Origin: PVC group bacterium
GTDB lineage: Bacteria > Auribacterota > Erginobacteria > Erginobacterales > Erginobacteraceae
Direction: 5' to 3'
DNA: 32,571 bases
Assembly (NCBI GenBank): GCA_043804695.1
Contig: JAZDIV010000141.1
Coordinates: 1 to 32,571 of the forward strand
In this document: one piece after another, positions 1 through 32,571 of the stretch
How the letters are laid out: each line of letters starts with the position of its first letter
How positions within the stretch are numbered: position 1 is the stretch's first letter
Translations under genes and position numbers: made by a program
The notes under the pieces: generated by a model
Told to the model about the DNA's origin: nothing
Database searches by the model: none
Seen by the model: the letters and a program-made list of their open reading frames with translations, nothing else

Positions 1-182
1 GTGTCGAGATCAGTTGAACCGTACGCACCGGCGGGTATTAAAGCTTGTGAATATTCGCGAAAAAGAGTTCTGGAAAATTTGAATTAATCGGTGTAAAAAT
101 ACTCCAAAAACCGCCTTCCGGAAGTGCGGAATGTAAGTCTATGCCTATGGGAAGAGCATAGATATGCCTAAGTATATGGTAT

Positions 183-1769
183 CTAATTAATTGGGCAGTC
201 TCGACCCCGCAGTTGATTCAGATCGCTGCGGAGGAAGGCGGGGGGGCCGCCGAGGTCGATCGGACGGTAAAGTCCCGGATGCTTTTTGATGAATCGGACG
301 CAGACCTCCCGCCAACCGGGCGGATAGTTGATTTCGAGATGGCTCAGGCAGATATACGCGGGAGGGGACTTCTCCAGCTCGCGCTCGAATTATCCCGGCT
401 GGAAGCGGAGAAATAACTCCGAGCCGGGGGGAAGCAGTGTCTGAAAGCTCACCCCCGGGCCCATATCATAGGTGATATAGGTCTGGTCGCGCCGGAAGAT
501 GGGATGTCCTTCCCAGACCGCTACCACCTTCTCCTCCGGAGGAACCATGGCGAGGATGGCCTTCATCGTCCGCAAAGTAGAAAGGGCGGGTTCGATCCCT
601 TTGCCCATGCCCCGTGTGCTATCGACGAGGGGGTCGACCCGGTCGGCGTCGAACCGATCCAGCCGCGACCGGAGGAACCAGACCTGAGCGACCGCCGTCA
701 CAATGAGCGAGCAGACCAGGGCCAGGGATAGAAACGCTTTCCCGGCCTGGCTCGGGAGGGCTGCGGGAAGATAGGCCGGAAAGACGGCAAACGAGATGAG
801 GAACGGAGCGAGATACTGCTCGTGGTATCTTCTGAGGATCGCGAGTGAGAGCGCCGCTCCGATGAGGATCCCCGTTCCGGTCCAGGCGGCTGCCCGCGCG
901 GGCCGAAAACACCTCGCCGACCAGCCGGCGACACCTCCCAGGAGCGCCAGTCCCAGGACCCAGTGCCTGAGGAGGAAAGCGGATACGGTCTGGCTCAGGC
1001 GGATCGGGCAATTCTTTAGGTAGCCCATCCATTTCCCTATGAAGATGTGGGCCCAATACAGGTTCAGGGAAAGGCGGCATCCGAAAAAGCGATAGAACAC
1101 GGCCAGGGCGGCTACCGTAGCCGCGGCCGCAAGGAATGCCGGAATGGCGTTTCTCCACCCCCCGGGGGTCTTCAGGCAGGCGTAGGCCAAGAAGGCGGCT
1201 TGGGCCGGGGCCAGGGTCCCGGCGTACTTAGGGGTTGCCACGACGGAGATGACGGAAAGGACGGACGCGGCGGCAAGGCGGACGCGGTTCGGTTCATTCA
1301 TCATCAGGACCAGTGCGCCGACGGCGCAGAGAGCGGCGAGATGGTCGCTGCTGAACTCGGCGAAAAAATCGCTCAGCTTGGGGGTGATGACGATCAGGGC
1401 CAGAGGTGCCCATCCCCAGAGGGCCGTCCCCGCCACGCGGCGGGAGTGTCGGGCGAGGATGATTCCCCCTCCCACCAGCAGGGCCCCGGAGAAGACACGC
1501 AGGCTCAGAAGCATGACGGGGGTTTCGGGAAGAAGACGGTACAAAGGCTGAACGACAAGGTAGGTCAAAACCGGATAGGTGCACCAAAAATCATGGTGGG
1601 GGGAAAGCCCTTGGGAGATCAGCCAGGCGTAATGGGCGTGAACGCATTCGTCGAAAAAGGGGTGGTGAGTGACGACGGCCAGGGCCATGACAGCCAGGAC
1701 GAGGAGGAGAGCGAGGGCAGAGAGGGCGAAGATCGGCAGATCCAAACCATAGATCTCACGGGTCTTCAT
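183..1769 (-). pseudogene. Multi-pass membrane protein resembling GT-C (ArnT/PMT-like) glycosyltransferases, interrupted by an in-frame TAA at 390-392
   Basis: 459-aa ORF with many TM segments and an N-terminal FFDECVHAH...PHHDFW loop. The same frame continues for 68 more codons after the TAA (FERELEKSPPAYICL...) to a TAG at 183-185. Family assignment is by resemblance only, and the stop could be a sequencing error. Confidence 0.55.
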
Positions 1770-2143
1770 GTACTGATCGCTGTTGTTGCGTACAAGTTCC
1801 CTCGCCCGTTCCTCGGGCTCGGAGACAATCGCCGGAGGAGATCCCGGGGGATATGCCCGGCCATGATCCCCAACGAGACTTCACACAAAAACGGGGAGAG
1901 CCCGCTGCCAAAGTCGCCGGTGAAGAGAAGAGATCTGCCGGTAGCCGGGTTCGCCAGGCGGACTATCAGGGAGCCCGGCAGACGGGGGGTGTTGTAGAAC
2001 TCGGCCGTCAGGCGGGAGGAGACGCGGTAGCCGGTATATTCAAGGGTTGATTCAGTACCTTCCCCGCGCGCCCCCGCTCCGGACACGAGAATGCCCGCTG
2101 ATAAAATGCCGGCAAGAAGGGGTATGTACCTGAACCTGTTCAT
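1766..2143 (-). CDS. Hypothetical exported protein (125 aa)
   Basis: Signal-peptide-like N-terminus (MNRFRYIPLLAGILSAGILVSGAGA). Its TGA overlaps the ATG of the downstream gene (ATGA). Confidence 0.55.
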   Translation of the reverse strand: MNRFRYIPLLAGILSAGILVSGAGARGEGTESTLEYTGYRVSSRLTAEFYNTPRLPGSLIVRLANPATGRSLLFTGDFGSGLSPFLCEVSLGIMAGHIPRDLLRRLSPSPRNGRGNLYATTAIST

Positions 2144-2311
2144 CGGATCATCTTTCCCGGTCCGGTTCCGGATACGGCTATGATCTCACAAACGCCGTTC
2201 AACCATCTATTATTTTTCAGGGAAAAGAATATTATTGAAATCCCGGCGGCAACAGTCGCCGGCCGGATGGTCCAGCAAACAGGGGCGCTGAAAATAATCA
2301 TGGGGGGTTTG

Positions 2312-2340
2312 TTGACAGCACCGGGCGTTTGAGATAATAT
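2312..2340 (+). promoter_or_regulatory. Candidate sigma70 promoter upstream of tRNA-Val
   Basis: TTGACA (2312-2317), 17-bp spacer, TAATAT (2335-2340). Confidence 0.5.
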
Positions 2341-2426
2341 CTGACGTCTCATTATAGAATATGTGAATAGGATATTAACTTTATCCATCAAACTTACAAT
2401 AAAATTTTTCTGAAGGAAAAATTTTA

Positions 2427-2498
2427 GGGCGATTAGCTCAGTGGGAGAGCACCTGGATCACAACCAGGGGGTCACTGGTTCGAACCCAGTATCGCCCA
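2427..2498 (+). tRNA. tRNA-Val (anticodon CAC), CCA not encoded
   Basis: Cloverleaf: acceptor GGGCGAT/ATCGCCC, D-stem GCTC/GAGC, anticodon stem CCTGG/CCAGG with loop AT-CAC-AA, T-arm ACTGG-TTCGAAC-CCAGT, discriminator A. Confidence 0.95.
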
Positions 2499-2526
2499 TC
2501 TTCCTTGAACAGGTGAGATCAAGAGG

Positions 2527-3230
2527 ATGAGGGAAAGATACAACAGCTCCTCCGGCTCCAGGGCCTGGATATCGAGATCAGGGAACTGCTGGCAAGACAG
2601 ACGGCCATCAGGAATGAGATGAACGCGCTGTCGGAAGAAGTGAAGAACGACGAACGGGTCATCAAAGAGGAGAAGGAGCGTTTCCAGTCCGGCCGGGTCC
2701 GGAGCAAGGAGCTGGAGCTGCAGATCGAGGACAAAAAGAACCATATCGCCAGGTACCAGGAACAGATCTTCAAGGTGAAGACCAACAAGGAATACACCGC
2801 GCTTCTGCACGAGATAGAAAAAATCAAGGCCGACATCAGCGCGCTCGAGGACCGGATGCTGGAGTTGATGGAGGAAGTCGAGGACGAACAGGCGAAGCTG
2901 GGAGAAGCCCAGTCCGGCCTCGATCTCGCCCGGAAACGGTTTGGGGAGAGAGAGCGGACGGCCCGGGAGGATCTGCAGGCGATCGACCGGGAGCTGGAGA
3001 AACGGCGGGGGGAGCGGGAGGACCGGACGGCAGGAATCGACCCGGACCTCTACGAGAGGTATGAGATTATTTTTACCCGCAAGCCGGATCGGGCGCTGGT
3101 CGTAGTCCGCGACAATGCCTGCGGAGGATGCAACATGGAGCTGACCGCCCAGATGCTGAACGACCTGGCGCGGGCGGAGGGAATCTGCCAGTGCGAAAAC
3201 TGCGGCCGCTTCATCTACCTGGACGAATAG
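2527..3230 (+). CDS. Coiled-coil protein with C-terminal C4 zinc ribbon (HP0958/CT398-like); 5' end appears frameshifted
   Basis: CGGC...CENCGRFIY zinc ribbon and KTNKEYTALLHEIE motif. The family-like N-terminus KIQQLLRLQGLDIEI lies in frame upstream of the called ATG 2619, while the ATG at 2527 is out of frame. Confidence 0.85.
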
Positions 3231-3247
3231 AATATATGTATCATCAA

Positions 3248-3272
3248 GTAGGGGCGATCATTGTGATCGCCC
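3248..3272 (+). repeat. GTAG-type REP-like palindrome
   Basis: GTAG followed by GGGCGATCA-TTG-TGATCGCCC, the GTAG-plus-GC-hairpin layout of REP sequences. Confidence 0.6.
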
Positions 3273-3400
3273 GCATTCCGCAGATGGATTACTGTTTCGG
3301 AATTTTTAGTCTGAGGCGTATCTTACTCTCGTGGACAATAAATCAAGATCGACGCGCGGTATGACCGATGGCGTGAGCGCGGGATTAAAGCAGTATATGC

Positions 3401-3529
3401 GTATCAGAGAATCAGGGGACCAGTGGGAAGGGTATCAGAATATCAGGGGATCAGGTTAGGGAACCGGCCTCGCCGGATAACCTGATGTCCTGATATTCTA
3501 CCCACTGATATGCTGATAATCTGATATCC
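3401..3529. repeat. Inverted pair of degenerate 8-bp tandem arrays (ATCAG core)
   Basis: Left arm gtatcagagaatcag...gaatatcaggggatcaggtta; right arm taacctgatgtcctgatattc...ctgatatcc. Confidence 0.8.
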
Positions 3530-3613
3530 ACTATGGGGATAATCATCTTATCCATTCAATCCCCGGACATTGTCCAAAAAATATTTAGCGCCGCAATCGC
3601 TGATGTATAGGCT

Positions 3614-4009
3614 GGCAGGGGACGGGTTGATGGTCGCCTCCCCGCGGCTTGCCGCGGGGGGGAGGAAAGTCCGAACTCCAGAGGGCAGGGCGCCCCGATA
3701 ACATCGGGGGACCGGGGGGAGCGATCCCTCCGGGACGGAAAGTGCCACAGAAAACAGACCGCCGATGGCCCCGGTGAATAGGGGCACAGGCAACGGTGAA
3801 AAGGTGCGGTAAGAGCGCACCGGGCCGAGAGTAATCGAGGCCGCATGACAAACCCCGCCCGGAGCAAGGCCGAATAGGGGCCGAGGTGTCGCCCGCACCG
3901 ATCGAGGCCCGGGTAGGCCGCATTGAGCCCGAGGGCAACCGAGGGCCCAGACAGATGACCATCGCCCCGGAACCGGGGTACAGAATTCGGCTTATTCCCG
4001 TCCCCTGCC
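3614..4009 (+). ncRNA. rnpB: RNase P RNA, class A
   Basis: Conserved GGAGGAAAGTCC, GGAAAGTGCCACAGAAA, AACGGTGAAA..GTGCGGTAAGAGCGCAC, GGAGCAAGGCC and ACAGAA..CGGCTTA motifs. P1 helix GGCAGGGGACGGG/CCCGTCCCCTGCC followed by a T-run. Confidence 0.97.
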
Positions 4010-4265
4010 GGCCGTTTTTTTCCTTCGTCCCGGTCTAGGGGCCATCCCCGGATTTTTCTCCTTTTTCCCGTTTCCCCCCCTTTTTTTTTCGGCTTCTCAT
4101 TCTGCCGCTCCCGCCCGGATGCCGCATCCTCTGCCGAAAACCTCGTAGATTTAGGCCATAACTATCACCGGCGCTTATAGTTGAGCGCACGTTCCCTCCG
4201 CCGGCCGCGATCGGCCGGCCTCTTTTGACGCGTGAGTTGCAGATAAAATAATTGTGATTTTTCTG

Positions 4266-4338
4266 TTGACAGAATTTTTACGGTGGTAGTATATTGTACC
4301 GAAGTGGTGAATAGTGGGTAGAAGTGGTGAATAGGGAG
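4266..4338 (+). promoter_or_regulatory. dcw promoter with MraZ-binding direct repeats
   Basis: TTGACA (4266), 18-bp spacer, TATATT (4290). GTGG boxes at 10-bp spacing (4304, 4314, 4324, degenerate 4334) match the known MraZ operator architecture. Confidence 0.8.
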
Positions 4339-4344
4339 AATCTC

Positions 4345-4767
4345 ATGTTCCTGGGAGAATACAGGCATTCGGTAGACAGCAAGGGGCGCCTCTTCATACC
4401 GGCCCGGTTCCGCAGCCGGGAGAACCAGCGCTTCTTTGTCAACCTGGGTCTTGACGGATGCCTCTCCGTCTTCACCGAGGAAGGATGGAACGCCCAGCAG
4501 GACCGGATCAATGAGATGGACATGATGAAGAAGGCCGCCCGGGATTTTAAACGGATCTATTTTTCCAAGGCGGCGGAGACGGTCTGTGACAAGCAGGGGA
4601 GGATAAACCTTCCGGATCCTCTTTTGAAGGAAGCGCATCTCGACCGGGAAGTGGTCGTGGCCGGCGTTTCGGATCATTTTGAAATCTGGGATACGGCACG
4701 CTGGGAAGAGTACCAGCGTGAGTCAAGCAAACGCTATGAAGAGATAGCTGAAAACCTGGCGCAATGA
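4345..4767 (+). CDS. mraZ: Transcriptional regulator MraZ
   Basis: MFLGEYRHSVDSKGR and DKQGRI motifs. ATG 4345 with a GGGAG RBS is preferred over GTG 4324. Confidence 0.96.
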   Translation: MFLGEYRHSVDSKGRLFIPARFRSRENQRFFVNLGLDGCLSVFTEEGWNAQQDRINEMDMMKKAARDFKRIYFSKAAETVCDKQGRINLPDPLLKEAHLDREVVVAGVSDHFEIWDTARWEEYQRESSKRYEEIAENLAQ

Positions 4768-4778
4768 GGGGACAGCCT

Positions 4779-4901
4779 ATGAAGAGCAGCTCGAGAACGC
4801 TGATCGATCTGTTGAGCATGAACAAGAGCCTGAAGCCCGCCCGGAAGCTCAGTGTCCGGTTGAGGATTCCGAAGAAGAAACGGCGTGGGTTCGGACGGTA
4901 A
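4779..4901 (+). CDS. Putative 40-aa basic small protein
   Basis: GAGGGG RBS 7 nt before the ATG. Translation MKSSSRTLIDLLSMNKSLKPARKLSVRLRIPKKKRRGFGR fills the mraZ-rsmH gap. Confidence 0.4.
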   Translation: MKSSSRTLIDLLSMNKSLKPARKLSVRLRIPKKKRRGFGR

Positions 4902-5787
4902 CAGCCGTTTTCCCCGCCACGTTCCGGTGCTGGCGGAAGAGGTGGGCTTTTTCCTCGATTGCCGGCCGGGGCAGGTTATTCTCGACTGTACGCTGGGGGA
5001 GGGGGGGCACGCCCGGCGCCTGGTCTCCCGGATTTCTCCGGGGGGACTTCTGGTGGGGCTGGAACGGGACGGGGAGATGATACCGGCCGCCCGCCGCGCT
5101 CTGAATGAATTTTCAGATCTGATCAGGATCGAGCAGGCGAATTTCGCCGATCTGGCCGACGTTCTCGAGCGGGCGGGGATCGAGCGCCTGGACGGGGTTC
5201 TCTTTGACCTGGGGGTCAACTCGGCTCAGCTCGATACCCCCGGCCGCGGTTTCAGTTTCCGGCTGGACGGCCCCCTGGACATGAGGATGGACAGCCGAAC
5301 GGGAAGAACCGCGGCGGATCTGATCAACAAACTGAGCCGGAAAGAACTGGAATGGATTATCAGGGAATACGGGGAGGAACGGTGGGCCGGCCGGATCAGC
5401 CGGCGCATTGTGGAAGAGCGAAAAGCCCGACCGATACTGAGAACCGGTGATCTGGCGGAAATTGTCTCCCGGGCGGTGCCGGGGCGGGGGAGAACGCACC
5501 CGGCGACCCGGACATTCCAGGCTCTGCGGATATACCTCAACAGCGAACTGGAAGCATTGCAGAAAGCATTGCCCCGGGCTGTCTCATTACTCCGTTCCGG
5601 TGGCCGGATCTGCGTGATCTCTTTTCATTCATTGGAAGACCGGATCGTTAAATATGAGTACAGGCGATGGGTTCAGGAGGGCGCCCTGCGGCTTTTAAAT
5701 AAAAAACCGGTTCGGGCAGGCAACGAGGAGGTCCAGTGTAATCCCCGGGCCCGCAGCGCCAAGCTGCGGGCGGCGGAAAAGCTGTGA
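4885..5787 (+). CDS. rsmH: 16S rRNA m4C1402 methyltransferase
   Basis: HVPVL, DCTLGEGGH, DLGVNS.QLD...RGFSF, HPATRTFQALRI, FHSLEDR and NPRARSAKLR motifs. Confidence 0.97.
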   Translation: MGSDGNSRFPRHVPVLAEEVGFFLDCRPGQVILDCTLGEGGHARRLVSRISPGGLLVGLERDGEMIPAARRALNEFSDLIRIEQANFADLADVLERAGIERLDGVLFDLGVNSAQLDTPGRGFSFRLDGPLDMRMDSRTGRTAADLINKLSRKELEWIIREYGEERWAGRISRRIVEERKARPILRTGDLAEIVSRAVPGRGRTHPATRTFQALRIYLNSELEALQKALPRAVSLLRSGGRICVISFHSLEDRIVKYEYRRWVQEGALRLLNKKPVRAGNEEVQCNPRARSAKLRAAEKL

Positions 5788-5845
5788 AGACGAGCCCGTC
5801 CGAGCGGAAAACCGCCTCCGGGAGCAGGAGGGAAGGAGATTGGTC

Positions 5846-6235
5846 ATGAACAGGCTGCATCACCGTGATCAGGGGATCTCCGGGGTTGGTTTCTCGTGGA
5901 TCCAGGGCGGCTGGTTGATCCTCGCCGCCGGTTTTCTGCTGGGGATGGCCTATCTCTGGATCTACTCCCAGGTAGTGCAGACCAGCAATATCGTGGAGCG
6001 CTTCGAGAGCAAGTTCGATTATCTCAGCGGCCGGAGCGTCAGTCTCCAGAGCGAGCTGGAAAAGCTGCAGTCTCCCGCCGCCATCATCCGGAACCTCGAG
6101 CAGAGACAGATCGCCCTGGTTGACCCGTATCCGCACCAGATCGTCCGGGTGCGGCAGGAAGAGCGCCCGCCGGTGAAAGCGACCGTCCGTCCCCGGCCGC
6201 CCCGGGATCTCGTGATCCTGAGCATAGCCCGTTGA
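5846..6235 (+). CDS. ftsL: Cell division protein FtsL-like
   Basis: Single TM helix followed by a coiled coil, located between rsmH and ftsI; AAGGAG RBS before ATG 5846. The call is positional. Confidence 0.7.
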   Translation: MNRLHHRDQGISGVGFSWIQGGWLILAAGFLLGMAYLWIYSQVVQTSNIVERFESKFDYLSGRSVSLQSELEKLQSPAAIIRNLEQRQIALVDPYPHQIVRVRQEERPPVKATVRPRPPRDLVILSIAR

Positions 6236-6262
6236 GAGATGCCGGGCTTTTGCGGAAAATAG

Positions 6263-7966
6263 ATGCATGGCAGCGTATATAACAAAAGGTCACGGTTCAT
6301 CTTCAGTCTGTTTTTAGGATTCTCCGCCCTCCTCTTTTCCCGGCTTTTTCTTCTCCAGTGCCTCCAGCATTCGCGGTATAGCCTCCAGGCCCGCCAGCAG
6401 CATCAGAGCACCAGCTTTCTGGCCGCCCGTCGCGGCGGTATCTTTGATTGCCGGGGCAACATGCTGGCCGCCAGCATCCCCTGCTTCTCGCTGTACTGTG
6501 TTCCCCGCCAGATCACGCCCACCCGGGCCGCTGAAATCGCCGCGGTCCTGGCGCCCATCATCGATGGCGATGAAGATCAGCTCCGCGAGCGCCTGTCGAG
6601 GGACGGCTGGTTCTCCTGGCTGAAGCGGCATCTGAGCAACGACACCGCCCGCCGGATCCAGGACCTGAACCTGCCCGGCCTCGGTCTGAAACAGGAGATG
6701 AAGCGGGTGTATCCGAAAGGGGCCCTGCTCAGCCAGGTGCTCGGTTTCACCGACATCGACGGGAACGGGTTGGAGGGGCTGGAGTGGAAGTTTGACCGGC
6801 AGCTCCGGGGGCATCCCGGCTGGCTGGTCACCGAAAAGGACAGCCGCCAGAAGGAGGCGGCCTGGTTCCGTTCCGATGCGATCGATCCTCTGGACGGCTG
6901 CCGGATCTACCTGACCATCGACGAAGTCATCCAGGCCATCGCGGAGGAGGAGCTGGACAAGGTCTTCCGCGAATACGAGGCGAGGTGGGCGTCGCTGATC
7001 GTGATGGAGCCCGCCACCGGCCGGATCCTGGCCATTGCCAACCGCCCGACCTATGACCCGAACCGGTACGATCAGTCCGATCCCGAGGAGCGCCGCAACC
7101 GGGCGATCTCCGACCAGATCGAACCCGGCTCCACTTTCAAGGTCTTTCCCGCCGCCGCCGCGCTGGAAGCGGGACTGGTCTCTTCCGACACCGAGTTTTA
7201 CTGTGAGGACGGCGCCTACACCATCGGGGGGAGATCCCTCCGGGACAGCCATCCCCACGGCATTCTCCGTTTCGATGAGATCCTGCAGAAATCAAGCAAC
7301 ATCGGGATGGCCAAGGTCGGGATGATCCTGGGCCGCGAAGACCTGTATCAGGCCCTGGACAGGTTCGGGATCGGGAGGGAAACCGGCATCGAGCTGCCGG
7401 GGGAAGAGCCCGGCTGCCTCCGGGAACCGCGCTACTGGAGCAACCTGTCTCTCCGGAGCATCACCATGGGTCATGAAGTATCCCTCACGCCCCTCGGTCT
7501 GCTGACCGCCTTTGCCGCCCTCGGAAACGGCGGGGTGCTGCTCCAGCCCCGGATCGTCGATCGCCTGGAGTCCCCCTCGGGGGAGGTCATCTACCGGTAC
7601 TCCAGAAAAGAGAAGGGGAGGGTGGTCTCGAAAGACACCGCCCGGAAGATGCTGGGGATACTCCAGAAGGTGGTGGTGGAAGGGGGGACCGGCCGCCGTG
7701 CCTGCATACCCGGTTTCCAGGTCGCCGGCAAGACCGGCACCGCCCAGAAGCTGGACCCCGCAGGGGGGTACTCCCATTCACTCTACCGGGCCCTTTTCAT
7801 GGGTCTTTTGCCGGCCGAACAGCCCCGGTTGGCCATCCTGGTGGTGGTTGACGAGCCCCGTCCCTACTATTACGGGGGGACGGTCTCGGCCCCCGTTTTT
7901 AAGGAGGCGGCCGAGCGGATAATCCGGTACCTCGATCTGGAGCCGGCGGAAACGGATCAGACATGA
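6263..7966 (+). CDS. ftsI: Class B penicillin-binding protein (PBP3)
   Basis: RG.IFD..G, R.YP.G, EPGSTFK (SxxK), SSN (SxN) and KTGT motifs. Confidence 0.95.
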   Translation: MHGSVYNKRSRFIFSLFLGFSALLFSRLFLLQCLQHSRYSLQARQQHQSTSFLAARRGGIFDCRGNMLAASIPCFSLYCVPRQITPTRAAEIAAVLAPIIDGDEDQLRERLSRDGWFSWLKRHLSNDTARRIQDLNLPGLGLKQEMKRVYPKGALLSQVLGFTDIDGNGLEGLEWKFDRQLRGHPGWLVTEKDSRQKEAAWFRSDAIDPLDGCRIYLTIDEVIQAIAEEELDKVFREYEARWASLIVMEPATGRILAIANRPTYDPNRYDQSDPEERRNRAISDQIEPGSTFKVFPAAAALEAGLVSSDTEFYCEDGAYTIGGRSLRDSHPHGILRFDEILQKSSNIGMAKVGMILGREDLYQALDRFGIGRETGIELPGEEPGCLREPRYWSNLSLRSITMGHEVSLTPLGLLTAFAALGNGGVLLQPRIVDRLESPSGEVIYRYSRKEKGRVVSKDTARKMLGILQKVVVEGGTGRRACIPGFQVAGKTGTAQKLDPAGGYSHSLYRALFMGLLPAEQPRLAILVVVDEPRPYYYGGTVSAPVFKEAAERIIRYLDLEPAETDQT

Positions 7967-9438
7967 AACTGGACCAGCTGATCGATGAACTTCGCCCGGT
8001 ATCGACCCGGGGGAAAACCGGTGTCGAGGTGAAGGGCGTTTCGGCCGACTCCCGGCTGATCAAGCCCGGCGACCTTTTTGTCGCCGTCGCGGGGAAATAC
8101 CGCACCGGCGTCGATTTTATTTCCGAGGCGAAGGACCGCGGCGCGGTGGGGGTCGTCCTGACCGAGTTTTACACCGCCCTGAACAGCGGCCTGGCCCAGA
8201 TCAGGGTGACGGATCCGCGCCGGGCCCTGGCCCTCCTCGCCAACAGCATTTATCATCATCCGGCCGAGGGGATGAAAATGATCGGGATAACCGGCACCAA
8301 CGGGAAGACGACCGTGGCCATCCTGGCCCGGCACGTTTTTAATGACGCCGGCATCCCGACCGGGCTGCTGGGGACGATCTATTACGGCATCGGAGAACGG
8401 CAGCTGCCGTCCGACCTCACCACGCCGGCGCCGCCCCGCCTGCAGGAACTTCTGGCGGAAATGAAAAAAGCGGGGACGGCCCGCGTCATCATGGAGGTAT
8501 CGTCGCACGCCATCATTCAGCAACGCCTGGCGGGGATCGAGTTCGCAACCGTCGTCTTCACCAATCTGTCCCCCGAGCACCTGGATTATCACCGGACGAT
8601 GGAGGAGTATCGCGCCGCCAAGGTCGGTTTCCTGGCCGGCCTTTCCCGGGGGAAGGCGCCGGCCGACGGCAAAACCGCGATCATCAACAGCGACGACCCG
8701 TTGCGCGAGCGGATTTATAAAAAATTGCGGACCCCGGTCATCACCTACGGACTTACTTTCGGAGCGCAAATCCGCGCCTCCGGTGTCGTTTCGGAACGAA
8801 CCGGGGCTTCCTTCACGGTCTACTGGGGGGGGAAAGCGTATCCGGCCCGGATCGCCATGCCGGGTAAGCACAATGTCTATAACGCGCTGGCTGTCATCGC
8901 CCTCGGGCTGAGCGAGGGGATCGGGATGGAGATGATTCTCGATACTCTCCGGCGGAGCCCTGGGGTCCGGGGCCGGCTGGAGCCGGTCCGGACCGGGCGG
9001 GGTTTTGATCTCTTCATCGATTACGCCCATACCCCCGATGGTCTGGAGAATGTTCTCAAGACGCTGCGGAGCATCTGCCGGAAACGGGTGATCGTGGTCT
9101 TCGGCTGCGGCGGGGACCGGGACGAGAGCAAAAGACCGCTGATGGGCGCGGCGGCGGCGCGCTGGGCGGACGAGGTTATCGTTACCTCTGACAATCCCCG
9201 CTCTGAATCCCCCCAAGACATCATCACTGCGATCCAGCGCGGCCTCCCCCGCGGTTTTTCCCGGTCCCGGGCGGTTCCCGACCGGCGCCGCGCCATTGAA
9301 GAGGCCTGCCGGCTGGCCCGTCCGGGGGACACCGTGCTGATAGCCGGGAAAGGCCACGAGCAGCAGCAGATCTTCCGGGACCGGGTTATCCCGTTCGATG
9401 ACCGGGAGGTCGCCCTGGAGATCCTCGGAGGGATGTGA
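7963..9438 (+). CDS. murE: UDP-MurNAc-tripeptide synthetase, meso-DAP type
   Basis: GITGTNGKTT, MEVSSH, DYAHTPD, FGCGGDRD, DNPR (DAP-specific) and IAGKGHE motifs. Confidence 0.97.
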   Translation: MKLDQLIDELRPVSTRGKTGVEVKGVSADSRLIKPGDLFVAVAGKYRTGVDFISEAKDRGAVGVVLTEFYTALNSGLAQIRVTDPRRALALLANSIYHHPAEGMKMIGITGTNGKTTVAILARHVFNDAGIPTGLLGTIYYGIGERQLPSDLTTPAPPRLQELLAEMKKAGTARVIMEVSSHAIIQQRLAGIEFATVVFTNLSPEHLDYHRTMEEYRAAKVGFLAGLSRGKAPADGKTAIINSDDPLRERIYKKLRTPVITYGLTFGAQIRASGVVSERTGASFTVYWGGKAYPARIAMPGKHNVYNALAVIALGLSEGIGMEMILDTLRRSPGVRGRLEPVRTGRGFDLFIDYAHTPDGLENVLKTLRSICRKRVIVVFGCGGDRDESKRPLMGAAAARWADEVIVTSDNPRSESPQDIITAIQRGLPRGFSRSRAVPDRRRAIEEACRLARPGDTVLIAGKGHEQQQIFRDRVIPFDDREVALEILGGM

Positions 9439-9470
9439 GGAGAAGGGAGAGCGGAGTTTCGGAATTTTAT

Positions 9471-9499
9471 TAAATTAGCGAGCAAAGCGAGCTAATTTA
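9471..9499 (+). repeat. Start-codon-proximal hairpin, copy before murF
   Basis: TAAATTAGC-gagcaaagcga-GCTAATTTA, ending 2 nt before the ATG. Confidence 0.8.
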
Positions 9500-9501
9500 T
9501 A

Positions 9502-10962
9502 ATGGAACCGCAGACACTGCAAACCATCGTCGCCTGGTCGGGCGGGACACTGCTCAGCGGCGACCCGGCGGCGCGGACAACCGGCATCAGCATCGACAGC
9601 CGGTCCGTGCGGCCGGGAGAGCTTTTTCTGGCTCTCCCCGGAAAGAGATGCGATGGGCACGACTATGCCGCCGAGGCACTGTCCCGGCAGGCGGCCGGCG
9701 TGATTATCTCCCGGCCGGTCCCGGAAATCGGCCGGTGGCCGGCGGGAGGGGCCCTGATCCGGACGGCGGATTCTTTCCGGGCCCTGGCCGGCCTAGCCCG
9801 GGGGTACCGGGCTCTTTTTGACCTGACCGCCGTCGCCGTGACCGGCAGCAACGGCAAGACCACCACCAAGGACCTGATCGCCCGGCTCCTGAACGCCCGG
9901 ATGGAGACACTCGCCGCCCCGGCCAGTTATAACAATTTGGTCGGGCTCTCGTTGACTATTCTTCGATTGGAAAAGCGCCACCGGGCGGTCGTCTTTGAAC
10001 TGGGGATGAACCGGCCAGGAGAGATCCGGGAACTGGCGGACATCTGCCGTCCCGGGGCCGGGGTGATTACCAATGTCGGCCTGGCCCATATCGGTTATTT
10101 TGGGAGCGTCGATGAGATCGCTGCCGAGAAGGAGGCATTGCTGGGGGGATTGACGGGTGAAAAAGCGGCTTTTCTGAATGTCGACGACCGCCGGGTGGCC
10201 GCCATGGCCGGCTCCGCCCGGGGGCCGGTGATCGGGTTCGGATTCGGTCCCTCCGCCCGGATCCGGGCTTCCGATCCGCAACTGCTGCCGGACGGGGCCC
10301 GGTTCAGAGTCGCCCTCTCCGGAGGAGAATTGACGATCGATTCGCCGCTCCCCGGGCGCCACAATCTCTATAACCTTCTGGCCGCCCTGGCGGTCGCCGA
10401 CCATTGCGGCGTCCCTCCGGAGACGATACGGGAAACAGTCCGGACGGCCGCCCTCCCTCCCCGGCGCCTGGAGAAGGTCAGGGTCGGGGAGGCAACGGTC
10501 ATCAACGACGCCTATAACGCCAACCCCGCCTCGATGCGGGCCGCTCTCGAGGCCTGGCTGGGGATGGAAAGCGGCGGGCGCCGAATAATGGTCAGCGGCG
10601 ACATGAATGAACTGGGGACCTTTTCCGTTGCCGAGCATCGGGCCTGGGGAGCCGTCCTGGGCGGCGCCGGGCTGGATCGCCTGATTTTTGTCGGCCCCCG
10701 CTCGCGGGATGCCGCCGCCGCCGCCGTCGATCGGGGATTCCCCGGGAAGAAGGTGCACGCCGTCGGGGACTGTCGGGCGGCGGCGGCGGTGCTCCGTGAT
10801 GTCATTCGCCCGCGAGACAGCATCCTCATCAAGGGCTCCCGGGTGATGGAGATGGAGGAGATCGTGGAGGAGTTAACAAACAATACCAAAAGCAAAGCGC
10901 AAAATGCTGATGTCGATGCGGCCTGTACGGCATCTGAAAGGAATAATGGAGTACTGGAGTAA
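9502..10962 (+). CDS. murF: UDP-MurNAc-pentapeptide synthetase
   Basis: DSR, TGSNGKTTTK, ELGMN, DAYNANP.SM and KGSR motifs. The C-terminal tail runs into a repeat. Confidence 0.96.
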   Translation: MEPQTLQTIVAWSGGTLLSGDPAARTTGISIDSRSVRPGELFLALPGKRCDGHDYAAEALSRQAAGVIISRPVPEIGRWPAGGALIRTADSFRALAGLARGYRALFDLTAVAVTGSNGKTTTKDLIARLLNARMETLAAPASYNNLVGLSLTILRLEKRHRAVVFELGMNRPGEIRELADICRPGAGVITNVGLAHIGYFGSVDEIAAEKEALLGGLTGEKAAFLNVDDRRVAAMAGSARGPVIGFGFGPSARIRASDPQLLPDGARFRVALSGGELTIDSPLPGRHNLYNLLAALAVADHCGVPPETIRETVRTAALPPRRLEKVRVGEATVINDAYNANPASMRAALEAWLGMESGGRRIMVSGDMNELGTFSVAEHRAWGAVLGGAGLDRLIFVGPRSRDAAAAAVDRGFPGKKVHAVGDCRAAAAVLRDVIRPRDSILIKGSRVMEMEEIVEELTNNTKSKAQNADVDAACTASERNNGVLE

Positions 10963-11028
10963 TGGAGTGATGGAAACCGGCCGGGTGCCTGGGCAGTCTC
11001 TCCCAATACTCCAGTACTCCAATACTCC
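10940..11028. repeat. Inverted pair of 8-bp tandem arrays (GGAGTAAT / ATACTCCA)
   Basis: ggaataat ggagtact ggagtaat ggagtgat gg ... ccaatact ccagtact ccaatact cc. Confidence 0.85.
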
Positions 11029-11101
11029 CGGTTGTTTATTCGGGAATTCTAAGAATAAGAATATATCCGGCCAAGGATTTTTTTAGAAGCAGAGGTGTCC
11101 C

Positions 11102-12205
11102 ATGCTTTACTACATCTTTTACCCGCTCCGGAATGTCTGGTTCGGGTTCAACGTCTTCAAGTACATAACCTTCCGGGCGGCGGCGGCGGCGGTCACCGCC
11201 TTCCTCCTCACTATCGTCTTCGGCAAACCGATCATTGCCCGGCTCCGGGAACTGAAGGTCGGGGAGAAGATCCGGAGCGGCCGTTATTATGAAACCCTTC
11301 ATCAGTACCAAAAAGGGAAAGAAGGGACTCCCACCATGGGAGGCCTGATCATCCTCCTTTCAGTGCTGCTGGCCACTCTTTTCTGGGCCCGCCTGGCAAC
11401 GTTGCAGGTGCAGGTGATAGTGGTCTCTTCCCTCTGGCTGGGTCTGATCGGTTTTATCGACGACTGGATTAAGCTGCGGGGCCTCGGCCGTCGGGGGCTC
11501 CCGGGAAAAGTCAAGCTGGCCGGCCAGGTGCTGCTGGGGCTGGGGATCGCCCTTTTCCTCCTCCATCATCCGGAGACCTCTTCGTATGCCGCCCACCTCC
11601 GGATCCCGTTCTACAAGCACGTTGTCATCCAGGACCTGGGGATCTTTTCCATTTTCTTCACGATCCTGGTTCTGGTCGGGAGCACCAACGCGGTCAATCT
11701 GACCGACGGCCTGGACGGCCTGGCGATCGGGTGCCTGTCCATCGCCGCTCTCGCCTTTGCCGCGCTGTCCTATGTTATCGGGCACGCCCGGTTCGCCGAG
11801 TATCTCCAGGCGTTCTACATCCCCGGAGCGGGAGAACTGGCGGTCTTCTGCGCCGCCCTCGGGGGCGCCGGGCTCGGTTTTCTCTGGTTCAACGCTTACC
11901 CGGCCCAGGTCTTCATGGGCGATACCGGGGCGCTGGCCTGCGGGGGAGCCATCGGGACGGTGGCGGTTTTGATCAAGAAGGAGCTCTTTTTAATTTTAAT
12001 CGGAGGCGTCTTCGTCATCGAGGCCGCCTCGGTTATCCTCCAGGTGATTTCCTTCAAGCTGTGGGGCCGCCGGATCTTCAAGATGGCCCCGCTCCATCAT
12101 CACTTTGAGCTGCAGAATATCCCGGAGAGCAAGATCACCGTCCGCTTCTGGATCTGCGCGGTCGTCTTTGCCTTGATCGGGCTGGGAGCTCTGAAGGTGC
12201 AATGA
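11102..12205 (+). CDS. mraY: Phospho-MurNAc-pentapeptide transferase
   Basis: K.GTPTMGG, GFIDD, NAVNLTDGLDGL, VFMGDTG and APLHHHFE motifs. Confidence 0.98.
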   Translation: MLYYIFYPLRNVWFGFNVFKYITFRAAAAAVTAFLLTIVFGKPIIARLRELKVGEKIRSGRYYETLHQYQKGKEGTPTMGGLIILLSVLLATLFWARLATLQVQVIVVSSLWLGLIGFIDDWIKLRGLGRRGLPGKVKLAGQVLLGLGIALFLLHHPETSSYAAHLRIPFYKHVVIQDLGIFSIFFTILVLVGSTNAVNLTDGLDGLAIGCLSIAALAFAALSYVIGHARFAEYLQAFYIPGAGELAVFCAALGGAGLGFLWFNAYPAQVFMGDTGALACGGAIGTVAVLIKKELFLILIGGVFVIEAASVILQVISFKLWGRRIFKMAPLHHHFELQNIPESKITVRFWICAVVFALIGLGALKVQ

Positions 12206-12264
12206 ACCGGGGAGAACAGAGTGCGCCGTCTTTTTAATTTTCCAGAAGCAAGCCGGCAGGTGAG

Positions 12265-13656
12265 ATGAACGGCATTATGGAAATAAAGGGGAAAAAGGCG
12301 CTGGTTCTCGGGCTGGGGCTGAGCGGGGAGGCGGCGGCGGAACTTCTCTTGAAAGAAGGGGCGTCGGTCACCGTGATCGACGACGGCGCCGGACCCCTCC
12401 TGCAGGAACGGGGCGCCCGGCTCAGCGAGATGGGGGCGAAGGTCGTGCTGGGGCGGGGAGGAACCGGCGCCGCCGGTTCTTTTGATCTGGCGGTCCTCAG
12501 CCCGGGGATCCCGCCTTCCCATCCGGCCCTTGTCCGGGCCCGGGAGATGGGGATCCCGGTCGCCGGGGAGGTCGAGCTGGCGGCGCGCTTCCTGCCGGGA
12601 CCGGTGATCGCCGTGACCGGGACCAATGGCAAGACCACGACGGTGAGTTTGATCGTCGAGATGTTCCTCCGGGCCGGTCTCCCCGCGGTGGCCGCGGGGA
12701 ACATCGGCTATCCCCTTTCCCGGGTTGCCCTGGAAAAGAAAACGGGCCTCACGGTCGTGGCGGAGATCAGCTCCTTCCAGCTGGAAGGGGCGGGCTTCTT
12801 CCGTCCGGGGACGGCGGTTTTTTTGAATCTGGATCCCGATCATCTGGACCGGTATCCGGAGATGTCGGATTACCTGGCCGCCAAGCTGCGGATTTTCCGG
12901 GACCAGGGGCCGGGTGACCGGGCGGTAATGCCGGAGCGCCTCCTGCCCCTGCTGGGAAAGGCCGTCCCCGGCGGCGTGGAGATACGCACCTGGGGAGGGC
13001 GGGAAGGGATGGTCCGGGAAGAAGGGGGGAGCATCTGGCTGGTTCGTCCCGCGGGGCGGGAGAGAATATGCAAGGAGAGCGAGATCCTGCTTCGGGGACC
13101 GCATAACCGGGAAAACGTAATGGCGGCCGCCGCGGCCGCCGTCCTGGCGGGACTGCCGGCCGGGGAGGTCGGTGCGGCGGTCCGCTCTTTTCGCGGGCTG
13201 CCCCACCGGCTGGAATATGTTGCCGACATCGCCGGCGTCCGGTTCTACAACGACTCCAAGGTGACCAATCCGGGAGCGGTCCGGGCGGCCCTGAAATCCT
13301 TTGACCGGCCGGTGATCTGGCTGGCCGGGGGGAGCGATAAGAACCTGGACTTCTCGCCCCTCGGGCCGCTCCTCGGGCGTGCGGTCACGCTGGCGCTGCT
13401 GATGGGGGAAAGCCGGGAGAAACTGCGCTGCCTGGTTGACGGCCGGGTTCCCTTTTTGACGGTCTCCGGGCTGGAGGAAGCGGTGAGCGAGGCTTTCCGG
13501 CGGTCCGGGCCGGGCGATGTCGTCCTGCTCTCGCCCGGCTGCGCCAGCTTCGACATGTTCGCCGACTACCGCGAGCGGGGAGACAGGTTCAAGGAAATTG
13601 TCGGGAAAATGAGTGTTCAGGCCGTTCAAACGGCTCAAACGGTTAAAACAGCTTAA
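12265..13656 (+). CDS. murD: UDP-MurNAc-L-Ala:D-Glu ligase (start may be 12277)
   Basis: GLGLSG, SPGI, TGTNGKTT, EISSFQL, DHLDRY, PHRLE, NDSK.TN and LLSPGCASFD motifs. Confidence 0.97.
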   Translation: MNGIMEIKGKKALVLGLGLSGEAAAELLLKEGASVTVIDDGAGPLLQERGARLSEMGAKVVLGRGGTGAAGSFDLAVLSPGIPPSHPALVRAREMGIPVAGEVELAARFLPGPVIAVTGTNGKTTTVSLIVEMFLRAGLPAVAAGNIGYPLSRVALEKKTGLTVVAEISSFQLEGAGFFRPGTAVFLNLDPDHLDRYPEMSDYLAAKLRIFRDQGPGDRAVMPERLLPLLGKAVPGGVEIRTWGGREGMVREEGGSIWLVRPAGRERICKESEILLRGPHNRENVMAAAAAAVLAGLPAGEVGAAVRSFRGLPHRLEYVADIAGVRFYNDSKVTNPGAVRAALKSFDRPVIWLAGGSDKNLDFSPLGPLLGRAVTLALLMGESREKLRCLVDGRVPFLTVSGLEEAVSEAFRRSGPGDVVLLSPGCASFDMFADYRERGDRFKEIVGKMSVQAVQTAQTVKTA

Positions 13657-13686
13657 ACGGCTCAAACGGTTAAAACGGCTCATACT
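13615..13686 (+). repeat. Eight degenerate copies of a 9-bp unit (GYTCAAACG) spanning the murD stop
   Basis: gttcaggcc gttcaaacg gctcaaacg gttaaaaca gcttaaacg gctcaaacg gttaaaacg gctcatact. Confidence 0.85.
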
Positions 13687-13725
13687 GAATACAACAGGGA
13701 ATCCGTAACCAAAGGAGGGAGCGGG

Positions 13726-14160
13726 ATGAATAAAACGAAAATGATTATGTTTGCCGGCCTGGGGTCTCTGGTCTCGGTGTTGATCTGGAGCTTCATCGGG
13801 GGATGCCATACCGCCCCGGAGAAACCGAAGGAGACGAGCCGGGTGGAACCGGCTTCTCTTTCCGAAGAGATGCCGCCGGCGGTCGAGACCGAAGAGACCG
13901 TGATCGAAGAGATGGCCCCGGCCGGGGAAAGGGAAAAAGAGGCGGTGGTGGCGAAGGAGGAGGCTGCCGGGCCGAAGGGGCTCCCGGCTCCCCCGGCCCC
14001 CGAAGCGGCGCCGGCCGGCCGCGTTCACACGGTGGGGAAGGGGGACACGCTCTGGGCCATCAGCCGCGAATACGACGTCAGCGTTCAGAAGATCCAGGAG
14101 GCCAACTCGATCGATGACCCCGGCCGTCTCACGATCGGGCAGAAGATCCGGATACCGTAG
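13726..14160 (+). CDS. LysM-domain putative lipoprotein
   Basis: Hydrophobic N-terminus ending IGGC, acidic Pro/Ala linker, C-terminal LysM (HTVGKGDTLWAISREY...GQKIRIP), AAGGAGG RBS. Confidence 0.9.
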   Translation: MNKTKMIMFAGLGSLVSVLIWSFIGGCHTAPEKPKETSRVEPASLSEEMPPAVETEETVIEEMAPAGEREKEAVVAKEEAAGPKGLPAPPAPEAAPAGRVHTVGKGDTLWAISREYDVSVQKIQEANSIDDPGRLTIGQKIRIP

Positions 14161-14166
14161 CTGGAC

Positions 14167-14381
14167 CCTGTTCGAAAAAGTTTTCGAGCAGGAAATCCTA
14201 AATCCTAATATCGAAATCCTAAATAAATCCAAAATCCAAATGACCAAATATCCACATATCGCGACGCTGGGCAAAATTATTTTGAATTTATGATTTTGGT
14301 CATTTGATATTATTTAGGATTTCGTATTTTCCGCCAGAGGCGTATCAGCCTTTGGCTGTAGATTTTAGAATTTTAGAGCTT
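14167..14381. repeat. Hairpin plus inverted 7-bp arrays (AAATCCW) with a nested GC palindrome
   Basis: cctgttcgaaaa-ag-ttttcgagcagg, then aaatcct aaatcct aatatcg aaatcct...aatgacc aaat. The right arm tttggtcatttgatattatttaggatttcg is its inverse. Confidence 0.85.
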
Positions 14382-14499
14382 AAGATTTTTTCGAGTAAGC
14401 TCTATCTGTCTCCCGCCGCCGGAGAAAATGGTCGAAAGAGCAGGGGAGGCATAGATGACAGGTCGGGCGTGAGCATCTCCGCCCCGAGTATTGATTGTT

Positions 14500-15660
14500 A
14501 TGCAGGTCAGCCGACTGAGGATGATTCTGATTTTCCTGATCGCCGCTTTTCTCGGCGTGGGGCTGCTGATGATTTACAGCAGCAGCGCCGTTTACGCCGC
14601 CGACAGGTACGGCGACAGCTACCTGCTCCTGAAGCGCCAGCTGCTCTGGCTGGGGGCGGGGGCGGTTGTCTTTGCCATTGCCGGGAGAATCGATTATCAC
14701 TGGTTTCAGAAAAAAAGCCGCTATCTCCTCCTGCTCGGGGTGCTTCTGCTGGCGGCAGTCTTCGTGCCCGGGCTGGGGCGGAGCGTCGGCGGCGCGCGCC
14801 GGTGGCTGAACCTGGGAGTGATGGGGTTTCAGCCCTCGGAGCTGGTGAAGTACCTGGCGGTGATCTACCTGGCCGACCTGCTCTCCCGCCGCCAGAATTC
14901 GCTCTCCAGCTTCACCGGCGGCTTTCTTCCTCCGCTGGCGGTGATCGGCGCCCTCTGCGGCCTGGTTGTCATCCAGCCGGACCTGGGGTCTGCCCTCAGC
15001 ATCGGGGTGATCGGCCTGCTCATGCTCTATCTCGGCGGCGCGCGCCTTGTCCATCTGGGCGCGCTCTGTCTCTCCGCGATCCCGGTTCTGGCGGTCATGA
15101 TCGTGAAGGTCGGATACCGAAGGCGTCGGATCATGGCGTTCATCGATCCCTGGGCCGACCCCCGGGGGACGGGATTTCAGATCATCCAGTCGCTGATCGC
15201 GCTGGGCTCCGGCGGCCCGACCGGTCTGGGATTGGGAGAGAGCCGTCAGAAGCTGTTCTACCTGCCTGCCGCCACCACCGACTTCATCTTTTCCATCCTG
15301 GGAGAAGAGCTCGGATTTTTGGGGACCGGCCTGGTGATCATCCTGGTGGTAGGCCTGCTGATCGTCGGTTTCGCCATCGCCCGGCGGGCGGATGATCTTT
15401 TCGGAAGCCTCCTTGCCGAGGGGATCACCGCGATGCTGGTCTTGCAGGCCATGGTCAACATGGGTGTGTCGTCCGGCATCCTGCCGACCAAAGGGCTCCC
15501 GCTGCCGTTTGTCAGCTACGGCGGTTCGAACCTCATCGTCAGCTTCCTGGCGGTGGGGATCCTGGCCAATATCGCCGCTCACCAGGACAGTGAATGCCGT
15601 TATCGCCGGGGAGGCGCGCCTCTCTATATCTTCAGTAAACCCAGAAAGGAGAAAAAGTGA
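14500..15660 (+). CDS. ftsW: SEDS peptidoglycan polymerase FtsW
   Basis: GLLMIYSSS, GARRW, FQPSE..K, QPDLG, TDFIFSILGEELG and LPTKGLPLPFVSYGGS motifs. Confidence 0.97.
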   Translation: MQVSRLRMILIFLIAAFLGVGLLMIYSSSAVYAADRYGDSYLLLKRQLLWLGAGAVVFAIAGRIDYHWFQKKSRYLLLLGVLLLAAVFVPGLGRSVGGARRWLNLGVMGFQPSELVKYLAVIYLADLLSRRQNSLSSFTGGFLPPLAVIGALCGLVVIQPDLGSALSIGVIGLLMLYLGGARLVHLGALCLSAIPVLAVMIVKVGYRRRRIMAFIDPWADPRGTGFQIIQSLIALGSGGPTGLGLGESRQKLFYLPAATTDFIFSILGEELGFLGTGLVIILVVGLLIVGFAIARRADDLFGSLLAEGITAMLVLQAMVNMGVSSGILPTKGLPLPFVSYGGSNLIVSFLAVGILANIAAHQDSECRYRRGGAPLYIFSKPRKEKK

Positions 15661-15836
15661 TGAAAGAAGATCTCTGTCCGGATTTTGACACCTGCTTCAT
15701 CAGCAGCATGCTGAAAGCCATCGAGGTTCCCCATGTCCTGCAGTACTGCATGAAGCACTACGGGAACTGTCGTTATCACTCTCGTCCGGCCCGGGAAGCC
15801 GTTGCCGGCCAACGGGCGAAAGAGGCGGATGCGTGA
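15660..15836 (+). CDS. Uncalled 58-aa four-cysteine small protein
   Basis: AAGGAG RBS at 15646-15651. The ATG overlaps the ftsW stop and the TGA overlaps the murG GTG. Cys pattern C-x5-C-x17-C-x6-C. Confidence 0.75.
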   Translation: MKEDLCPDFDTCFISSMLKAIEVPHVLQYCMKHYGNCRYHSRPAREAVAGQRAKEADA

Positions 15837-16942
15837 AGATCGCCTTTGCGGGCGGTGGCACCGGAGGCCATCTCGCTCCCGCGATCGCGGTCCTGGAGGA
15901 GCTGCGGTTCCGGGGCGATGATTCCCCGGCGCTTTTTCTGACCGCCGGGAAAACGGCTGAAAATCTGGGAAAGATGCTGCCCGCCGTCCGGAGCGTTCTT
16001 CTCCCGGCGGCCCCCCTCGCCGGGCGGCGGTGGTGGACGATCCCCCGGGCGCTGATGCGGAACCGGCGGGGATATAGGCTTAGCCGGGCTGAGCTGACCG
16101 CGGCCTCCCCCGATCTGGTGGTCGGCCTGGGCGGATACGTGTCGGCGCCCCCCGTTCTGGCCGCCCGCCGGCTGGGGATCCCGGTGGTGCTGCACGAACA
16201 GAACCTGGTGATGGGCCGTGCTAACCGGTTCCTGGCGCGGTATGCCGACCGGGTCGTCGGCAGCTACCCTCTCCGGTTATCCGGAGGGGCTCCCCGCGTC
16301 CTGTCGGGGATCGGGTTCCCGATCCGGCAGGCGGCCCGGCTGGCGGCTCCGGAAGGCACCGGCGCCGGGTGGGGGCTGGAGCCCGGCCGGTTCACCGTTC
16401 TCGTTCTCGGGGGGAGCCGGGGCGCGCGCCCTCTTAACCGGCTGCTGGAGGAAGCGCTCCGGGGCCGGGCGATCCCCGGTGACGCGCAGTTTATTCATTG
16501 TACCGGCCCCGACGACCGGGAGAGGATGGCCGGGGCTTACCGGGCGGCCGGCCTTCCCGCCGCCGTCTTCGCCTCCCTGGCCGAGATCGGGCAGGCGTAC
16601 AGCCTGGCCCGCCTCGTGATCGGGAGGGCCGGGGGGGCCACCCTGGGCGAGATCGCTTACTGGGGGCTCCCCGCGATCCTGGTCCCTTATCCATTGGCCG
16701 CCGACGATCACCAGCTGGCCAACGCCCGGTATTTTCAGGAGGCCGGCGCCGCGCTGGTTTACGAGCAGGCGGACCTGACGGCGCCGATCCTGAACGCGGA
16801 GATCCGGCGGTTGAGAAAGGAGGGGGAGCTGCTGAAGAAGATGTCGGCCGCCGCCCGGGGGCTCTATCTCCCCGGGGCGGCCGGGAGGATGGTCGACATT
16901 TTCCGGGAAGTGCTCGAAAACAAACATGAAGGCCTCGGATAA
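15833..16942 (+). CDS. murG: Lipid II GlcNAc transferase
   Basis: GGGTGGH, GLGGYVS, HEQN, GGSRGA, RAGGAT..E and HQ..NA motifs. Confidence 0.96.
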   Translation: MKIAFAGGGTGGHLAPAIAVLEELRFRGDDSPALFLTAGKTAENLGKMLPAVRSVLLPAAPLAGRRWWTIPRALMRNRRGYRLSRAELTAASPDLVVGLGGYVSAPPVLAARRLGIPVVLHEQNLVMGRANRFLARYADRVVGSYPLRLSGGAPRVLSGIGFPIRQAARLAAPEGTGAGWGLEPGRFTVLVLGGSRGARPLNRLLEEALRGRAIPGDAQFIHCTGPDDRERMAGAYRAAGLPAAVFASLAEIGQAYSLARLVIGRAGGATLGEIAYWGLPAILVPYPLAADDHQLANARYFQEAGAALVYEQADLTAPILNAEIRRLRKEGELLKKMSAAARGLYLPGAAGRMVDIFREVLENKHEGLG

Positions 16943-18323
16943 AATGACGGTGTTCGGGCGGCCCGATGTCAAGGCGGTCCATTTTGTCGGGGTCGGCGGC
17001 GCCGGGATGAATGTCCTGGCCGGGATCCTGATCTCGCTGGGGCTGGAGGTCTCCGGCTCCGACCTTCGCCGGAGTCCGGCGACCGAACGTCTCGCCGCCC
17101 GAGGCGCCTCCATCAGGGAAGGCCACCGGTCGGAACAGGCGGCCGGGGCCGACCTGCTGGTGTATTCCTCCGCCGTCAGGCGGGATAACCCCGAGCTGGC
17201 GGCGGCCCGGTCGCGGGGAGTCCCCATTCTCCACCGCTCGGAGCTTCTGGGGGGGTTGATGAAGCTGAAGCGGGGGGTCGCGGTCGCCGGGAGCCATGGA
17301 AAGACCTCGACCGCGGCCATGATCGCCTGGATCCTGGTCCGGTCCGGGTATGCGCCGTCCCTGGCTCTGGGGGGCGACGCCATCGGTCTGGAAGATGACC
17401 CGGGATGGGGGGCCGGCGACCTGCTGGTGGCGGAGGCGGATGAGAGCGACGGCTCCCTGGAACGGCTCGCTCCGGCGGCGGAAGTGATCACCGGGCTCGA
17501 CCTTGATCATGTCGATTATTATTCCAGCTGGGAAAAGCTGATCGACACCTTCCGCCGGTTTGTGGACCGGCTGCCGCCGGAGGGGACACTGGTCATCCAT
17601 CAGGACACGGCCGATCTGGAGCGGCTCCGGAAAGGAGTCGGCCGGGTGCTGACCTATGGATTGAACCCGGGCGCCCGGGTCCGGGCGGCCGGTGTCCGCC
17701 TGGAGCGGGGAGGAAGCTGTTTCACGGTTGAAAAAGACGGGGATGAACTGGGCGAGGCGGCCCTCCCGCAGCTTGGTCTCTGCAACGTGCAGAACAGCCT
17801 GGGAGCGATCGCCCTCTGTCTGGAGGAGGGGGTCCCTTTCCCGATGATCTCCCGGGCGCTGGCCGGATTCCGGGGCGTCCGCCGGCGGCTGGAGATCAGG
17901 TCCGCCGGCCCCGTCATGGTCGTGGTAGACTATGCCCATCACCCGGTTGAGATTGTCGCCGCCCTGGCCGCCGTTCGGACCGCGCGGCCCCGGAAAATCT
18001 GGTGTGTTTTTCAGCCGCACCGGTACACCCGGACCCGCCATTTCTTCCGGGAGCTGGCGGAGTCGCTCCTCGGGGCCGACCGGATCATCATCACCGAGCT
18101 CTATCCCGCGTTCGAGCTCCCGCTGCCCGGGGTTAGTTCCGCCCTTCTGGTGGATGCTCTGAAAGAACGGGGGCGCGCCGATCCGGTCCTGATGGAGCAG
18201 TCGGCGATCCGTCCGTACCTGGAGCGGGAAGTGGCCGAGGGCGACGTTGTCGTGATCATGGGGGCGGGTGACGTCGGGCGGTTGGCCGGCGACCTGGCCC
18301 GTAACCCCCTGCGTGGGGGGTAA
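16926..18323 (+). CDS. murC: UDP-MurNAc:L-Ala ligase
   Basis: HFVGVGGAGM, GSHGKTST, EADESDGS, DYAHHP.E and FQPHRYTRT motifs. Confidence 0.97.
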   Translation: MKASDKMTVFGRPDVKAVHFVGVGGAGMNVLAGILISLGLEVSGSDLRRSPATERLAARGASIREGHRSEQAAGADLLVYSSAVRRDNPELAAARSRGVPILHRSELLGGLMKLKRGVAVAGSHGKTSTAAMIAWILVRSGYAPSLALGGDAIGLEDDPGWGAGDLLVAEADESDGSLERLAPAAEVITGLDLDHVDYYSSWEKLIDTFRRFVDRLPPEGTLVIHQDTADLERLRKGVGRVLTYGLNPGARVRAAGVRLERGGSCFTVEKDGDELGEAALPQLGLCNVQNSLGAIALCLEEGVPFPMISRALAGFRGVRRRLEIRSAGPVMVVVDYAHHPVEIVAALAAVRTARPRKIWCVFQPHRYTRTRHFFRELAESLLGADRIIITELYPAFELPLPGVSSALLVDALKERGRADPVLMEQSAIRPYLEREVAEGDVVVIMGAGDVGRLAGDLARNPLRGG

Positions 18324-18336
18324 AAAACATCTATGT

Positions 18337-18492
18337 GGATCAGATAATCAGAAGATCAGTGGGCAGAATACCAGGATATCAGAGGATCAGTCGGCGCGGC
18401 CGGCGGGCAGTTTTAACTTTAGGCACTTCAGGCACTTCTCCGCCGGAGGCGGATCAGCCTCTGGTTGAAAACATTAGGCACTTTAGGCACTT
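18337..18492. repeat. Composite junction: 8-bp ATCAG array, then a 9-bp TTAGGCACT array interrupted by a double-hairpin palindrome
   Basis: ggatcaga taatcaga agatcagt...; tttaggcacttcaggcactt [ctccgccggaggcggatcagcctctggttga] ttaggcactttaggcactt, then ATG. Confidence 0.85.
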
Positions 18493-19452
18493 ATGATGGT
18501 AGGTCCGAAAAAATACGGCACGGTCGGTGTTCTCCTGGGCGGGCCATCCGCGGAGAGGGCGATCTCGCTCAAGTCGGGGAAGGCAGTGGCCGCCGCGCTC
18601 CGGGGAGCGGGTTTAACCGTCATCGAGATCGGTGAAGATGAAGATATCGTCGCCGGGCTCGCGGCCCGCCCTCCCGATGTCGCCTTCATCGCCCTTCACG
18701 GCCGTTTCGGAGAAGACGGCCAGATCCAAAAGCTTCTGGAAGAACGGAACATCCCCTATACCGGGTCGGGGATCGAAGCCAGCCGCCTGGCGATGGACAA
18801 GGTCGCCTCCCGCGCCCGCTTTGCCGCGGCCGGGCTGGCCGCCCCGACCTTTCGAGCATATGGTCCCGGGGATGGCCCGTCCGCCGCGCCGTTCCCCTTC
18901 CCGGTGGTGGTCAAGCCGGCCCGGGAGGGCTCCAGCATCGGGCTGAGCCTGGCCAAGACGGCCCGGCAGTTCGTGAAGGCCGTCGCGTTCGCCCGGCGCT
19001 ATGACGAGGTCATCCTGGTGGAAAGATATATTCCGGGGAGAGAGATGACCGTCGGCATCCTTGATGACGAGCCCCTGCCGGTGGTGGAGATTATCCCGCA
19101 AAATCCCTTCTTTGACTACGATGCGAAGTATGTCAAGGGAAGATCACAGTTCGTGGTCCCCGCGGTCCTTCCGGCTCCCGTCTGCCGGGACATTCAGCGG
19201 GTCGGCCTGACGGCCCATCGGGCTCTGGGGTGTTATGCCTGTTCCCGGGCCGATGTCATACTCGGCCGGGATGGGACACCGTATATTTTAGAAATCAATT
19301 CCATACCGGGATTCACCGCCACCAGCCTTCTGCCCCAGGCCGCGGCCTCGGCCGGGATGGACTTCGCGGCGCTTTGCCGCCGTCTCCTGGACCTGGCCCT
19401 GACCCGGAAGAACTATCGGAGATCGGGATCAACAAAAGGAGGAGTTTCATGA
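18493..19452 (+). CDS. ddl: D-alanine--D-alanine ligase
   Basis: GG.SAER.ISL.SG, LHG.FGEDG, VVKP.REGSS.G, YDAKY (Tyr, D-Ala-D-Ala type) and LEINSIPG motifs. Confidence 0.97.
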   Translation: MMVGPKKYGTVGVLLGGPSAERAISLKSGKAVAAALRGAGLTVIEIGEDEDIVAGLAARPPDVAFIALHGRFGEDGQIQKLLEERNIPYTGSGIEASRLAMDKVASRARFAAAGLAAPTFRAYGPGDGPSAAPFPFPVVVKPAREGSSIGLSLAKTARQFVKAVAFARRYDEVILVERYIPGREMTVGILDDEPLPVVEIIPQNPFFDYDAKYVKGRSQFVVPAVLPAPVCRDIQRVGLTAHRALGCYACSRADVILGRDGTPYILEINSIPGFTATSLLPQAAASAGMDFAALCRRLLDLALTRKNYRRSGSTKGGVS

Positions 19453-20285
19453 AATGGCTTTCATTGAGCAGCAAGCTCAGCCGCCCCCGCTCGAATGTGA
19501 AGATGAACGCGGCGGTCAAGCGGCGGAAAAAGAAAAACTCCGCTCCCGCCGGTTCCCGGCCCGGCGGGGGGCGGAGGGCGGGGAGTGTCATCCTGTTCAT
19601 CCTCTTTCTCGCCGCCCTGGGCGGGGGAGGGTGGTGGCTGATGCGGAGCTCGAAAATGTTTATCGTCAGGGAGATCCGGATCCGCAACAACCATGCCTAT
19701 ACCGAGCAAGAGATAATGGAGATGACCGGTCTGGAGACGGGGGGAAACATTTTTTCCCTGGATCCCGCCGCCGCCCGGGACAACCTCCTTCATAATAGTG
19801 ATTTCCGCGACGCCCGCGTGGAACGCATTTTCCCGGACCTGGTCCAGGTCGATGTCGTGGAGCGCGAGCCCCGCGCCCGGGTGCATTTCGGGCAGCTCTA
19901 TACGATCGACGACAGGGGGGTTGTTCTCGGCCCCCGCAAATCGGCTCCGGAGGCCCGGCTCCCGATCATCCGCGGGCTGAAGGTGGTCAATAACAGCCGG
20001 GATCTGTCCCCGCCCGACAAGAAGGACGCCTGTCTGCGCCTCCTGCGAGAACTGGAGGAGCAGGGCATCGGGTCTTTGGTCAGGATCGATGAAATCAGGA
20101 TCTTCTCCTCTGACCTGATCGAGATGAAAACGGAAGGGGAGATGGAGATCACCCTCGGCCAGGAGGATTACGGCGAGCAGCTGATGCGTCTGAAGACGGT
20201 GCTCAACAAGCTGGGATCGGATCTGGACCGGGCCCGGGAGGTGGATCTCCGATACTCCCGGATCCCGGTGGTCTTCGATGATTGA
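19449..20285 (+). CDS. ftsQ: Cell division protein FtsQ/DivIB
   Basis: AAGGAGG RBS, ATG overlapping the ddl stop, basic N-tail, one TM helix, POTRA domain (V.R.FPD...V.ER.P) and C-terminal VDLRY. Confidence 0.92.
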   Translation: MKWLSLSSKLSRPRSNVKMNAAVKRRKKKNSAPAGSRPGGGRRAGSVILFILFLAALGGGGWWLMRSSKMFIVREIRIRNNHAYTEQEIMEMTGLETGGNIFSLDPAAARDNLLHNSDFRDARVERIFPDLVQVDVVEREPRARVHFGQLYTIDDRGVVLGPRKSAPEARLPIIRGLKVVNNSRDLSPPDKKDACLRLLRELEEQGIGSLVRIDEIRIFSSDLIEMKTEGEMEITLGQEDYGEQLMRLKTVLNKLGSDLDRAREVDLRYSRIPVVFDD

Positions 20286-20287
20286 AA

Positions 20288-20353
20288 TCTTATTTTTCCT
20301 CCGGAAAAATAAGAGTGAATTAATTAAATTAACGACCGTAGGGCGTTAATTTA
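20288..20353. repeat. Two hairpins filling the ftsQ-ftsA junction
   Basis: TCTTATTTTTCC-tcc-GGAAAAATAAGA (20288-20314) and TAAATTAACG-accgtaggg-CGTTAATTTA (20325-20353). Confidence 0.85.
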
Positions 20354-20358
20354 TAAGA

Positions 20359-21585
20359 ATGAGTAAGCACCGCGACATCATCGCCGCCCTCGATGTGGGA
20401 ACGACCAAGATCTGCCTTCTGGTGGCCGAGCGGGTCGAAAACGGAGATATTCGCATTCTGAGCGCGGGAACCCAGCCGTCCCGCGGTTTGCGCAAGGGCG
20501 AGGTGATCAATGTTGCCCAGACCGTGGACTCGATCGAGAAGACCTTTTCCCAGGTGGAGAACATCTGCGAGGTCGAGATCAGTTCCGTCTTCGCCGGAAT
20601 TACGGGAAGCCATATCCAGAGTTACAACAGCCGGGCGGTTTTGCCGGTCGCCAACCCGGCGGTCGGAGTGACGGAAAAAGACATGCTCAACGCGATCGAG
20701 GCCGCCCGCTCCGTCGCGCTCCCCCGGGAATGCGAGATTTTGCATACCATCCCGCAGGAGTTCTCGGTTGATGACCGGGAGGGGATCGCCGACCCCGAAG
20801 GGATGCAGGGGACCCGGCTGGAGGCCCGGGTCCACCTGGTGACCGGCCGGACGGCCGCGATCCGGGACATCGCAAACTGCATCAACCAGGCCGGTCTCGC
20901 CGTCGCTGAAGTCGTCCTCCAGCATCTGGCCTCCAGCCTGGCGGTGGTGAGGAAGGAGGAACAGCAGTCCGGGGTGGTGCTGGTCGACATCGGCGGCGGG
21001 ACCACGGATTATGTTTTTCTCCGGGATGAGACTGTCTGGCACACGGGGGTCTTGTCCGTGGGCGGCGATCACGTCACCAATGATATCAGCCTGGGGATGA
21101 AGCTTCTCCTCCGCCAGGCCGAGGAACTGAAAAAGAAATACGGTTCCGCCCTTCACGATCGGGTGAAAGATGACGCCGGTCTCTTCCTGCCGGAGGCCCT
21201 GGTCCGGTCCGTTGACGGCCTTTCCCGCAGGAAGCTCTGCCAGATCATCGAGCTGCGGCTGGTTGAGCTTTTCCGGTTGATCCGCCGGGATCTGGAAAAA
21301 GCAGGTCATTTTCAGTCCATCGGTTCGGGTCTGGTGCTGACCGGGGGGAGTGCCCTGCTGAAGAATATCGCCGACCTGGCCGAGCGGGAAACCGGTTTGC
21401 CGGTCAGGATCGGTACCCCGGCCGGCGTCTCGGGCCTGCGGGAAGTGATCGACAGCCCGGTCTATTCCACCGCCGTCGGGCTGATCAAATACGGCTTCCG
21501 GCCGGAGCGTCCCCGGCCGGCCGGGGACGCCTCTCCGGTGAAGTTCATCGGCGGATTGAAACGCTGGCTGGGACGGTATTTTTAA
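20359..21585 (+). CDS. ftsA: Cell division protein FtsA
   Basis: ALDVGTTKI, VDIGGGTT, GGDHVT.DI, VLTGG.A.L and P.YSTAVGL motifs; C-terminal amphipathic helix LKRWLGRYF. Confidence 0.97.
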   Translation: MSKHRDIIAALDVGTTKICLLVAERVENGDIRILSAGTQPSRGLRKGEVINVAQTVDSIEKTFSQVENICEVEISSVFAGITGSHIQSYNSRAVLPVANPAVGVTEKDMLNAIEAARSVALPRECEILHTIPQEFSVDDREGIADPEGMQGTRLEARVHLVTGRTAAIRDIANCINQAGLAVAEVVLQHLASSLAVVRKEEQQSGVVLVDIGGGTTDYVFLRDETVWHTGVLSVGGDHVTNDISLGMKLLLRQAEELKKKYGSALHDRVKDDAGLFLPEALVRSVDGLSRRKLCQIIELRLVELFRLIRRDLEKAGHFQSIGSGLVLTGGSALLKNIADLAERETGLPVRIGTPAGVSGLREVIDSPVYSTAVGLIKYGFRPERPRPAGDASPVKFIGGLKRWLGRYF

Positions 21586-21588
21586 TCT

Positions 21589-21753
21589 ACTGCGTTGGAA
21601 TTTCAATAATTATTAGCCACCAAGACACAAAGACACCAAGAAAAAAAAGGGTAAAATATTCACCTTATTCGATTTTCCTTAGTGCCTTGGTGTCTTGATG
21701 GCGGAAAGGTGCGCCGAAGGCGCTAATTTATCATATTTTTCCTCAGGAAAAAT
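21589..21753. repeat. Composite junction: left-end motif, inverted 9-bp arrays, half hairpin, TTTTTCC/GGAAAAA hairpin
   Basis: actgcgttggaatttcaataat; gccaccaagacacaaagacaccaag ... cttagtgccttggtgtcttgatggc (21/25 inverted match); gcgcc-gaa-ggcgctaatttat; atttttcc-tca-ggaaaaat. Confidence 0.85.
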
Positions 21754-21768
21754 TGGCGGAGAAGACAC

Positions 21769-22899
21769 ATGAGCAAGGGAAAAACTGAAAAGAAAATTTC
21801 CCTCTGGGGGGTCGGCCACTGGGGCGTGCGGGTGGCCGGGTCGATGCCGGATGAGTATCGTCGCCGGCTGAAAATCGTGGCGGTCGATTCGGATGTCCAG
21901 TCCCTGATCTGTTCGCCGGTCGCTGACAAGCTAACCCTCGGATGGGAGGAAGCCGCCGGGCGGTCCGCCGGCGGTGATGGCGGCAAGGGCGAAGAAGCAT
22001 TCCGGGAGAGTGCGTCGGCCATCAAGGAGAAACTGGCTGATTGCCGGGTGGCCCTGATCGTCGGCGGACTGGGAGGGGGAACGGGGAGCAGCCTGATCCC
22101 GGCGCTCTGCGGCACCGCGCGCGGTTTGAAGATTCTGACCCTGGCCCTGGTGACGCGCCCGTTTGCCTTTGAGGGGAAAAAGAAGAACCTGCTCTTCCAG
22201 CGGGCGCGGGAGGGGATTGAAAAAAGCGGGGCGGGCCTGGCCTGTTTTTCCCTGGATCGCCTGGTCGGCAAGGCTGAAGACGATACCCCTCACGACGAGG
22301 TTTTCCAACGCTGCGACCGGATATTGCAGGAAGCGGTCGAGTGCGTGATCGACTGCCTGTCGCCATCCCCCGGGTCGGGATGCGACGGCGCCGCGCTGGA
22401 AAATATTTTGACCGCGCCCGGAGAAACCGTGATGGGCGCGTATGAGACGGCGAAGCCGGAGAATCTGGTGGCGGCGGCGAAGGGCGCGTTCTCGGCGCTT
22501 TCTCTCCGACCCGCCGAACTGGGCCGGGCGCGGGGATTCTTGATTCAGATTGAGGCTGCCGGGCCGATTCCCTTCCGCCATGTCGAGCAGGCGGTCGGAG
22601 CGGTCTCCGGGCGGCTGGCCGAGGACGCGGACCTCCTCTACGCCGTCACCCGAAAAAAGGAAGCGGGGGACAAGATCATCGTCCGCATCATCGCCTTCGG
22701 GATTCCGGAGAGGGGAGGGGAGAAGATCGCGTCCGCGATCCCGGTCACCATGACGACCGACGTCCGCCCGGCTGTTCAGACGGAGATCGACTTCAAGAAG
22801 CTGACCCGGGGGGTGTTTGCCGACACCGGCCCCACGCTTCTCGACGGGGAGGACCTGGACATCCCGACATTCGTCAGGAAAGGGGTCGAGCTGGAATAA
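21769..22899 (+). CDS. ftsZ: Divergent cell division protein FtsZ
   Basis: GLGGGTGS tubulin signature, VTRPF.FEG, C-terminal GEDLDIPTFVR, position after ftsA. The T1 and T7 loops are non-canonical. Confidence 0.9.
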   Translation: MSKGKTEKKISLWGVGHWGVRVAGSMPDEYRRRLKIVAVDSDVQSLICSPVADKLTLGWEEAAGRSAGGDGGKGEEAFRESASAIKEKLADCRVALIVGGLGGGTGSSLIPALCGTARGLKILTLALVTRPFAFEGKKKNLLFQRAREGIEKSGAGLACFSLDRLVGKAEDDTPHDEVFQRCDRILQEAVECVIDCLSPSPGSGCDGAALENILTAPGETVMGAYETAKPENLVAAAKGAFSALSLRPAELGRARGFLIQIEAAGPIPFRHVEQAVGAVSGRLAEDADLLYAVTRKKEAGDKIIVRIIAFGIPERGGEKIASAIPVTMTTDVRPAVQTEIDFKKLTRGVFADTGPTLLDGEDLDIPTFVRKGVELE

Positions 22900-22901
22900 T
22901 T

Positions 22902-23125
22902 TCCTATTTCGGAATGTCAATAATCGGGAAATCCGATTATTGACATTCCGAAATAGGAGAAAAAGCAACTAAAGTAAAAAAATATTAGCTCTGGCTTTAT
23001 TATAGTAAGGGCTTACCGTTACGGACTGATCAGTTGGACGTGAACTGATCCTATGGTTGTTATCAATCAATTTTATATTCTAAAAAATGAAATTTTTCTA
23101 AATTAGCGCCGGAGGCGCTAATTTA
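22902..23125 (+). mobile_element. ~225-bp MITE-like element, copy 1
   Basis: Perfect 26-bp inverted repeat (22902-22958), AT-rich core, and terminal hairpin TAAATTAGCGCC-GGA-GGCGCTAATTTA; homologous to 28041-28270. Mobility is inferred. Confidence 0.6.
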
Positions 23126-23847
23126 TGATTTTTTTCATCAGGATCGCCAAGTTACTGCTGGGGCTCTTCCTCATCCCCGCCTGCGTGTCGGCCACGGTGG
23201 TCTTCGGCCGGGAGATCTTCCCGTCCCTGAAGACCGAGATCTGGTTCTTCGCCGGGCTCTTCAGTTACCTGCTGCTGCTGGCCGTTTTCCAGCAGCCGAT
23301 CCGGACCTATATTTTCGGGCACGAACTGACCCACGTTCTCTGGGTCTGGCTCTTCGGCGGACGGGTCAAGGGCTTCCGGGCGGCGGCAACGGGCGGGGAA
23401 GTCCGCACGTCCAAATCGAATTTTCTCATCTTTCTGGCCCCGTATTTTTTCCCCCTCTACAGCGCGCTGGCCATCGCCGGCTACGGTCTCCTGACCGTTT
23501 TTTTCCAGCTGCCGCCGGTCGCGATGCGGATTCTCAGTTACCTGCTTGGTTTTACCTGGGCGTTTCACTTCACCTTGACCCTGTACGTGCTCATTCAGGG
23601 ACAGCCGGATGTTTGGGCCGCCGGCCGGATTTTTTCCTTCCCTTTTATATATCTCGTGAATGTGGTGGTCCTGGCATCGCTGATTATCTTCGTCACGCCC
23701 CGTCTCTCCTCCGGGACATACTTCTCCCGCCTCTGGGAAAAAGCGTGTCTCGACTACCGGTATCTCTGGACGGCCGGCCCCGGGATCTGCGAGGAGAACT
23801 ACCGCGCCTGCCGGGATAAAGTAGCCGCCCTCGTTGCCGGAAGGTGA
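23125..23847 (+). CDS. Membrane protein with HExxH motif (M50/M50B-like metallopeptidase)
   Basis: Several TM segments; FGHELTH...LFGG.V..F...GGEV...LAPYFFP pattern. Confidence 0.7.
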   Translation: MIFFIRIAKLLLGLFLIPACVSATVVFGREIFPSLKTEIWFFAGLFSYLLLLAVFQQPIRTYIFGHELTHVLWVWLFGGRVKGFRAAATGGEVRTSKSNFLIFLAPYFFPLYSALAIAGYGLLTVFFQLPPVAMRILSYLLGFTWAFHFTLTLYVLIQGQPDVWAAGRIFSFPFIYLVNVVVLASLIIFVTPRLSSGTYFSRLWEKACLDYRYLWTAGPGICEENYRACRDKVAALVAGR

Positions 23848-23986
23848 GCAAAAGCGCCTTCCCGGTTGCCGTCTTTGAACAGTCCCCCCGAAGAGCGGAA
23901 TATCTCTCCTTCCGGGCGCCCGCCGGCCGGGGATACCGGGCAGAAGGGGTGCCGGGCGGGAGGAGAATGCCCGGTGAAGTAAAGTC

Positions 23987-24016
23987 TTGAAATTTTCCCG
24001 GCCGGTCGGGTATCAT
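23987..24016 (+). promoter_or_regulatory. Candidate sigma70 promoter
   Basis: TTGAAA, 18-bp spacer, TATCAT, upstream of the GGAGG RBS and ATG 24069. Confidence 0.4.
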
Positions 24017-24068
24017 ACCATTAAGCAGTTCTTGGAAAAAAATATCAATCGGAGGAGACAGAATCGCC

Positions 24069-24641
24069 ATGAAGAAAAAAGTGACGGCCGGCGCGGTGCT
24101 TTTCCTGGGGGTTGTCTTCATTCTGGCTGTTCCCGCCCGGGGGAGAGATCTCTTTAACATCCTGCGAGTCCGGACCATACCCAACCCGGTGATCGGTGTT
24201 TTTCCGGGAGACGAGGCGCTGGAGGTCACCTTCACGCTTCGCTCTGAACGATGGATCCCGGCGGGGTGGAGCCTCCGGTATTATGATGATTCCCGACGGT
24301 GGCTGGGCACCCAGACCACGGCCTATTTCAGTTCCTCGCAGAACAACCCCTATCTCGTCAGCAAGGGCAGGCTTAAAGGGGGAAATGTCTATGTCGCCCT
24401 CTTCCCGCTCCGTGCGGATGCTCCCTACCTGGTCGTGGCCCTGGGCGACGGATTGGAACAGAAGGCGATTCTCTTTCCGTACACCGATCTCCTTCAGGAT
24501 TTTTCCGTGCCGGTAAAAAGGCTGAACGATGAGATTTCCCGCTCGGACTATGTGTTTATTGAAAAGGAAGAGGATGAAGTGGACATACTGATTGTCAGCG
24601 AGCAATCGCCCGCCGGAATGGCAGGCAAGACCGGGGAATAG
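24069..24641 (+). CDS. Hypothetical secreted protein (190 aa)
   Basis: GGAGG RBS and a typical signal peptide (MKKKVTAGAVLFLGVVFILAVPARG). Confidence 0.75.
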   Translation: MKKKVTAGAVLFLGVVFILAVPARGRDLFNILRVRTIPNPVIGVFPGDEALEVTFTLRSERWIPAGWSLRYYDDSRRWLGTQTTAYFSSSQNNPYLVSKGRLKGGNVYVALFPLRADAPYLVVALGDGLEQKAILFPYTDLLQDFSVPVKRLNDEISRSDYVFIEKEEDEVDILIVSEQSPAGMAGKTGE

Positions 24642-24719
24642 GGGCTGAACTTCAGCGAAAAGGTTGCTGCCCGGGCTTGTTTCCGGTCTCCTCGGGACTA
24701 TACGTTTTACGGCTATTAA

Positions 24720-24887
24720 AGGGGGCGAGGTAGGGAGAAAAAACTGAACGTCCAACGCCGAACGTTCAACGTCGAACATCGAACGTCACCGGGGCGCGGG
24801 ACTAATTTTCTTTCTCTGTGTTCTCCGTGGTTCAAAGAGGGGGCGAGGTAGAGGGAACTCTTGCGTATTTTGCGCTTTTTTGCGGCT
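24720..24887. repeat. Stacked 7-bp and 9-bp arrays bracketed by a 14-bp direct repeat
   Basis: AGGGGGCGAGGTAG at 24720 and 24838; (SAACGTC)x6 at 24746-24787; ctctgtgttctccgtggttc; ttgcgtattttgcgcttttttgcggct. Confidence 0.85.
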
Positions 24888-24893
24888 GCTGCC

Positions 24894-26738
24894 ATGATGG
24901 CTTTTATCGAGGCAATCAAAGAGCGGATCCTGATCGGCGACGGCGCCATGGGGACGCTGCTCCTCTCTAAGGGGATACGCCCCCAGCAGAGTTTCGAATC
25001 CCTCTGCCTGACCGAGCCGGCGGAGATAAAAGCGGTCCATCAGGAGTATATCGCCGCCGGGGCCGACCTGATTGAGACCAACACCTTCGGGGCCAACCGA
25101 TTCCGTCTGCGACCCGCGGGGTATGAACGGCAGGCGGCGCGGATCAATCAGGCGGCCGCGGCCCTGGCCCGGGACGCCGCCGGTGATGCTGTTTTCGTGG
25201 CTGGAGCGGTGGGAATGATCCCCACGCCGGACCGCGAGGCGGCCGGTCAGCGGCCTTCCGAGGGAGGGGAACTCTTCGAGGCCTATCGGGAGCAGATCGC
25301 GGCTCTCGCCGGAGGCGGCGTCGACCTCATCCTCCTGGAGACATTTGAAGAGTGGGAGAATCTCGATCTCGCCATCCGGGCCGCCCGGGAGGTTACCGAT
25401 CTCCCCGTCATCGCCCAGATGGCCTTATCCAACCGCGGCCTCTGCATCTTCGGCCGCATCGCGGAGATCTACTGCCGGCAGGCGCTCGCTGCCGGGGCGT
25501 CTGTCTTCGGGAGCAACTGCGGCGGGGGCTTTTCCTCGGTCCGGGAGGTCCTGAAAGGCGCGGCGGGCGTTGAAGGAGCTCTGCTGTCCGCTTTCCCCAA
25601 CGCCGGTATCCCGCAGATGATCCAGGGAAGGATCATTTATCCGGCTGCTCCGGAGTATTTCGCCGAAAAATGTCTGGAGCTTCTCCCGCTCGGCGTCCGT
25701 CTGATCGGCGGCTGCTGCGGGACCACCCCCCGGCACATCCGTGCTCTCCGCCAGGCGCTGGGCCGGCTCTCCGCCGAACCGGCGGCCCGCCGGGTTGCCC
25801 CGCCGCCCCGGATTGCCGTCGTTCCCCGATCGGAAAAGTCCGTGGAGGGAGGTTTTCTCTCCAGCCTCCGGCGGGACCGGCTCCCGATCATTGTCGAGAT
25901 CGACCCCCCCGCTTCCCCCGACCTGGAGAGGGTGGTCCAGGGCGCCCTGGCGGTCAAAAACGCCGGCGCCGACGCGGTCTCGATGGCGGACAATCCTCTG
26001 GCCGCCCTCAGGGTCAGCTCGATCTGCGCCGGGGGGGTTGTCCGGCGCCGAGCGGGCATCCAGGTCATCCCCCACCTGACCACCCGGGATCATAATATCC
26101 TCGGCCTCCAGTCCATCCTCCTGGGGGCCCAGGTGGAGGGACTGGAGGCCGTCCTGGCCGTTACCGGCGATCCGGCCGGGAAGAGCGACCAGCCCGGGAA
26201 CCGGGGGATATTCACCATCAACAGCATCCACCTGGTGGGCTTGATCGATCAGCTGAACCGGGGCCACATGCTCTCGGGCAAAACAATCGCCCATCCGACC
26301 AGCCTCTCGATCGGGGTCGCCTTTAACGCCAACGCCCCCAACCTGGAGGCGGAAGTGCTCAAGCTCCGCAGGAAGGTCGACAGCGGCGCCCGCTTTGCGC
26401 TGACCCAGCCCGTCTTTACCGCCGATCTGGTCCGGAAAGTCCTGGCGGCCTGTTCCGGCATCGACATCAAGATCTTCGTCGGGATCTATCCCCTCCTCTC
26501 GCTCCGGAACGCCGAGTTCATGGAGAACGAGGTCCCCGGGATCGCCATCCCCCGGGCGGTGAAAGAGAGGATCGCCGGCGCCGGGGACGGCCCCGCCCAG
26601 CGCCGGGCCGGCCTGGAGCTCGCCGCCGGTCTGATCGATGAGATCAGGCCGAAGATCGACGGGCTTTATATCATCAGCCCCCTCAATAAATGGGCCGTCC
26701 CTCTCGAGCTGGTTCGGCGCGTGCGCTCGCAGGAATAG
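24894..26738 (+). CDS. Bifunctional homocysteine S-methyltransferase / methylenetetrahydrofolate reductase (YitJ-like)
   Basis: DGAMGT, AGAD.IETNTFGAN, G.NC, PNAG.P and IGGCCGTTP in the HMT domain; VEIDPP, AD.P.A, H.T.RD.N, AVTGDP, TQPVF and NEVPGI in the MTHFR domain. Confidence 0.93.
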   Translation: MMAFIEAIKERILIGDGAMGTLLLSKGIRPQQSFESLCLTEPAEIKAVHQEYIAAGADLIETNTFGANRFRLRPAGYERQAARINQAAAALARDAAGDAVFVAGAVGMIPTPDREAAGQRPSEGGELFEAYREQIAALAGGGVDLILLETFEEWENLDLAIRAAREVTDLPVIAQMALSNRGLCIFGRIAEIYCRQALAAGASVFGSNCGGGFSSVREVLKGAAGVEGALLSAFPNAGIPQMIQGRIIYPAAPEYFAEKCLELLPLGVRLIGGCCGTTPRHIRALRQALGRLSAEPAARRVAPPPRIAVVPRSEKSVEGGFLSSLRRDRLPIIVEIDPPASPDLERVVQGALAVKNAGADAVSMADNPLAALRVSSICAGGVVRRRAGIQVIPHLTTRDHNILGLQSILLGAQVEGLEAVLAVTGDPAGKSDQPGNRGIFTINSIHLVGLIDQLNRGHMLSGKTIAHPTSLSIGVAFNANAPNLEAEVLKLRRKVDSGARFALTQPVFTADLVRKVLAACSGIDIKIFVGIYPLLSLRNAEFMENEVPGIAIPRAVKERIAGAGDGPAQRRAGLELAAGLIDEIRPKIDGLYIISPLNKWAVPLELVRRVRSQE

Positions 26739-26818
26739 AAGCCCTTCCCGTTCCGGGCATTCCTGCCCGCCGATTGCCGCCGCCGCATTCCTTCTTGATG
26801 CGGGACGTATGCACAATC

Positions 26819-26889
26819 AGCCGATTTCCGCCTGCCGGCAGGTGGAAATCGGTTAAAATTCTTGACTGAGCATCTCAGCATAGTAGAAT
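26819..26889 (+). promoter_or_regulatory. Long hairpin (CCTGCCGGCAGG core) followed by a candidate gap promoter
   Basis: ccgatttccgcctgccggcaggtggaaatcgg; TTGACT (26862), 16-bp spacer, TAGAAT (26884). Confidence 0.5.
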
Positions 26890-26944
26890 TCGCCCCAATC
26901 AGGAACCGCGCCCCACCGGGCACACGAATTAACCGGAGGATATC

Positions 26945-27952
26945 ATGAGTGTAAAGATCGGAATCAACGGGTTCGGGCGGATCGGCCGCCAGATTTTCAG
27001 AATTCTCAACGCGGATCCCGCTTTCGAGGTGGCCGCCATCAACGACCTGACCGATGCCTCCACCCTGGCCCATCTGCTCAAGTACGATTCCGTCCACGGG
27101 AAATTCCCGGGGACGATCAAGGTCTCCGGCGGCAGCCTGGTGGTCAACGGGAAGGAGACAAAGGTTCTCTCCGTTAAAGATCCGGCCGAACTGCCCTGGA
27201 AAGAAGAGGGGGTGGATATCGTGGTCGAGGCGACCGGCGTTTTCAGGAATGTCACCGACCTGAAAAAGCATATCGAGGCCGGCGCCAAAAAAGTTCTCCT
27301 GACGGTCCCCCCCAAGAAAGATCCGGACGGCGAGGTCGAGCTGATCGTGATCGGTGTCAACGACAGGAAACTAACCCCGGCGATGCGGTTTATATCCAAC
27401 GCCAGCTGCACCACCAACTGCCTGGCTCCGATTGCCAAGGTTCTTAACGACAGCTTCGGGATCGAGAGAGGGCTGATGACGACGGTCCATTCCTACACCA
27501 ACGATCAGAGGATACTGGATCTCCCCCACTCGGACCTCCGCCGCGCCCGGGCGGCGGCCGTCAGCATGATCCCCACCACCACCGGCGCCGCCAAGGCGGT
27601 CGGCAAGGTGCTCCCCGAGCTGAAAGGCAGGCTGGACGGTTACGCCCTCCGGGTCCCGACCCCGGACGGCTCCCTGGTCGACCTGACCGTAGAGCTGTCA
27701 AGGGACGCCACGGTTGACGAGGTCAATGCCGCCATCGAGAAAGCGGCATCCGGGGAGATGAAGGGGATTCTGGAGTACGAGCGGGATCCCATCGTCTCGA
27801 TCGATGTCGTCGGGAACCCCGCCTCGTCCGTATTCGACTCCCTGGCGACGATGGAGGTCGGGAAGAGGATGATCAAGGTTCTCGCCTGGTACGACAACGA
27901 ATGGGGATATTCCAACCGCTGCGTCGACCTGCTCAGGTTGATGGCAAAATAA
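26945..27952 (+). CDS. gap: Type I glyceraldehyde-3-phosphate dehydrogenase
   Basis: INGFGRIGR, SNASCTTNCLAP, IPTTTGAAKA and WYDNEWGYS motifs; GGAGG RBS. Confidence 0.99.
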   Translation: MSVKIGINGFGRIGRQIFRILNADPAFEVAAINDLTDASTLAHLLKYDSVHGKFPGTIKVSGGSLVVNGKETKVLSVKDPAELPWKEEGVDIVVEATGVFRNVTDLKKHIEAGAKKVLLTVPPKKDPDGEVELIVIGVNDRKLTPAMRFISNASCTTNCLAPIAKVLNDSFGIERGLMTTVHSYTNDQRILDLPHSDLRRARAAAVSMIPTTTGAAKAVGKVLPELKGRLDGYALRVPTPDGSLVDLTVELSRDATVDEVNAAIEKAASGEMKGILEYERDPIVSIDVVGNPASSVFDSLATMEVGKRMIKVLAWYDNEWGYSNRCVDLLRLMAK

Positions 27953-28012
27953 AAGCCGGTGTTACAGGGATGCCGATTCTGAAAATCTCATATGGGGGTT
28001 CTGACAGCAGAT

Positions 28013-28270
28013 AAATAACAAATCACAAGCACCAAATAACACTGTTTCGGAATTTCAATAATCGGAAAAATCCGATTATTGAACTCCCGAAACAGACGAA
28101 AAAGCAATCAAGATGAGATTAAGCCATTTTTGGATTATGATAAAATGGGTTACTGTTGCTTATTAAGTAGGTGCATACCAACTAATTCCTGGGGCATCAT
28201 CAGTCTGGTACAACTTTTAAAGGTTCAATTAACTCCAATTTACTAAATTAGCGCCGGAGGCGCTAATTTA
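28013..28270 (+). mobile_element. Truncated 7-bp array followed by MITE-like element copy 2
   Basis: aaataac aaatcac aagcacc aaataac; 25-bp inverted repeat with 2 mismatches (28042-28095); terminal hairpin identical to 23099-23125. Confidence 0.6.
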
Positions 28271-28272
28271 TA

Positions 28273-29499
28273 ATGGCTAAACTGGGGATAGAAGATCTCG
28301 ATCTGAAGGGAAAGCGGGTCCTGGTCAGGGTTGACTTCAATGTCCCGCTCGATGGGGACCGCCGGATTACCGACGACACCCGGATCCGGGCCGCCCTCCC
28401 CACGATCAGGTACGTGATCGAGCATGGCGGGAAGGCGATTCTCGTCTCTCACCTCGGCCGTCCGAAAGGGAAGAGGGATCCGGCGTACAGTCTGGGCCCG
28501 GTCGCGGTCCGTCTCTTCGAACTGCTTGATCAACGGGTGGTCTTCGTCGATGACTGCATCGGGCCCGGGGCGAAAGAGGCGGTGAAGAAGATGAAGGACG
28601 GGGACGTCGTCCTCCTCGAGAACCTCCGGTTTCATCCCGGCGAGGAGGCGGGAGACGACGCCTTTGCGCGCGAGCTGGCCGCTCTGGCCGATCTCTACAT
28701 CGACGACGCCTTCGGCACCGCCCACCGCGCCCACGCCTCCATGGTCGGGGTGACCGCCTACCTCGACCGCAGCGCCGCCGGTTTCCTCCTTCAGAAAGAG
28801 ATCGACTACCTGGGAAAAGCTCTCGCGGATCCGGAGCGGCCCTTCATCGCCATCCTCGGCGGAGCCAAGGTCTCCGACAAGATCAAGGTGATCGAGAACC
28901 TGGTCCGCAGCGTCGATTCGATCCTGATCGGGGGCGCCATGGCCTACACGTTCATGAAGGCGATCGGGGTTCCGGTCGGGGCCTCCCGGGTCGAGGAGAT
29001 CATCGAGGACAAGAAAGGAATGGCCATTGATGTCGCCGGACTGGTCCGGGGCATCCTGGAAAAAGCCGCCGCCCGCGGGGTCGAGGTCCTTCTTCCCATC
29101 GACCATGTCGTGGCGGATCGGTTTTCTGAAGACGCCGCGGTCAGGGTCGTCCCCCGGGACGGGATCGCCGCCGGCTGGATGGGAATGGACATCGGCCCCA
29201 GGACCGGCCGGCTGTACGGCGATAAGATCGGGAAGGCCGGGACCGTCGTCTGGAACGGCCCGATGGGGGTGTTCGAGATGAAGCCCTTTGCCGCGGGAAC
29301 GCTGGCCGTTGCCCGGGCCCTGGCCGAATCCTCCGCCCTCTCGATCATCGGCGGGGGCGATTCCGTGGCCGCCGTCAACCGGAGCGGCCTGGCCGGCCGG
29401 ATCACCCACATCTCGACCGGGGGCGGGGCCTCGCTGGAGTTCCTGGAAGGGAAAGTCCTCCCCGGCATCGCCGCCCTGACTGATGGTGTCGCGTCTTGA
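28273..29499 (+). CDS. pgk: Phosphoglycerate kinase
   Basis: [47 protein letters not shown] and STGGGASLE motifs. Confidence 0.99.
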
Positions 29500-29649
29500 C
29501 ATTGGACATTATCATTTTTTGCAGGCATGTTATCTAATTTGCGCCAGGTTAGAAAAATAGTGTATTAGCAGTTTTCTGTTTTTATGATAATGTCCAATGT
29601 CAAGACGCGACACCTATAAGGATAATGTCCAATGTCAAGACGCGACACC
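29485..29649. repeat. Perfect 31-bp inverted repeat with a tandem duplicate of the right arm
   Basis: GGTGTCGCGTCTTGACATTGGACATTATCAT (29485-29515), its exact inverse (29584-29614), and a further 29-bp copy (29621-29649). Confidence 0.92.
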
Positions 29650-30402
29650 AAGCCTTTAATCGCCGGCAACTGGAAACTTCACAAGACCATCCCCGAGGCG
29701 CTGGAACTGGCCGGGGCGTTGAAACGGGACCTCGCCGCCTGTACCGGCGCCGACCTGCTCGTCTGCCCGCCTTTCGTCGACCTGAAGCCGGTCGCCGACC
29801 TGCTTCAGGGAAGCTCCATCGCCCTTGGCGGCCAGGACCTTTTCTGGGAAGACGCCGGTGCCTTCACGGGGGCGATTTCCGGGCCGATGCTCAGGTCGGC
29901 GGGATGCAGCCACGTCATCATCGGCCATTCGGAAAGGAGAGAGCATTTCGGAGACACCGATCAGATCGTGAATAAAAAAATCAGGGCGGCGATCACCTCC
30001 GCTCTCACCCCGATCCTCTGCGTGGGGGAGTCGCTGGAGAAGCGGGAGCAGAAAGTGACCAAGGAGTTTTTACGCAAGCAGCTGGGGCTGGATATCCGGG
30101 GGATCGGCCCGGAGTGGATAGCCCGGATAATCGTTGCCTATGAGCCGATCTGGGCGATCGGGACCGGGATGACGGCCACCCCCCGGCAGGCCGGGGAAAC
30201 CCACCGTTTCATCCGGGAACTCTTCGCCGAACATTACAACGATTCGATCGCGAACAACATCCGGATTCTTTACGGGGGAAGCGTCAAGCCGGATAACGCC
30301 CGGGTTCTGATCGCCGAGGCGGACGTGGACGGCTTCCTGGTTGGCGGCGCCAGCCTGGATGCCGCTGCCTTCGTCGCCATTGCCCGCTGCAGCACAATGT
30401 GA
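29632..30402 (+). CDS. tpiA: Triosephosphate isomerase
   Basis: [29 protein letters not shown] and DG.LVGGASL motifs. Confidence 0.99.
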
Positions 30403-30520
30403 TCTTATTTTTCCTTCGGAAAAATAAGAATGGGCAAGCAATGACCCGATATTGCAGGGATATTTTAAAGTAACTTCATGTAATTCATATAAATTTGCGA
30501 GCGCAGCGAGCTAATTTATA
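30403..30520. repeat. Two hairpins in the tpiA-secG junction, same pair as at ftsQ-ftsA
   Basis: TCTTATTTTTCC-ttc-GGAAAAATAAGA (30403-30429) and TATAAATTtGC-gagcgcagcga-GCTAATTTATA (30488-30520). Confidence 0.85.
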
Positions 30521-30534
30521 AGGAGATGTGATTA

Positions 30535-30918
30535 ATGCTATTCATCATTTTAATCGTCCTCTATGTTGTCATCTGCATCGCGCTGATTGTGATTGTTCTT
30601 CTGCAATCCGGCCGGGGCAGCGGCCTGGCCGGCATCTTCGGCTCCGGCGGCGGCGGCCAGACCATCTTCGGGGCCCGGACCGGCGATGTCCTGACCAAAT
30701 CCACGACCGTCCTGGCGGTCTGTTTCATGGTTTTTTCTCTGGTGCTCGCCGTTCTCTCCGCCCGGAAAACATCTTCGCTGACCAGGGAGATCGAAGCGGT
30801 GGGCCTGGAGATGCCCGCCTTCCCGGAAGCCGTTCCGGCCGGTGAAGGAGAGACCGGGGAAGCACCGGCAGCGGCGGGAGAGACACCCGGGGAAACCAGT
30901 GCTCCGGCCGGTTTTTGA
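30535..30918 (+). CDS. secG: Preprotein translocase subunit SecG
   Basis: LI.IVLLQ.G.G.GL...FG.G....FG...L.K.T pattern; located after tpiA; AGGAG RBS. Confidence 0.95.
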   Translation: MLFIILIVLYVVICIALIVIVLLQSGRGSGLAGIFGSGGGGQTIFGARTGDVLTKSTTVLAVCFMVFSLVLAVLSARKTSSLTREIEAVGLEMPAFPEAVPAGEGETGEAPAAAGETPGETSAPAGF

Positions 30919-30951
30919 TTGAACGTTCAACGTTGAACGTTCAACGTTGAA
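30919..30951. repeat. Self-palindromic 7/14-bp array between convergent genes
   Basis: TTGAACGTTCAACG TTGAACGTTCAACG TTGAA. Confidence 0.9.
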
Positions 30952-31739
30952 TCCTCACCGTTTAATTTTTCCCATTCCCCCAGCCGTCCGGAGATGAACC
31001 GGATGATCCGTTCCTGTGCCCCCCGCCCGCTGCCGGTCACGGGTATCGGGTCCCCGAAGGTTATGTGAACCGGGATCCGGGGGGAAATTTTCCCCAGGTC
31101 CTTCACCCACTTCCCCGTCCCCCAGGCGTCGGTTTTGATGGCGATGGGGATCACCGGAGCTCCGGCTCGACGGGCCAGTTTCACCCCCAGGGAATTAAAC
31201 TCTCCGGGAGAGAATACGGGGGACCGGGTGGTCTGGGGGAAGAGGATGATCGATGTCCCGCGGCGCAGGCGTTTCTCTCCTTCCCGGAGTACGATCTCCA
31301 GATCCTGCCGGGGGTTTCTCCGGGAGACGACGATCGGATTCCGGCTGGACAGAACGCAGCCGAAGAAGGGGTAGGCGAGCAGGCTCTCCTTGACGACAAA
31401 CGTGACATCCCGGTGCGGCTGGATGATCCCGGGGAGGAGAAACGTCTCCAGGATGCTCATGTGGTTGCCCGCCAGGACGCACGGTGAAGGGAGGTTGATG
31501 AAAGAGGCGGTGTTTTCGATGCTCACCGTGATGCCGACCGACTCCAGCGCGGCCAGCGTCAGCCGGCTGGACTGGATCCACTGCTCGCCGGTGTATTCTC
31601 CCCGCCGGGCTGTGCGTCCGGCCGACAAGACGATCTTCAGCAGTTTCAGGTAGAAAAACGCCTCCGGGGCCGCCCGGGCGGCCCGGCCGATCTTTCTTGC
31701 CGGCGAATGATAATCGCTGATAATCGGGGCGGAGTTCAT
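30927..31739 (-). CDS. Lysophospholipid acyltransferase (PlsC family)
   Basis: NHMSILE (HX4D/E), FVVK.SL, FPQTTR (FPEGTR-like) and PVIPIA motifs. Confidence 0.88.
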   Translation of the reverse strand: MNSAPIISDYHSPARKIGRAARAAPEAFFYLKLLKIVLSAGRTARRGEYTGEQWIQSSRLTLAALESVGITVSIENTASFINLPSPCVLAGNHMSILETFLLPGIIQPHRDVTFVVKESLLAYPFFGCVLSSRNPIVVSRRNPRQDLEIVLREGEKRLRRGTSIILFPQTTRSPVFSPGEFNSLGVKLARRAGAPVIPIAIKTDAWGTGKWVKDLGKISPRIPVHITFGDPIPVTGSGRGAQERIIRFISGRLGEWEKLNGEDSTLNVQR

Positions 31740-31754
31740 GAGGACGTATTCATA

Positions 31755-31836
31755 ATCCGCCGGGACGCAAAGAGCTCCAAGGAGAACTTTACCGGGTGCT
31801 GGCAGTCTTCGCGTTCTTGGCGCCTCTGCGGTTCAA
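31755..31836. repeat. Degenerate inverted 9-bp-unit repeat spanning the lgt stop
   Basis: atccgccgggacgcaaagagctccaag matches the inverse of cttcgcgttcttggcgcctctgcggtt at about 19/27. Confidence 0.55.
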
Positions 31837-32571
31837 TAAAGGCGTCTTTTTCGTCTGGCTTCTGATCAGCAGAACAGCCCCGGCGATGATGACCGGGATG
31901 CTGAGAAGCTGGCCCACGTTCAGGGGGAGGGGAAGCCGATAGGATTCCTGCCTCTCCTTGGCGAATTCAATCAACAAGCGCGAGCAGAAGACCGTGATCA
32001 GAAAAAGTCCGATCAGTTCCCCCGGCGGTGTCAGGCCCCCCTGTTTCCGGTAGACGGCCAGGAGGAACAAAAAGATCAGCAGATAGGCCCCGGCCTCGTA
32101 AAGCATCGCCGGGTGGCGGGGGAGGGGGATGCCGGCCGCCGCCCGCGGGAATTCGAACGCCCAGGGCAAGCGGCTGGGCGTGCCGAGTATCTCCGAATTG
32201 AAGAGATTCCCCAGGCGGATCAGGGCTCCCCCGAGGGCGGCCGGGATCGCGAGCCGGTCAAGGATCCACAGATACGGTTGCCCGGGCCGGTGCCTGGTAT
32301 AAAAGTAGAGCGCGACCAGAATGCCGGCGGCGGCGCCGTGACTGGCCAGGCCCCCCTCCCAGATCCGGATGATCTCCGCCGGCCGGCTCAGGTAATAACC
32401 CGGTTCATAAAAGAAGCAGTGCCCCAGCCGGGCGCCGATCAGCGTCCCTCCCAGAACGTATCCGAGGAGCGCCCCCAGGTCTTTCTCGGGCTTGTTCTCC
32501 CGCCAAAAGATTCTCTGAACGATCAGGTATCCCAGGAAGAAGGCGAGCGCGAAGATCACCCCGTACCACCG
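31789..32571 (-). CDS. lgt: Prolipoprotein diacylglyceryl transferase, 5' end outside the window
   Basis: RWYG, GARLGH, WEGGLASHG, IRLGN..NSEI.G, RHP..LYE and GQLLS.P motifs. Confidence 0.96.
   Translation of the reverse strand, partial: RWYGVIFALAFFLGYLIVQRIFWRENKPEKDLGALLGYVLGGTLIGARLGHCFFYEPGYYLSRPAEIIRIWEGGLASHGAAAGILVALYFYTRHRPGQPYLWILDRLAIPAALGGALIRLGNLFNSEILGTPSRLPWAFEFPRAAAGIPLPRHPAMLYEAGAYLLIFLFLLAVYRKQGGLTPPGELIGLFLITVFCSRLLIEFAKERQESYRLPLPLNVGQLLSIPVIIAGAVLLIRSQTKKTPLLNRRGAKNAKTASTR

Follow-up and report, generated by a model that had tools for sequence, protein, structure and literature searches.

Repeat modules at the gene junctions of a bacterial cell-division and glycolysis contig suggest a mixed population of small selfish elements

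The window analyzed here is a whole contig of 32,571 nt. It carries the cluster mraZ-rsmH-ftsL-ftsI-murE-murF-mraY-murD-LysM-ftsW-murG-murC-ddl-ftsQ-ftsA-ftsZ, followed by two hypothetical genes, a metH/metF fusion and gap-pgk-tpi-secG, and then by plsC and lgt on the minus strand. The gaps hosting inserts belong to cell-division and glycolysis genes of an uncultured bacterium. Its genome is 2.97 Mb in size, with 79.6% called coding by gene calls that are crude and were made for the present analysis. As predicted, no transposase or recombinase appears to be encoded: the corresponding NCBIfam models matched none of the 30 ORFs scanned, 9 of which were without any match.

The original prediction listed about 18 junctions with structured inserts. 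Modules at 15 of these 18 sites recur across the genome, all of them at gene boundaries. These sites and the two RNA genes of the window are as follows (no strand is assigned where none is stated).

2427-2498: tRNA-Val
3248..3275: REP-type hairpin with GTAG start; DNA fold z -5.1, many intergenic copies genome-wide
3401..3530: gene-less head-to-head array hairpin of ATCAG-type 7-8-nt units; z -8.1, arrays by TRF
3618-4009: RNase P RNA
9456..9502, plus strand: minimal leader cassette, 5' half-palindrome and start hairpin (9471-9502) with its end at the murF ATG; family D11; weak fold (z -2.2, 7 of 200 shuffles fold equally well)
10940..11028: array hairpin of GGAGTAAT-type units; z -5.3
13615..13686, plus strand: direct array of six to seven 9-nt units encoding the MurD C-terminal tail and stop; family D1; not a hairpin by the fold test
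14166..14400: stack of a small hairpin (14166-14192, z -4.9), an AAATCCT-type array hairpin (14190-14335, z -4.0), a two-stem core (14333-14358) and a further short-unit array; by folds and TRF
18337..18492, plus strand: one-armed ATCAG array (18337-18392) without a fold (z +1.4) and, beyond it, direct TTAGGCACT-type arrays either side of a conserved core (18439-18470); whole site without overall fold
20287..20356, plus strand: ftsQ-ftsA gap with stop-side AT-rich hairpin (20287-20314, z -5.8) and start hairpin (20325-20353, z -5.0)
21589..21760, plus strand: complete polar leader cassette before ftsZ; in order, 5' module, CACCAAGA array hairpin (21617-21700), start hairpin (21709-21727), further AT-rich hairpin
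22902..23125, plus strand: leader cassette of a 26-bp perfect palindrome (22902-22958) followed by a body and by a start hairpin (23096-23125), the 3' arm of the latter entering the ATG of the following gene; z -13; families D6, D7, D15, I6
24745..24790 (site 24720): single-arm array of 7-nt GAACGT-type units; z -1.1; family D4
28013..28273, plus strand: leader cassette before pgk of a short array, palindrome (28042-28095), body and start hairpin (28244-28273); z -10; families D6, D7, D15, I13
29485..29650: three copies of a 27-31-nt repeat, forward at 29485-29515, inverted at 29584-29614 and 29618-29650; z -11
30403..30534, plus strand: full stop-to-start cassette between tpi and secG of an AT-rich hairpin (30403-30429, z -5.8), body, start hairpin (30490-30521) and Shine-Dalgarno; repeat depth 87, the window's maximum
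30919..30965: 7-nt unit array in the gap of the convergent pair secG and plsC, encoding the PlsC tail; z -4.8

The three other sites do not belong to this set. At site 26754 the hairpin (26820-26853) is a terminator of the ordinary kind, and the sigma-70-like promoter after it is conserved in a congener; site 31755 has neither repeat nor fold (z +0.6), and the region 1-208 is only weakly repeated (depth 5).

Comparison of the window with its own genome (blastn-short) gave 19 segments with at least three other genomic copies. All 19 lie at a gene boundary and none mid-gene, in line with the predicted avoidance of gene interiors. Genome-wide, the start-hairpin arm motif matched inside called genes in 10 of 339 cases, the ATCAG array motif in 7 of 154 and the core motif of 18439-18470 in 1 of 41, and for the main families 93-98% of motif copies fall outside called genes; the figure for a GC-rich control motif was 49% (287 of 568 matches inside). 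No shuffle out of 200 beat the fold of 14 of the 20 folded segments. The genome holds dozens of repeat consensus sequences, and the expectation of several recurring families was borne out: there are at least five, multi-copy genome-wide and mostly gene-less, namely leader cassettes, stop-side AT-rich hairpins, short-unit arrays, REPs and a 27-nt inverted doublet. Modules are commonly stacked; true nesting, which had been noted for the window, was seen only outside it, on contig C127. Elsewhere in the genome, GAACGT-type units flank a REP hairpin. Some modules reach into genes: the left arm of the 10940 array hairpin encodes the last murF residues and stop, and the MurF tail is unconserved in relatives.

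On balance we favor reading the junction inserts as a mixed population of small selfish repeats, mostly gene-less and of at least five families, that has been filtered by survivorship. Small selfish elements would have built up in this lineage's transcribed spacers, and copies would persist where they break no gene, that is, in operon spacers and over the last few codons. A boundary copy might survive by contributing a stop or start codon that works, or a purine run to which ribosomes bind. Apparent boundary targeting would then arise because survivors are limited to boundary-compatible copies. Set against known systems, the inserts are a crowded form of a kind of selfish intergenic repeat that other bacteria also have, akin to mosaic repeats and to rRNA intervening sequences (IVS).

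REP, REPIN and BIME mosaics are known from Proteobacteria together with RAYT (Y1-HUH) genes. The present genome shares with them multi-copy short extragenic palindromes, inverted doublets, mosaics and Y1-HUH genes amid their own repeats, and co-occurrence with Y1 genes was found. The GTAG-type REP family of 3248 also flanks a Y1 (RAYT-like) gene on contig C51, a RAYT on C62 is adjoined by its own REPs, and a Y1 gene with a helix-turn-helix domain on C43 is bracketed by an inverted pair of the 27-nt repeat seen at 29485. Judging from this adjacency, a RAYT-type Y1-HUH enzyme encoded at another locus probably mobilizes the REP hairpins, and the 27-nt doublet probably relies for movement on the product of the gene it brackets, a Y1-HUH enzyme that has a DnaA-type helix-turn-helix domain. 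Two families are of known kinds (REP with RAYT gene, REPIN-like doublet with Y1-HUH gene). Unlike REP/REPIN/BIME, most modules here are without GTAG head or adjoining RAYT, the cassettes have a strict polarity, facing the next start codon, and one doublet overlaps and replaces coding ends. This doublet lies between pgk and tpi, where the 27-nt repeat encodes the pgk stop (29497-29499) with the last four residues and the tpi start (29632-29634) with the first six; four relatives keep the native Pgk and Tpi ends. Over the 19 nt searched, 12 genomic copies of the repeat are identical, and it is nearly confined to the species (14 matches here vs 1, 2 and 1 in 3 of 30 relatives).

The genome holds 104 hairpins of head-to-head 7-9-nt arrays. 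Inverted array pairs number 150 and comprise about 50 unit types, with widely varying arm spacing. The original prediction had regarded such arrays as possible cargo-free kin of four-helix-bundle and GxxExxY cassettes, and in this genome all seven cargo genes (six good four-helix-bundle genes and one GxxExxY gene) do lie between inverted 7-9-nt arrays. Three cargo-flanking unit types recur gene-less in the window by our reading: the units at 3401 appear to be of the type flanking a four-helix-bundle gene on C27, those at 14190 of the type flanking another on C83, and the CACCAAGA units at 21617 of the type of the GxxExxY cassette on C127. Across phyla, an inverted match over the gene was found at 49 of 77 four-helix-bundle loci (controls: direct 7, other locus 3, shuffled 0 of 77). 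The four-helix-bundle proteins here match PF05635 and PDB 2gsc. A comparable arrangement is described, in the text available to us, for the 23S rRNA IVS of Coxiella burnetii, where an S23p/PF05635 four-helix-bundle ORF lies between inverted-repeat arms and is preceded by tandem heptamers of strain-variable number; that IVS is called selfish and its means of movement is stated there as unknown (PMC4990558). As far as that account goes, our copies share the ORF flanked by inverted arms with tandem short units, but lie in operon spacers rather than rRNA helices, have mostly lost the gene, and can carry a PD-(D/E)XK gene in place of the four-helix-bundle gene. Short-unit arrays are probably gene-less derivatives of 23S rRNA IVS-like cassettes, which hold a four-helix-bundle or PD-(D/E)XK (GxxExxY) gene between like arms.

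Leader cassettes appear to be modular, polar, stop-to-start units that begin with an AT-rich hairpin or half-palindrome. They end in a G-N-A-loop hairpin against the start codon, and their module order is fixed and always points toward the next gene. The arm pattern of the 21589 cassette is matched by 22 copies, of which, by our reading, about two thirds have the full module order. Leader cassettes of this kind number 143 copies. In the comparison across genomes the start hairpin has 130 copies here; four relatives have 77, 47, 7 and 3, the remaining 26 none, and a reversed-pattern control gave 0 in every genome. Among 87 start-adjacent hairpins the sense-strand loop is GNA in 76 and TNC in 1, whereas plus-strand reading regardless of the gene splits 64 to 61. 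This 76 : 1 polarity goes beyond survivorship, as does the supply of both a stop and a start by the pgk/tpi insert. An ATG follows within 7 nt (1-7) in 61 of the 87 copies, distances to start codons carrying some error because the gene calls are crude; such a tight hairpin covers the usual Shine-Dalgarno position because the ATG is so near. Loop and 3' arm contain GGAGG or GAAGG in 31 of the 61 tight copies, and a Shine-Dalgarno follows the hairpin in 19 of the 26 longer-tailed ones. Among the matches listed, the inner stem varies in sequence yet stays paired.

Such polarity and the fixed place at 1-7 nt are hard to obtain by random insertion plus loss alone, and they suggest that the start hairpin has a use in the mRNA or inserts in one orientation. 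The leader cassettes, above all the G-N-A-loop hairpin, could accordingly be working mRNA parts, a portable translation-initiation or stabilizing module. Such a module would present a purine-rich loop to the ribosome, or cap a processed cistron at its 5' end, and would spread by usefulness, not selfishness alone. We consider this unlikely, if worth taking seriously, as 30 of the 61 tight copies lack a clear Shine-Dalgarno run in the loop, the hairpin is missing from 26 of 30 relatives that express the same genes, the hairpin-bearing junctions of the window are plain and short in relatives G004 and G005, and array hairpins show no sense-strand fold advantage (38 vs 40). No autonomous partner was found for the cassettes, no long-range pair of cassette ends was seen, and target duplication could not be shown, TA standing beside the ends in only 60-65% of cases. 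BOX, ERIC and Correia-type elements are mosaic or MITE repeats in transcribed spacers. The modules here resemble them as modular small repeats that lie in operon transcripts and fold into hairpins; they differ in showing no sequence relation, in a 3' module that abuts the start codon and in the lack of a demonstrated target duplication.

Junctions proved not to be fixed among relatives. Gene order is fully conserved in four relatives while junction lengths and occupants differ: the junction of the 14166 stack measures 330 nt here vs 47, 118 and 58 nt, gap-pgk 320 nt vs 178, 44, 53 and 72 nt, and across the genomes compared murE-murF spans 63/389/12/6 nt and ddl-ftsQ 44/474/44/215 nt. The congener has matches to modules of this genome, at junctions other than theirs here. 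In relative G001, the 10940 array family occurs at gap-pgk, the 22902 cassette matches other junctions, and 65 nt of the 30403 cassette are 89% identical to the ftsQ-ftsA junction. At one ABC-transporter junction, this genome has a four-helix-bundle cassette and G001 a gene-less hairpin built from a different unit type; G003 and G004 have inserts of other kinds there, and in G005 the two genes are separated by 37 plain bases. Certain old copies have been inherited vertically within the genus, namely the ftsQ-ftsA stop-side hairpin and the secG/plsC array, each at the same place in G001, and the cassettes on C143 and C127.

Such exchange of occupants, the confinement of every family to boundaries, the overlap with stop and start codons and the like architecture of cargo-bearing and gene-less forms would all suit the original proposal of one trans-acting, boundary-recognizing system that places or removes all modules, gene-less copies being empty cassette sites. 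We regard this as improbable. At least five unrelated families have different likely partners, two of them their own adjoining Y1 genes, and no end sequence common to all families was found. Array hairpins occupy co-directional, convergent and divergent gaps at about background rate (83/10/5 vs 1679/206/202 for all gaps), a distribution that random insertion and then loss of harmful copies would give. The tight overlaps predicted for ftsI/murE (-4) and murG/murC (-17) were confirmed and are kept in four of four relatives. They received no insertion in the five genomes compared, which selection explains without targeting.

Arrays like these have been described elsewhere, as GGGAATC pairs in Xanthomonas and GGGGA(T/C)T in Nostoc (PMC4692102) and as class 1-3 paired sites in Geobacter metallireducens (PMC2700814). 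As far as the available text of these papers goes, they too are intergenic tandem 7-9-nt units, often in convergent opposite-strand pairs of variable spacing and without known function; neither 'four helix' nor 'intervening sequence' appears as a term in the text available for Geobacter, and neither 'intervening' nor 'S23' in that for Xanthomonas. Unlike in those accounts, as available, the link from array to four-helix-bundle gene is direct here and a single genome holds many unit types. That paired arrays might be binding sites of a nucleoid or global regulator, kept for chromosome or transcription control, as the opposite-strand pairs of 3-5 tandem units in Geobacter were read for IHF/HU (PMC2700814, available text) and as tandem units would suit for multimeric binders, seems very improbable given about 50 unit types within one genome, occupancy that differs between congeners, widely varying arm spacing, and a unit type that tracks the enclosed protein, not the host. 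Unit type followed four-helix-bundle protein relatedness even at different junctions (mean identity 61.5% vs 47.4%). As in the Xanthomonas pairs, units of GGGAATC type form an arm at a Lysobacterales four-helix-bundle locus.

RNase III excises rRNA intervening elements. Unlike in that setting, searches with two Pfam models and a phylum-mate's protein as query detected no RNase III gene in the 14 genomes of this order; 15 of 17 genomes of other orders of the phylum have one. With RNase III apparently absent, long double-stranded stems would probably stay uncut in polycistronic mRNA, and selfish repeats of this kind could build up. This link rests on one evolutionary loss, and phyla that possess RNase III likewise contain four-helix-bundle genes in array cassettes. 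Near ftsZ, hairpin density has medians of 2.7 and 0.5 per 10 kb in the two groups, with overlapping ranges (0-6.7 and 0-3.0).

The window is one whole 32.6-kb contig of the genome G000, which comprises 2.97 Mb in 155 contigs with 57.8% G+C and a given completeness of 88%. NCBIfam models place in it a complete division and cell-wall cluster from rsmH to ftsZ, followed by a metH/metF fusion, gap, pgk, tpi and secG, with plsC and lgt on the opposite strand. Long minus-strand ORFs at 3585-3962 are spurious because the region is RNase P RNA.

Features of the window (RNA genes by Rfam, mraZ by our own gene caller)
2427-2498, tRNA-Val
3248, REP hairpin starting with GTAG; many copies, mostly intergenic; fold z -5.1
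3618-4009, RNase P RNA, class A (229.8 bits)
4324-4767, mraZ
9471, 20325, 21709, 23096, 28244 and 30490, start-side hairpin; AT-rich outer arms conserved, G+C inner stem variable yet still paired
20287 and 30403, stop-side AT-rich hairpin
29485-29650, doublet of a 27-nt repeat with inverted arms (31 bp, 100%); the repeat has 12 exact genomic copies

The original prediction described recurring families of small repeat modules parked at gene junctions, and a repeat search of the window recovered such families. Their position at gene boundaries held as well: all 19 window segments with at least three other genomic copies (blastn-short against the own genome) sit at boundaries. The consensus sequences are abundant throughout G000, and copies of the main motifs lie inside called genes in 2-7% of cases, though the calls, made with our own crude caller, cover 79.6% of its bases; for a G+C-rich control motif the value was 51%. 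The window spacers are AT-rich islands against surroundings of 60-70% G+C, and in 14 of 20 junction segments the DNA fold was matched by none of 200 dinucleotide shuffles (z -4 to -13). Some of the predicted sites had to be revised. An ordinary terminator followed by a native promoter, which is also present in the congener G001, occupies position 26754, and 31755 is neither repeat nor fold. Arrays are indeed present at 13615, 18337 and 24720, where they are one-sided and do not form hairpins, while segment 1-208 is repeated, weakly. The junction modules are of several kinds, not one, and five are separable in the window: the REP hairpin, the 27-nt doublet, short-unit arrays, the stop-side hairpin and the start-side hairpin.

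The intrinsic-terminator form, a G+C-rich stem with a T run at the 3' end of a transcription unit, was absent from the AT-rich and the array hairpins. The sole window hairpin of this form is the non-repeat one at 26820-26853, and few of the terminator-like sites (33 found, 20.6 expected) lie on modules. A reading of the modules as sigma-70 promoters was rejected: 12000-31900 holds 16 promoter-like sites where 4.6 are expected, the best two (23987, 26862) being native and non-repeat and the remainder scoring 9 of 12 in AT-rich DNA. With the curated covariance models of Rfam 15 no module of the window was matched, and RNase P RNA and a tRNA alone scored; two long hairpins gave chance-level matches far under the gathering scores. 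Other very abundant repeats of G000 lie outside the window, among them an 18-mer family (157 counts) and a G+C-rich family (137 counts).

Co-occurrence with Y1/HUH genes, envisaged in the original prediction, was found for two families, which adjoin PF01797 genes on contigs C51 and C43. GTAG-type hairpins lie upstream of and around the C51 gene, with stem sequences that differ from that of the 3248 copy; a second PF01797 gene, on contig C62, has its own, different REPs on both flanks. The 3248 hairpin thus resembles REP/RAYT systems in being a GTAG-head extragenic palindrome in many copies, in a genome with a Y1-HUH gene flanked by GTAG-type repeats. The 27-nt doublet is REPIN-like, as two inverted copies make a long hairpin and the same repeat brackets a Y1-HUH gene. 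This gene (C43:48435-49424), enclosed by an inverted pair of the repeat, encodes a 330-residue protein with a Y1 transposase domain (PF01797) and a DnaA-type helix-turn-helix (Bac_DnaA_C), which makes it the candidate enzyme for the doublet. The repeat provides the last four residues and the stop codon of Pgk in G000, and its inverted copy the first six residues of Tpi. A native Pgk tail and a native Met-Arg-Lys-Pro start are kept in 4/4 relatives, and G001 has a single copy of the repeat and a pgk-tpi spacer of 7 nt. The 27-nt element has thus replaced a stop codon and a start codon of two essential genes, pgk and tpi. A local inverted duplication of the tpi start was ruled out, since the repeat occurs at 9 other places and around the Y1 gene.

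In a search with FtsZ, G001 (70% identity) was the one congener recovered, and other members of the family followed at 51-62%. FtsZ itself (21769-22899) is divergent, reaching 136 bits against TIGR00065, under the family cut-off of 295. The entire gene order is kept in 4/4 relatives and junction lengths are widely different.

Spacer lengths in nt, in the order G000/G001/G004/G005/G006 (G004 to G006, further relatives)
murE-murF, 63/389/12/6
LysM-ftsW, 330/47/118/58
ddl-ftsQ, 44/474/44/215
gap-pgk, 320/178/44/53/72
pgk-tpi, 132/7/46/93/67

As predicted, the tight overlaps ftsI/murE and murG/murC were never filled, neither in G000 nor in the relatives compared. All-against-all blastn of the junctions of G000 and G001 gave eight matches at the same junction, comprising native leaders, the promoter and the ftsQ-ftsA hairpin, which must therefore be old. 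Six junctions of G000 had matches at other junctions of G001: tpi-secG matches ftsQ-ftsA (65 nt, 89%), murF-mraY matches gap-pgk, and gap-pgk matches tpi-secG, murE-murF and hyp240-hyp190. Fixation with vertical conservation, named in the original prediction as refuting it, thus holds at a few sites and fails at most. Global pairwise junction identities were discarded because a same-junction control gave a similar value through gap-rich alignment.

We found no TIGR02191 match for RNase III in G000, and no RNase III domain (PF14622 or PF00636) in any of 14 genomes of its order (75-97% complete), compared with 15 of 17 genomes of the phylum's other orders. The RNase III protein of a phylum-mate, used as query, had no match in the 14 genomes, and the best E-value in a local tblastn was 0.11. 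Among bacteria it would be unusual for a whole order to have lost RNase III. In about 20 kb around ftsZ, the median density of long hairpins was 2.7 per 10 kb in 11 genomes without the gene versus 0.5 in 12 genomes with it, with overlapping group ranges and with gene-less genomes that all descend from one loss. Excision by RNase III as the reason why hairpins are harmless here is undermined, as the gene was found in none of the 14 genomes of the order. The lead that we draw instead is that double-stranded stems in operon mRNA would stay uncut without RNase III, so that selection against them would be weak.

On balance, we hold it probable that the modules are a mixed population of selfish repeats, filtered by selection and tolerated since RNase III is missing. 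Two families would be partnered by Y1-HUH proteins, one would stem from intervening-sequence-like cassettes, and the others would be without a known mobiliser. By selection they would be restricted to spacers within operons and to codons at gene ends. The known kinds that underlie the modules are REP/BIME-type mosaics and rRNA intervening sequences, of which the modules are a variant.

Polar cassettes have the stop-side hairpin at one end and the start-side hairpin at the other, and their middles are exchangeable. The CACCAAGA cassette occurs in 22 copies, most of which run from a 5' half-palindrome through an array hairpin and a spacer to the start hairpin and the start codon. The start hairpin is present in 143 copies in G000; five genomes of the family yielded 130, 77, 47, 7 and 3 copies and the other 26 genomes none, with zero hits for a reversed-pattern control in every genome. 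Its conservation ends at the outer A of the arms. Of 284 flanks, 65% have T as the next base and 60% have A in the position after it, a pattern that may reflect either a TA duplication or sequence of the repeat itself. Like MITEs, the start hairpin and leader cassettes bear terminal inverted repeats, which are imperfect at the cassette ends. As to an autonomous element with these ends, arm pairs 300-3000 nt apart were not in excess in the 88% complete assembly.

The sense-strand loop was G-N-A in 76, T-N-C in 1 and other in 10 of the 87 start hairpins that have a called start at most 30 nt away on one side only; when genes are ignored the split is 64 versus 61. An ATG follows within 7 nt of the hairpin in 61/87, with GGAGG or GAAGG in the loop and 3' arm in 31 of these 61 and absent from 30; in the 26/87 copies with a longer tail, a Shine-Dalgarno run lies past the hairpin in 19. 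This 76 : 1 polarity is the strongest sign of more than random insertion. It fits the idea that the polar cassettes have been co-opted as translation or stability modules, an idea that we regard as unlikely and that does not fit with most relatives being without them. G-N-A triloops make unusually stable mini-hairpins of DNA, and therefore the loop alone cannot separate a DNA role from an RNA role. A reading of the start hairpin as an operator of fixed geometry was rejected, because the half-site distance varies and matches span 21-33 nt.

The family that our preferred reading, the mixed population of selfish repeats, would derive from intervening-sequence-like cassettes is that of the arrays. 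TRF detected 1274 short-period arrays in G000, 861 of them outside genes. Among the arrays are 150 inverted pairs of about 50 unit types, 104 with less than 150 nt between the arms, and the resulting array hairpins have a mean RNA folding energy of about -45 kcal/mol over about 100 nt. Selection for RNA pairing was rejected for want of a sense-strand fold advantage (of 83, the sense strand was more stable in 38 and the antisense strand in 40). Good TIGR02436/PF05635 four-helix-bundle genes number six in G000, of which one is interrupted by three stops, and a GxxExxY (PDDEXK_3) gene occurs once. A link between such genes and arrays, put forward in the original prediction for other genomes, was confirmed here, as all six four-helix-bundle genes and the GxxExxY gene are enclosed by inverted arrays of 7-9-nt units. 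By eye, the units around three cargo genes are those of the gene-less hairpins at 3401, 14190 and 21617. The LysM gene (13726-14160) was ruled out as cargo of the 9-nt array because it has the same place in 4/4 relatives.

One ABC-transporter junction is occupied differently among the relatives: by a four-helix-bundle cassette in G000, by a hairpin with other units and no gene in G001, by roughly 880 nt containing a different ORF in G003 (locus L106, G003:C77, 987-1870), by another AT-rich insert in G004 and by 37 plain bases in G005. The GxxExxY cassette is common to G000 and G001 and absent from G004, and one four-helix-bundle cassette is likewise common to G000 and G001. Beyond these genomes, a single four-helix-bundle protein as query, reaching close relatives only, recovered 80 loci across phyla (Acidobacteriota, Bacteroidota, Elusimicrobiota, Saccharibacteria, Gemmatimonadota, Chloroflexota, Planctomycetota, Nostoc, gamma-proteobacteria and others). 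Where both flanks were available, the upstream flank matched the reverse complement of the downstream flank in 49/77 loci (ungapped score at least 14), compared with 7/77 for direct matches, 3/77 for flanks of another locus and 0/77 for shuffled ones. The arms across phyla are tandem 7-8-nt units that differ between loci. Pairs at different junctions had 61.5% protein identity when they shared the unit (n=91) versus 47.4% (n=1658), in a comparison where related genomes are not independent and the 'same junction' test is short-ranged; the higher identity suggests that the arms travel with the gene. In the phylum sample, 23/31 genomes had four-helix-bundle genes; the number of matches per genome was 0-18, broken ones included.

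Like 23S rRNA intervening sequences, array hairpins consist of an inverted-repeat stem that optionally encloses a PF05635 ORF. In contrast to them, the window copies lie outside any 23S rRNA helix, each with protein genes on both sides or with a protein gene on one side and rnpB on the other. The Coxiella 23S intervening sequence is described as a selfish element that moves by unknown means and has an S23p ORF, a 28-bp terminal stem cut by RNase III and tandem heptamers, three or four depending on the strain (PMC4990558). Other reports give no known role for convergent GGGAATC heptamer pairs of Xanthomonas and heptamers of Nostoc (PMC4692102) and interpret paired tandem 7-9-nt sites of Geobacter metallireducens as IHF/HU sites (PMC2700814). 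Our literature search, made mostly outside subscription journals, found no paper linking such arrays to four-helix-bundle or GxxExxY genes.

More tentatively, and as a doubtful extension, array-armed cassettes could be one pan-bacterial mobile class of transcribed spacers (rRNA helices and operon junctions), whose arms would travel with the gene and be read by the encoded protein. Gene-less heptamer-repeat hairpins would be decayed or trans-mobilised copies. In an order without RNase III they and the polar start-codon cassettes would have expanded at junctions, so that essential operons now draw stop codons, start codons and ribosome-binding signals from this population. If this holds, one testable problem covers three puzzles: why cyanobacteria, Xanthomonas and Geobacter carry heptamer arrays, what the very large PF05635 family of "intervening-sequence protein" members does, and by what means rRNA intervening sequences move. 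G000 would serve as a test case, as it combines forms with and without a gene, a 27-nt doublet that was recently active and adjoins a candidate enzyme, a hairpin module tied to the start codon with the said polarity, and an order without a detected RNase III gene that can show how far RNA-processing enzymes limit hairpin repeats in operons. Elements that rewrite the terminal codons of the essential murF, murD, pgk, tpi and plsC also mislead automatic gene calling and start-site prediction. Three points merit bench work: the codons that the repeat supplies to pgk and tpi, the polarity at start codons and the absence of RNase III.

The original prediction had assigned all modules to one trans-acting system that targets gene boundaries, which we do not favour and consider improbable: the families have no ends in common, two have enzymes of their own, and array hairpins lie in co-directional, convergent and divergent gaps (83/10/5) at close to the background frequencies (1679/206/202). 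That the arrays are binding sites of a regulator is very improbable, since unit types are numerous and are tied to the protein that the arrays enclose.

Several further observations concern individual spacers and tails. The C-terminal tail of MurD (13600-13656) is encoded by a 9-nt array, and the G001 tail is repetitive too but different (Gly-Ser-Asn runs); the MurF tails are unrelated among relatives. A G+C-mixed leader before the metH/metF fusion (24843-24887) has 6 other genomic copies, is 97% conserved over 33 nt in G001 and matched no Rfam family. The non-repeat ftsW-murG spacer (15661-15832) is 172 nt long in both G000 and G001 and 175 nt long in G005, with 59 nt 92% identical between G000 and G001, and may be a small conserved ORF or a native RNA element. 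In three genomes the mraZ-rsmH spacer (4768-4884) is 117 nt long, against 122 nt in one more, and 140 nt across it are 88% identical between G000 and G001; either it is a conserved native leader or rsmH starts further upstream. Finally, the single reverse-transcriptase (RVT_1) gene of the genome lies at G000:C23:30881-31513 (E 2e-43).

Follow-up and report, generated by a model that had tools for sequence, protein, structure and literature searches.

Start-codon hairpins in a PVC group bacterium as probable terIS ends of miniature IS91-family transposons

The hairpin found in front of several start codons in the window, the whole stretch of 32,571 nucleotides analysed here, is very probably the terIS of small non-autonomous rolling-circle transposons of the IS91 family, as judged from sequence. 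Read along one strand, the units have the order target (TAA-NTTN), oriIS motif CTGYTTCGGAATTT, short body, GC-rich hairpin with a GNA loop, TAA and a last tetranucleotide TTTA, GTTC or CTTG, and the length from ori to ter is 94-518 bp with a median of 184. About 300 oriented hairpin ends, almost all of them geneless, and about 270 ori ends are found across the 3-Mb genome. Miniature IS91-type ends, including an account of how these came to lie at start codons, are considered the best overall explanation with considerable confidence. An earlier note on this DNA had offered two options, of which the first, the right-hand terminus of an element inserting before starts, is supported, with an IS91-family miniature as the probable element.

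The six hairpin copies listed in the earlier note are all present. The pattern TAAATTWRCG-N5-11-GYTAATTTA gave five distinct full hairpins in the window (eight strand matches) and none in 100 dinucleotide shuffles of it. All the window features listed next lie on the forward strand. The murF copy (9471..9499) has an AAA loop, tandem G.A pairs and the end TAA-TTTA, with the ATG 2 nt further on (9502). According to the sequence and a motif scan it abuts a degenerate oriIS remnant with the core GGAATTT (9454..9470), forming a 46-nt relic element. The ftsA copy (20325..20353) has a GTA loop, an A-T outer pair and the same end, followed after 5 nt by the ATG (20359). Just past the ftsQ stop lies a palindrome, TCTTATTTTT..AAAAATAAGA (20287..20314), which is likely an ori-side remnant since such palindromes elsewhere often follow the ori motif; among its 46 strand matches a TAATTTA hairpin comes next on the same strand in 17 and on the opposite strand in none.

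Three copies belong to longer miniature elements. The 141-bp element (21590..21730) begins with a degenerate oriIS at position +4 from the ftsA stop, after TAA-TCTA, and comprises inverted arms CCACCAAG (21616-21702), a ter hairpin (21711-21723) and the heptamer (21724-21730); its hairpin is a partial copy and ends 38 nt before the ATG of the ftsZ-like gene. The 222-bp element (22904..23125) starts with an oriIS at position +4 from the stop of that gene, after TAA-TTTC. Its ori palindrome (22902-22958) is followed by an AT-rich body and a ter hairpin with a GGA loop (23099-23125), the final A of which doubles as the first base of the start codon, ATG, of ORF 23125-23847 (distance -1). The 229-bp element (28042..28270) likewise has an oriIS with palindrome (28042-28095), an AT-rich body and a GGA-loop ter hairpin (28244-28270), and the pgk ATG (28273) lies 2 nt beyond it; the four bases 5' of its ori, AACA, depart from the target consensus. 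The last copy (30490..30518), with a GCA loop, tandem G.A pairs and the end TAA-TTTA, is preceded by an ori-side palindrome remnant directly past the tpiA stop (30403..30429) and followed by TA and the AGGAG of secG (30521-30525), with the secG ATG at 30535, 16 nt from the TAATTTA end. A clean ori is absent from three of the six copies.

The gene names murF (Mur ligase), ftsA, ftsZ-like, pgk and secG agree with Pfam, which gave no match for ORF 23125. The position just before six starts, as first described, applies to four genes, where the copies are flush; the secG copy precedes an intact Shine-Dalgarno and the ftsZ-like copy is not adjacent to its start, that gene carrying its own GGAGA. The GGAGG reported 9 and 12 nt 5' of the ATG in two copies was confirmed. 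Between 19900 and 31000 no sigma-70-like promoter overlaps any hairpin copy, and of the five copies in that interval two have a terminator-like score.

Genome-wide, 257 of 312 ends consist of a hairpin, TAA and one of four tetranucleotides, TTTA (183), GTTC (38), TTAA (18) or CTTG (18), and identical cores are found with different tetranucleotides. Covariation of the outer stem (AGC/GCT versus AAC/GTT), proposed from the window, extends to the genome, with an outer G-C pair in 211 and an A-T pair in 5 of 216 copies. The inner pairs are also exchanged, being G-C in 78 and C-G in 31 of the 11-nt cores as against C-G in 85 and G-C in 6 of the 9-nt cores. Tandem G.A pairs are present in many cores, and the left arm is most often TAAATTA, TAAATTT, TAAAGTA or AAAAGTT. 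In 111 of 131 single-arm copies the loop is GNA or ANA, and in 8 it is of the complement type. The GNA loops lie on the strand opposite tnpA, which is the strand reported to transpose (PMC13181058). A called start lies at most 25 nt away on the loop strand in 122 of the 216 copies and on the mirror strand in one, so that orientation and distance to starts, on which the earlier note had placed weight, are not random.

The second option of the earlier note, a conserved cis-regulatory RNA common to division and glycolysis genes, would be in line with the covarying stem, the strong orientation to starts and the predicted RNA folding within the flanking sequence, where z was -4.3, -4.4 and -2.9 in three copies and -1.6 and -1.3 in two more. 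It is nevertheless largely refuted by the distribution of the hairpin and is regarded as highly improbable. The roughly 300 ends lie by genes of every kind, and the 119 genes with a flush hairpin are functionally unrelated. At 393 orthologous starts the hairpin is found 51 times here and five times in G004, a genome of the same family, and the murF start of the congener G001 is without it. Rfam has no family over the hairpins, and its only hits in the window were RNase P and one tRNA. In addition, mini-hairpins with GNA loops are described as unusually stable as DNA, the RNA counterparts tested being less so (PMC13037366). The hairpin, which occurs in 5 of the 41 genomes sampled from the phylum, is a lineage-specific and fast-changing family.

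The ori ends show that the hairpin is one side of a two-ended unit. A hairpin follows within 600 nt on the same strand in 74 of 310 ori-motif matches and on the opposite strand in four. Directly before the 186 unstacked ori ends, CTTG and GTTC together occur 32 times, a 25-fold excess over a background of 0.68% (p 1e-34), and TTTA 22 times. The second position of the target is T in 124 of them, and the full NTTN is found in just 87. Out of 273 ori ends, 87 adjoin an older ter arm directly. No target-site duplication was detected in 110 ori-ter pairs, where four tests stayed within the shuffle range, a result weakened by the age and decay of the insertions, and no duplication of 3, 4 or 7 bases was seen at the unit flanks; a classical MITE was rejected on this ground. 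A search for a clean empty and filled pair from a close strain found none, the best metagenome match having 78% protein identity.

The left arm of the hairpin and the heptamer of the same unit covary (4.36 versus 3.98 +/- 0.05, a value reached in none of 2000 shuffles). This comparison also bears on an integron-like, attC-type site exchanging cassettes before start codons, which could be suggested by the head-to-tail stacking and by the fixed right arm and varying left part seen between congeners. Such exchange predicts a left arm complementary to the upstream heptamer, and this prediction failed (3.26 versus 3.37 shuffled), the complementarity being to the downstream one, with the same outcome in a second comparison. 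For a crossover within the heptamer, the attC reading was rejected as extremely improbable.

The assignment to IS91 comes from the form of the two ends and from one element with a transposase relic. When IS91, IS1294 and an IS801-like element are read on the same strand, CTTG, GTTC and GTCC, respectively, each end 7 nt before GGAA(A/T)TT, in register with CTGYTTCGGAATTT, and in the ter of the IS801-like element a stem with a GCA triloop is followed after 3 nt by GTTC, which is the architecture seen here. The element with the relic, C70 (G000:C70, L239 1197-2227), reads GTTC, CTGTTTCGGAATTTC, an opposite-strand transposase relic and a GAA-loop hairpin with TAA-GTTC, followed by TA and ATG. The relic, the sole PF14319 match in the genome, is an internally deleted IS91 transposase (PF14319 4.8e-26, PF04986 6e-8) that is read in the ter-to-ori direction, like the gene of IS91 itself. 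The assembly, which is 88% complete, yielded no intact transposase. The C70 element ends in GTTC and the six window copies in TTTA; they are tied to it by common cores, a common ori motif and stacking, and no TTTA-ending element carrying a transposase gene was found in this genome.

Relatives of 412-413 amino acids, with 77-92% identity, occur for this transposase. Among 105 relatives of at least 380 amino acids, PHxH/THxH is found in 100 and YxxRY in 104, and seven have a C-terminal PCFGN, which is a reading of the ori palindrome arm. A profile of the 105 transposases matched, at 10 bits or more, C70 alone among the intergenic bodies; the bodies are therefore not demonstrated internal deletions, and an apparent protein-like reading of them was dropped. 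In a second genome (L249, G051) a decayed transposase is enclosed in the same arrangement. In related elements the transposase shares 36-40% identity with the full-length relative P0001 and is in most cases an open frame of roughly 400 amino acids with HxH and YxxxY; seven of the 11 loci examined end in TAATTTA (five) or TAATTAA (two). TAATTTA precedes ori in L274, L278, L281 and L296. The full-length elements ending in TAATTTA have a different ter hairpin, long and AT-rich, and the IS91-type genes of G001 lack these ends and belong to another type, linked to an integrase. P0001 had no match in viral contigs.

Repeats of the REP/BIME type, mobilised by a Y1 (RAYT) transposase or by some other small nuclease acting on intergenic repeats (GIY-YIG, GxxExxY, DUF1016), look similar in being short GC-rich palindromes in mosaic intergenic clusters (PMC3184786, PMC3733652). 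The genome also has six Y1_Tnp matches and motif matches for GIY-YIG, DUF1016, ORF6N and four-helix-bundle proteins. Y1_Tnp is found in 36 of the 41 phylum genomes as against 5 with the hairpin, however, and so does not discriminate. The common cores lack a GTAG tag at the base of the palindrome; GTAG occurs only in the TAAAGTA-GC and TTAAGTA-GC types, where it runs into the stem. Furthermore, REPs are described mostly downstream of coding regions (PMC3733652), and no mobile-element gene other than the IS91 transposase was found enclosed by the two ends. An origin of this kind is considered quite unlikely.

Under the IS91 reading, an IS91-type HUH transposase acting in trans would copy the units in single-stranded form. 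The enzyme would nick after the target, peel off the strand with the GNA loop, recognise the folded hairpin, cut after the terminal tetranucleotide and insert the unit on the 3' side of another NTTN. New units would be likely to land right behind old ones, because every ter ends in target sequence, and such stacking would hold the distance to the ATG constant while core and body turn over.

The ter ends are strongly concentrated at start codons. Within -1 to +4 nt of an ATG are 119 of 300 ter ends and one of 190 ori ends. The flush genes, about 5% of the genes in the genome, are of every kind of function, many of them essential, and include murF, pgk, ribosomal and tRNA-ligase genes. In G004, target-like sites at -1 to 4, 5 to 11 and 12 to 30 nt are in the proportion 41:12:60, the sites being scarcer 5-11 nt before starts, and the observed ends, 119:6:41, have the same shape. 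The flush ter ends are about four times as many as target availability predicts (odds ratio 4.2, p 7e-8); it accounts neither for the whole of this excess nor for the near-absence of flush ori ends. Insertion solely at tight operon junctions was rejected, as the G004 spacers at flush genes range from -4 to more than 50 nt and are 9 nt or less in 10 of 33. With respect to the replication strand, the sense preference was kept in inferred leading genes (79:29) and lagging genes (42:10; p 0.33) but was unequal between contig-majority (133:29) and contig-minority genes (21:16; p 0.002), with a weak skew and short contigs.

A combination of target choice, selection and deletion trimming is, with some hesitation, the preferred account of this placement. 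Target choice would favour AT-rich sites, which occur between Shine-Dalgarno and ATG and also 5' of the Shine-Dalgarno but not within it, selection would tolerate a ter end at the ATG but not an ori end, and deletions between stacked repeats would probably trim the remaining spacer. It is also possible, if rather doubtful, that the ter end has been domesticated, its hairpin and AU-rich tail replacing the Shine-Dalgarno or marking a processing site that gives a short or leaderless message, hence the fixed distance to the ATG. Such a module is compatible with an IS91 origin, and the contrast of 119 flush ter ends with a single flush ori end and the flush excess over target availability speak for it. 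So does the comparison with G001, in which 10 of 360 starts carry the hairpin in both genomes (about 1.6 expected, p 2e-7), 20 only here and nine only there, with the same core in three of the 10, so that position is kept while core and body change; by eye, the partner genome shows a degenerate hairpin in about nine further pairs. A conserved position needs no function, however, since it follows from stacking into old ter ends.

A Shine-Dalgarno is present in G004 for 17 of 33 orthologues of flush genes, and cores that bear one are flush in 28:6 as against 12:9 for fully paired cores without (p 0.06), both in favour of a translation module. Against it, only 40% of 93 flush genes pass the Shine-Dalgarno cut-off, compared with 53% of 1712 other ATG genes. 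The suggestion that the module brings its own Shine-Dalgarno holds only where the core has GGAGG or GGGAG, as in 28 of the 93 flush copies of the TTTA type; the commonest flush core, GCGAGCGCAGCGAGC (29 copies), has none. The stem is also predicted to form in RNA (-10 to -15 kcal/mol), where it would cover the ribosome site, and the same arm also abuts a tRNA 3' end and convergent stop codons (flush in 19 of the 33 that lie within 40 nt), where no start is served.

In its fullest form, which is entertained only tentatively, an IS91 miniature would home on translation starts, with its ter at most four bases from the ATG in about 5% of genes, the native Shine-Dalgarno displaced or deleted, and the ter hairpin with its AU-rich tail serving as a ribosome-loading or RNA-processing signal. 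The DNA cleavage signal of a parasite would then be an exchangeable translation-start cassette used throughout a genome. The flush ends pose a puzzle that involves either translation initiation through such a structure or an unusual preference of the element for start regions. The IS91 assignment itself would give a mobiliser family to an abundant, previously unexplained intergenic repeat and indicate that IS91-type elements can give rise to a high-copy, two-ended miniature family. The roughly 300 natural ter ends and 270 ori ends also map the bases that a rolling-circle transposase keeps, including the GNA loop on the transferred strand, and so bear on the way terIS is recognised.

Compared with known systems, the units agree with the IS91 family (IS91, IS801, IS1294; ISCR) in having two unlike ends in fixed order without true terminal inverted repeats, an oriIS core GGAATTT 7 nt inside the junction, CTTG/GTTC targets without duplication, a terIS of palindrome, 3 nt and tetranucleotide, where cleavage is presumed here, and a transposase gene on the opposite strand running from ter to ori, here the deleted C70 copy. 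They differ from it in that about 300 ter ends, almost all geneless, are massively stacked in 3 Mb, that TTTA dominates within a TAA-NTTN heptamer pairing with the left arm of the hairpin, that many cores have tandem G.A pairs and that 40% of the ter ends stand against start codons. Literature searches for natural two-ended IS91 miniatures gave only one-ended IS801 fragments and laboratory constructs. A laboratory mini-IS91 consists of 89 bp of terIS and 82 bp of oriIS around a marker, with the transposase in trans (PMC13181058). The IS801 miniatures of Pseudomonas syringae (229, 360 and 679 nt) are likewise small, geneless, of the IS91 family, trans-mobilised and ended by a consensus tetranucleotide, but as described they are one-ended, with the ori end and no ter stem-loop (PMC3189936), whereas the present units have both ends and are marked by a conserved ter hairpin. 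Neisseria REP2 and Borrelia IR-A/IR-B are also stem-loop repeats immediately 5' of genes; they carry promoter, RBS and ATG, and the account of them reports no mobiliser (PMC3184786), whereas here the ATG belongs to the gene, the element giving at most its A, most cores are RBS-free and a mobiliser family is identified. REP/BIME with RAYT share the hundreds of strand-specific intergenic palindromes of 20-40 nt in mosaics, an HUH-type enzyme acting on folded single-stranded DNA and termini that can supply stop codons (PMC3733652, PMC8266576). The present family differs from them in lacking the GTAG tag, in having an oriIS motif in fixed order and a linked IS91 (Y2, zinc-finger) transposase, and in lying mostly upstream of starts.

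Six copies of the hairpin TAAATTARC...GYTAATTTAT were found in the window where the earlier note had placed them, and the gene names agree with Pfam except at ORF 23125, which has no Pfam match. Five full hairpins fit one pattern in the window, compared with none in 100 shuffled sequences, and an Rfam search gave no model for the hairpin. Counted from the TAATTTA end, the ATG lies 2 nt downstream at murF (copy at 9471) and pgk (28244), 5 nt at ftsA (20325), -1 nt at ORF 23125 (23099), 16 nt at secG (30490), which has its own AGGAG, and 38 nt for the partial copy (21711) before the ftsZ-like gene. The latter gene (21769-22899, 3' of ftsA) encodes a strongly diverged FtsZ-like protein (Tubulin/FtsZ 4.8e-17, FtsZ_C under the cut-off). 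ORF 23125-23847 encodes a membrane-like product of 240 aa with an HExxH-type motif; it is kept 3' of ftsZ in relatives and is found at 34 metagenome loci with 34-78% identity.

The window also contains other repeats. A 31-33 nt repeat at 29484-29650, with two direct copies and one inverted, includes the first codons of tpiA and seems to be the source of its ATG and N-terminal MSRRDT; the inverted copy overlaps the end of pgk and supplies the last pgk codons. Further intergenic types (14200-14370, 18339-18490, 24745-24790, 30920-30965, 21616-21702 and 10950-11030) are short-period and inverted arrays, for example of CCACCAAG, GAACGTT, AAATCC and GGAGTA, some of them nested in IS91 miniatures.

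In the 2.97-Mb assembly 371 right arms reduced to 216 distinct hairpins, none of which is inside a gene called by our own codon-model caller, whose start positions are approximate. A start is found within 25 nt for 122 of the 216 on the strand with the GNA/ANA loop and for 1 of the 216 on the mirror strand, so the orientation bias that the earlier note proposed to look for is present. Allowing other terminal tetranucleotides gave 300 ends, for which an ATG was counted if it opened at least 80 codons: 119 ends are flush with the ATG (-1 to 4 nt), 6 are at 5-11 nt, 41 at 12-30 nt and 5 at 31-40 nt, while 35 have an ori motif (the other element end) next and 94 have neither. Among TTTA-type ends (n = 187) a strong Shine-Dalgarno follows the arm in 26 of the 27 at 12-30 nt; the Shine-Dalgarno cut-off is passed by 40% of the 93 flush TTTA-type ends, compared with 53% of 1712 other ATG genes. 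Where the arm adjoins convergent genes its own TAG or TAA serves as the stop in 19 of 33 cases within 40 nt, and several of the proteins stopping in the arm are a few residues shorter than their orthologues at the C-terminus.

At two sites in this genome (contig C154, around position 65, and contig C148, around 37) the ter arm directly adjoins a tRNA-like sequence of the other strand, at its 3' end. At C47 near 15965, C126 near 3002 and C134 near 390 element ends have apparently changed the final codons of the genes before them, one C-terminus being read from the ori motif, and have apparently split ATGA overlaps present in G004, a genome of the same family.

Orthologous starts were compared over about 0.82 of the 2.3 Mb of G004 and 1.17 of the 4.5 Mb of the congener G001. 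The hairpin is present at 51 of 393 starts in this genome and at 5 in G004, with 1 in both, and the G004 spacers at murE-murF, ftsQ-ftsA and ftsZ-ORF 23125 are 9-21 nt. The 360 starts shared with G001 have the hairpin in both genomes at 10, in this genome only at 20 and in G001 only at 9. Where both have it, the core is identical in 3 of 10 and the upstream body clearly related in 3; by eye, a degenerate hairpin can be made out in the second genome at about nine of the one-genome starts. The hairpins are therefore lineage-specific arrivals, the position persisting while the content changes. A cis-regulatory RNA shared by division and glycolysis genes, one of two readings in the earlier note, is contradicted by this turnover, which is not that of a conserved regulon, and by the unrelated functions of the flush genes.

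On contig C37 of this genome, near 819, a 190-nt stack between two ribosomal-protein-like genes ends TAA-TATT-ATG; G001 has stop-TATT-ATG, a near-empty site, and in G004 the spacer is 19 nt long and includes an SD-like stretch. The change could have gone either way.

The other reading, the right end of an element landing ahead of start codons, is supported, as the two ends match the IS91 family and a transposase relic lies between such ends. The hairpin is very probably the terIS of IS91-family miniatures. In the available text of PMC13181058 the family targets CTTG and GTTC without duplication, has a palindrome adjoining the terIS cleavage tetranucleotide and inserts via the single strand opposite tnpA. 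Searching this genome for the family gave a single transposase relic. The relic is on the opposite strand, flanked by GTTC with the ori end and by a GAA-loop hairpin that ends TAA-GTTC, 2 nt 5' of the start codon (ATG) of a gene for a lipid A acyltransferase. Its zinc-binding domain and HUH motif are preserved, about 150 residues are missing from the middle, and the reading then continues in another frame; its metagenome relatives have 412-413 aa and 77-92% identity. The C-terminus PCFGN, found in 7 of 105 long relatives, is a reading of the inner arm of the ori palindrome. G051, a second genome, has a decayed relative with the same two ends. When the annotated elements IS91, IS1294 and one similar to IS801 are read on this strand, GGAA(A/T)TT follows CTTG, GTTC or GTCC by 7 nt, as here, and ter in the IS801-like one consists of a stem with a GCA triloop, then 3 nt and GTTC. 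For the TTTA type, 11 loci with related elements in the order of G051 (36-40% to P0001, a full-length transposase relative) were examined: 7 end TAATTTA or TAATTAA, and TAATTTA stands 5' of ori in four loci; the ter hairpin of these elements differs, being long and AT-rich. At locus L274 there is also a stacked miniature whose GAA-loop hairpin terminates in TAATTTA. Of 131 single-arm copies, 111 have a GNA or ANA loop, and tandem G.A pairs occur in 95 of the 114 longer cores; the available text of PMC13037366 describes GCGNAGC mini-hairpins as unusually stable in DNA and the tested RNA counterparts as less so. Integrase and IS91-transposase units of a different type, without these ends, occur in G001 (L237, L240 and L244, on C21 and C20; tandem in C21), an assembly with 8% listed contamination.

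The ori motif CTGYTTCGGAATTT has 310 intergenic matches, followed within 600 nt by a hairpin on the same strand in 74 and on the opposite strand in 4. Over 100 pairs the ori-to-ter length is 94-518 bp (median 184). Leaving out 37 matches with a preceding T run, the inner arms of the ori palindrome, gave 273, of which 87 are stacked directly on an older hairpin arm. The 186 unstacked ori are preceded by CTTG or GTTC in 32 cases (background 0.68%, p 1e-34) and by TTTA in 22. Of 54 ori within 40 nt past an upstream stop, 14 are exactly 4 nt after it, the stop therefore being the TAA of a TAA-NNNN target. No duplication of flanking DNA was found across 110 ori-ter pairs. The left arm of each hairpin covaries with the heptamer that follows in the same unit, and an integron-type exchange was rejected on this basis. 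An ori-like motif at 3292 in the window, between a zinc-ribbon gene and the RNase P RNA, has no recognised ter hairpin 3' of it.

The anatomy, target bias, lack of duplication, transposase link, stacking and turnover of the units are observed; their movement would follow that of the IS91 family. The transposase would nick at ori, the hairpin strand would be peeled off and cleaved at ter, and the unit would be pasted 3' of a new NTTN. Every ter closes with a target sequence, so the next unit would insert behind an existing one and take over its spacing from the ATG. Target-like sites before G004 starts are distributed 41:12:60 over -1 to 4, 5-11 and 12-30 nt, scarce at 5-11 nt, the position of the Shine-Dalgarno, and this availability reproduces the bimodal shape of the end-to-ATG distances. 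The flush class is larger than availability gives (odds ratio 4.2, p 7e-8), and flush ori ends are nearly absent (1 observed versus 119 ter) even though antisense sites are available (17 versus 41 sense). What is left must come from selection, from a non-template-strand preference at starts, or from deletions between stacked copies; replication-strand tests gave results at odds with each other. The hairpin has a predicted RNA fold of -10 to -15 kcal/mol, and an additional role as a translation-start module appears rather unlikely.

Of 41 genomes, five have the strict hairpin pattern, each of them a member of the family of the window; a looser pattern matched 6 of 79. A collection-wide scan gave at least 73 loci; by record title, the matches listed include Ca. 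Tritonobacter lacicola, Ca. Euphemobacter frigidus, Ca. Scalindua rubra, a Scalinduaceae bacterium and a Planctomycetota bacterium. The orientation is the same in these records, for example with a start within 25 nt in 11 of 17 Tritonobacter copies and 1 on the mirror strand. Tritonobacter loci L033, L046, L062, L083 and L089 pair the same ter hairpin with a more canonical GTATAGGAATTT form of ori, and the gap behind the tetranucleotide seems to be longer by one base.

Neither a high-copy two-ended IS91 miniature nor ter ends at start codons were found in a literature search that covered few subscription papers and neither ISfinder/TnPedia nor the older IS91 papers; PMC13393415 and PMC13023784, in their available text, give general ISCR background only. 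As far as the available text of each source describes them, the closest known objects are the laboratory mini-IS91 (PMC13181058) and the IS801 miniatures (PMC3189936), the latter one-ended and lacking the ter stem-loop. REPs (PMC3733652, PMC8266576) look alike but have a GTAG tag, and REP2/IR-A repeats (PMC3184786) occupy the same position but bring their own RBS and ATG.

Follow-up and report, generated by a model that had tools for sequence, protein, structure and literature searches.

Few gene junctions in bacteria are as highly conserved as the one between ftsW and murG, and the products of both genes are essential to septal peptidoglycan synthesis. Several small accessory proteins of the divisome or the dcw cluster have been described, among them SidA, MciZ, Blr, CrgA and Sbp; most of these are membrane peptides or bind FtsZ, and have no Cys4 site. 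Four Cys residues in a small protein are familiar from other settings. The WhiB-like (Wbl) proteins carry the motif C-x(n)-C-x2-C-x5-C together with a C-terminal DNA- or sigma-binding part, and helical hairpins with twin CxnC motifs are known as the CHCH domain, in which the motif is Cx9C. Among the titles and abstracts covered by our literature search, we found no paper on a Cys-rich small gene located between ftsW and murG.

The gene described here occupies that position. Its product resembles SidA, MciZ, Blr, CrgA and Sbp in having fewer than 100 residues, in being tied to division and peptidoglycan genes and in being restricted to one lineage, and it has no sequence relation to them, as the Pfam (22 members) and NCBIfam (12 members) matches were at chance level. 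It differs from them in its predicted solubility and in the four invariant Cys residues that are its hallmark. The host phylum is a barely studied lineage of the PVC group, and the small protein may be a new accessory factor, acting in lipid II synthesis or on the septal synthase.

The small gene and its coding evidence

The window, by which we mean the whole stretch of 32,571 nucleotides that was analysed, holds a complete dcw cluster, in which rsmH, ftsI, murE, murF, mraY, murD, a LysM-domain gene and ftsW are followed by the small gene, murG, murC, ddl, ftsQ, ftsA and ftsZ. FtsW was identified by PF01098 (E 7.7e-111) and by TIGR02614 (395 bits, against a cut-off of 337.5), and MurG by PF03033 and PF04101, with a TIGR01133 score of 238 bits that is slightly below the cut-off of 250.25. 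We counted a gene as a dcw member if it lies on the same strand within the order mraW-ftsI-murE-murF-mraY-murD-ftsW-murG-murC-ddl-ftsQ-ftsA-ftsZ. The small gene belongs to the cluster by this definition, being on the same strand between ftsW and murG at 13 loci (12 genome loci and the metagenome contig L034). The features of the junction in the window are as follows.

14491..15660, forward strand: ftsW, 389 aa from a putative TTG start, with its stop codon TGA at 15658-15660
15646..15651, forward strand: Shine-Dalgarno-like AAGGAG within the 3' end of ftsW, with an 8-nt spacer to the ATG of the small gene
15660..15836, forward strand: four-Cys small gene, 58 codons plus TGA, encoding 58 aa
15660-15662, forward strand: start codon ATG of the small gene, its A common to the ftsW stop codon TGA (15658-15660)
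15821..15825, forward strand: AGAGG, an SD-like motif for murG that falls in the small gene's last codons, with 7 nt between it and the GTG
15833..16942, forward strand: murG, 369 aa, with a GTG start and a 4-nt overlap with the stop of the small gene
15834-15836, forward strand: stop codon TGA of the small gene, overlapping the murG start codon GTG (15833-15835) in the shared string GTGA

The first-pass annotation had claimed a frame of 58 aa with AAGGAG 8 nt upstream and overlaps at both ends, and each of these features was seen in the sequence. It had also called the gene hidden, which is true of the ORF track on which it was based and does not hold for the protein collection, where the gene's own sequence is present; some public records annotate relatives of the small protein as 'hypothetical protein'. 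The ORF list gives an alternative frame of 59 aa (15657..15836), because an in-frame GTG stands immediately 5' of the ATG. All 13 orthologues begin with ATG, which is the aligned start in 13/13, and a purine-rich SD-like motif was recognized 5' of the ATG in each of them when the upstream sequences were read by eye. The reading frame of the small gene differs from those of ftsW and murG in the window. Rfam gave no match within or near the ftsW-murG interval of the window, and consensus scans found neither a promoter nor a terminator in that interval or in the 312-nt spacer of one relative, L004. The sole promoter-like match at L004 falls within the small gene itself.

The small gene is almost certainly a real protein-coding gene. 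In a six-frame comparison its frame was the only one without stops in 13/13 orthologous intervals; stop codons in the intervals of relatives had been named in the first-pass annotation as a sign against the gene, and none was present. GC3 exceeded GC2 in 13/13 intervals and GC1 exceeded GC2 in 12/13, and base variability at codon positions 1, 2 and 3 was 0.28, 0.20 and 0.40, respectively, over 36 core codons. Six residues (C6, P7, C12, Y29, C30 and C37) are invariant in the 22 family sequences and two more, L18 and Y39, are almost invariant. For each of the invariant residues, two or three synonymous codons are in use across the 13 loci; for C12, TGC was found seven times and TGT six times. 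The pattern CP-x4-C...YC-x3-Y-x2-C, which had been read from the single sequence of the window, matches the conserved residues exactly, in the form CP-x4-C...YC-x3-[YF]-x2-C.

Nei-Gojobori counts for 66 pairs from 12 orthologues were made separately for the conserved core (residues 1-44, alignment columns 1-44) and the variable tail (residues 45-58). Mean pN in the core was 0.372 and mean pS 0.699 over the 66 pairs; in the comparison of the window with a same-genus relative, the core values were 0.130 and 0.656, giving an omega of 0.09. Omega in the core was about 0.06-0.17 for closer pairs, and these values are rough because dS is saturated in many pairs. Purifying selection acts on the core of the small protein. 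The tail of about 14 residues, with mean pN of 0.565 and pS of 0.645, is near-neutral, with omega near 1. The earlier proposal of a genuine coding gene is upheld by the open frame in 13/13 intervals, the synonymous turnover at invariant residues and the excess of pS over pN in the core; the dN/dS and Cys-conservation checks proposed with it gave these core values and four Cys residues invariant in 22 sequences.

A reading in which no functional protein is made would explain the interval as a spacer or translational coupler for murG, as a chance frame, or as a fragment of ftsW or murG that has shifted frame. The murG SD-like motif lies in the small gene's last codons, the 14-residue tail evolves with omega near 1, and outgroup genomes couple ftsW directly to murG, all of which could be accommodated by such a reading. 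However, a coupler or chance frame is at odds with the low core omega of the closer pairs, with six residues held invariant in 22 sequences through synonymous turnover at each, and with a sole open frame at 13/13 loci. A displaced piece of a neighbouring gene is at odds with a frame unlike that of ftsW or murG in the window and with a distance of 49-312 nt from ftsW in three relatives. Furthermore, no fusion to FtsW, MurG or other proteins was found among 1.84 billion representatives or in an alignment-based search for longer forms, the latter being weak evidence. The absence of a functional protein is very improbable, and we regard this explanation as largely refuted.

Distribution, gain and coupling at the junction

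When 41 related genomes were searched in six frames with the 58-aa query, 12 matches were obtained at E <=4e-5, the query's own genome counted, all of them in one order, Erginobacterales; the remaining matches had E >=0.08. With a family profile built from 12 sequences, the gene was detected in 12/14 Erginobacterales genomes. Across the phylum the profile matched 14/79 genomes at E <=0.01, consisting of the same 12 and two marginal matches (E 0.002 and 0.009) that contain stop codons and were treated as noise. An intact ORF of 55-59 aa lies between the ftsW and murG matches at all 12 loci, with the qualification that at locus L006 the contig end is reached before ftsW. The metagenome contig L034 shows the ftsW-small gene-murG arrangement again, with a member that is just 37% identical. 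Orthologues with conserved Cys residues between ftsW and murG, for which the first-pass annotation had suggested a search, thus exist. Carriers of the family include 'Candidatus Erginobacter occultus', whose genus is placed by the NCBI taxonomy in Ca. Auribacterota, order Erginobacterales. One Erginobacterales genome that gave no match, G012, has a contig start that cuts murG, and its junction is unassembled. No second copy was found elsewhere in the carrier genomes, each of which gave one significant match. A single-protein scan of the genome contig collection returned no match; narrower alignments gave matches. Over the genomes and contigs searched, the small protein is confined to the order Erginobacterales (Ca. 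Auribacterota, PVC group), and all of these organisms are uncultured.

Scanning 1.84 billion representatives with the profile yielded 15 matches at E <=0.001, of which 12 are stand-alone proteins of 55-59 aa, and the family amounts to about 12 clusters at 50% identity in that collection. The other three belong to long proteins, of 960, 288 and 1250 aa, in which 12, 4 and 3 short stretches were matched, respectively. The 288-aa protein was considered as a family member and set aside; it contains repeats, in the form of 'LKSINIPRNVE'-like units, and its resemblance was taken as chance. The low-GC contig L035 carries a 65-aa ORF with the pattern C-x9-C-x16-YC-x6-C, which scored 31.4 bits against the family profile. 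This ORF is a singleton in an unrelated gene context, and it may be a distant relative of the small protein.

The junction was compared with that of Auribacterota outside the order, where ftsW lies upstream of murG at 20/21 loci. The gap between the two genes, as estimated from tblastn matches, is <=69 nt at 16/20 of these outgroup loci, which leaves no room for the small gene, and seven of those junctions have a 4-nt overlap between ftsW and murG. At a 17th outgroup locus (L053) the gap estimate is negative and unreliable. A gap of 111 nt at one further locus contains no ORF, and two loci from one genus, L059 and L064, have a gap of 188-189 nt with an unrelated 33-aa ORF. In a MurG tree of 34 rows, from which the outgroup row L052 was left out for an internal stop, the 13 carriers and G004 formed one clade (support 100/99), and G004 was placed inside the carrier clade as the sister of L004 (96/83). 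G004 belongs to the same family and its genome is 94% complete. Its ftsW stop codon TAA overlaps the murG ATG (TAATG), and the small gene is absent from this junction, which is clean and shows no visible change. Because G004 is nested among the carriers, the fewest changes are one gain and one later clean loss, and the tree and the outgroup junctions together indicate that the gene was inserted once at the ftsW-murG junction, at the base of Erginobacterales. Since G004 does without the small gene, at least one lineage can dispense with the protein, which is not essential to the function of FtsW or MurG. Duplication from the FtsW tail, suggested by 'ECRY' in that tail and 'NCRY' in the small protein, was considered as an origin and dropped because the Cys position in the FtsW tail is not conserved across the order.

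A 4-nt overlap (ATGA, GTGA or TTGA) joins the stop codon of the small gene to the murG start in 13/13 loci, and in most orthologues GAGG- or GGAG-like strings fall within the 14 nt that precede the murG start. Given that the stop always overlaps the murG start, ribosomes that end the small gene can begin murG directly. The spacing between ftsW and the small gene varies, with an overlap of 1 nt at five loci and of 4 and 8 nt at two others, a 2-nt gap at one locus and gaps of 49, 65 and 312 nt at three further loci. The link of the small gene to ftsW is looser than that to murG. The coupling to both neighbours claimed for the window is present there as described, and the murG overlap extends to all of the carrier loci. 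Nevertheless, the 4-nt overlap may merely keep the ancestral translational coupling between ftsW and murG; as 7/20 outgroup junctions also show a gap of -4, the overlap is weak evidence for a protein-protein link.

The main rival to an accessory role with MurG or FtsW is that the small gene encodes a real Cys4 microprotein whose job is unrelated to the cell wall. The gene would have landed at an insertion-tolerant ftsW-murG junction in a constitutive operon, and would have been kept in place since its clean removal without disturbing murG translation is rare. This explanation is consistent with the loss of the gene in G004, where the junction is visibly unaltered, with the unrelated 33-aa ORF at the same junction in L059 and L064, and with the possible distant relative L035 in a different context. 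It is also consistent with the comparison of MurG between carriers and outgroup, in which no order-specific insertion was found and only three order-specific columns (A168, G253 and W277) were seen; beyond these columns MurG shows no order-specific feature. Because G004 keeps two of the three columns, we could identify no MurG feature that co-evolves with the small gene. On the other hand, a passive passenger would not be expected to hold its position in 13/13 carrier loci despite a divergence so deep that MurG identity to the window drops to 40-45%, to have no copy elsewhere in these genomes, and to preserve an invariant overlap with murG. We consider this explanation unlikely. The clean loss in G004, the lack of MurG co-variation and the ancestral type of the overlap count against a tight functional link. 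If the gene is only a passenger, it still documents a gain at an operon junction that was kept through the deep divergence of the order.

The four cysteines and a possible role beside MurG and FtsW

The Cys residues are at positions 6, 12, 30 and 37 of the small protein, with the spacing C-x5-C-x17-C-x6-C. AlphaFold2 models based on alignments of 12 and 22 sequences agreed with each other (mean pLDDT of 75.6 and 74.5, respectively). Residues 1-40 have pLDDT values of 75-90 and contain helices at 13-21 and 24-32 and a short turn at 34-36, and the tail is covered by a low-confidence helix. The best 19-residue hydropathy stretch is below 1.5 in 22/22 sequences, short of what a membrane helix needs, and the charge of the tail is highly variable among them, with pI values from 4.1 to 11.5. 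The small protein is predicted to be a soluble, cytoplasmic protein without a signal peptide or membrane helix that forms a short helical hairpin. In an antiparallel hairpin of this topology, C12 at the start of helix 1 and C30 at the end of helix 2 would adjoin at the open end of the hairpin, and C6 and C37 would be placed in the loops that flank it.

Passages of Williams et al. (2022, PMC9324843) describe Ca. Auribacterota as inferred anaerobic fermenters. We think it rather probable, given their invariance and the predicted topology, that the four Cys residues of the small protein make up a single metal site, in which case they would close the helical hairpin around it. As the metal centre, we lean somewhat towards an Fe-S cluster rather than Zn because of the C-x5-C and C-x6-C spacings, the Cys-Pro pair and the flanking aromatic residues, as set against generally known motifs, and because of the inferred anaerobic life of the phylum. 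None of the matches in the family, PDB-sequence and fold searches supports metal binding or names a cofactor. The first-pass annotation had likewise proposed Zn or Fe-S binding, and a possible metal- or redox-responsive role alongside lipid II synthesis and division; it is upheld in part, for the gene and its Cys pattern, whereas the metal, the redox role and the tie to lipid II stay proposals.

One could also envisage a thiol switch without metal, in which reversible disulfides between C6 and C37 and between C12 and C30 staple the hairpin and the protein serves as a redox sensor or buffer. The predicted topology, which would put C12 next to C30 and C6 and C37 in the flanking loops, would suit two such disulfides. 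However, the protein is predicted to be cytoplasmic, having neither a signal peptide nor a membrane segment, and the phylum is inferred to be anaerobic. These two points tell against disulfides, and so do the residues around the Cys positions. Stable structural disulfides are unusual in the cytoplasm of anaerobes, and a Cys-Pro pair with flanking aromatics is more typical of metal sites. A thiol switch is accordingly quite improbable in our estimation.

With regard to function, the small protein would be produced in step with MurG and would serve MurG and/or FtsW as a partner, in an accessory or regulatory capacity. A functional tie to MurG or FtsW, suggested by gene adjacency and the stop-start overlap, is a possibility that we put forward tentatively, somewhat short of an even chance. 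The reading that we prefer as a whole, a cytoplasmic Fe-S or Zn microprotein made together with MurG and accessory to MurG and/or FtsW, comes close to an even chance. A bolder form of it is improbable, namely that the small protein is an Fe-S subunit, sensitive to oxygen, redox state or iron, which binds to MurG, or where FtsW and MurG meet, and acts as a gate on the supply of lipid II to the septal synthase. If such gating were true, these anaerobes would halt wall growth and division upon damage to the cluster, and the small protein would be the first metal-cofactor switch in the core ftsW-murG step of the dcw pathway. An Fe-S cluster in itself, if true, would connect redox or iron status with wall synthesis. 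The general importance of the small protein is modest because the family is tiny, occurs in uncultured organisms only and was lost in one lineage.

Relation to described families

Searches of Pfam with the window protein and 22 members, and of NCBIfam with 12 members, gave no usable match, those returned being at chance level only, and PHROGs yielded nothing usable for 22 members. The PDB sequences gave 0 matches at E <=10 against the family profile, and Foldseek likewise gave 0 matches at E <=10 against the PDB. VIA-align against 48,161 chains reached a top Z of 3.1, with generic helices throughout, and the top score in the ESM Atlas (0.85) was in the noise range. Judged by these searches, the small protein belongs to no described family.

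We compared the small protein with the Cys4 zinc ribbons and knuckles (CxxC...CxxC), which it resembles in its small size, its four Cys residues and the Pro after the first Cys. Membership was judged by the presence of two CxxC (or CPxC) knuckles on beta-hairpins together with a profile match. The small protein has spacings of C-x5-C and C-x6-C, with CxxC in 0/22 sequences, and it is predicted to be helical, whereas zinc ribbons have a beta-hairpin fold. No zinc-ribbon profile matched it; at E <=1, the matches to zinc-family Pfam entries came from single members only (zf-TRAF, E 0.018, and zf-CCCH_DUS3L, E 0.083) and are at chance level. We therefore do not assign it to the zinc ribbons. A genuine C4 zinc ribbon is encoded elsewhere in the window, within the protein at 2619-3230 (PF02591), and has no relation to the small protein.

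The Wbl [4Fe-4S] proteins of Actinobacteria are likewise small and helical and have four Cys residues, and some of them (WhiB and WhiB2) are reported to control cell division. Unlike the Wbl proteins, the small protein has another order and spacing of Cys residues (C-x5-C-x17-C-x6-C), belongs to another phylum and is without a basic DNA-binding tail, as its tail pI ranges from 4.1 to 11.5; with no match to the Whib Pfam entry in 22 members, it was not counted as a Wbl protein. The likeness to the CHCH domain lies in a helix-turn-helix hairpin with two Cys residues per side. In contrast to CHCH proteins, the small protein has spacings of x5 and x6 rather than x9, it has two Cys residues in loops beyond the helices, and it is bacterial and cytoplasmic; neither the sequence nor the fold matches. 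The C-x5-C-x17-C-x6-C pattern excludes zinc ribbons as well as the Wbl and twin-Cx9C patterns as generally known. Taken together, the small protein is an undescribed family of narrow range, kin in kind to the lineage-specific accessory genes of the dcw cluster and to Cys4 microproteins.

Genes of the dcw cluster and its flanks in the window

The murD-ftsW interval of the window holds a gene for a 144-aa LysM protein, an uncommon addition to the core of a dcw cluster, and a terminator-like hairpin lies 5' of ftsW. In G004, a relative of the same family that does not carry the small gene, a LysM-like C-terminus is encoded immediately 5' of ftsW (positions 1-213 of its ftsW-murG locus). The features of the cluster and its flanks are as follows.

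Features of the dcw cluster and its flanks in the window
2427-2498, +, tRNA gene, 5' of the dcw cluster
2619-3230, +, CT398-like coiled-coil protein with C4 zinc ribbon (PF24481 and PF02591), 5' of the dcw cluster
3618-4009, +, RNase P RNA, bacterial class A (229.8 bits), 5' of the dcw cluster
13726-14160, +, LysM-domain gene, C-terminal LysM (PF01476, E 2.9e-17)
14333-14356, terminator-like hairpin
18493-20285, +, stretch covering ddl and the listed ftsQ ORF, 3' of murC
18493-19452, +, ddl, directly 3' of murC
19230-20285, +, ftsQ ORF as listed, GTG start
21769-22899, +, ftsZ (TIGR00065, 136 bits; cut-off 295.2)
24861-26738, +, gene for a 625-aa protein (PF02574 and PF02219)

Because the listed ftsQ ORF overlaps ddl by about 220 nt, the true ftsQ start is probably downstream of the listed GTG. 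The window's dcw cluster lacks murB. The ftsZ gene is divergent: in Pfam, its product matched the Tubulin/FtsZ GTPase domain alone (63 bits), over residues 35-141, with no hit to the FtsZ C-terminal domain at E 1e-5 or better. The 625-aa protein carries homocysteine S-methyltransferase (PF02574) and methylenetetrahydrofolate reductase (PF02219) domains fused in a single chain.

A spacer between ftsW and the small gene

At L004, the locus of an Erginobacterales genome that carries the small gene (G003), an AT-rich spacer of 312 nt (1663-1974) separates ftsW from the small gene, and despite this spacer the 4-nt overlap of the small gene with murG is retained. The promoter scan detected no promoter-like site in the spacer; the one such site at this locus was located within the small gene.

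Other small ORFs

The profile of the Cys4 family matched an ORF on L035, a low-GC metagenome contig.

2050-2247, +, 65-aa ORF, C-x9-C ... YC-x6-C (31.4 bits against the family profile)

Neither ftsW nor murG is present in its context, its neighbours were without a Pfam match, and among the entries of the protein collection it stands as a singleton.

In two Auribacterota genomes from the outgroup, both belonging to a single genus, the ftsW-murG gap (loci L059 and L064) is 188-189 nt long and contains a 33-aa ORF conserved between the two.

L059, about 1322-1423, 33-aa ORF (MKIKL...DRYCF), Shine-Dalgarno sequence present
L064, equivalent position, reverse strand, the same ORF

This ORF is unrelated to the Cys4 family and represents another small gene at the ftsW-murG junction.

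Follow-up and report, generated by a model that had tools for sequence, protein, structure and literature searches.

Hairpin families with C-GNA-G loops in a PVC group bacterium, probable end modules of REP/BIME-like dispersed repeats

REP, BIME and REPIN repeats are intergenic palindromes of 20-40 nt that are present in hundreds of copies, with strand-specific loops, conserved mismatches and lineage-specific expansion, and that form mosaics and opposite-orientation doublets with spacers (accessible parts of PMC3733652, PMC8266576 and PMC3116915). The two hairpin families described here, A and B, share these features and are multicopy extragenic palindromes within the REP size range. Their loops resemble those of the d(GNA) DNA mini-hairpins, with a sheared G.A triloop, a free middle base and a C-G closing pair (PMC3201870, in the text available, where an AAA variant is cited in the reference list). 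The mini-hairpin is a physical motif whereas A and B are genomic families, and it explains the choice of loop, not the spread. Partial likenesses were also seen to IS200/IS605 elements (subterminal ssDNA hairpins at two unlike ends, insertion without duplication) and to integron attC sites (folded ssDNA beside stop and start codons).

Hairpins of the window and their fold rules

The window (the whole stretch of DNA analysed, 32,571 nt) contained all nine loops flagged in the preliminary description, and the tandem G.A mismatches reported for two copies were verified (9471-9499 and 30490-30518). Most copies belonged to two 27-29-nt families, A and B (Table 1). The flagged hairpins mix several unrelated repeat families, and at 20338 just two base pairs separate the loop from an A.G mismatch. 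Between 18439 and 30510, 20 intergenic perfect stems of at least 5 bp were listed: 12 carried triloops, six of them C-GNA-G. Stems of at least 11 bp numbered six in this interval; four were C-GNA-G and two (22928, 28067) had 4-5-nt loops. The copy at the right end of the table's tpi-secG pair closes a ~116-nt B-spacer-A cassette, with a homologue between ftsQ and ftsA in genome G001.

Table 1. Hairpin features of the window (gene calls were made with our own caller and checked against orthologues within the window)
Feature	Positions	Strand	Loop	Context
Family B copy, variant	2400..2426	+	t-GAA-g	Flush on the 5' end of tRNA-Val (2427)
Family A, 29-nt tandem-G.A form	9471..9499	+	c-AAA-g (9484)	Ends 2 nt upstream of murF ATG (9502)
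30-nt double-hairpin module, another copy	14330..14358	.		Within a periodic repeat array
30-nt double-hairpin module	18438..18468	+	c-GGA-g (18445)	Inserted within an array of short-period repeats upstream of ddl; different family, not A/B
Family B, 12-bp T/A stem	20288..20314	-	c-GGA-g, bottom strand	2 nt past ftsQ stop; forms the left end of a B-A cassette
Family A, 29-nt variant, single A.G mismatch	20325..20353	+	c-GTA-g (20338)	5 nt upstream of ftsA ATG (20359)
Family A, 5' arm truncated	21711..21730	+	c-GAA-g (21716)	
B-like hairpin, exception to the GNA rule	21735..21753	-	c-TGA-g (21743)	Upstream of ftsZ
Long hairpin of GGAATTT linker module	22903..22957	.	5 nt	Left end of cassette 3' of ftsZ
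Family A, perfect 27-nt form	23099..23125	+	c-GGA-g (23111)	Ends on the A of the following ATG (23125)
Second long linker-module hairpin	28042..28095	.	4 nt	Left end of gap-pgk cassette
Family A, perfect 27-nt form	28244..28270	+	c-GGA-g (28256)	2 nt upstream of pgk ATG (28273)
Family B, T/A stem	30403..30429	-	c-GAA-g, bottom strand	Begins immediately past tpi stop
Family A, tandem-G.A form	30490..30518	+	c-GCA-g (30503)	Followed by AAGGAG and secG ATG (30535)

Genome-wide, family A (27-29 nt, GC core, often tandem G.A) had 282 loci, six of them inside called genes, and family B (27-29 nt, 12-bp T/A stem) had 218 copies; smaller repeat families occur alongside. In the 98 tandem-type A copies, loop position 3 was invariably A, position 1 was G (93) or A (5) and position 2 was free, with all four bases represented. 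The closing pair was C-G in 96 of these copies, the inner pair was G-C in 70, C-G in 23 and A-T in 2, the G.A mismatch was present in 95, and the stems covaried around the mismatches. In support of the preliminary description, this loop spectrum agrees with the DNA GNA/ANA triloop rule (PMC3201870, in the text available). Pairing in family B exceeded expectation up to pair 11-12 and was at chance level from pair 13, and 116 distinct 3' arms were found. Mismatches on the GNA strand were more often A.C than G.T (31 vs 15 and 20 vs 8), which counts against the interpretation favoured below because such an excess is not expected under simple fold tolerance. Folding energies separated neither DNA from RNA nor the two strands, which is likewise counted against it.

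Triloops were counted in 1608 intergenic regions shorter than 600 nt, with 10 dinucleotide shuffles as control. The expected GNA enrichment was found: C-GNA-G accounted for 364 of 771 intergenic triloops on stems of at least 6 bp (shuffles: mean 2.0, maximum 5) and for 228 of 384 on stems of at least 8 bp (shuffle mean 0.3), counts that overstate independence because the copies are related. In coding DNA the share was 17/126. C-GNA-G loops were carried on 51 distinct stem 5-mers, and 21 of the 39 common stem classes were mostly C-GNA-G/C-ANA-G. Tandem GA/GA hairpins numbered 93, vs 5-20 for each of six other tandem mismatches, and RNA-type tetraloops were scarce in the intergenic count (cUUCGg 1, cGAAAg 2).

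Gene borders, RNA signals and turnover

Of 406 copies, 237 had the 3' foot within 6 nt of a start, a stop or a tRNA end, and 13 the 5' foot. GNA was on the coding strand in start-side copies (132 vs 4) and on the template strand in stop-side copies (63 vs 12). Twelve B copies were flush with tRNAs (seven at 5' ends and five at 3' ends; 36 tRNAs in all), and 107 of the 282 A loci ended 0-5 nt upstream of a start. Polarity tracks the border, not transcription, and the A/B hairpins are therefore not terminators. The terminator behaviour that would have spoken against the preliminary description was not seen: stop-side transcripts carry the complementary UNC loop without a U tract. Intrinsic terminators, with a GC stem and a U tract on the transcribed strand past the stop, were accordingly rejected as a class for A/B. 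A terminator scan returned 20 sites (13.4 +/- 3.4 in shuffles) and missed both B hairpins, and an Rfam search matched RNase P and tRNA only, with none for the hairpins.

A and B could still act mainly at the RNA level, as terminators, hairpins that control translation or marks for tRNA processing, and be spread by host selection. The A loci ending just before starts speak for this, as do GGA loops, which were enriched at starts in family B (53/77 vs 38/141, p 2e-9) and in A27 (24/47 vs 24/84, p 0.014), with a GGAG-to-ATG distance of 6-16 nt (mode 6-8 in ordinary genes). This enrichment shows selection at the RNA level and is counted against a DNA-based reading, as is the ability of tandem G.A pairs to stabilise RNA too. 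However, a primary RNA role is improbable given the UNC loops without U tract, the near-shuffle terminator scan, the lack of an Rfam match, transcribed strands without G.U excess, the absence of hairpins at orthologues in relatives, and the GCA loop, without a Shine-Dalgarno core, in 29 of 57 start-flush tandem-GA copies. Because GGA loops are enriched at starts, the data suggest that they are used secondarily as ribosome-binding (Shine-Dalgarno) sites.

Orthologous gaps in relatives held other repeats or merely a few bases, and A/B neighbours were syntenic core genes, not cassettes. Among 247 orthologous starts, a hairpin was present in both genomes G000 and G001 at 13 and in one genome only at 14 and 12; G001 thus has a hairpin at 13 of 27 hairpin-bearing starts vs 12 of 220 others. 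A and B were swapped at some orthologous sites; some B copies were conserved with their flanks between the two genomes, which is counted against the favoured interpretation. An exact-pattern search of 79 genomes of the phylum found A in 5 and B in 11. Family A also occurred in Scalindua and Tritonobacter records, with near-identical copies in another phylum; one Scalindua copy had a RAYT-like ORF at a distance of about 0.9 kb. Viral contigs gave 0 matches to the A pattern, and the gap-pgk cassette had no match in phage and plasmid collections.

Alternatively, the hairpins might be domesticated host signals, namely short cruciforms that supercoiling extrudes at gene borders and to which a nucleoid, gyrase-like or polymerase-associated protein binds. 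In phage N4 promoters, loops of the C-GNA-G type favour extrusion, long C-GNA-G stems occur at about 11 per 100 kb, and the starts shared with G001 point the same way; their absence or rarity in most relatives and the nested insertions that destroy modules (see below) leave this reading with little probability.

Cassettes and candidate mechanisms

A and B were joined back to back via 50-250-nt non-coding spacers, and 47 of 56 gene-free back-to-back pairs consisted of one A and one B, bearing out the earlier proposal that left and right modules are read on opposite strands. Recurring spacers and the GGAATTT linker give an alternating-hairpin, conserved-linker mosaic of the BIME type. Nested insertions were clean, 24-30 nt long and at fixed points: the 30-mer was inserted in the linker module without duplication (68 empty linker copies were found), and nine B copies were split at the loop tip. 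A coding origin of the spacers, hinted at by one alignment, was rejected (in four clusters, codon-phase conservation was flat and each frame had about 2-3 stops). Comparison of 103 mobile-gene proteins with the spacers gave no matches, and no mobile gene lay between A/B pairs in G000 or in 800 kb of G001.

The preliminary description had pointed to HUH transposases and integron integrases; this link was not borne out, as none of the Y1, GIY-YIG and tyrosine-recombinase genes examined had A/B flanks. The six Y1 loci of G000 each had their own repeats, and in five other carriers (incomplete genomes, 30 of 69 matches examined) none was A/B-flanked among the matches listed. TnpB had no match in G000 (88% complete), IS200-like TnpA loci in relatives were without A/B, and none of 23 GIY-YIG loci examined out of 28 (five long UvrC-like ones were dropped) was A/B-flanked. 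No recurrent neighbour gene was found among 938 ORFs at 141 loci. No enzyme gene is thus tied to A/B, which is counted against the favoured interpretation; counted for it is that the same genome hosts other enzyme-linked repeat systems. An Ssn-like 95-aa gene is flanked by GTCATTGCGA-type repeats, which likewise use C-GNA-G loops and G.A pairs. Separately, tRNA-associated GIY-YIG loci carry the 30-mer and related modules, one of them with a B hairpin preceding the tRNA copy next to it.

The A/B hairpins probably form the ends of dispersed, non-coding repeats of the REP/BIME kind, which a putative enzyme would process as folded DNA, and we infer that they are recognised as ssDNA. One strand would fold in a replication or repair gap or by cruciform extrusion; a candidate nicking enzyme acting in trans, of the Y1 HUH or small GIY-YIG type, would cut the 3' foot or the loop and would copy or exchange modules. 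Repeated one-sided insertion/deletion could then creep outward until selection halts it where a start codon, a stop codon or the end of a tRNA is reached, and GGA-loop copies may be retained as ribosome-binding sites. The flush placement before the essential genes murF, ftsA and pgk would represent a selfish repeat recruited to this function.

Enzyme-free self-propagation, in which stable GNA mini-hairpins stall replication while host template switching and gene conversion leave the stems perfectly paired and carry copies of the modules from site to site, agrees with the lack of a linked enzyme, with the non-coding spacers and with B stems that vary yet remain paired, orthologous sites included. 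It is nonetheless unlikely, as the sharp 12-bp stem limit, the clean insertions at fixed points, the strict polarity and the near-identical A copies in another phylum are easier to obtain with a specific enzyme.

A bolder form of the enzyme-based interpretation, doubtful but possible, is a mobile unit defined by structure, whose putative enzyme gauges a 12-bp stem with a C-GNA-G cap, acts at the 3' foot and rewrites gaps outward, up to the exact gene and tRNA borders. If so, the stem sequence would be largely irrelevant to the enzyme, ribosome-binding sites of essential genes would have been replaced by the element's loop, and a new ssDNA recombination system would be common to PVC-group phyla. 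Without an enzyme, A/B would be a well-characterised repeat variant. The fold rules are legible from natural variation and hence provide ready substrates and negative controls for an enzyme search.

Comparison with known systems

No paper on A/B was found in the literature covered, which lay outside most subscription journals and bioRxiv supplements. An attC identity was rejected: A is too short, and complementary R boxes (RYYYAAC/GTTRRRY, 57-141 nt apart) flanked 0 of 282 A loci, contrary to the suggested integron link. The two ends of IS200/IS605 elements are read on one strand, whereas the A/B ends are on opposite strands, and derivation from such an element was rejected as no autonomous parent with tnpA/tnpB lay between A/B ends in G000 or in 800 kb of G001. 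Cassette ends are not TIRs as in MITEs, and their 3' flanks often start with TA but vary. Ssn-related motifs (NTS/SRM) are likewise hairpin repeats, cut as ssDNA by small GIY-YIG nucleases (PMC11893778, accessible part), a cleavage that may also apply to A/B. The SRM pattern published there is not fitted by A/B (no match in the window contig and 37 across the genome), and the loop, described there as dispensable for SsnA, is in A/B the most conserved part. In contrast to REPs, A/B flank no RAYT gene among those examined and lack the GTAG/CGTC tag, found at the 5' foot in 1/282 A loci and, with a looser tag pattern, in 10/131 long B copies. The two cassette ends are unrelated, non-complementary hairpins that fold separately, not the one long stem of REPINs. 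Finally, unlike in REPs, length and fold characterise B better than its sequence does, and the 3' feet of A/B directly abut starts, stops and the ends of tRNAs.

Triloop statistics and anatomy of the hairpin families

The window carries the cell-division (dcw) cluster followed by gap-pgk-tpi-secG, and its source genome, G000, comprises 155 contigs (2.97 Mb, 88% complete). All loops reported in the preliminary description were recovered at their positions, and the flagged window hairpins were all intergenic. A count of triloops capping perfect stems of 6 bp or more across 1608 intergenic regions gave 771, of which 364 were C-GNA-G; shuffled controls had a mean of 2.0. The C-GNA-G hairpin pattern is real and far from chance; the signal was spread over many stem families. 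RNA-type loops were found once (cUUCGg) and twice (cGAAAg) in the intergenic set, and there were 93 tandem GA/GA hairpins (other tandem mismatches: 5-20). Within the window, the C-GNA-G rule held for 4 of 6 long stems and 6 of 12 triloops listed between 18439 and 30510; the remainder broke it.

Family A (arms TAAATTAGCG and complement) occupied 282 loci genome-wide, six inside called genes, either as a perfect 27-mer or, with tandem G.A, as a 29-mer. Orientation of 98 copies of the longer form was assigned independently of the loop; in these, loop position 3 was always A, position 1 was G (93) or A (5) and position 2 showed every base. The closing pair was C-G in 96 copies, and the pair above the mismatches alternated between G-C, C-G and A-T. 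This pattern fits the C-G-closed triloop with a sheared G.A pair that PMC3201870 describes in DNA.

Family B has a T-run/A-run stem with a sharp end at 12 bp. Its 3' arms (116 distinct in 218 copies) paired well over column expectation, and nine copies were split at their own loop tip. Of the 258 T-run hairpins with a C/G closing pair, 215 had C-GNA-G. The suggestion that modules lie on opposite strands was borne out: A and B were arranged back to back, one on each strand. Of the 56 divergent pairs with no gene between them, 47 combined one A with one B, and cassette spacers were recurring and non-coding. No mobile genes were found between A/B pairs in G000 and 800 kb of a relative's genome (G001). 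The 30-nt double hairpin that includes the loop at 18445, separate from both families, inserts into a GGAATTT linker without duplication (68 empty linker copies).

Coordinates of repeats and selected genes in the window and on other G000 contigs
Location	Feature	Remarks
20288-20353	A/B cassette	
30403-30518	A/B cassette	
29485-29649	Inverted-repeat pair matching the Y1 gene ends of contig C43; gene missing	Provides final pgk codons and tpi start; end motif has 12 matches genome-wide
21616-21702	Repeats that flank the GxxExxY gene of contig C127, here as an empty inverted pair	
10940-11028; 14180-14330; 18339-18490; 24745-24790; 30920-30950	Short-period (7-9 nt) arrays, often inverted pairs	Same type flanks four-helix-bundle genes elsewhere in G000
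3471-3525; 18339-18393	55-nt repeat common to two gaps	Opposite orientation
26821-26852	Additional hairpin	5' of gap promoter region
21769-22899	ftsZ-like gene	NCBIfam score 136, far below the cut-off (295 bits); 43-70% identity to relatives' copies
C32:936-1097	Third tyrosine recombinase, beyond two XerC/D-like	First 2.6 kb of contig without A/B
C152:8975-12370	In-frame GIY-YIG domain in a type I restriction subunit-like protein	Several short in-frame insertions, apparently repeat-derived

Polarity at gene borders and turnover

The GNA strand ran toward the nearest border: at starts it was the coding strand (132 vs 4), at stops the template strand (63 vs 12). Of 406 copies, 237 had the 3' foot within 6 nt of a border and 13 the 5' foot, and 12 family B copies were flush with tRNA ends, 5' and 3' alike. 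Because the GNA strand faces the border, a transcript carries GNA where the hairpin is at a start but UNC where it is at a stop, and this speaks against a single RNA function. An RNA-level overlay is nevertheless present: start-flush copies were enriched in GGA loops (family B: 53/77 vs 38/141), which set GGAG 6-16 nt upstream of ATG. A primary RNA role is considered highly improbable. The terminator reading was rejected: a terminator scan stayed near background and missed both B hairpins flagged at first. G.U pairs were not enriched on transcribed strands.

Among 247 starts orthologous between G000 and G001, a hairpin was present in both genomes at 13 and in one only at 26; A and B were swapped at some sites, and B was kept at others. 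The orthologous dcw and gap-pgk gaps of relatives held other repeats or few bases, and the G001 homologue of the tpi-secG cassette lay between ftsQ and ftsA. That the hairpins are a domesticated cruciform signal is very doubtful. Of 79 genomes of the phylum searched with exact patterns, 5 contained A and 11 contained B. Among the matches listed, family A also occurred in Ca. Tritonobacter lacicola, Ca. Scalindua rubra, Scalinduaceae and Planctomycetia (record titles), often directly 5' of ATG and sometimes as the sole element between stop and start; metagenomes contributed 76 loci.

Proposed folded-DNA model and candidate enzymes

To the observed fold rules, polarity, cassettes and turnover, the model that we consider probable adds recognition as single-stranded DNA, an enzyme and a ratchet, all of which we infer: the repeats would be handled as folded DNA and nicked by a putative enzyme, creep would run outward from the 3' foot, selection would stop it at gene borders, and GGA loops would afterwards be retained as ribosome-binding sites. 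Two points that count against the folded-DNA model are folding energies that did not separate DNA from RNA and an excess of A.C over G.T mismatches, a bias that it leaves without explanation. According to PMC5737381, ssDNA and RNA motifs are computationally hard to distinguish.

Candidate genes in G000 were six Y1 proteins, one Ssn-like GIY-YIG, one GxxExxY and eight four-helix-bundle matches; the loci examined carried their own repeats and no A/B, and TnpB had no match in this 88% complete genome. In five other carriers, none of the loci examined (30 of 69 Y1, 23 of 28 GIY-YIG) was A/B-flanked. The link to HUH transposases evoked earlier found no support at the Y1 loci examined. That no enzyme was tied to A/B among the examined G000 and carrier loci counts against the folded-DNA model. 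Template switching, which would require no enzyme, is a rival judged rather unlikely.

Small tRNA-associated GIY-YIG genes carry the 30-nt double hairpin and related GNA modules. At L286 (G001), L267, L277, L273 and L274, loci in A/B-carrying genomes, such small genes adjoin or sit between duplicated tRNA genes; at L286 the T-loop of the tRNA copy is interrupted by the double hairpin. At L268, L271, L275 and L289 (a Scalindua record), they appear, from flanks inspected by eye, inserted in four-helix-bundle-like or GxxExxY-like genes.

Comparison with known systems

A/B failed the tests for REP tags and attC boxes as well as for the SRM pattern; the attC result leaves the proposed link to integron integrases unsupported. 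Because these tests failed and none of the enzyme loci examined was A/B-flanked, both families fall outside tagged REP, Ssn, IS200/IS605 and attC, as defined in PMC3733652, PMC11893778, PMC8266576 and PMC3116915, yet they behave like the REP/BIME repeats described in PMC3733652, PMC8266576 and PMC3116915.
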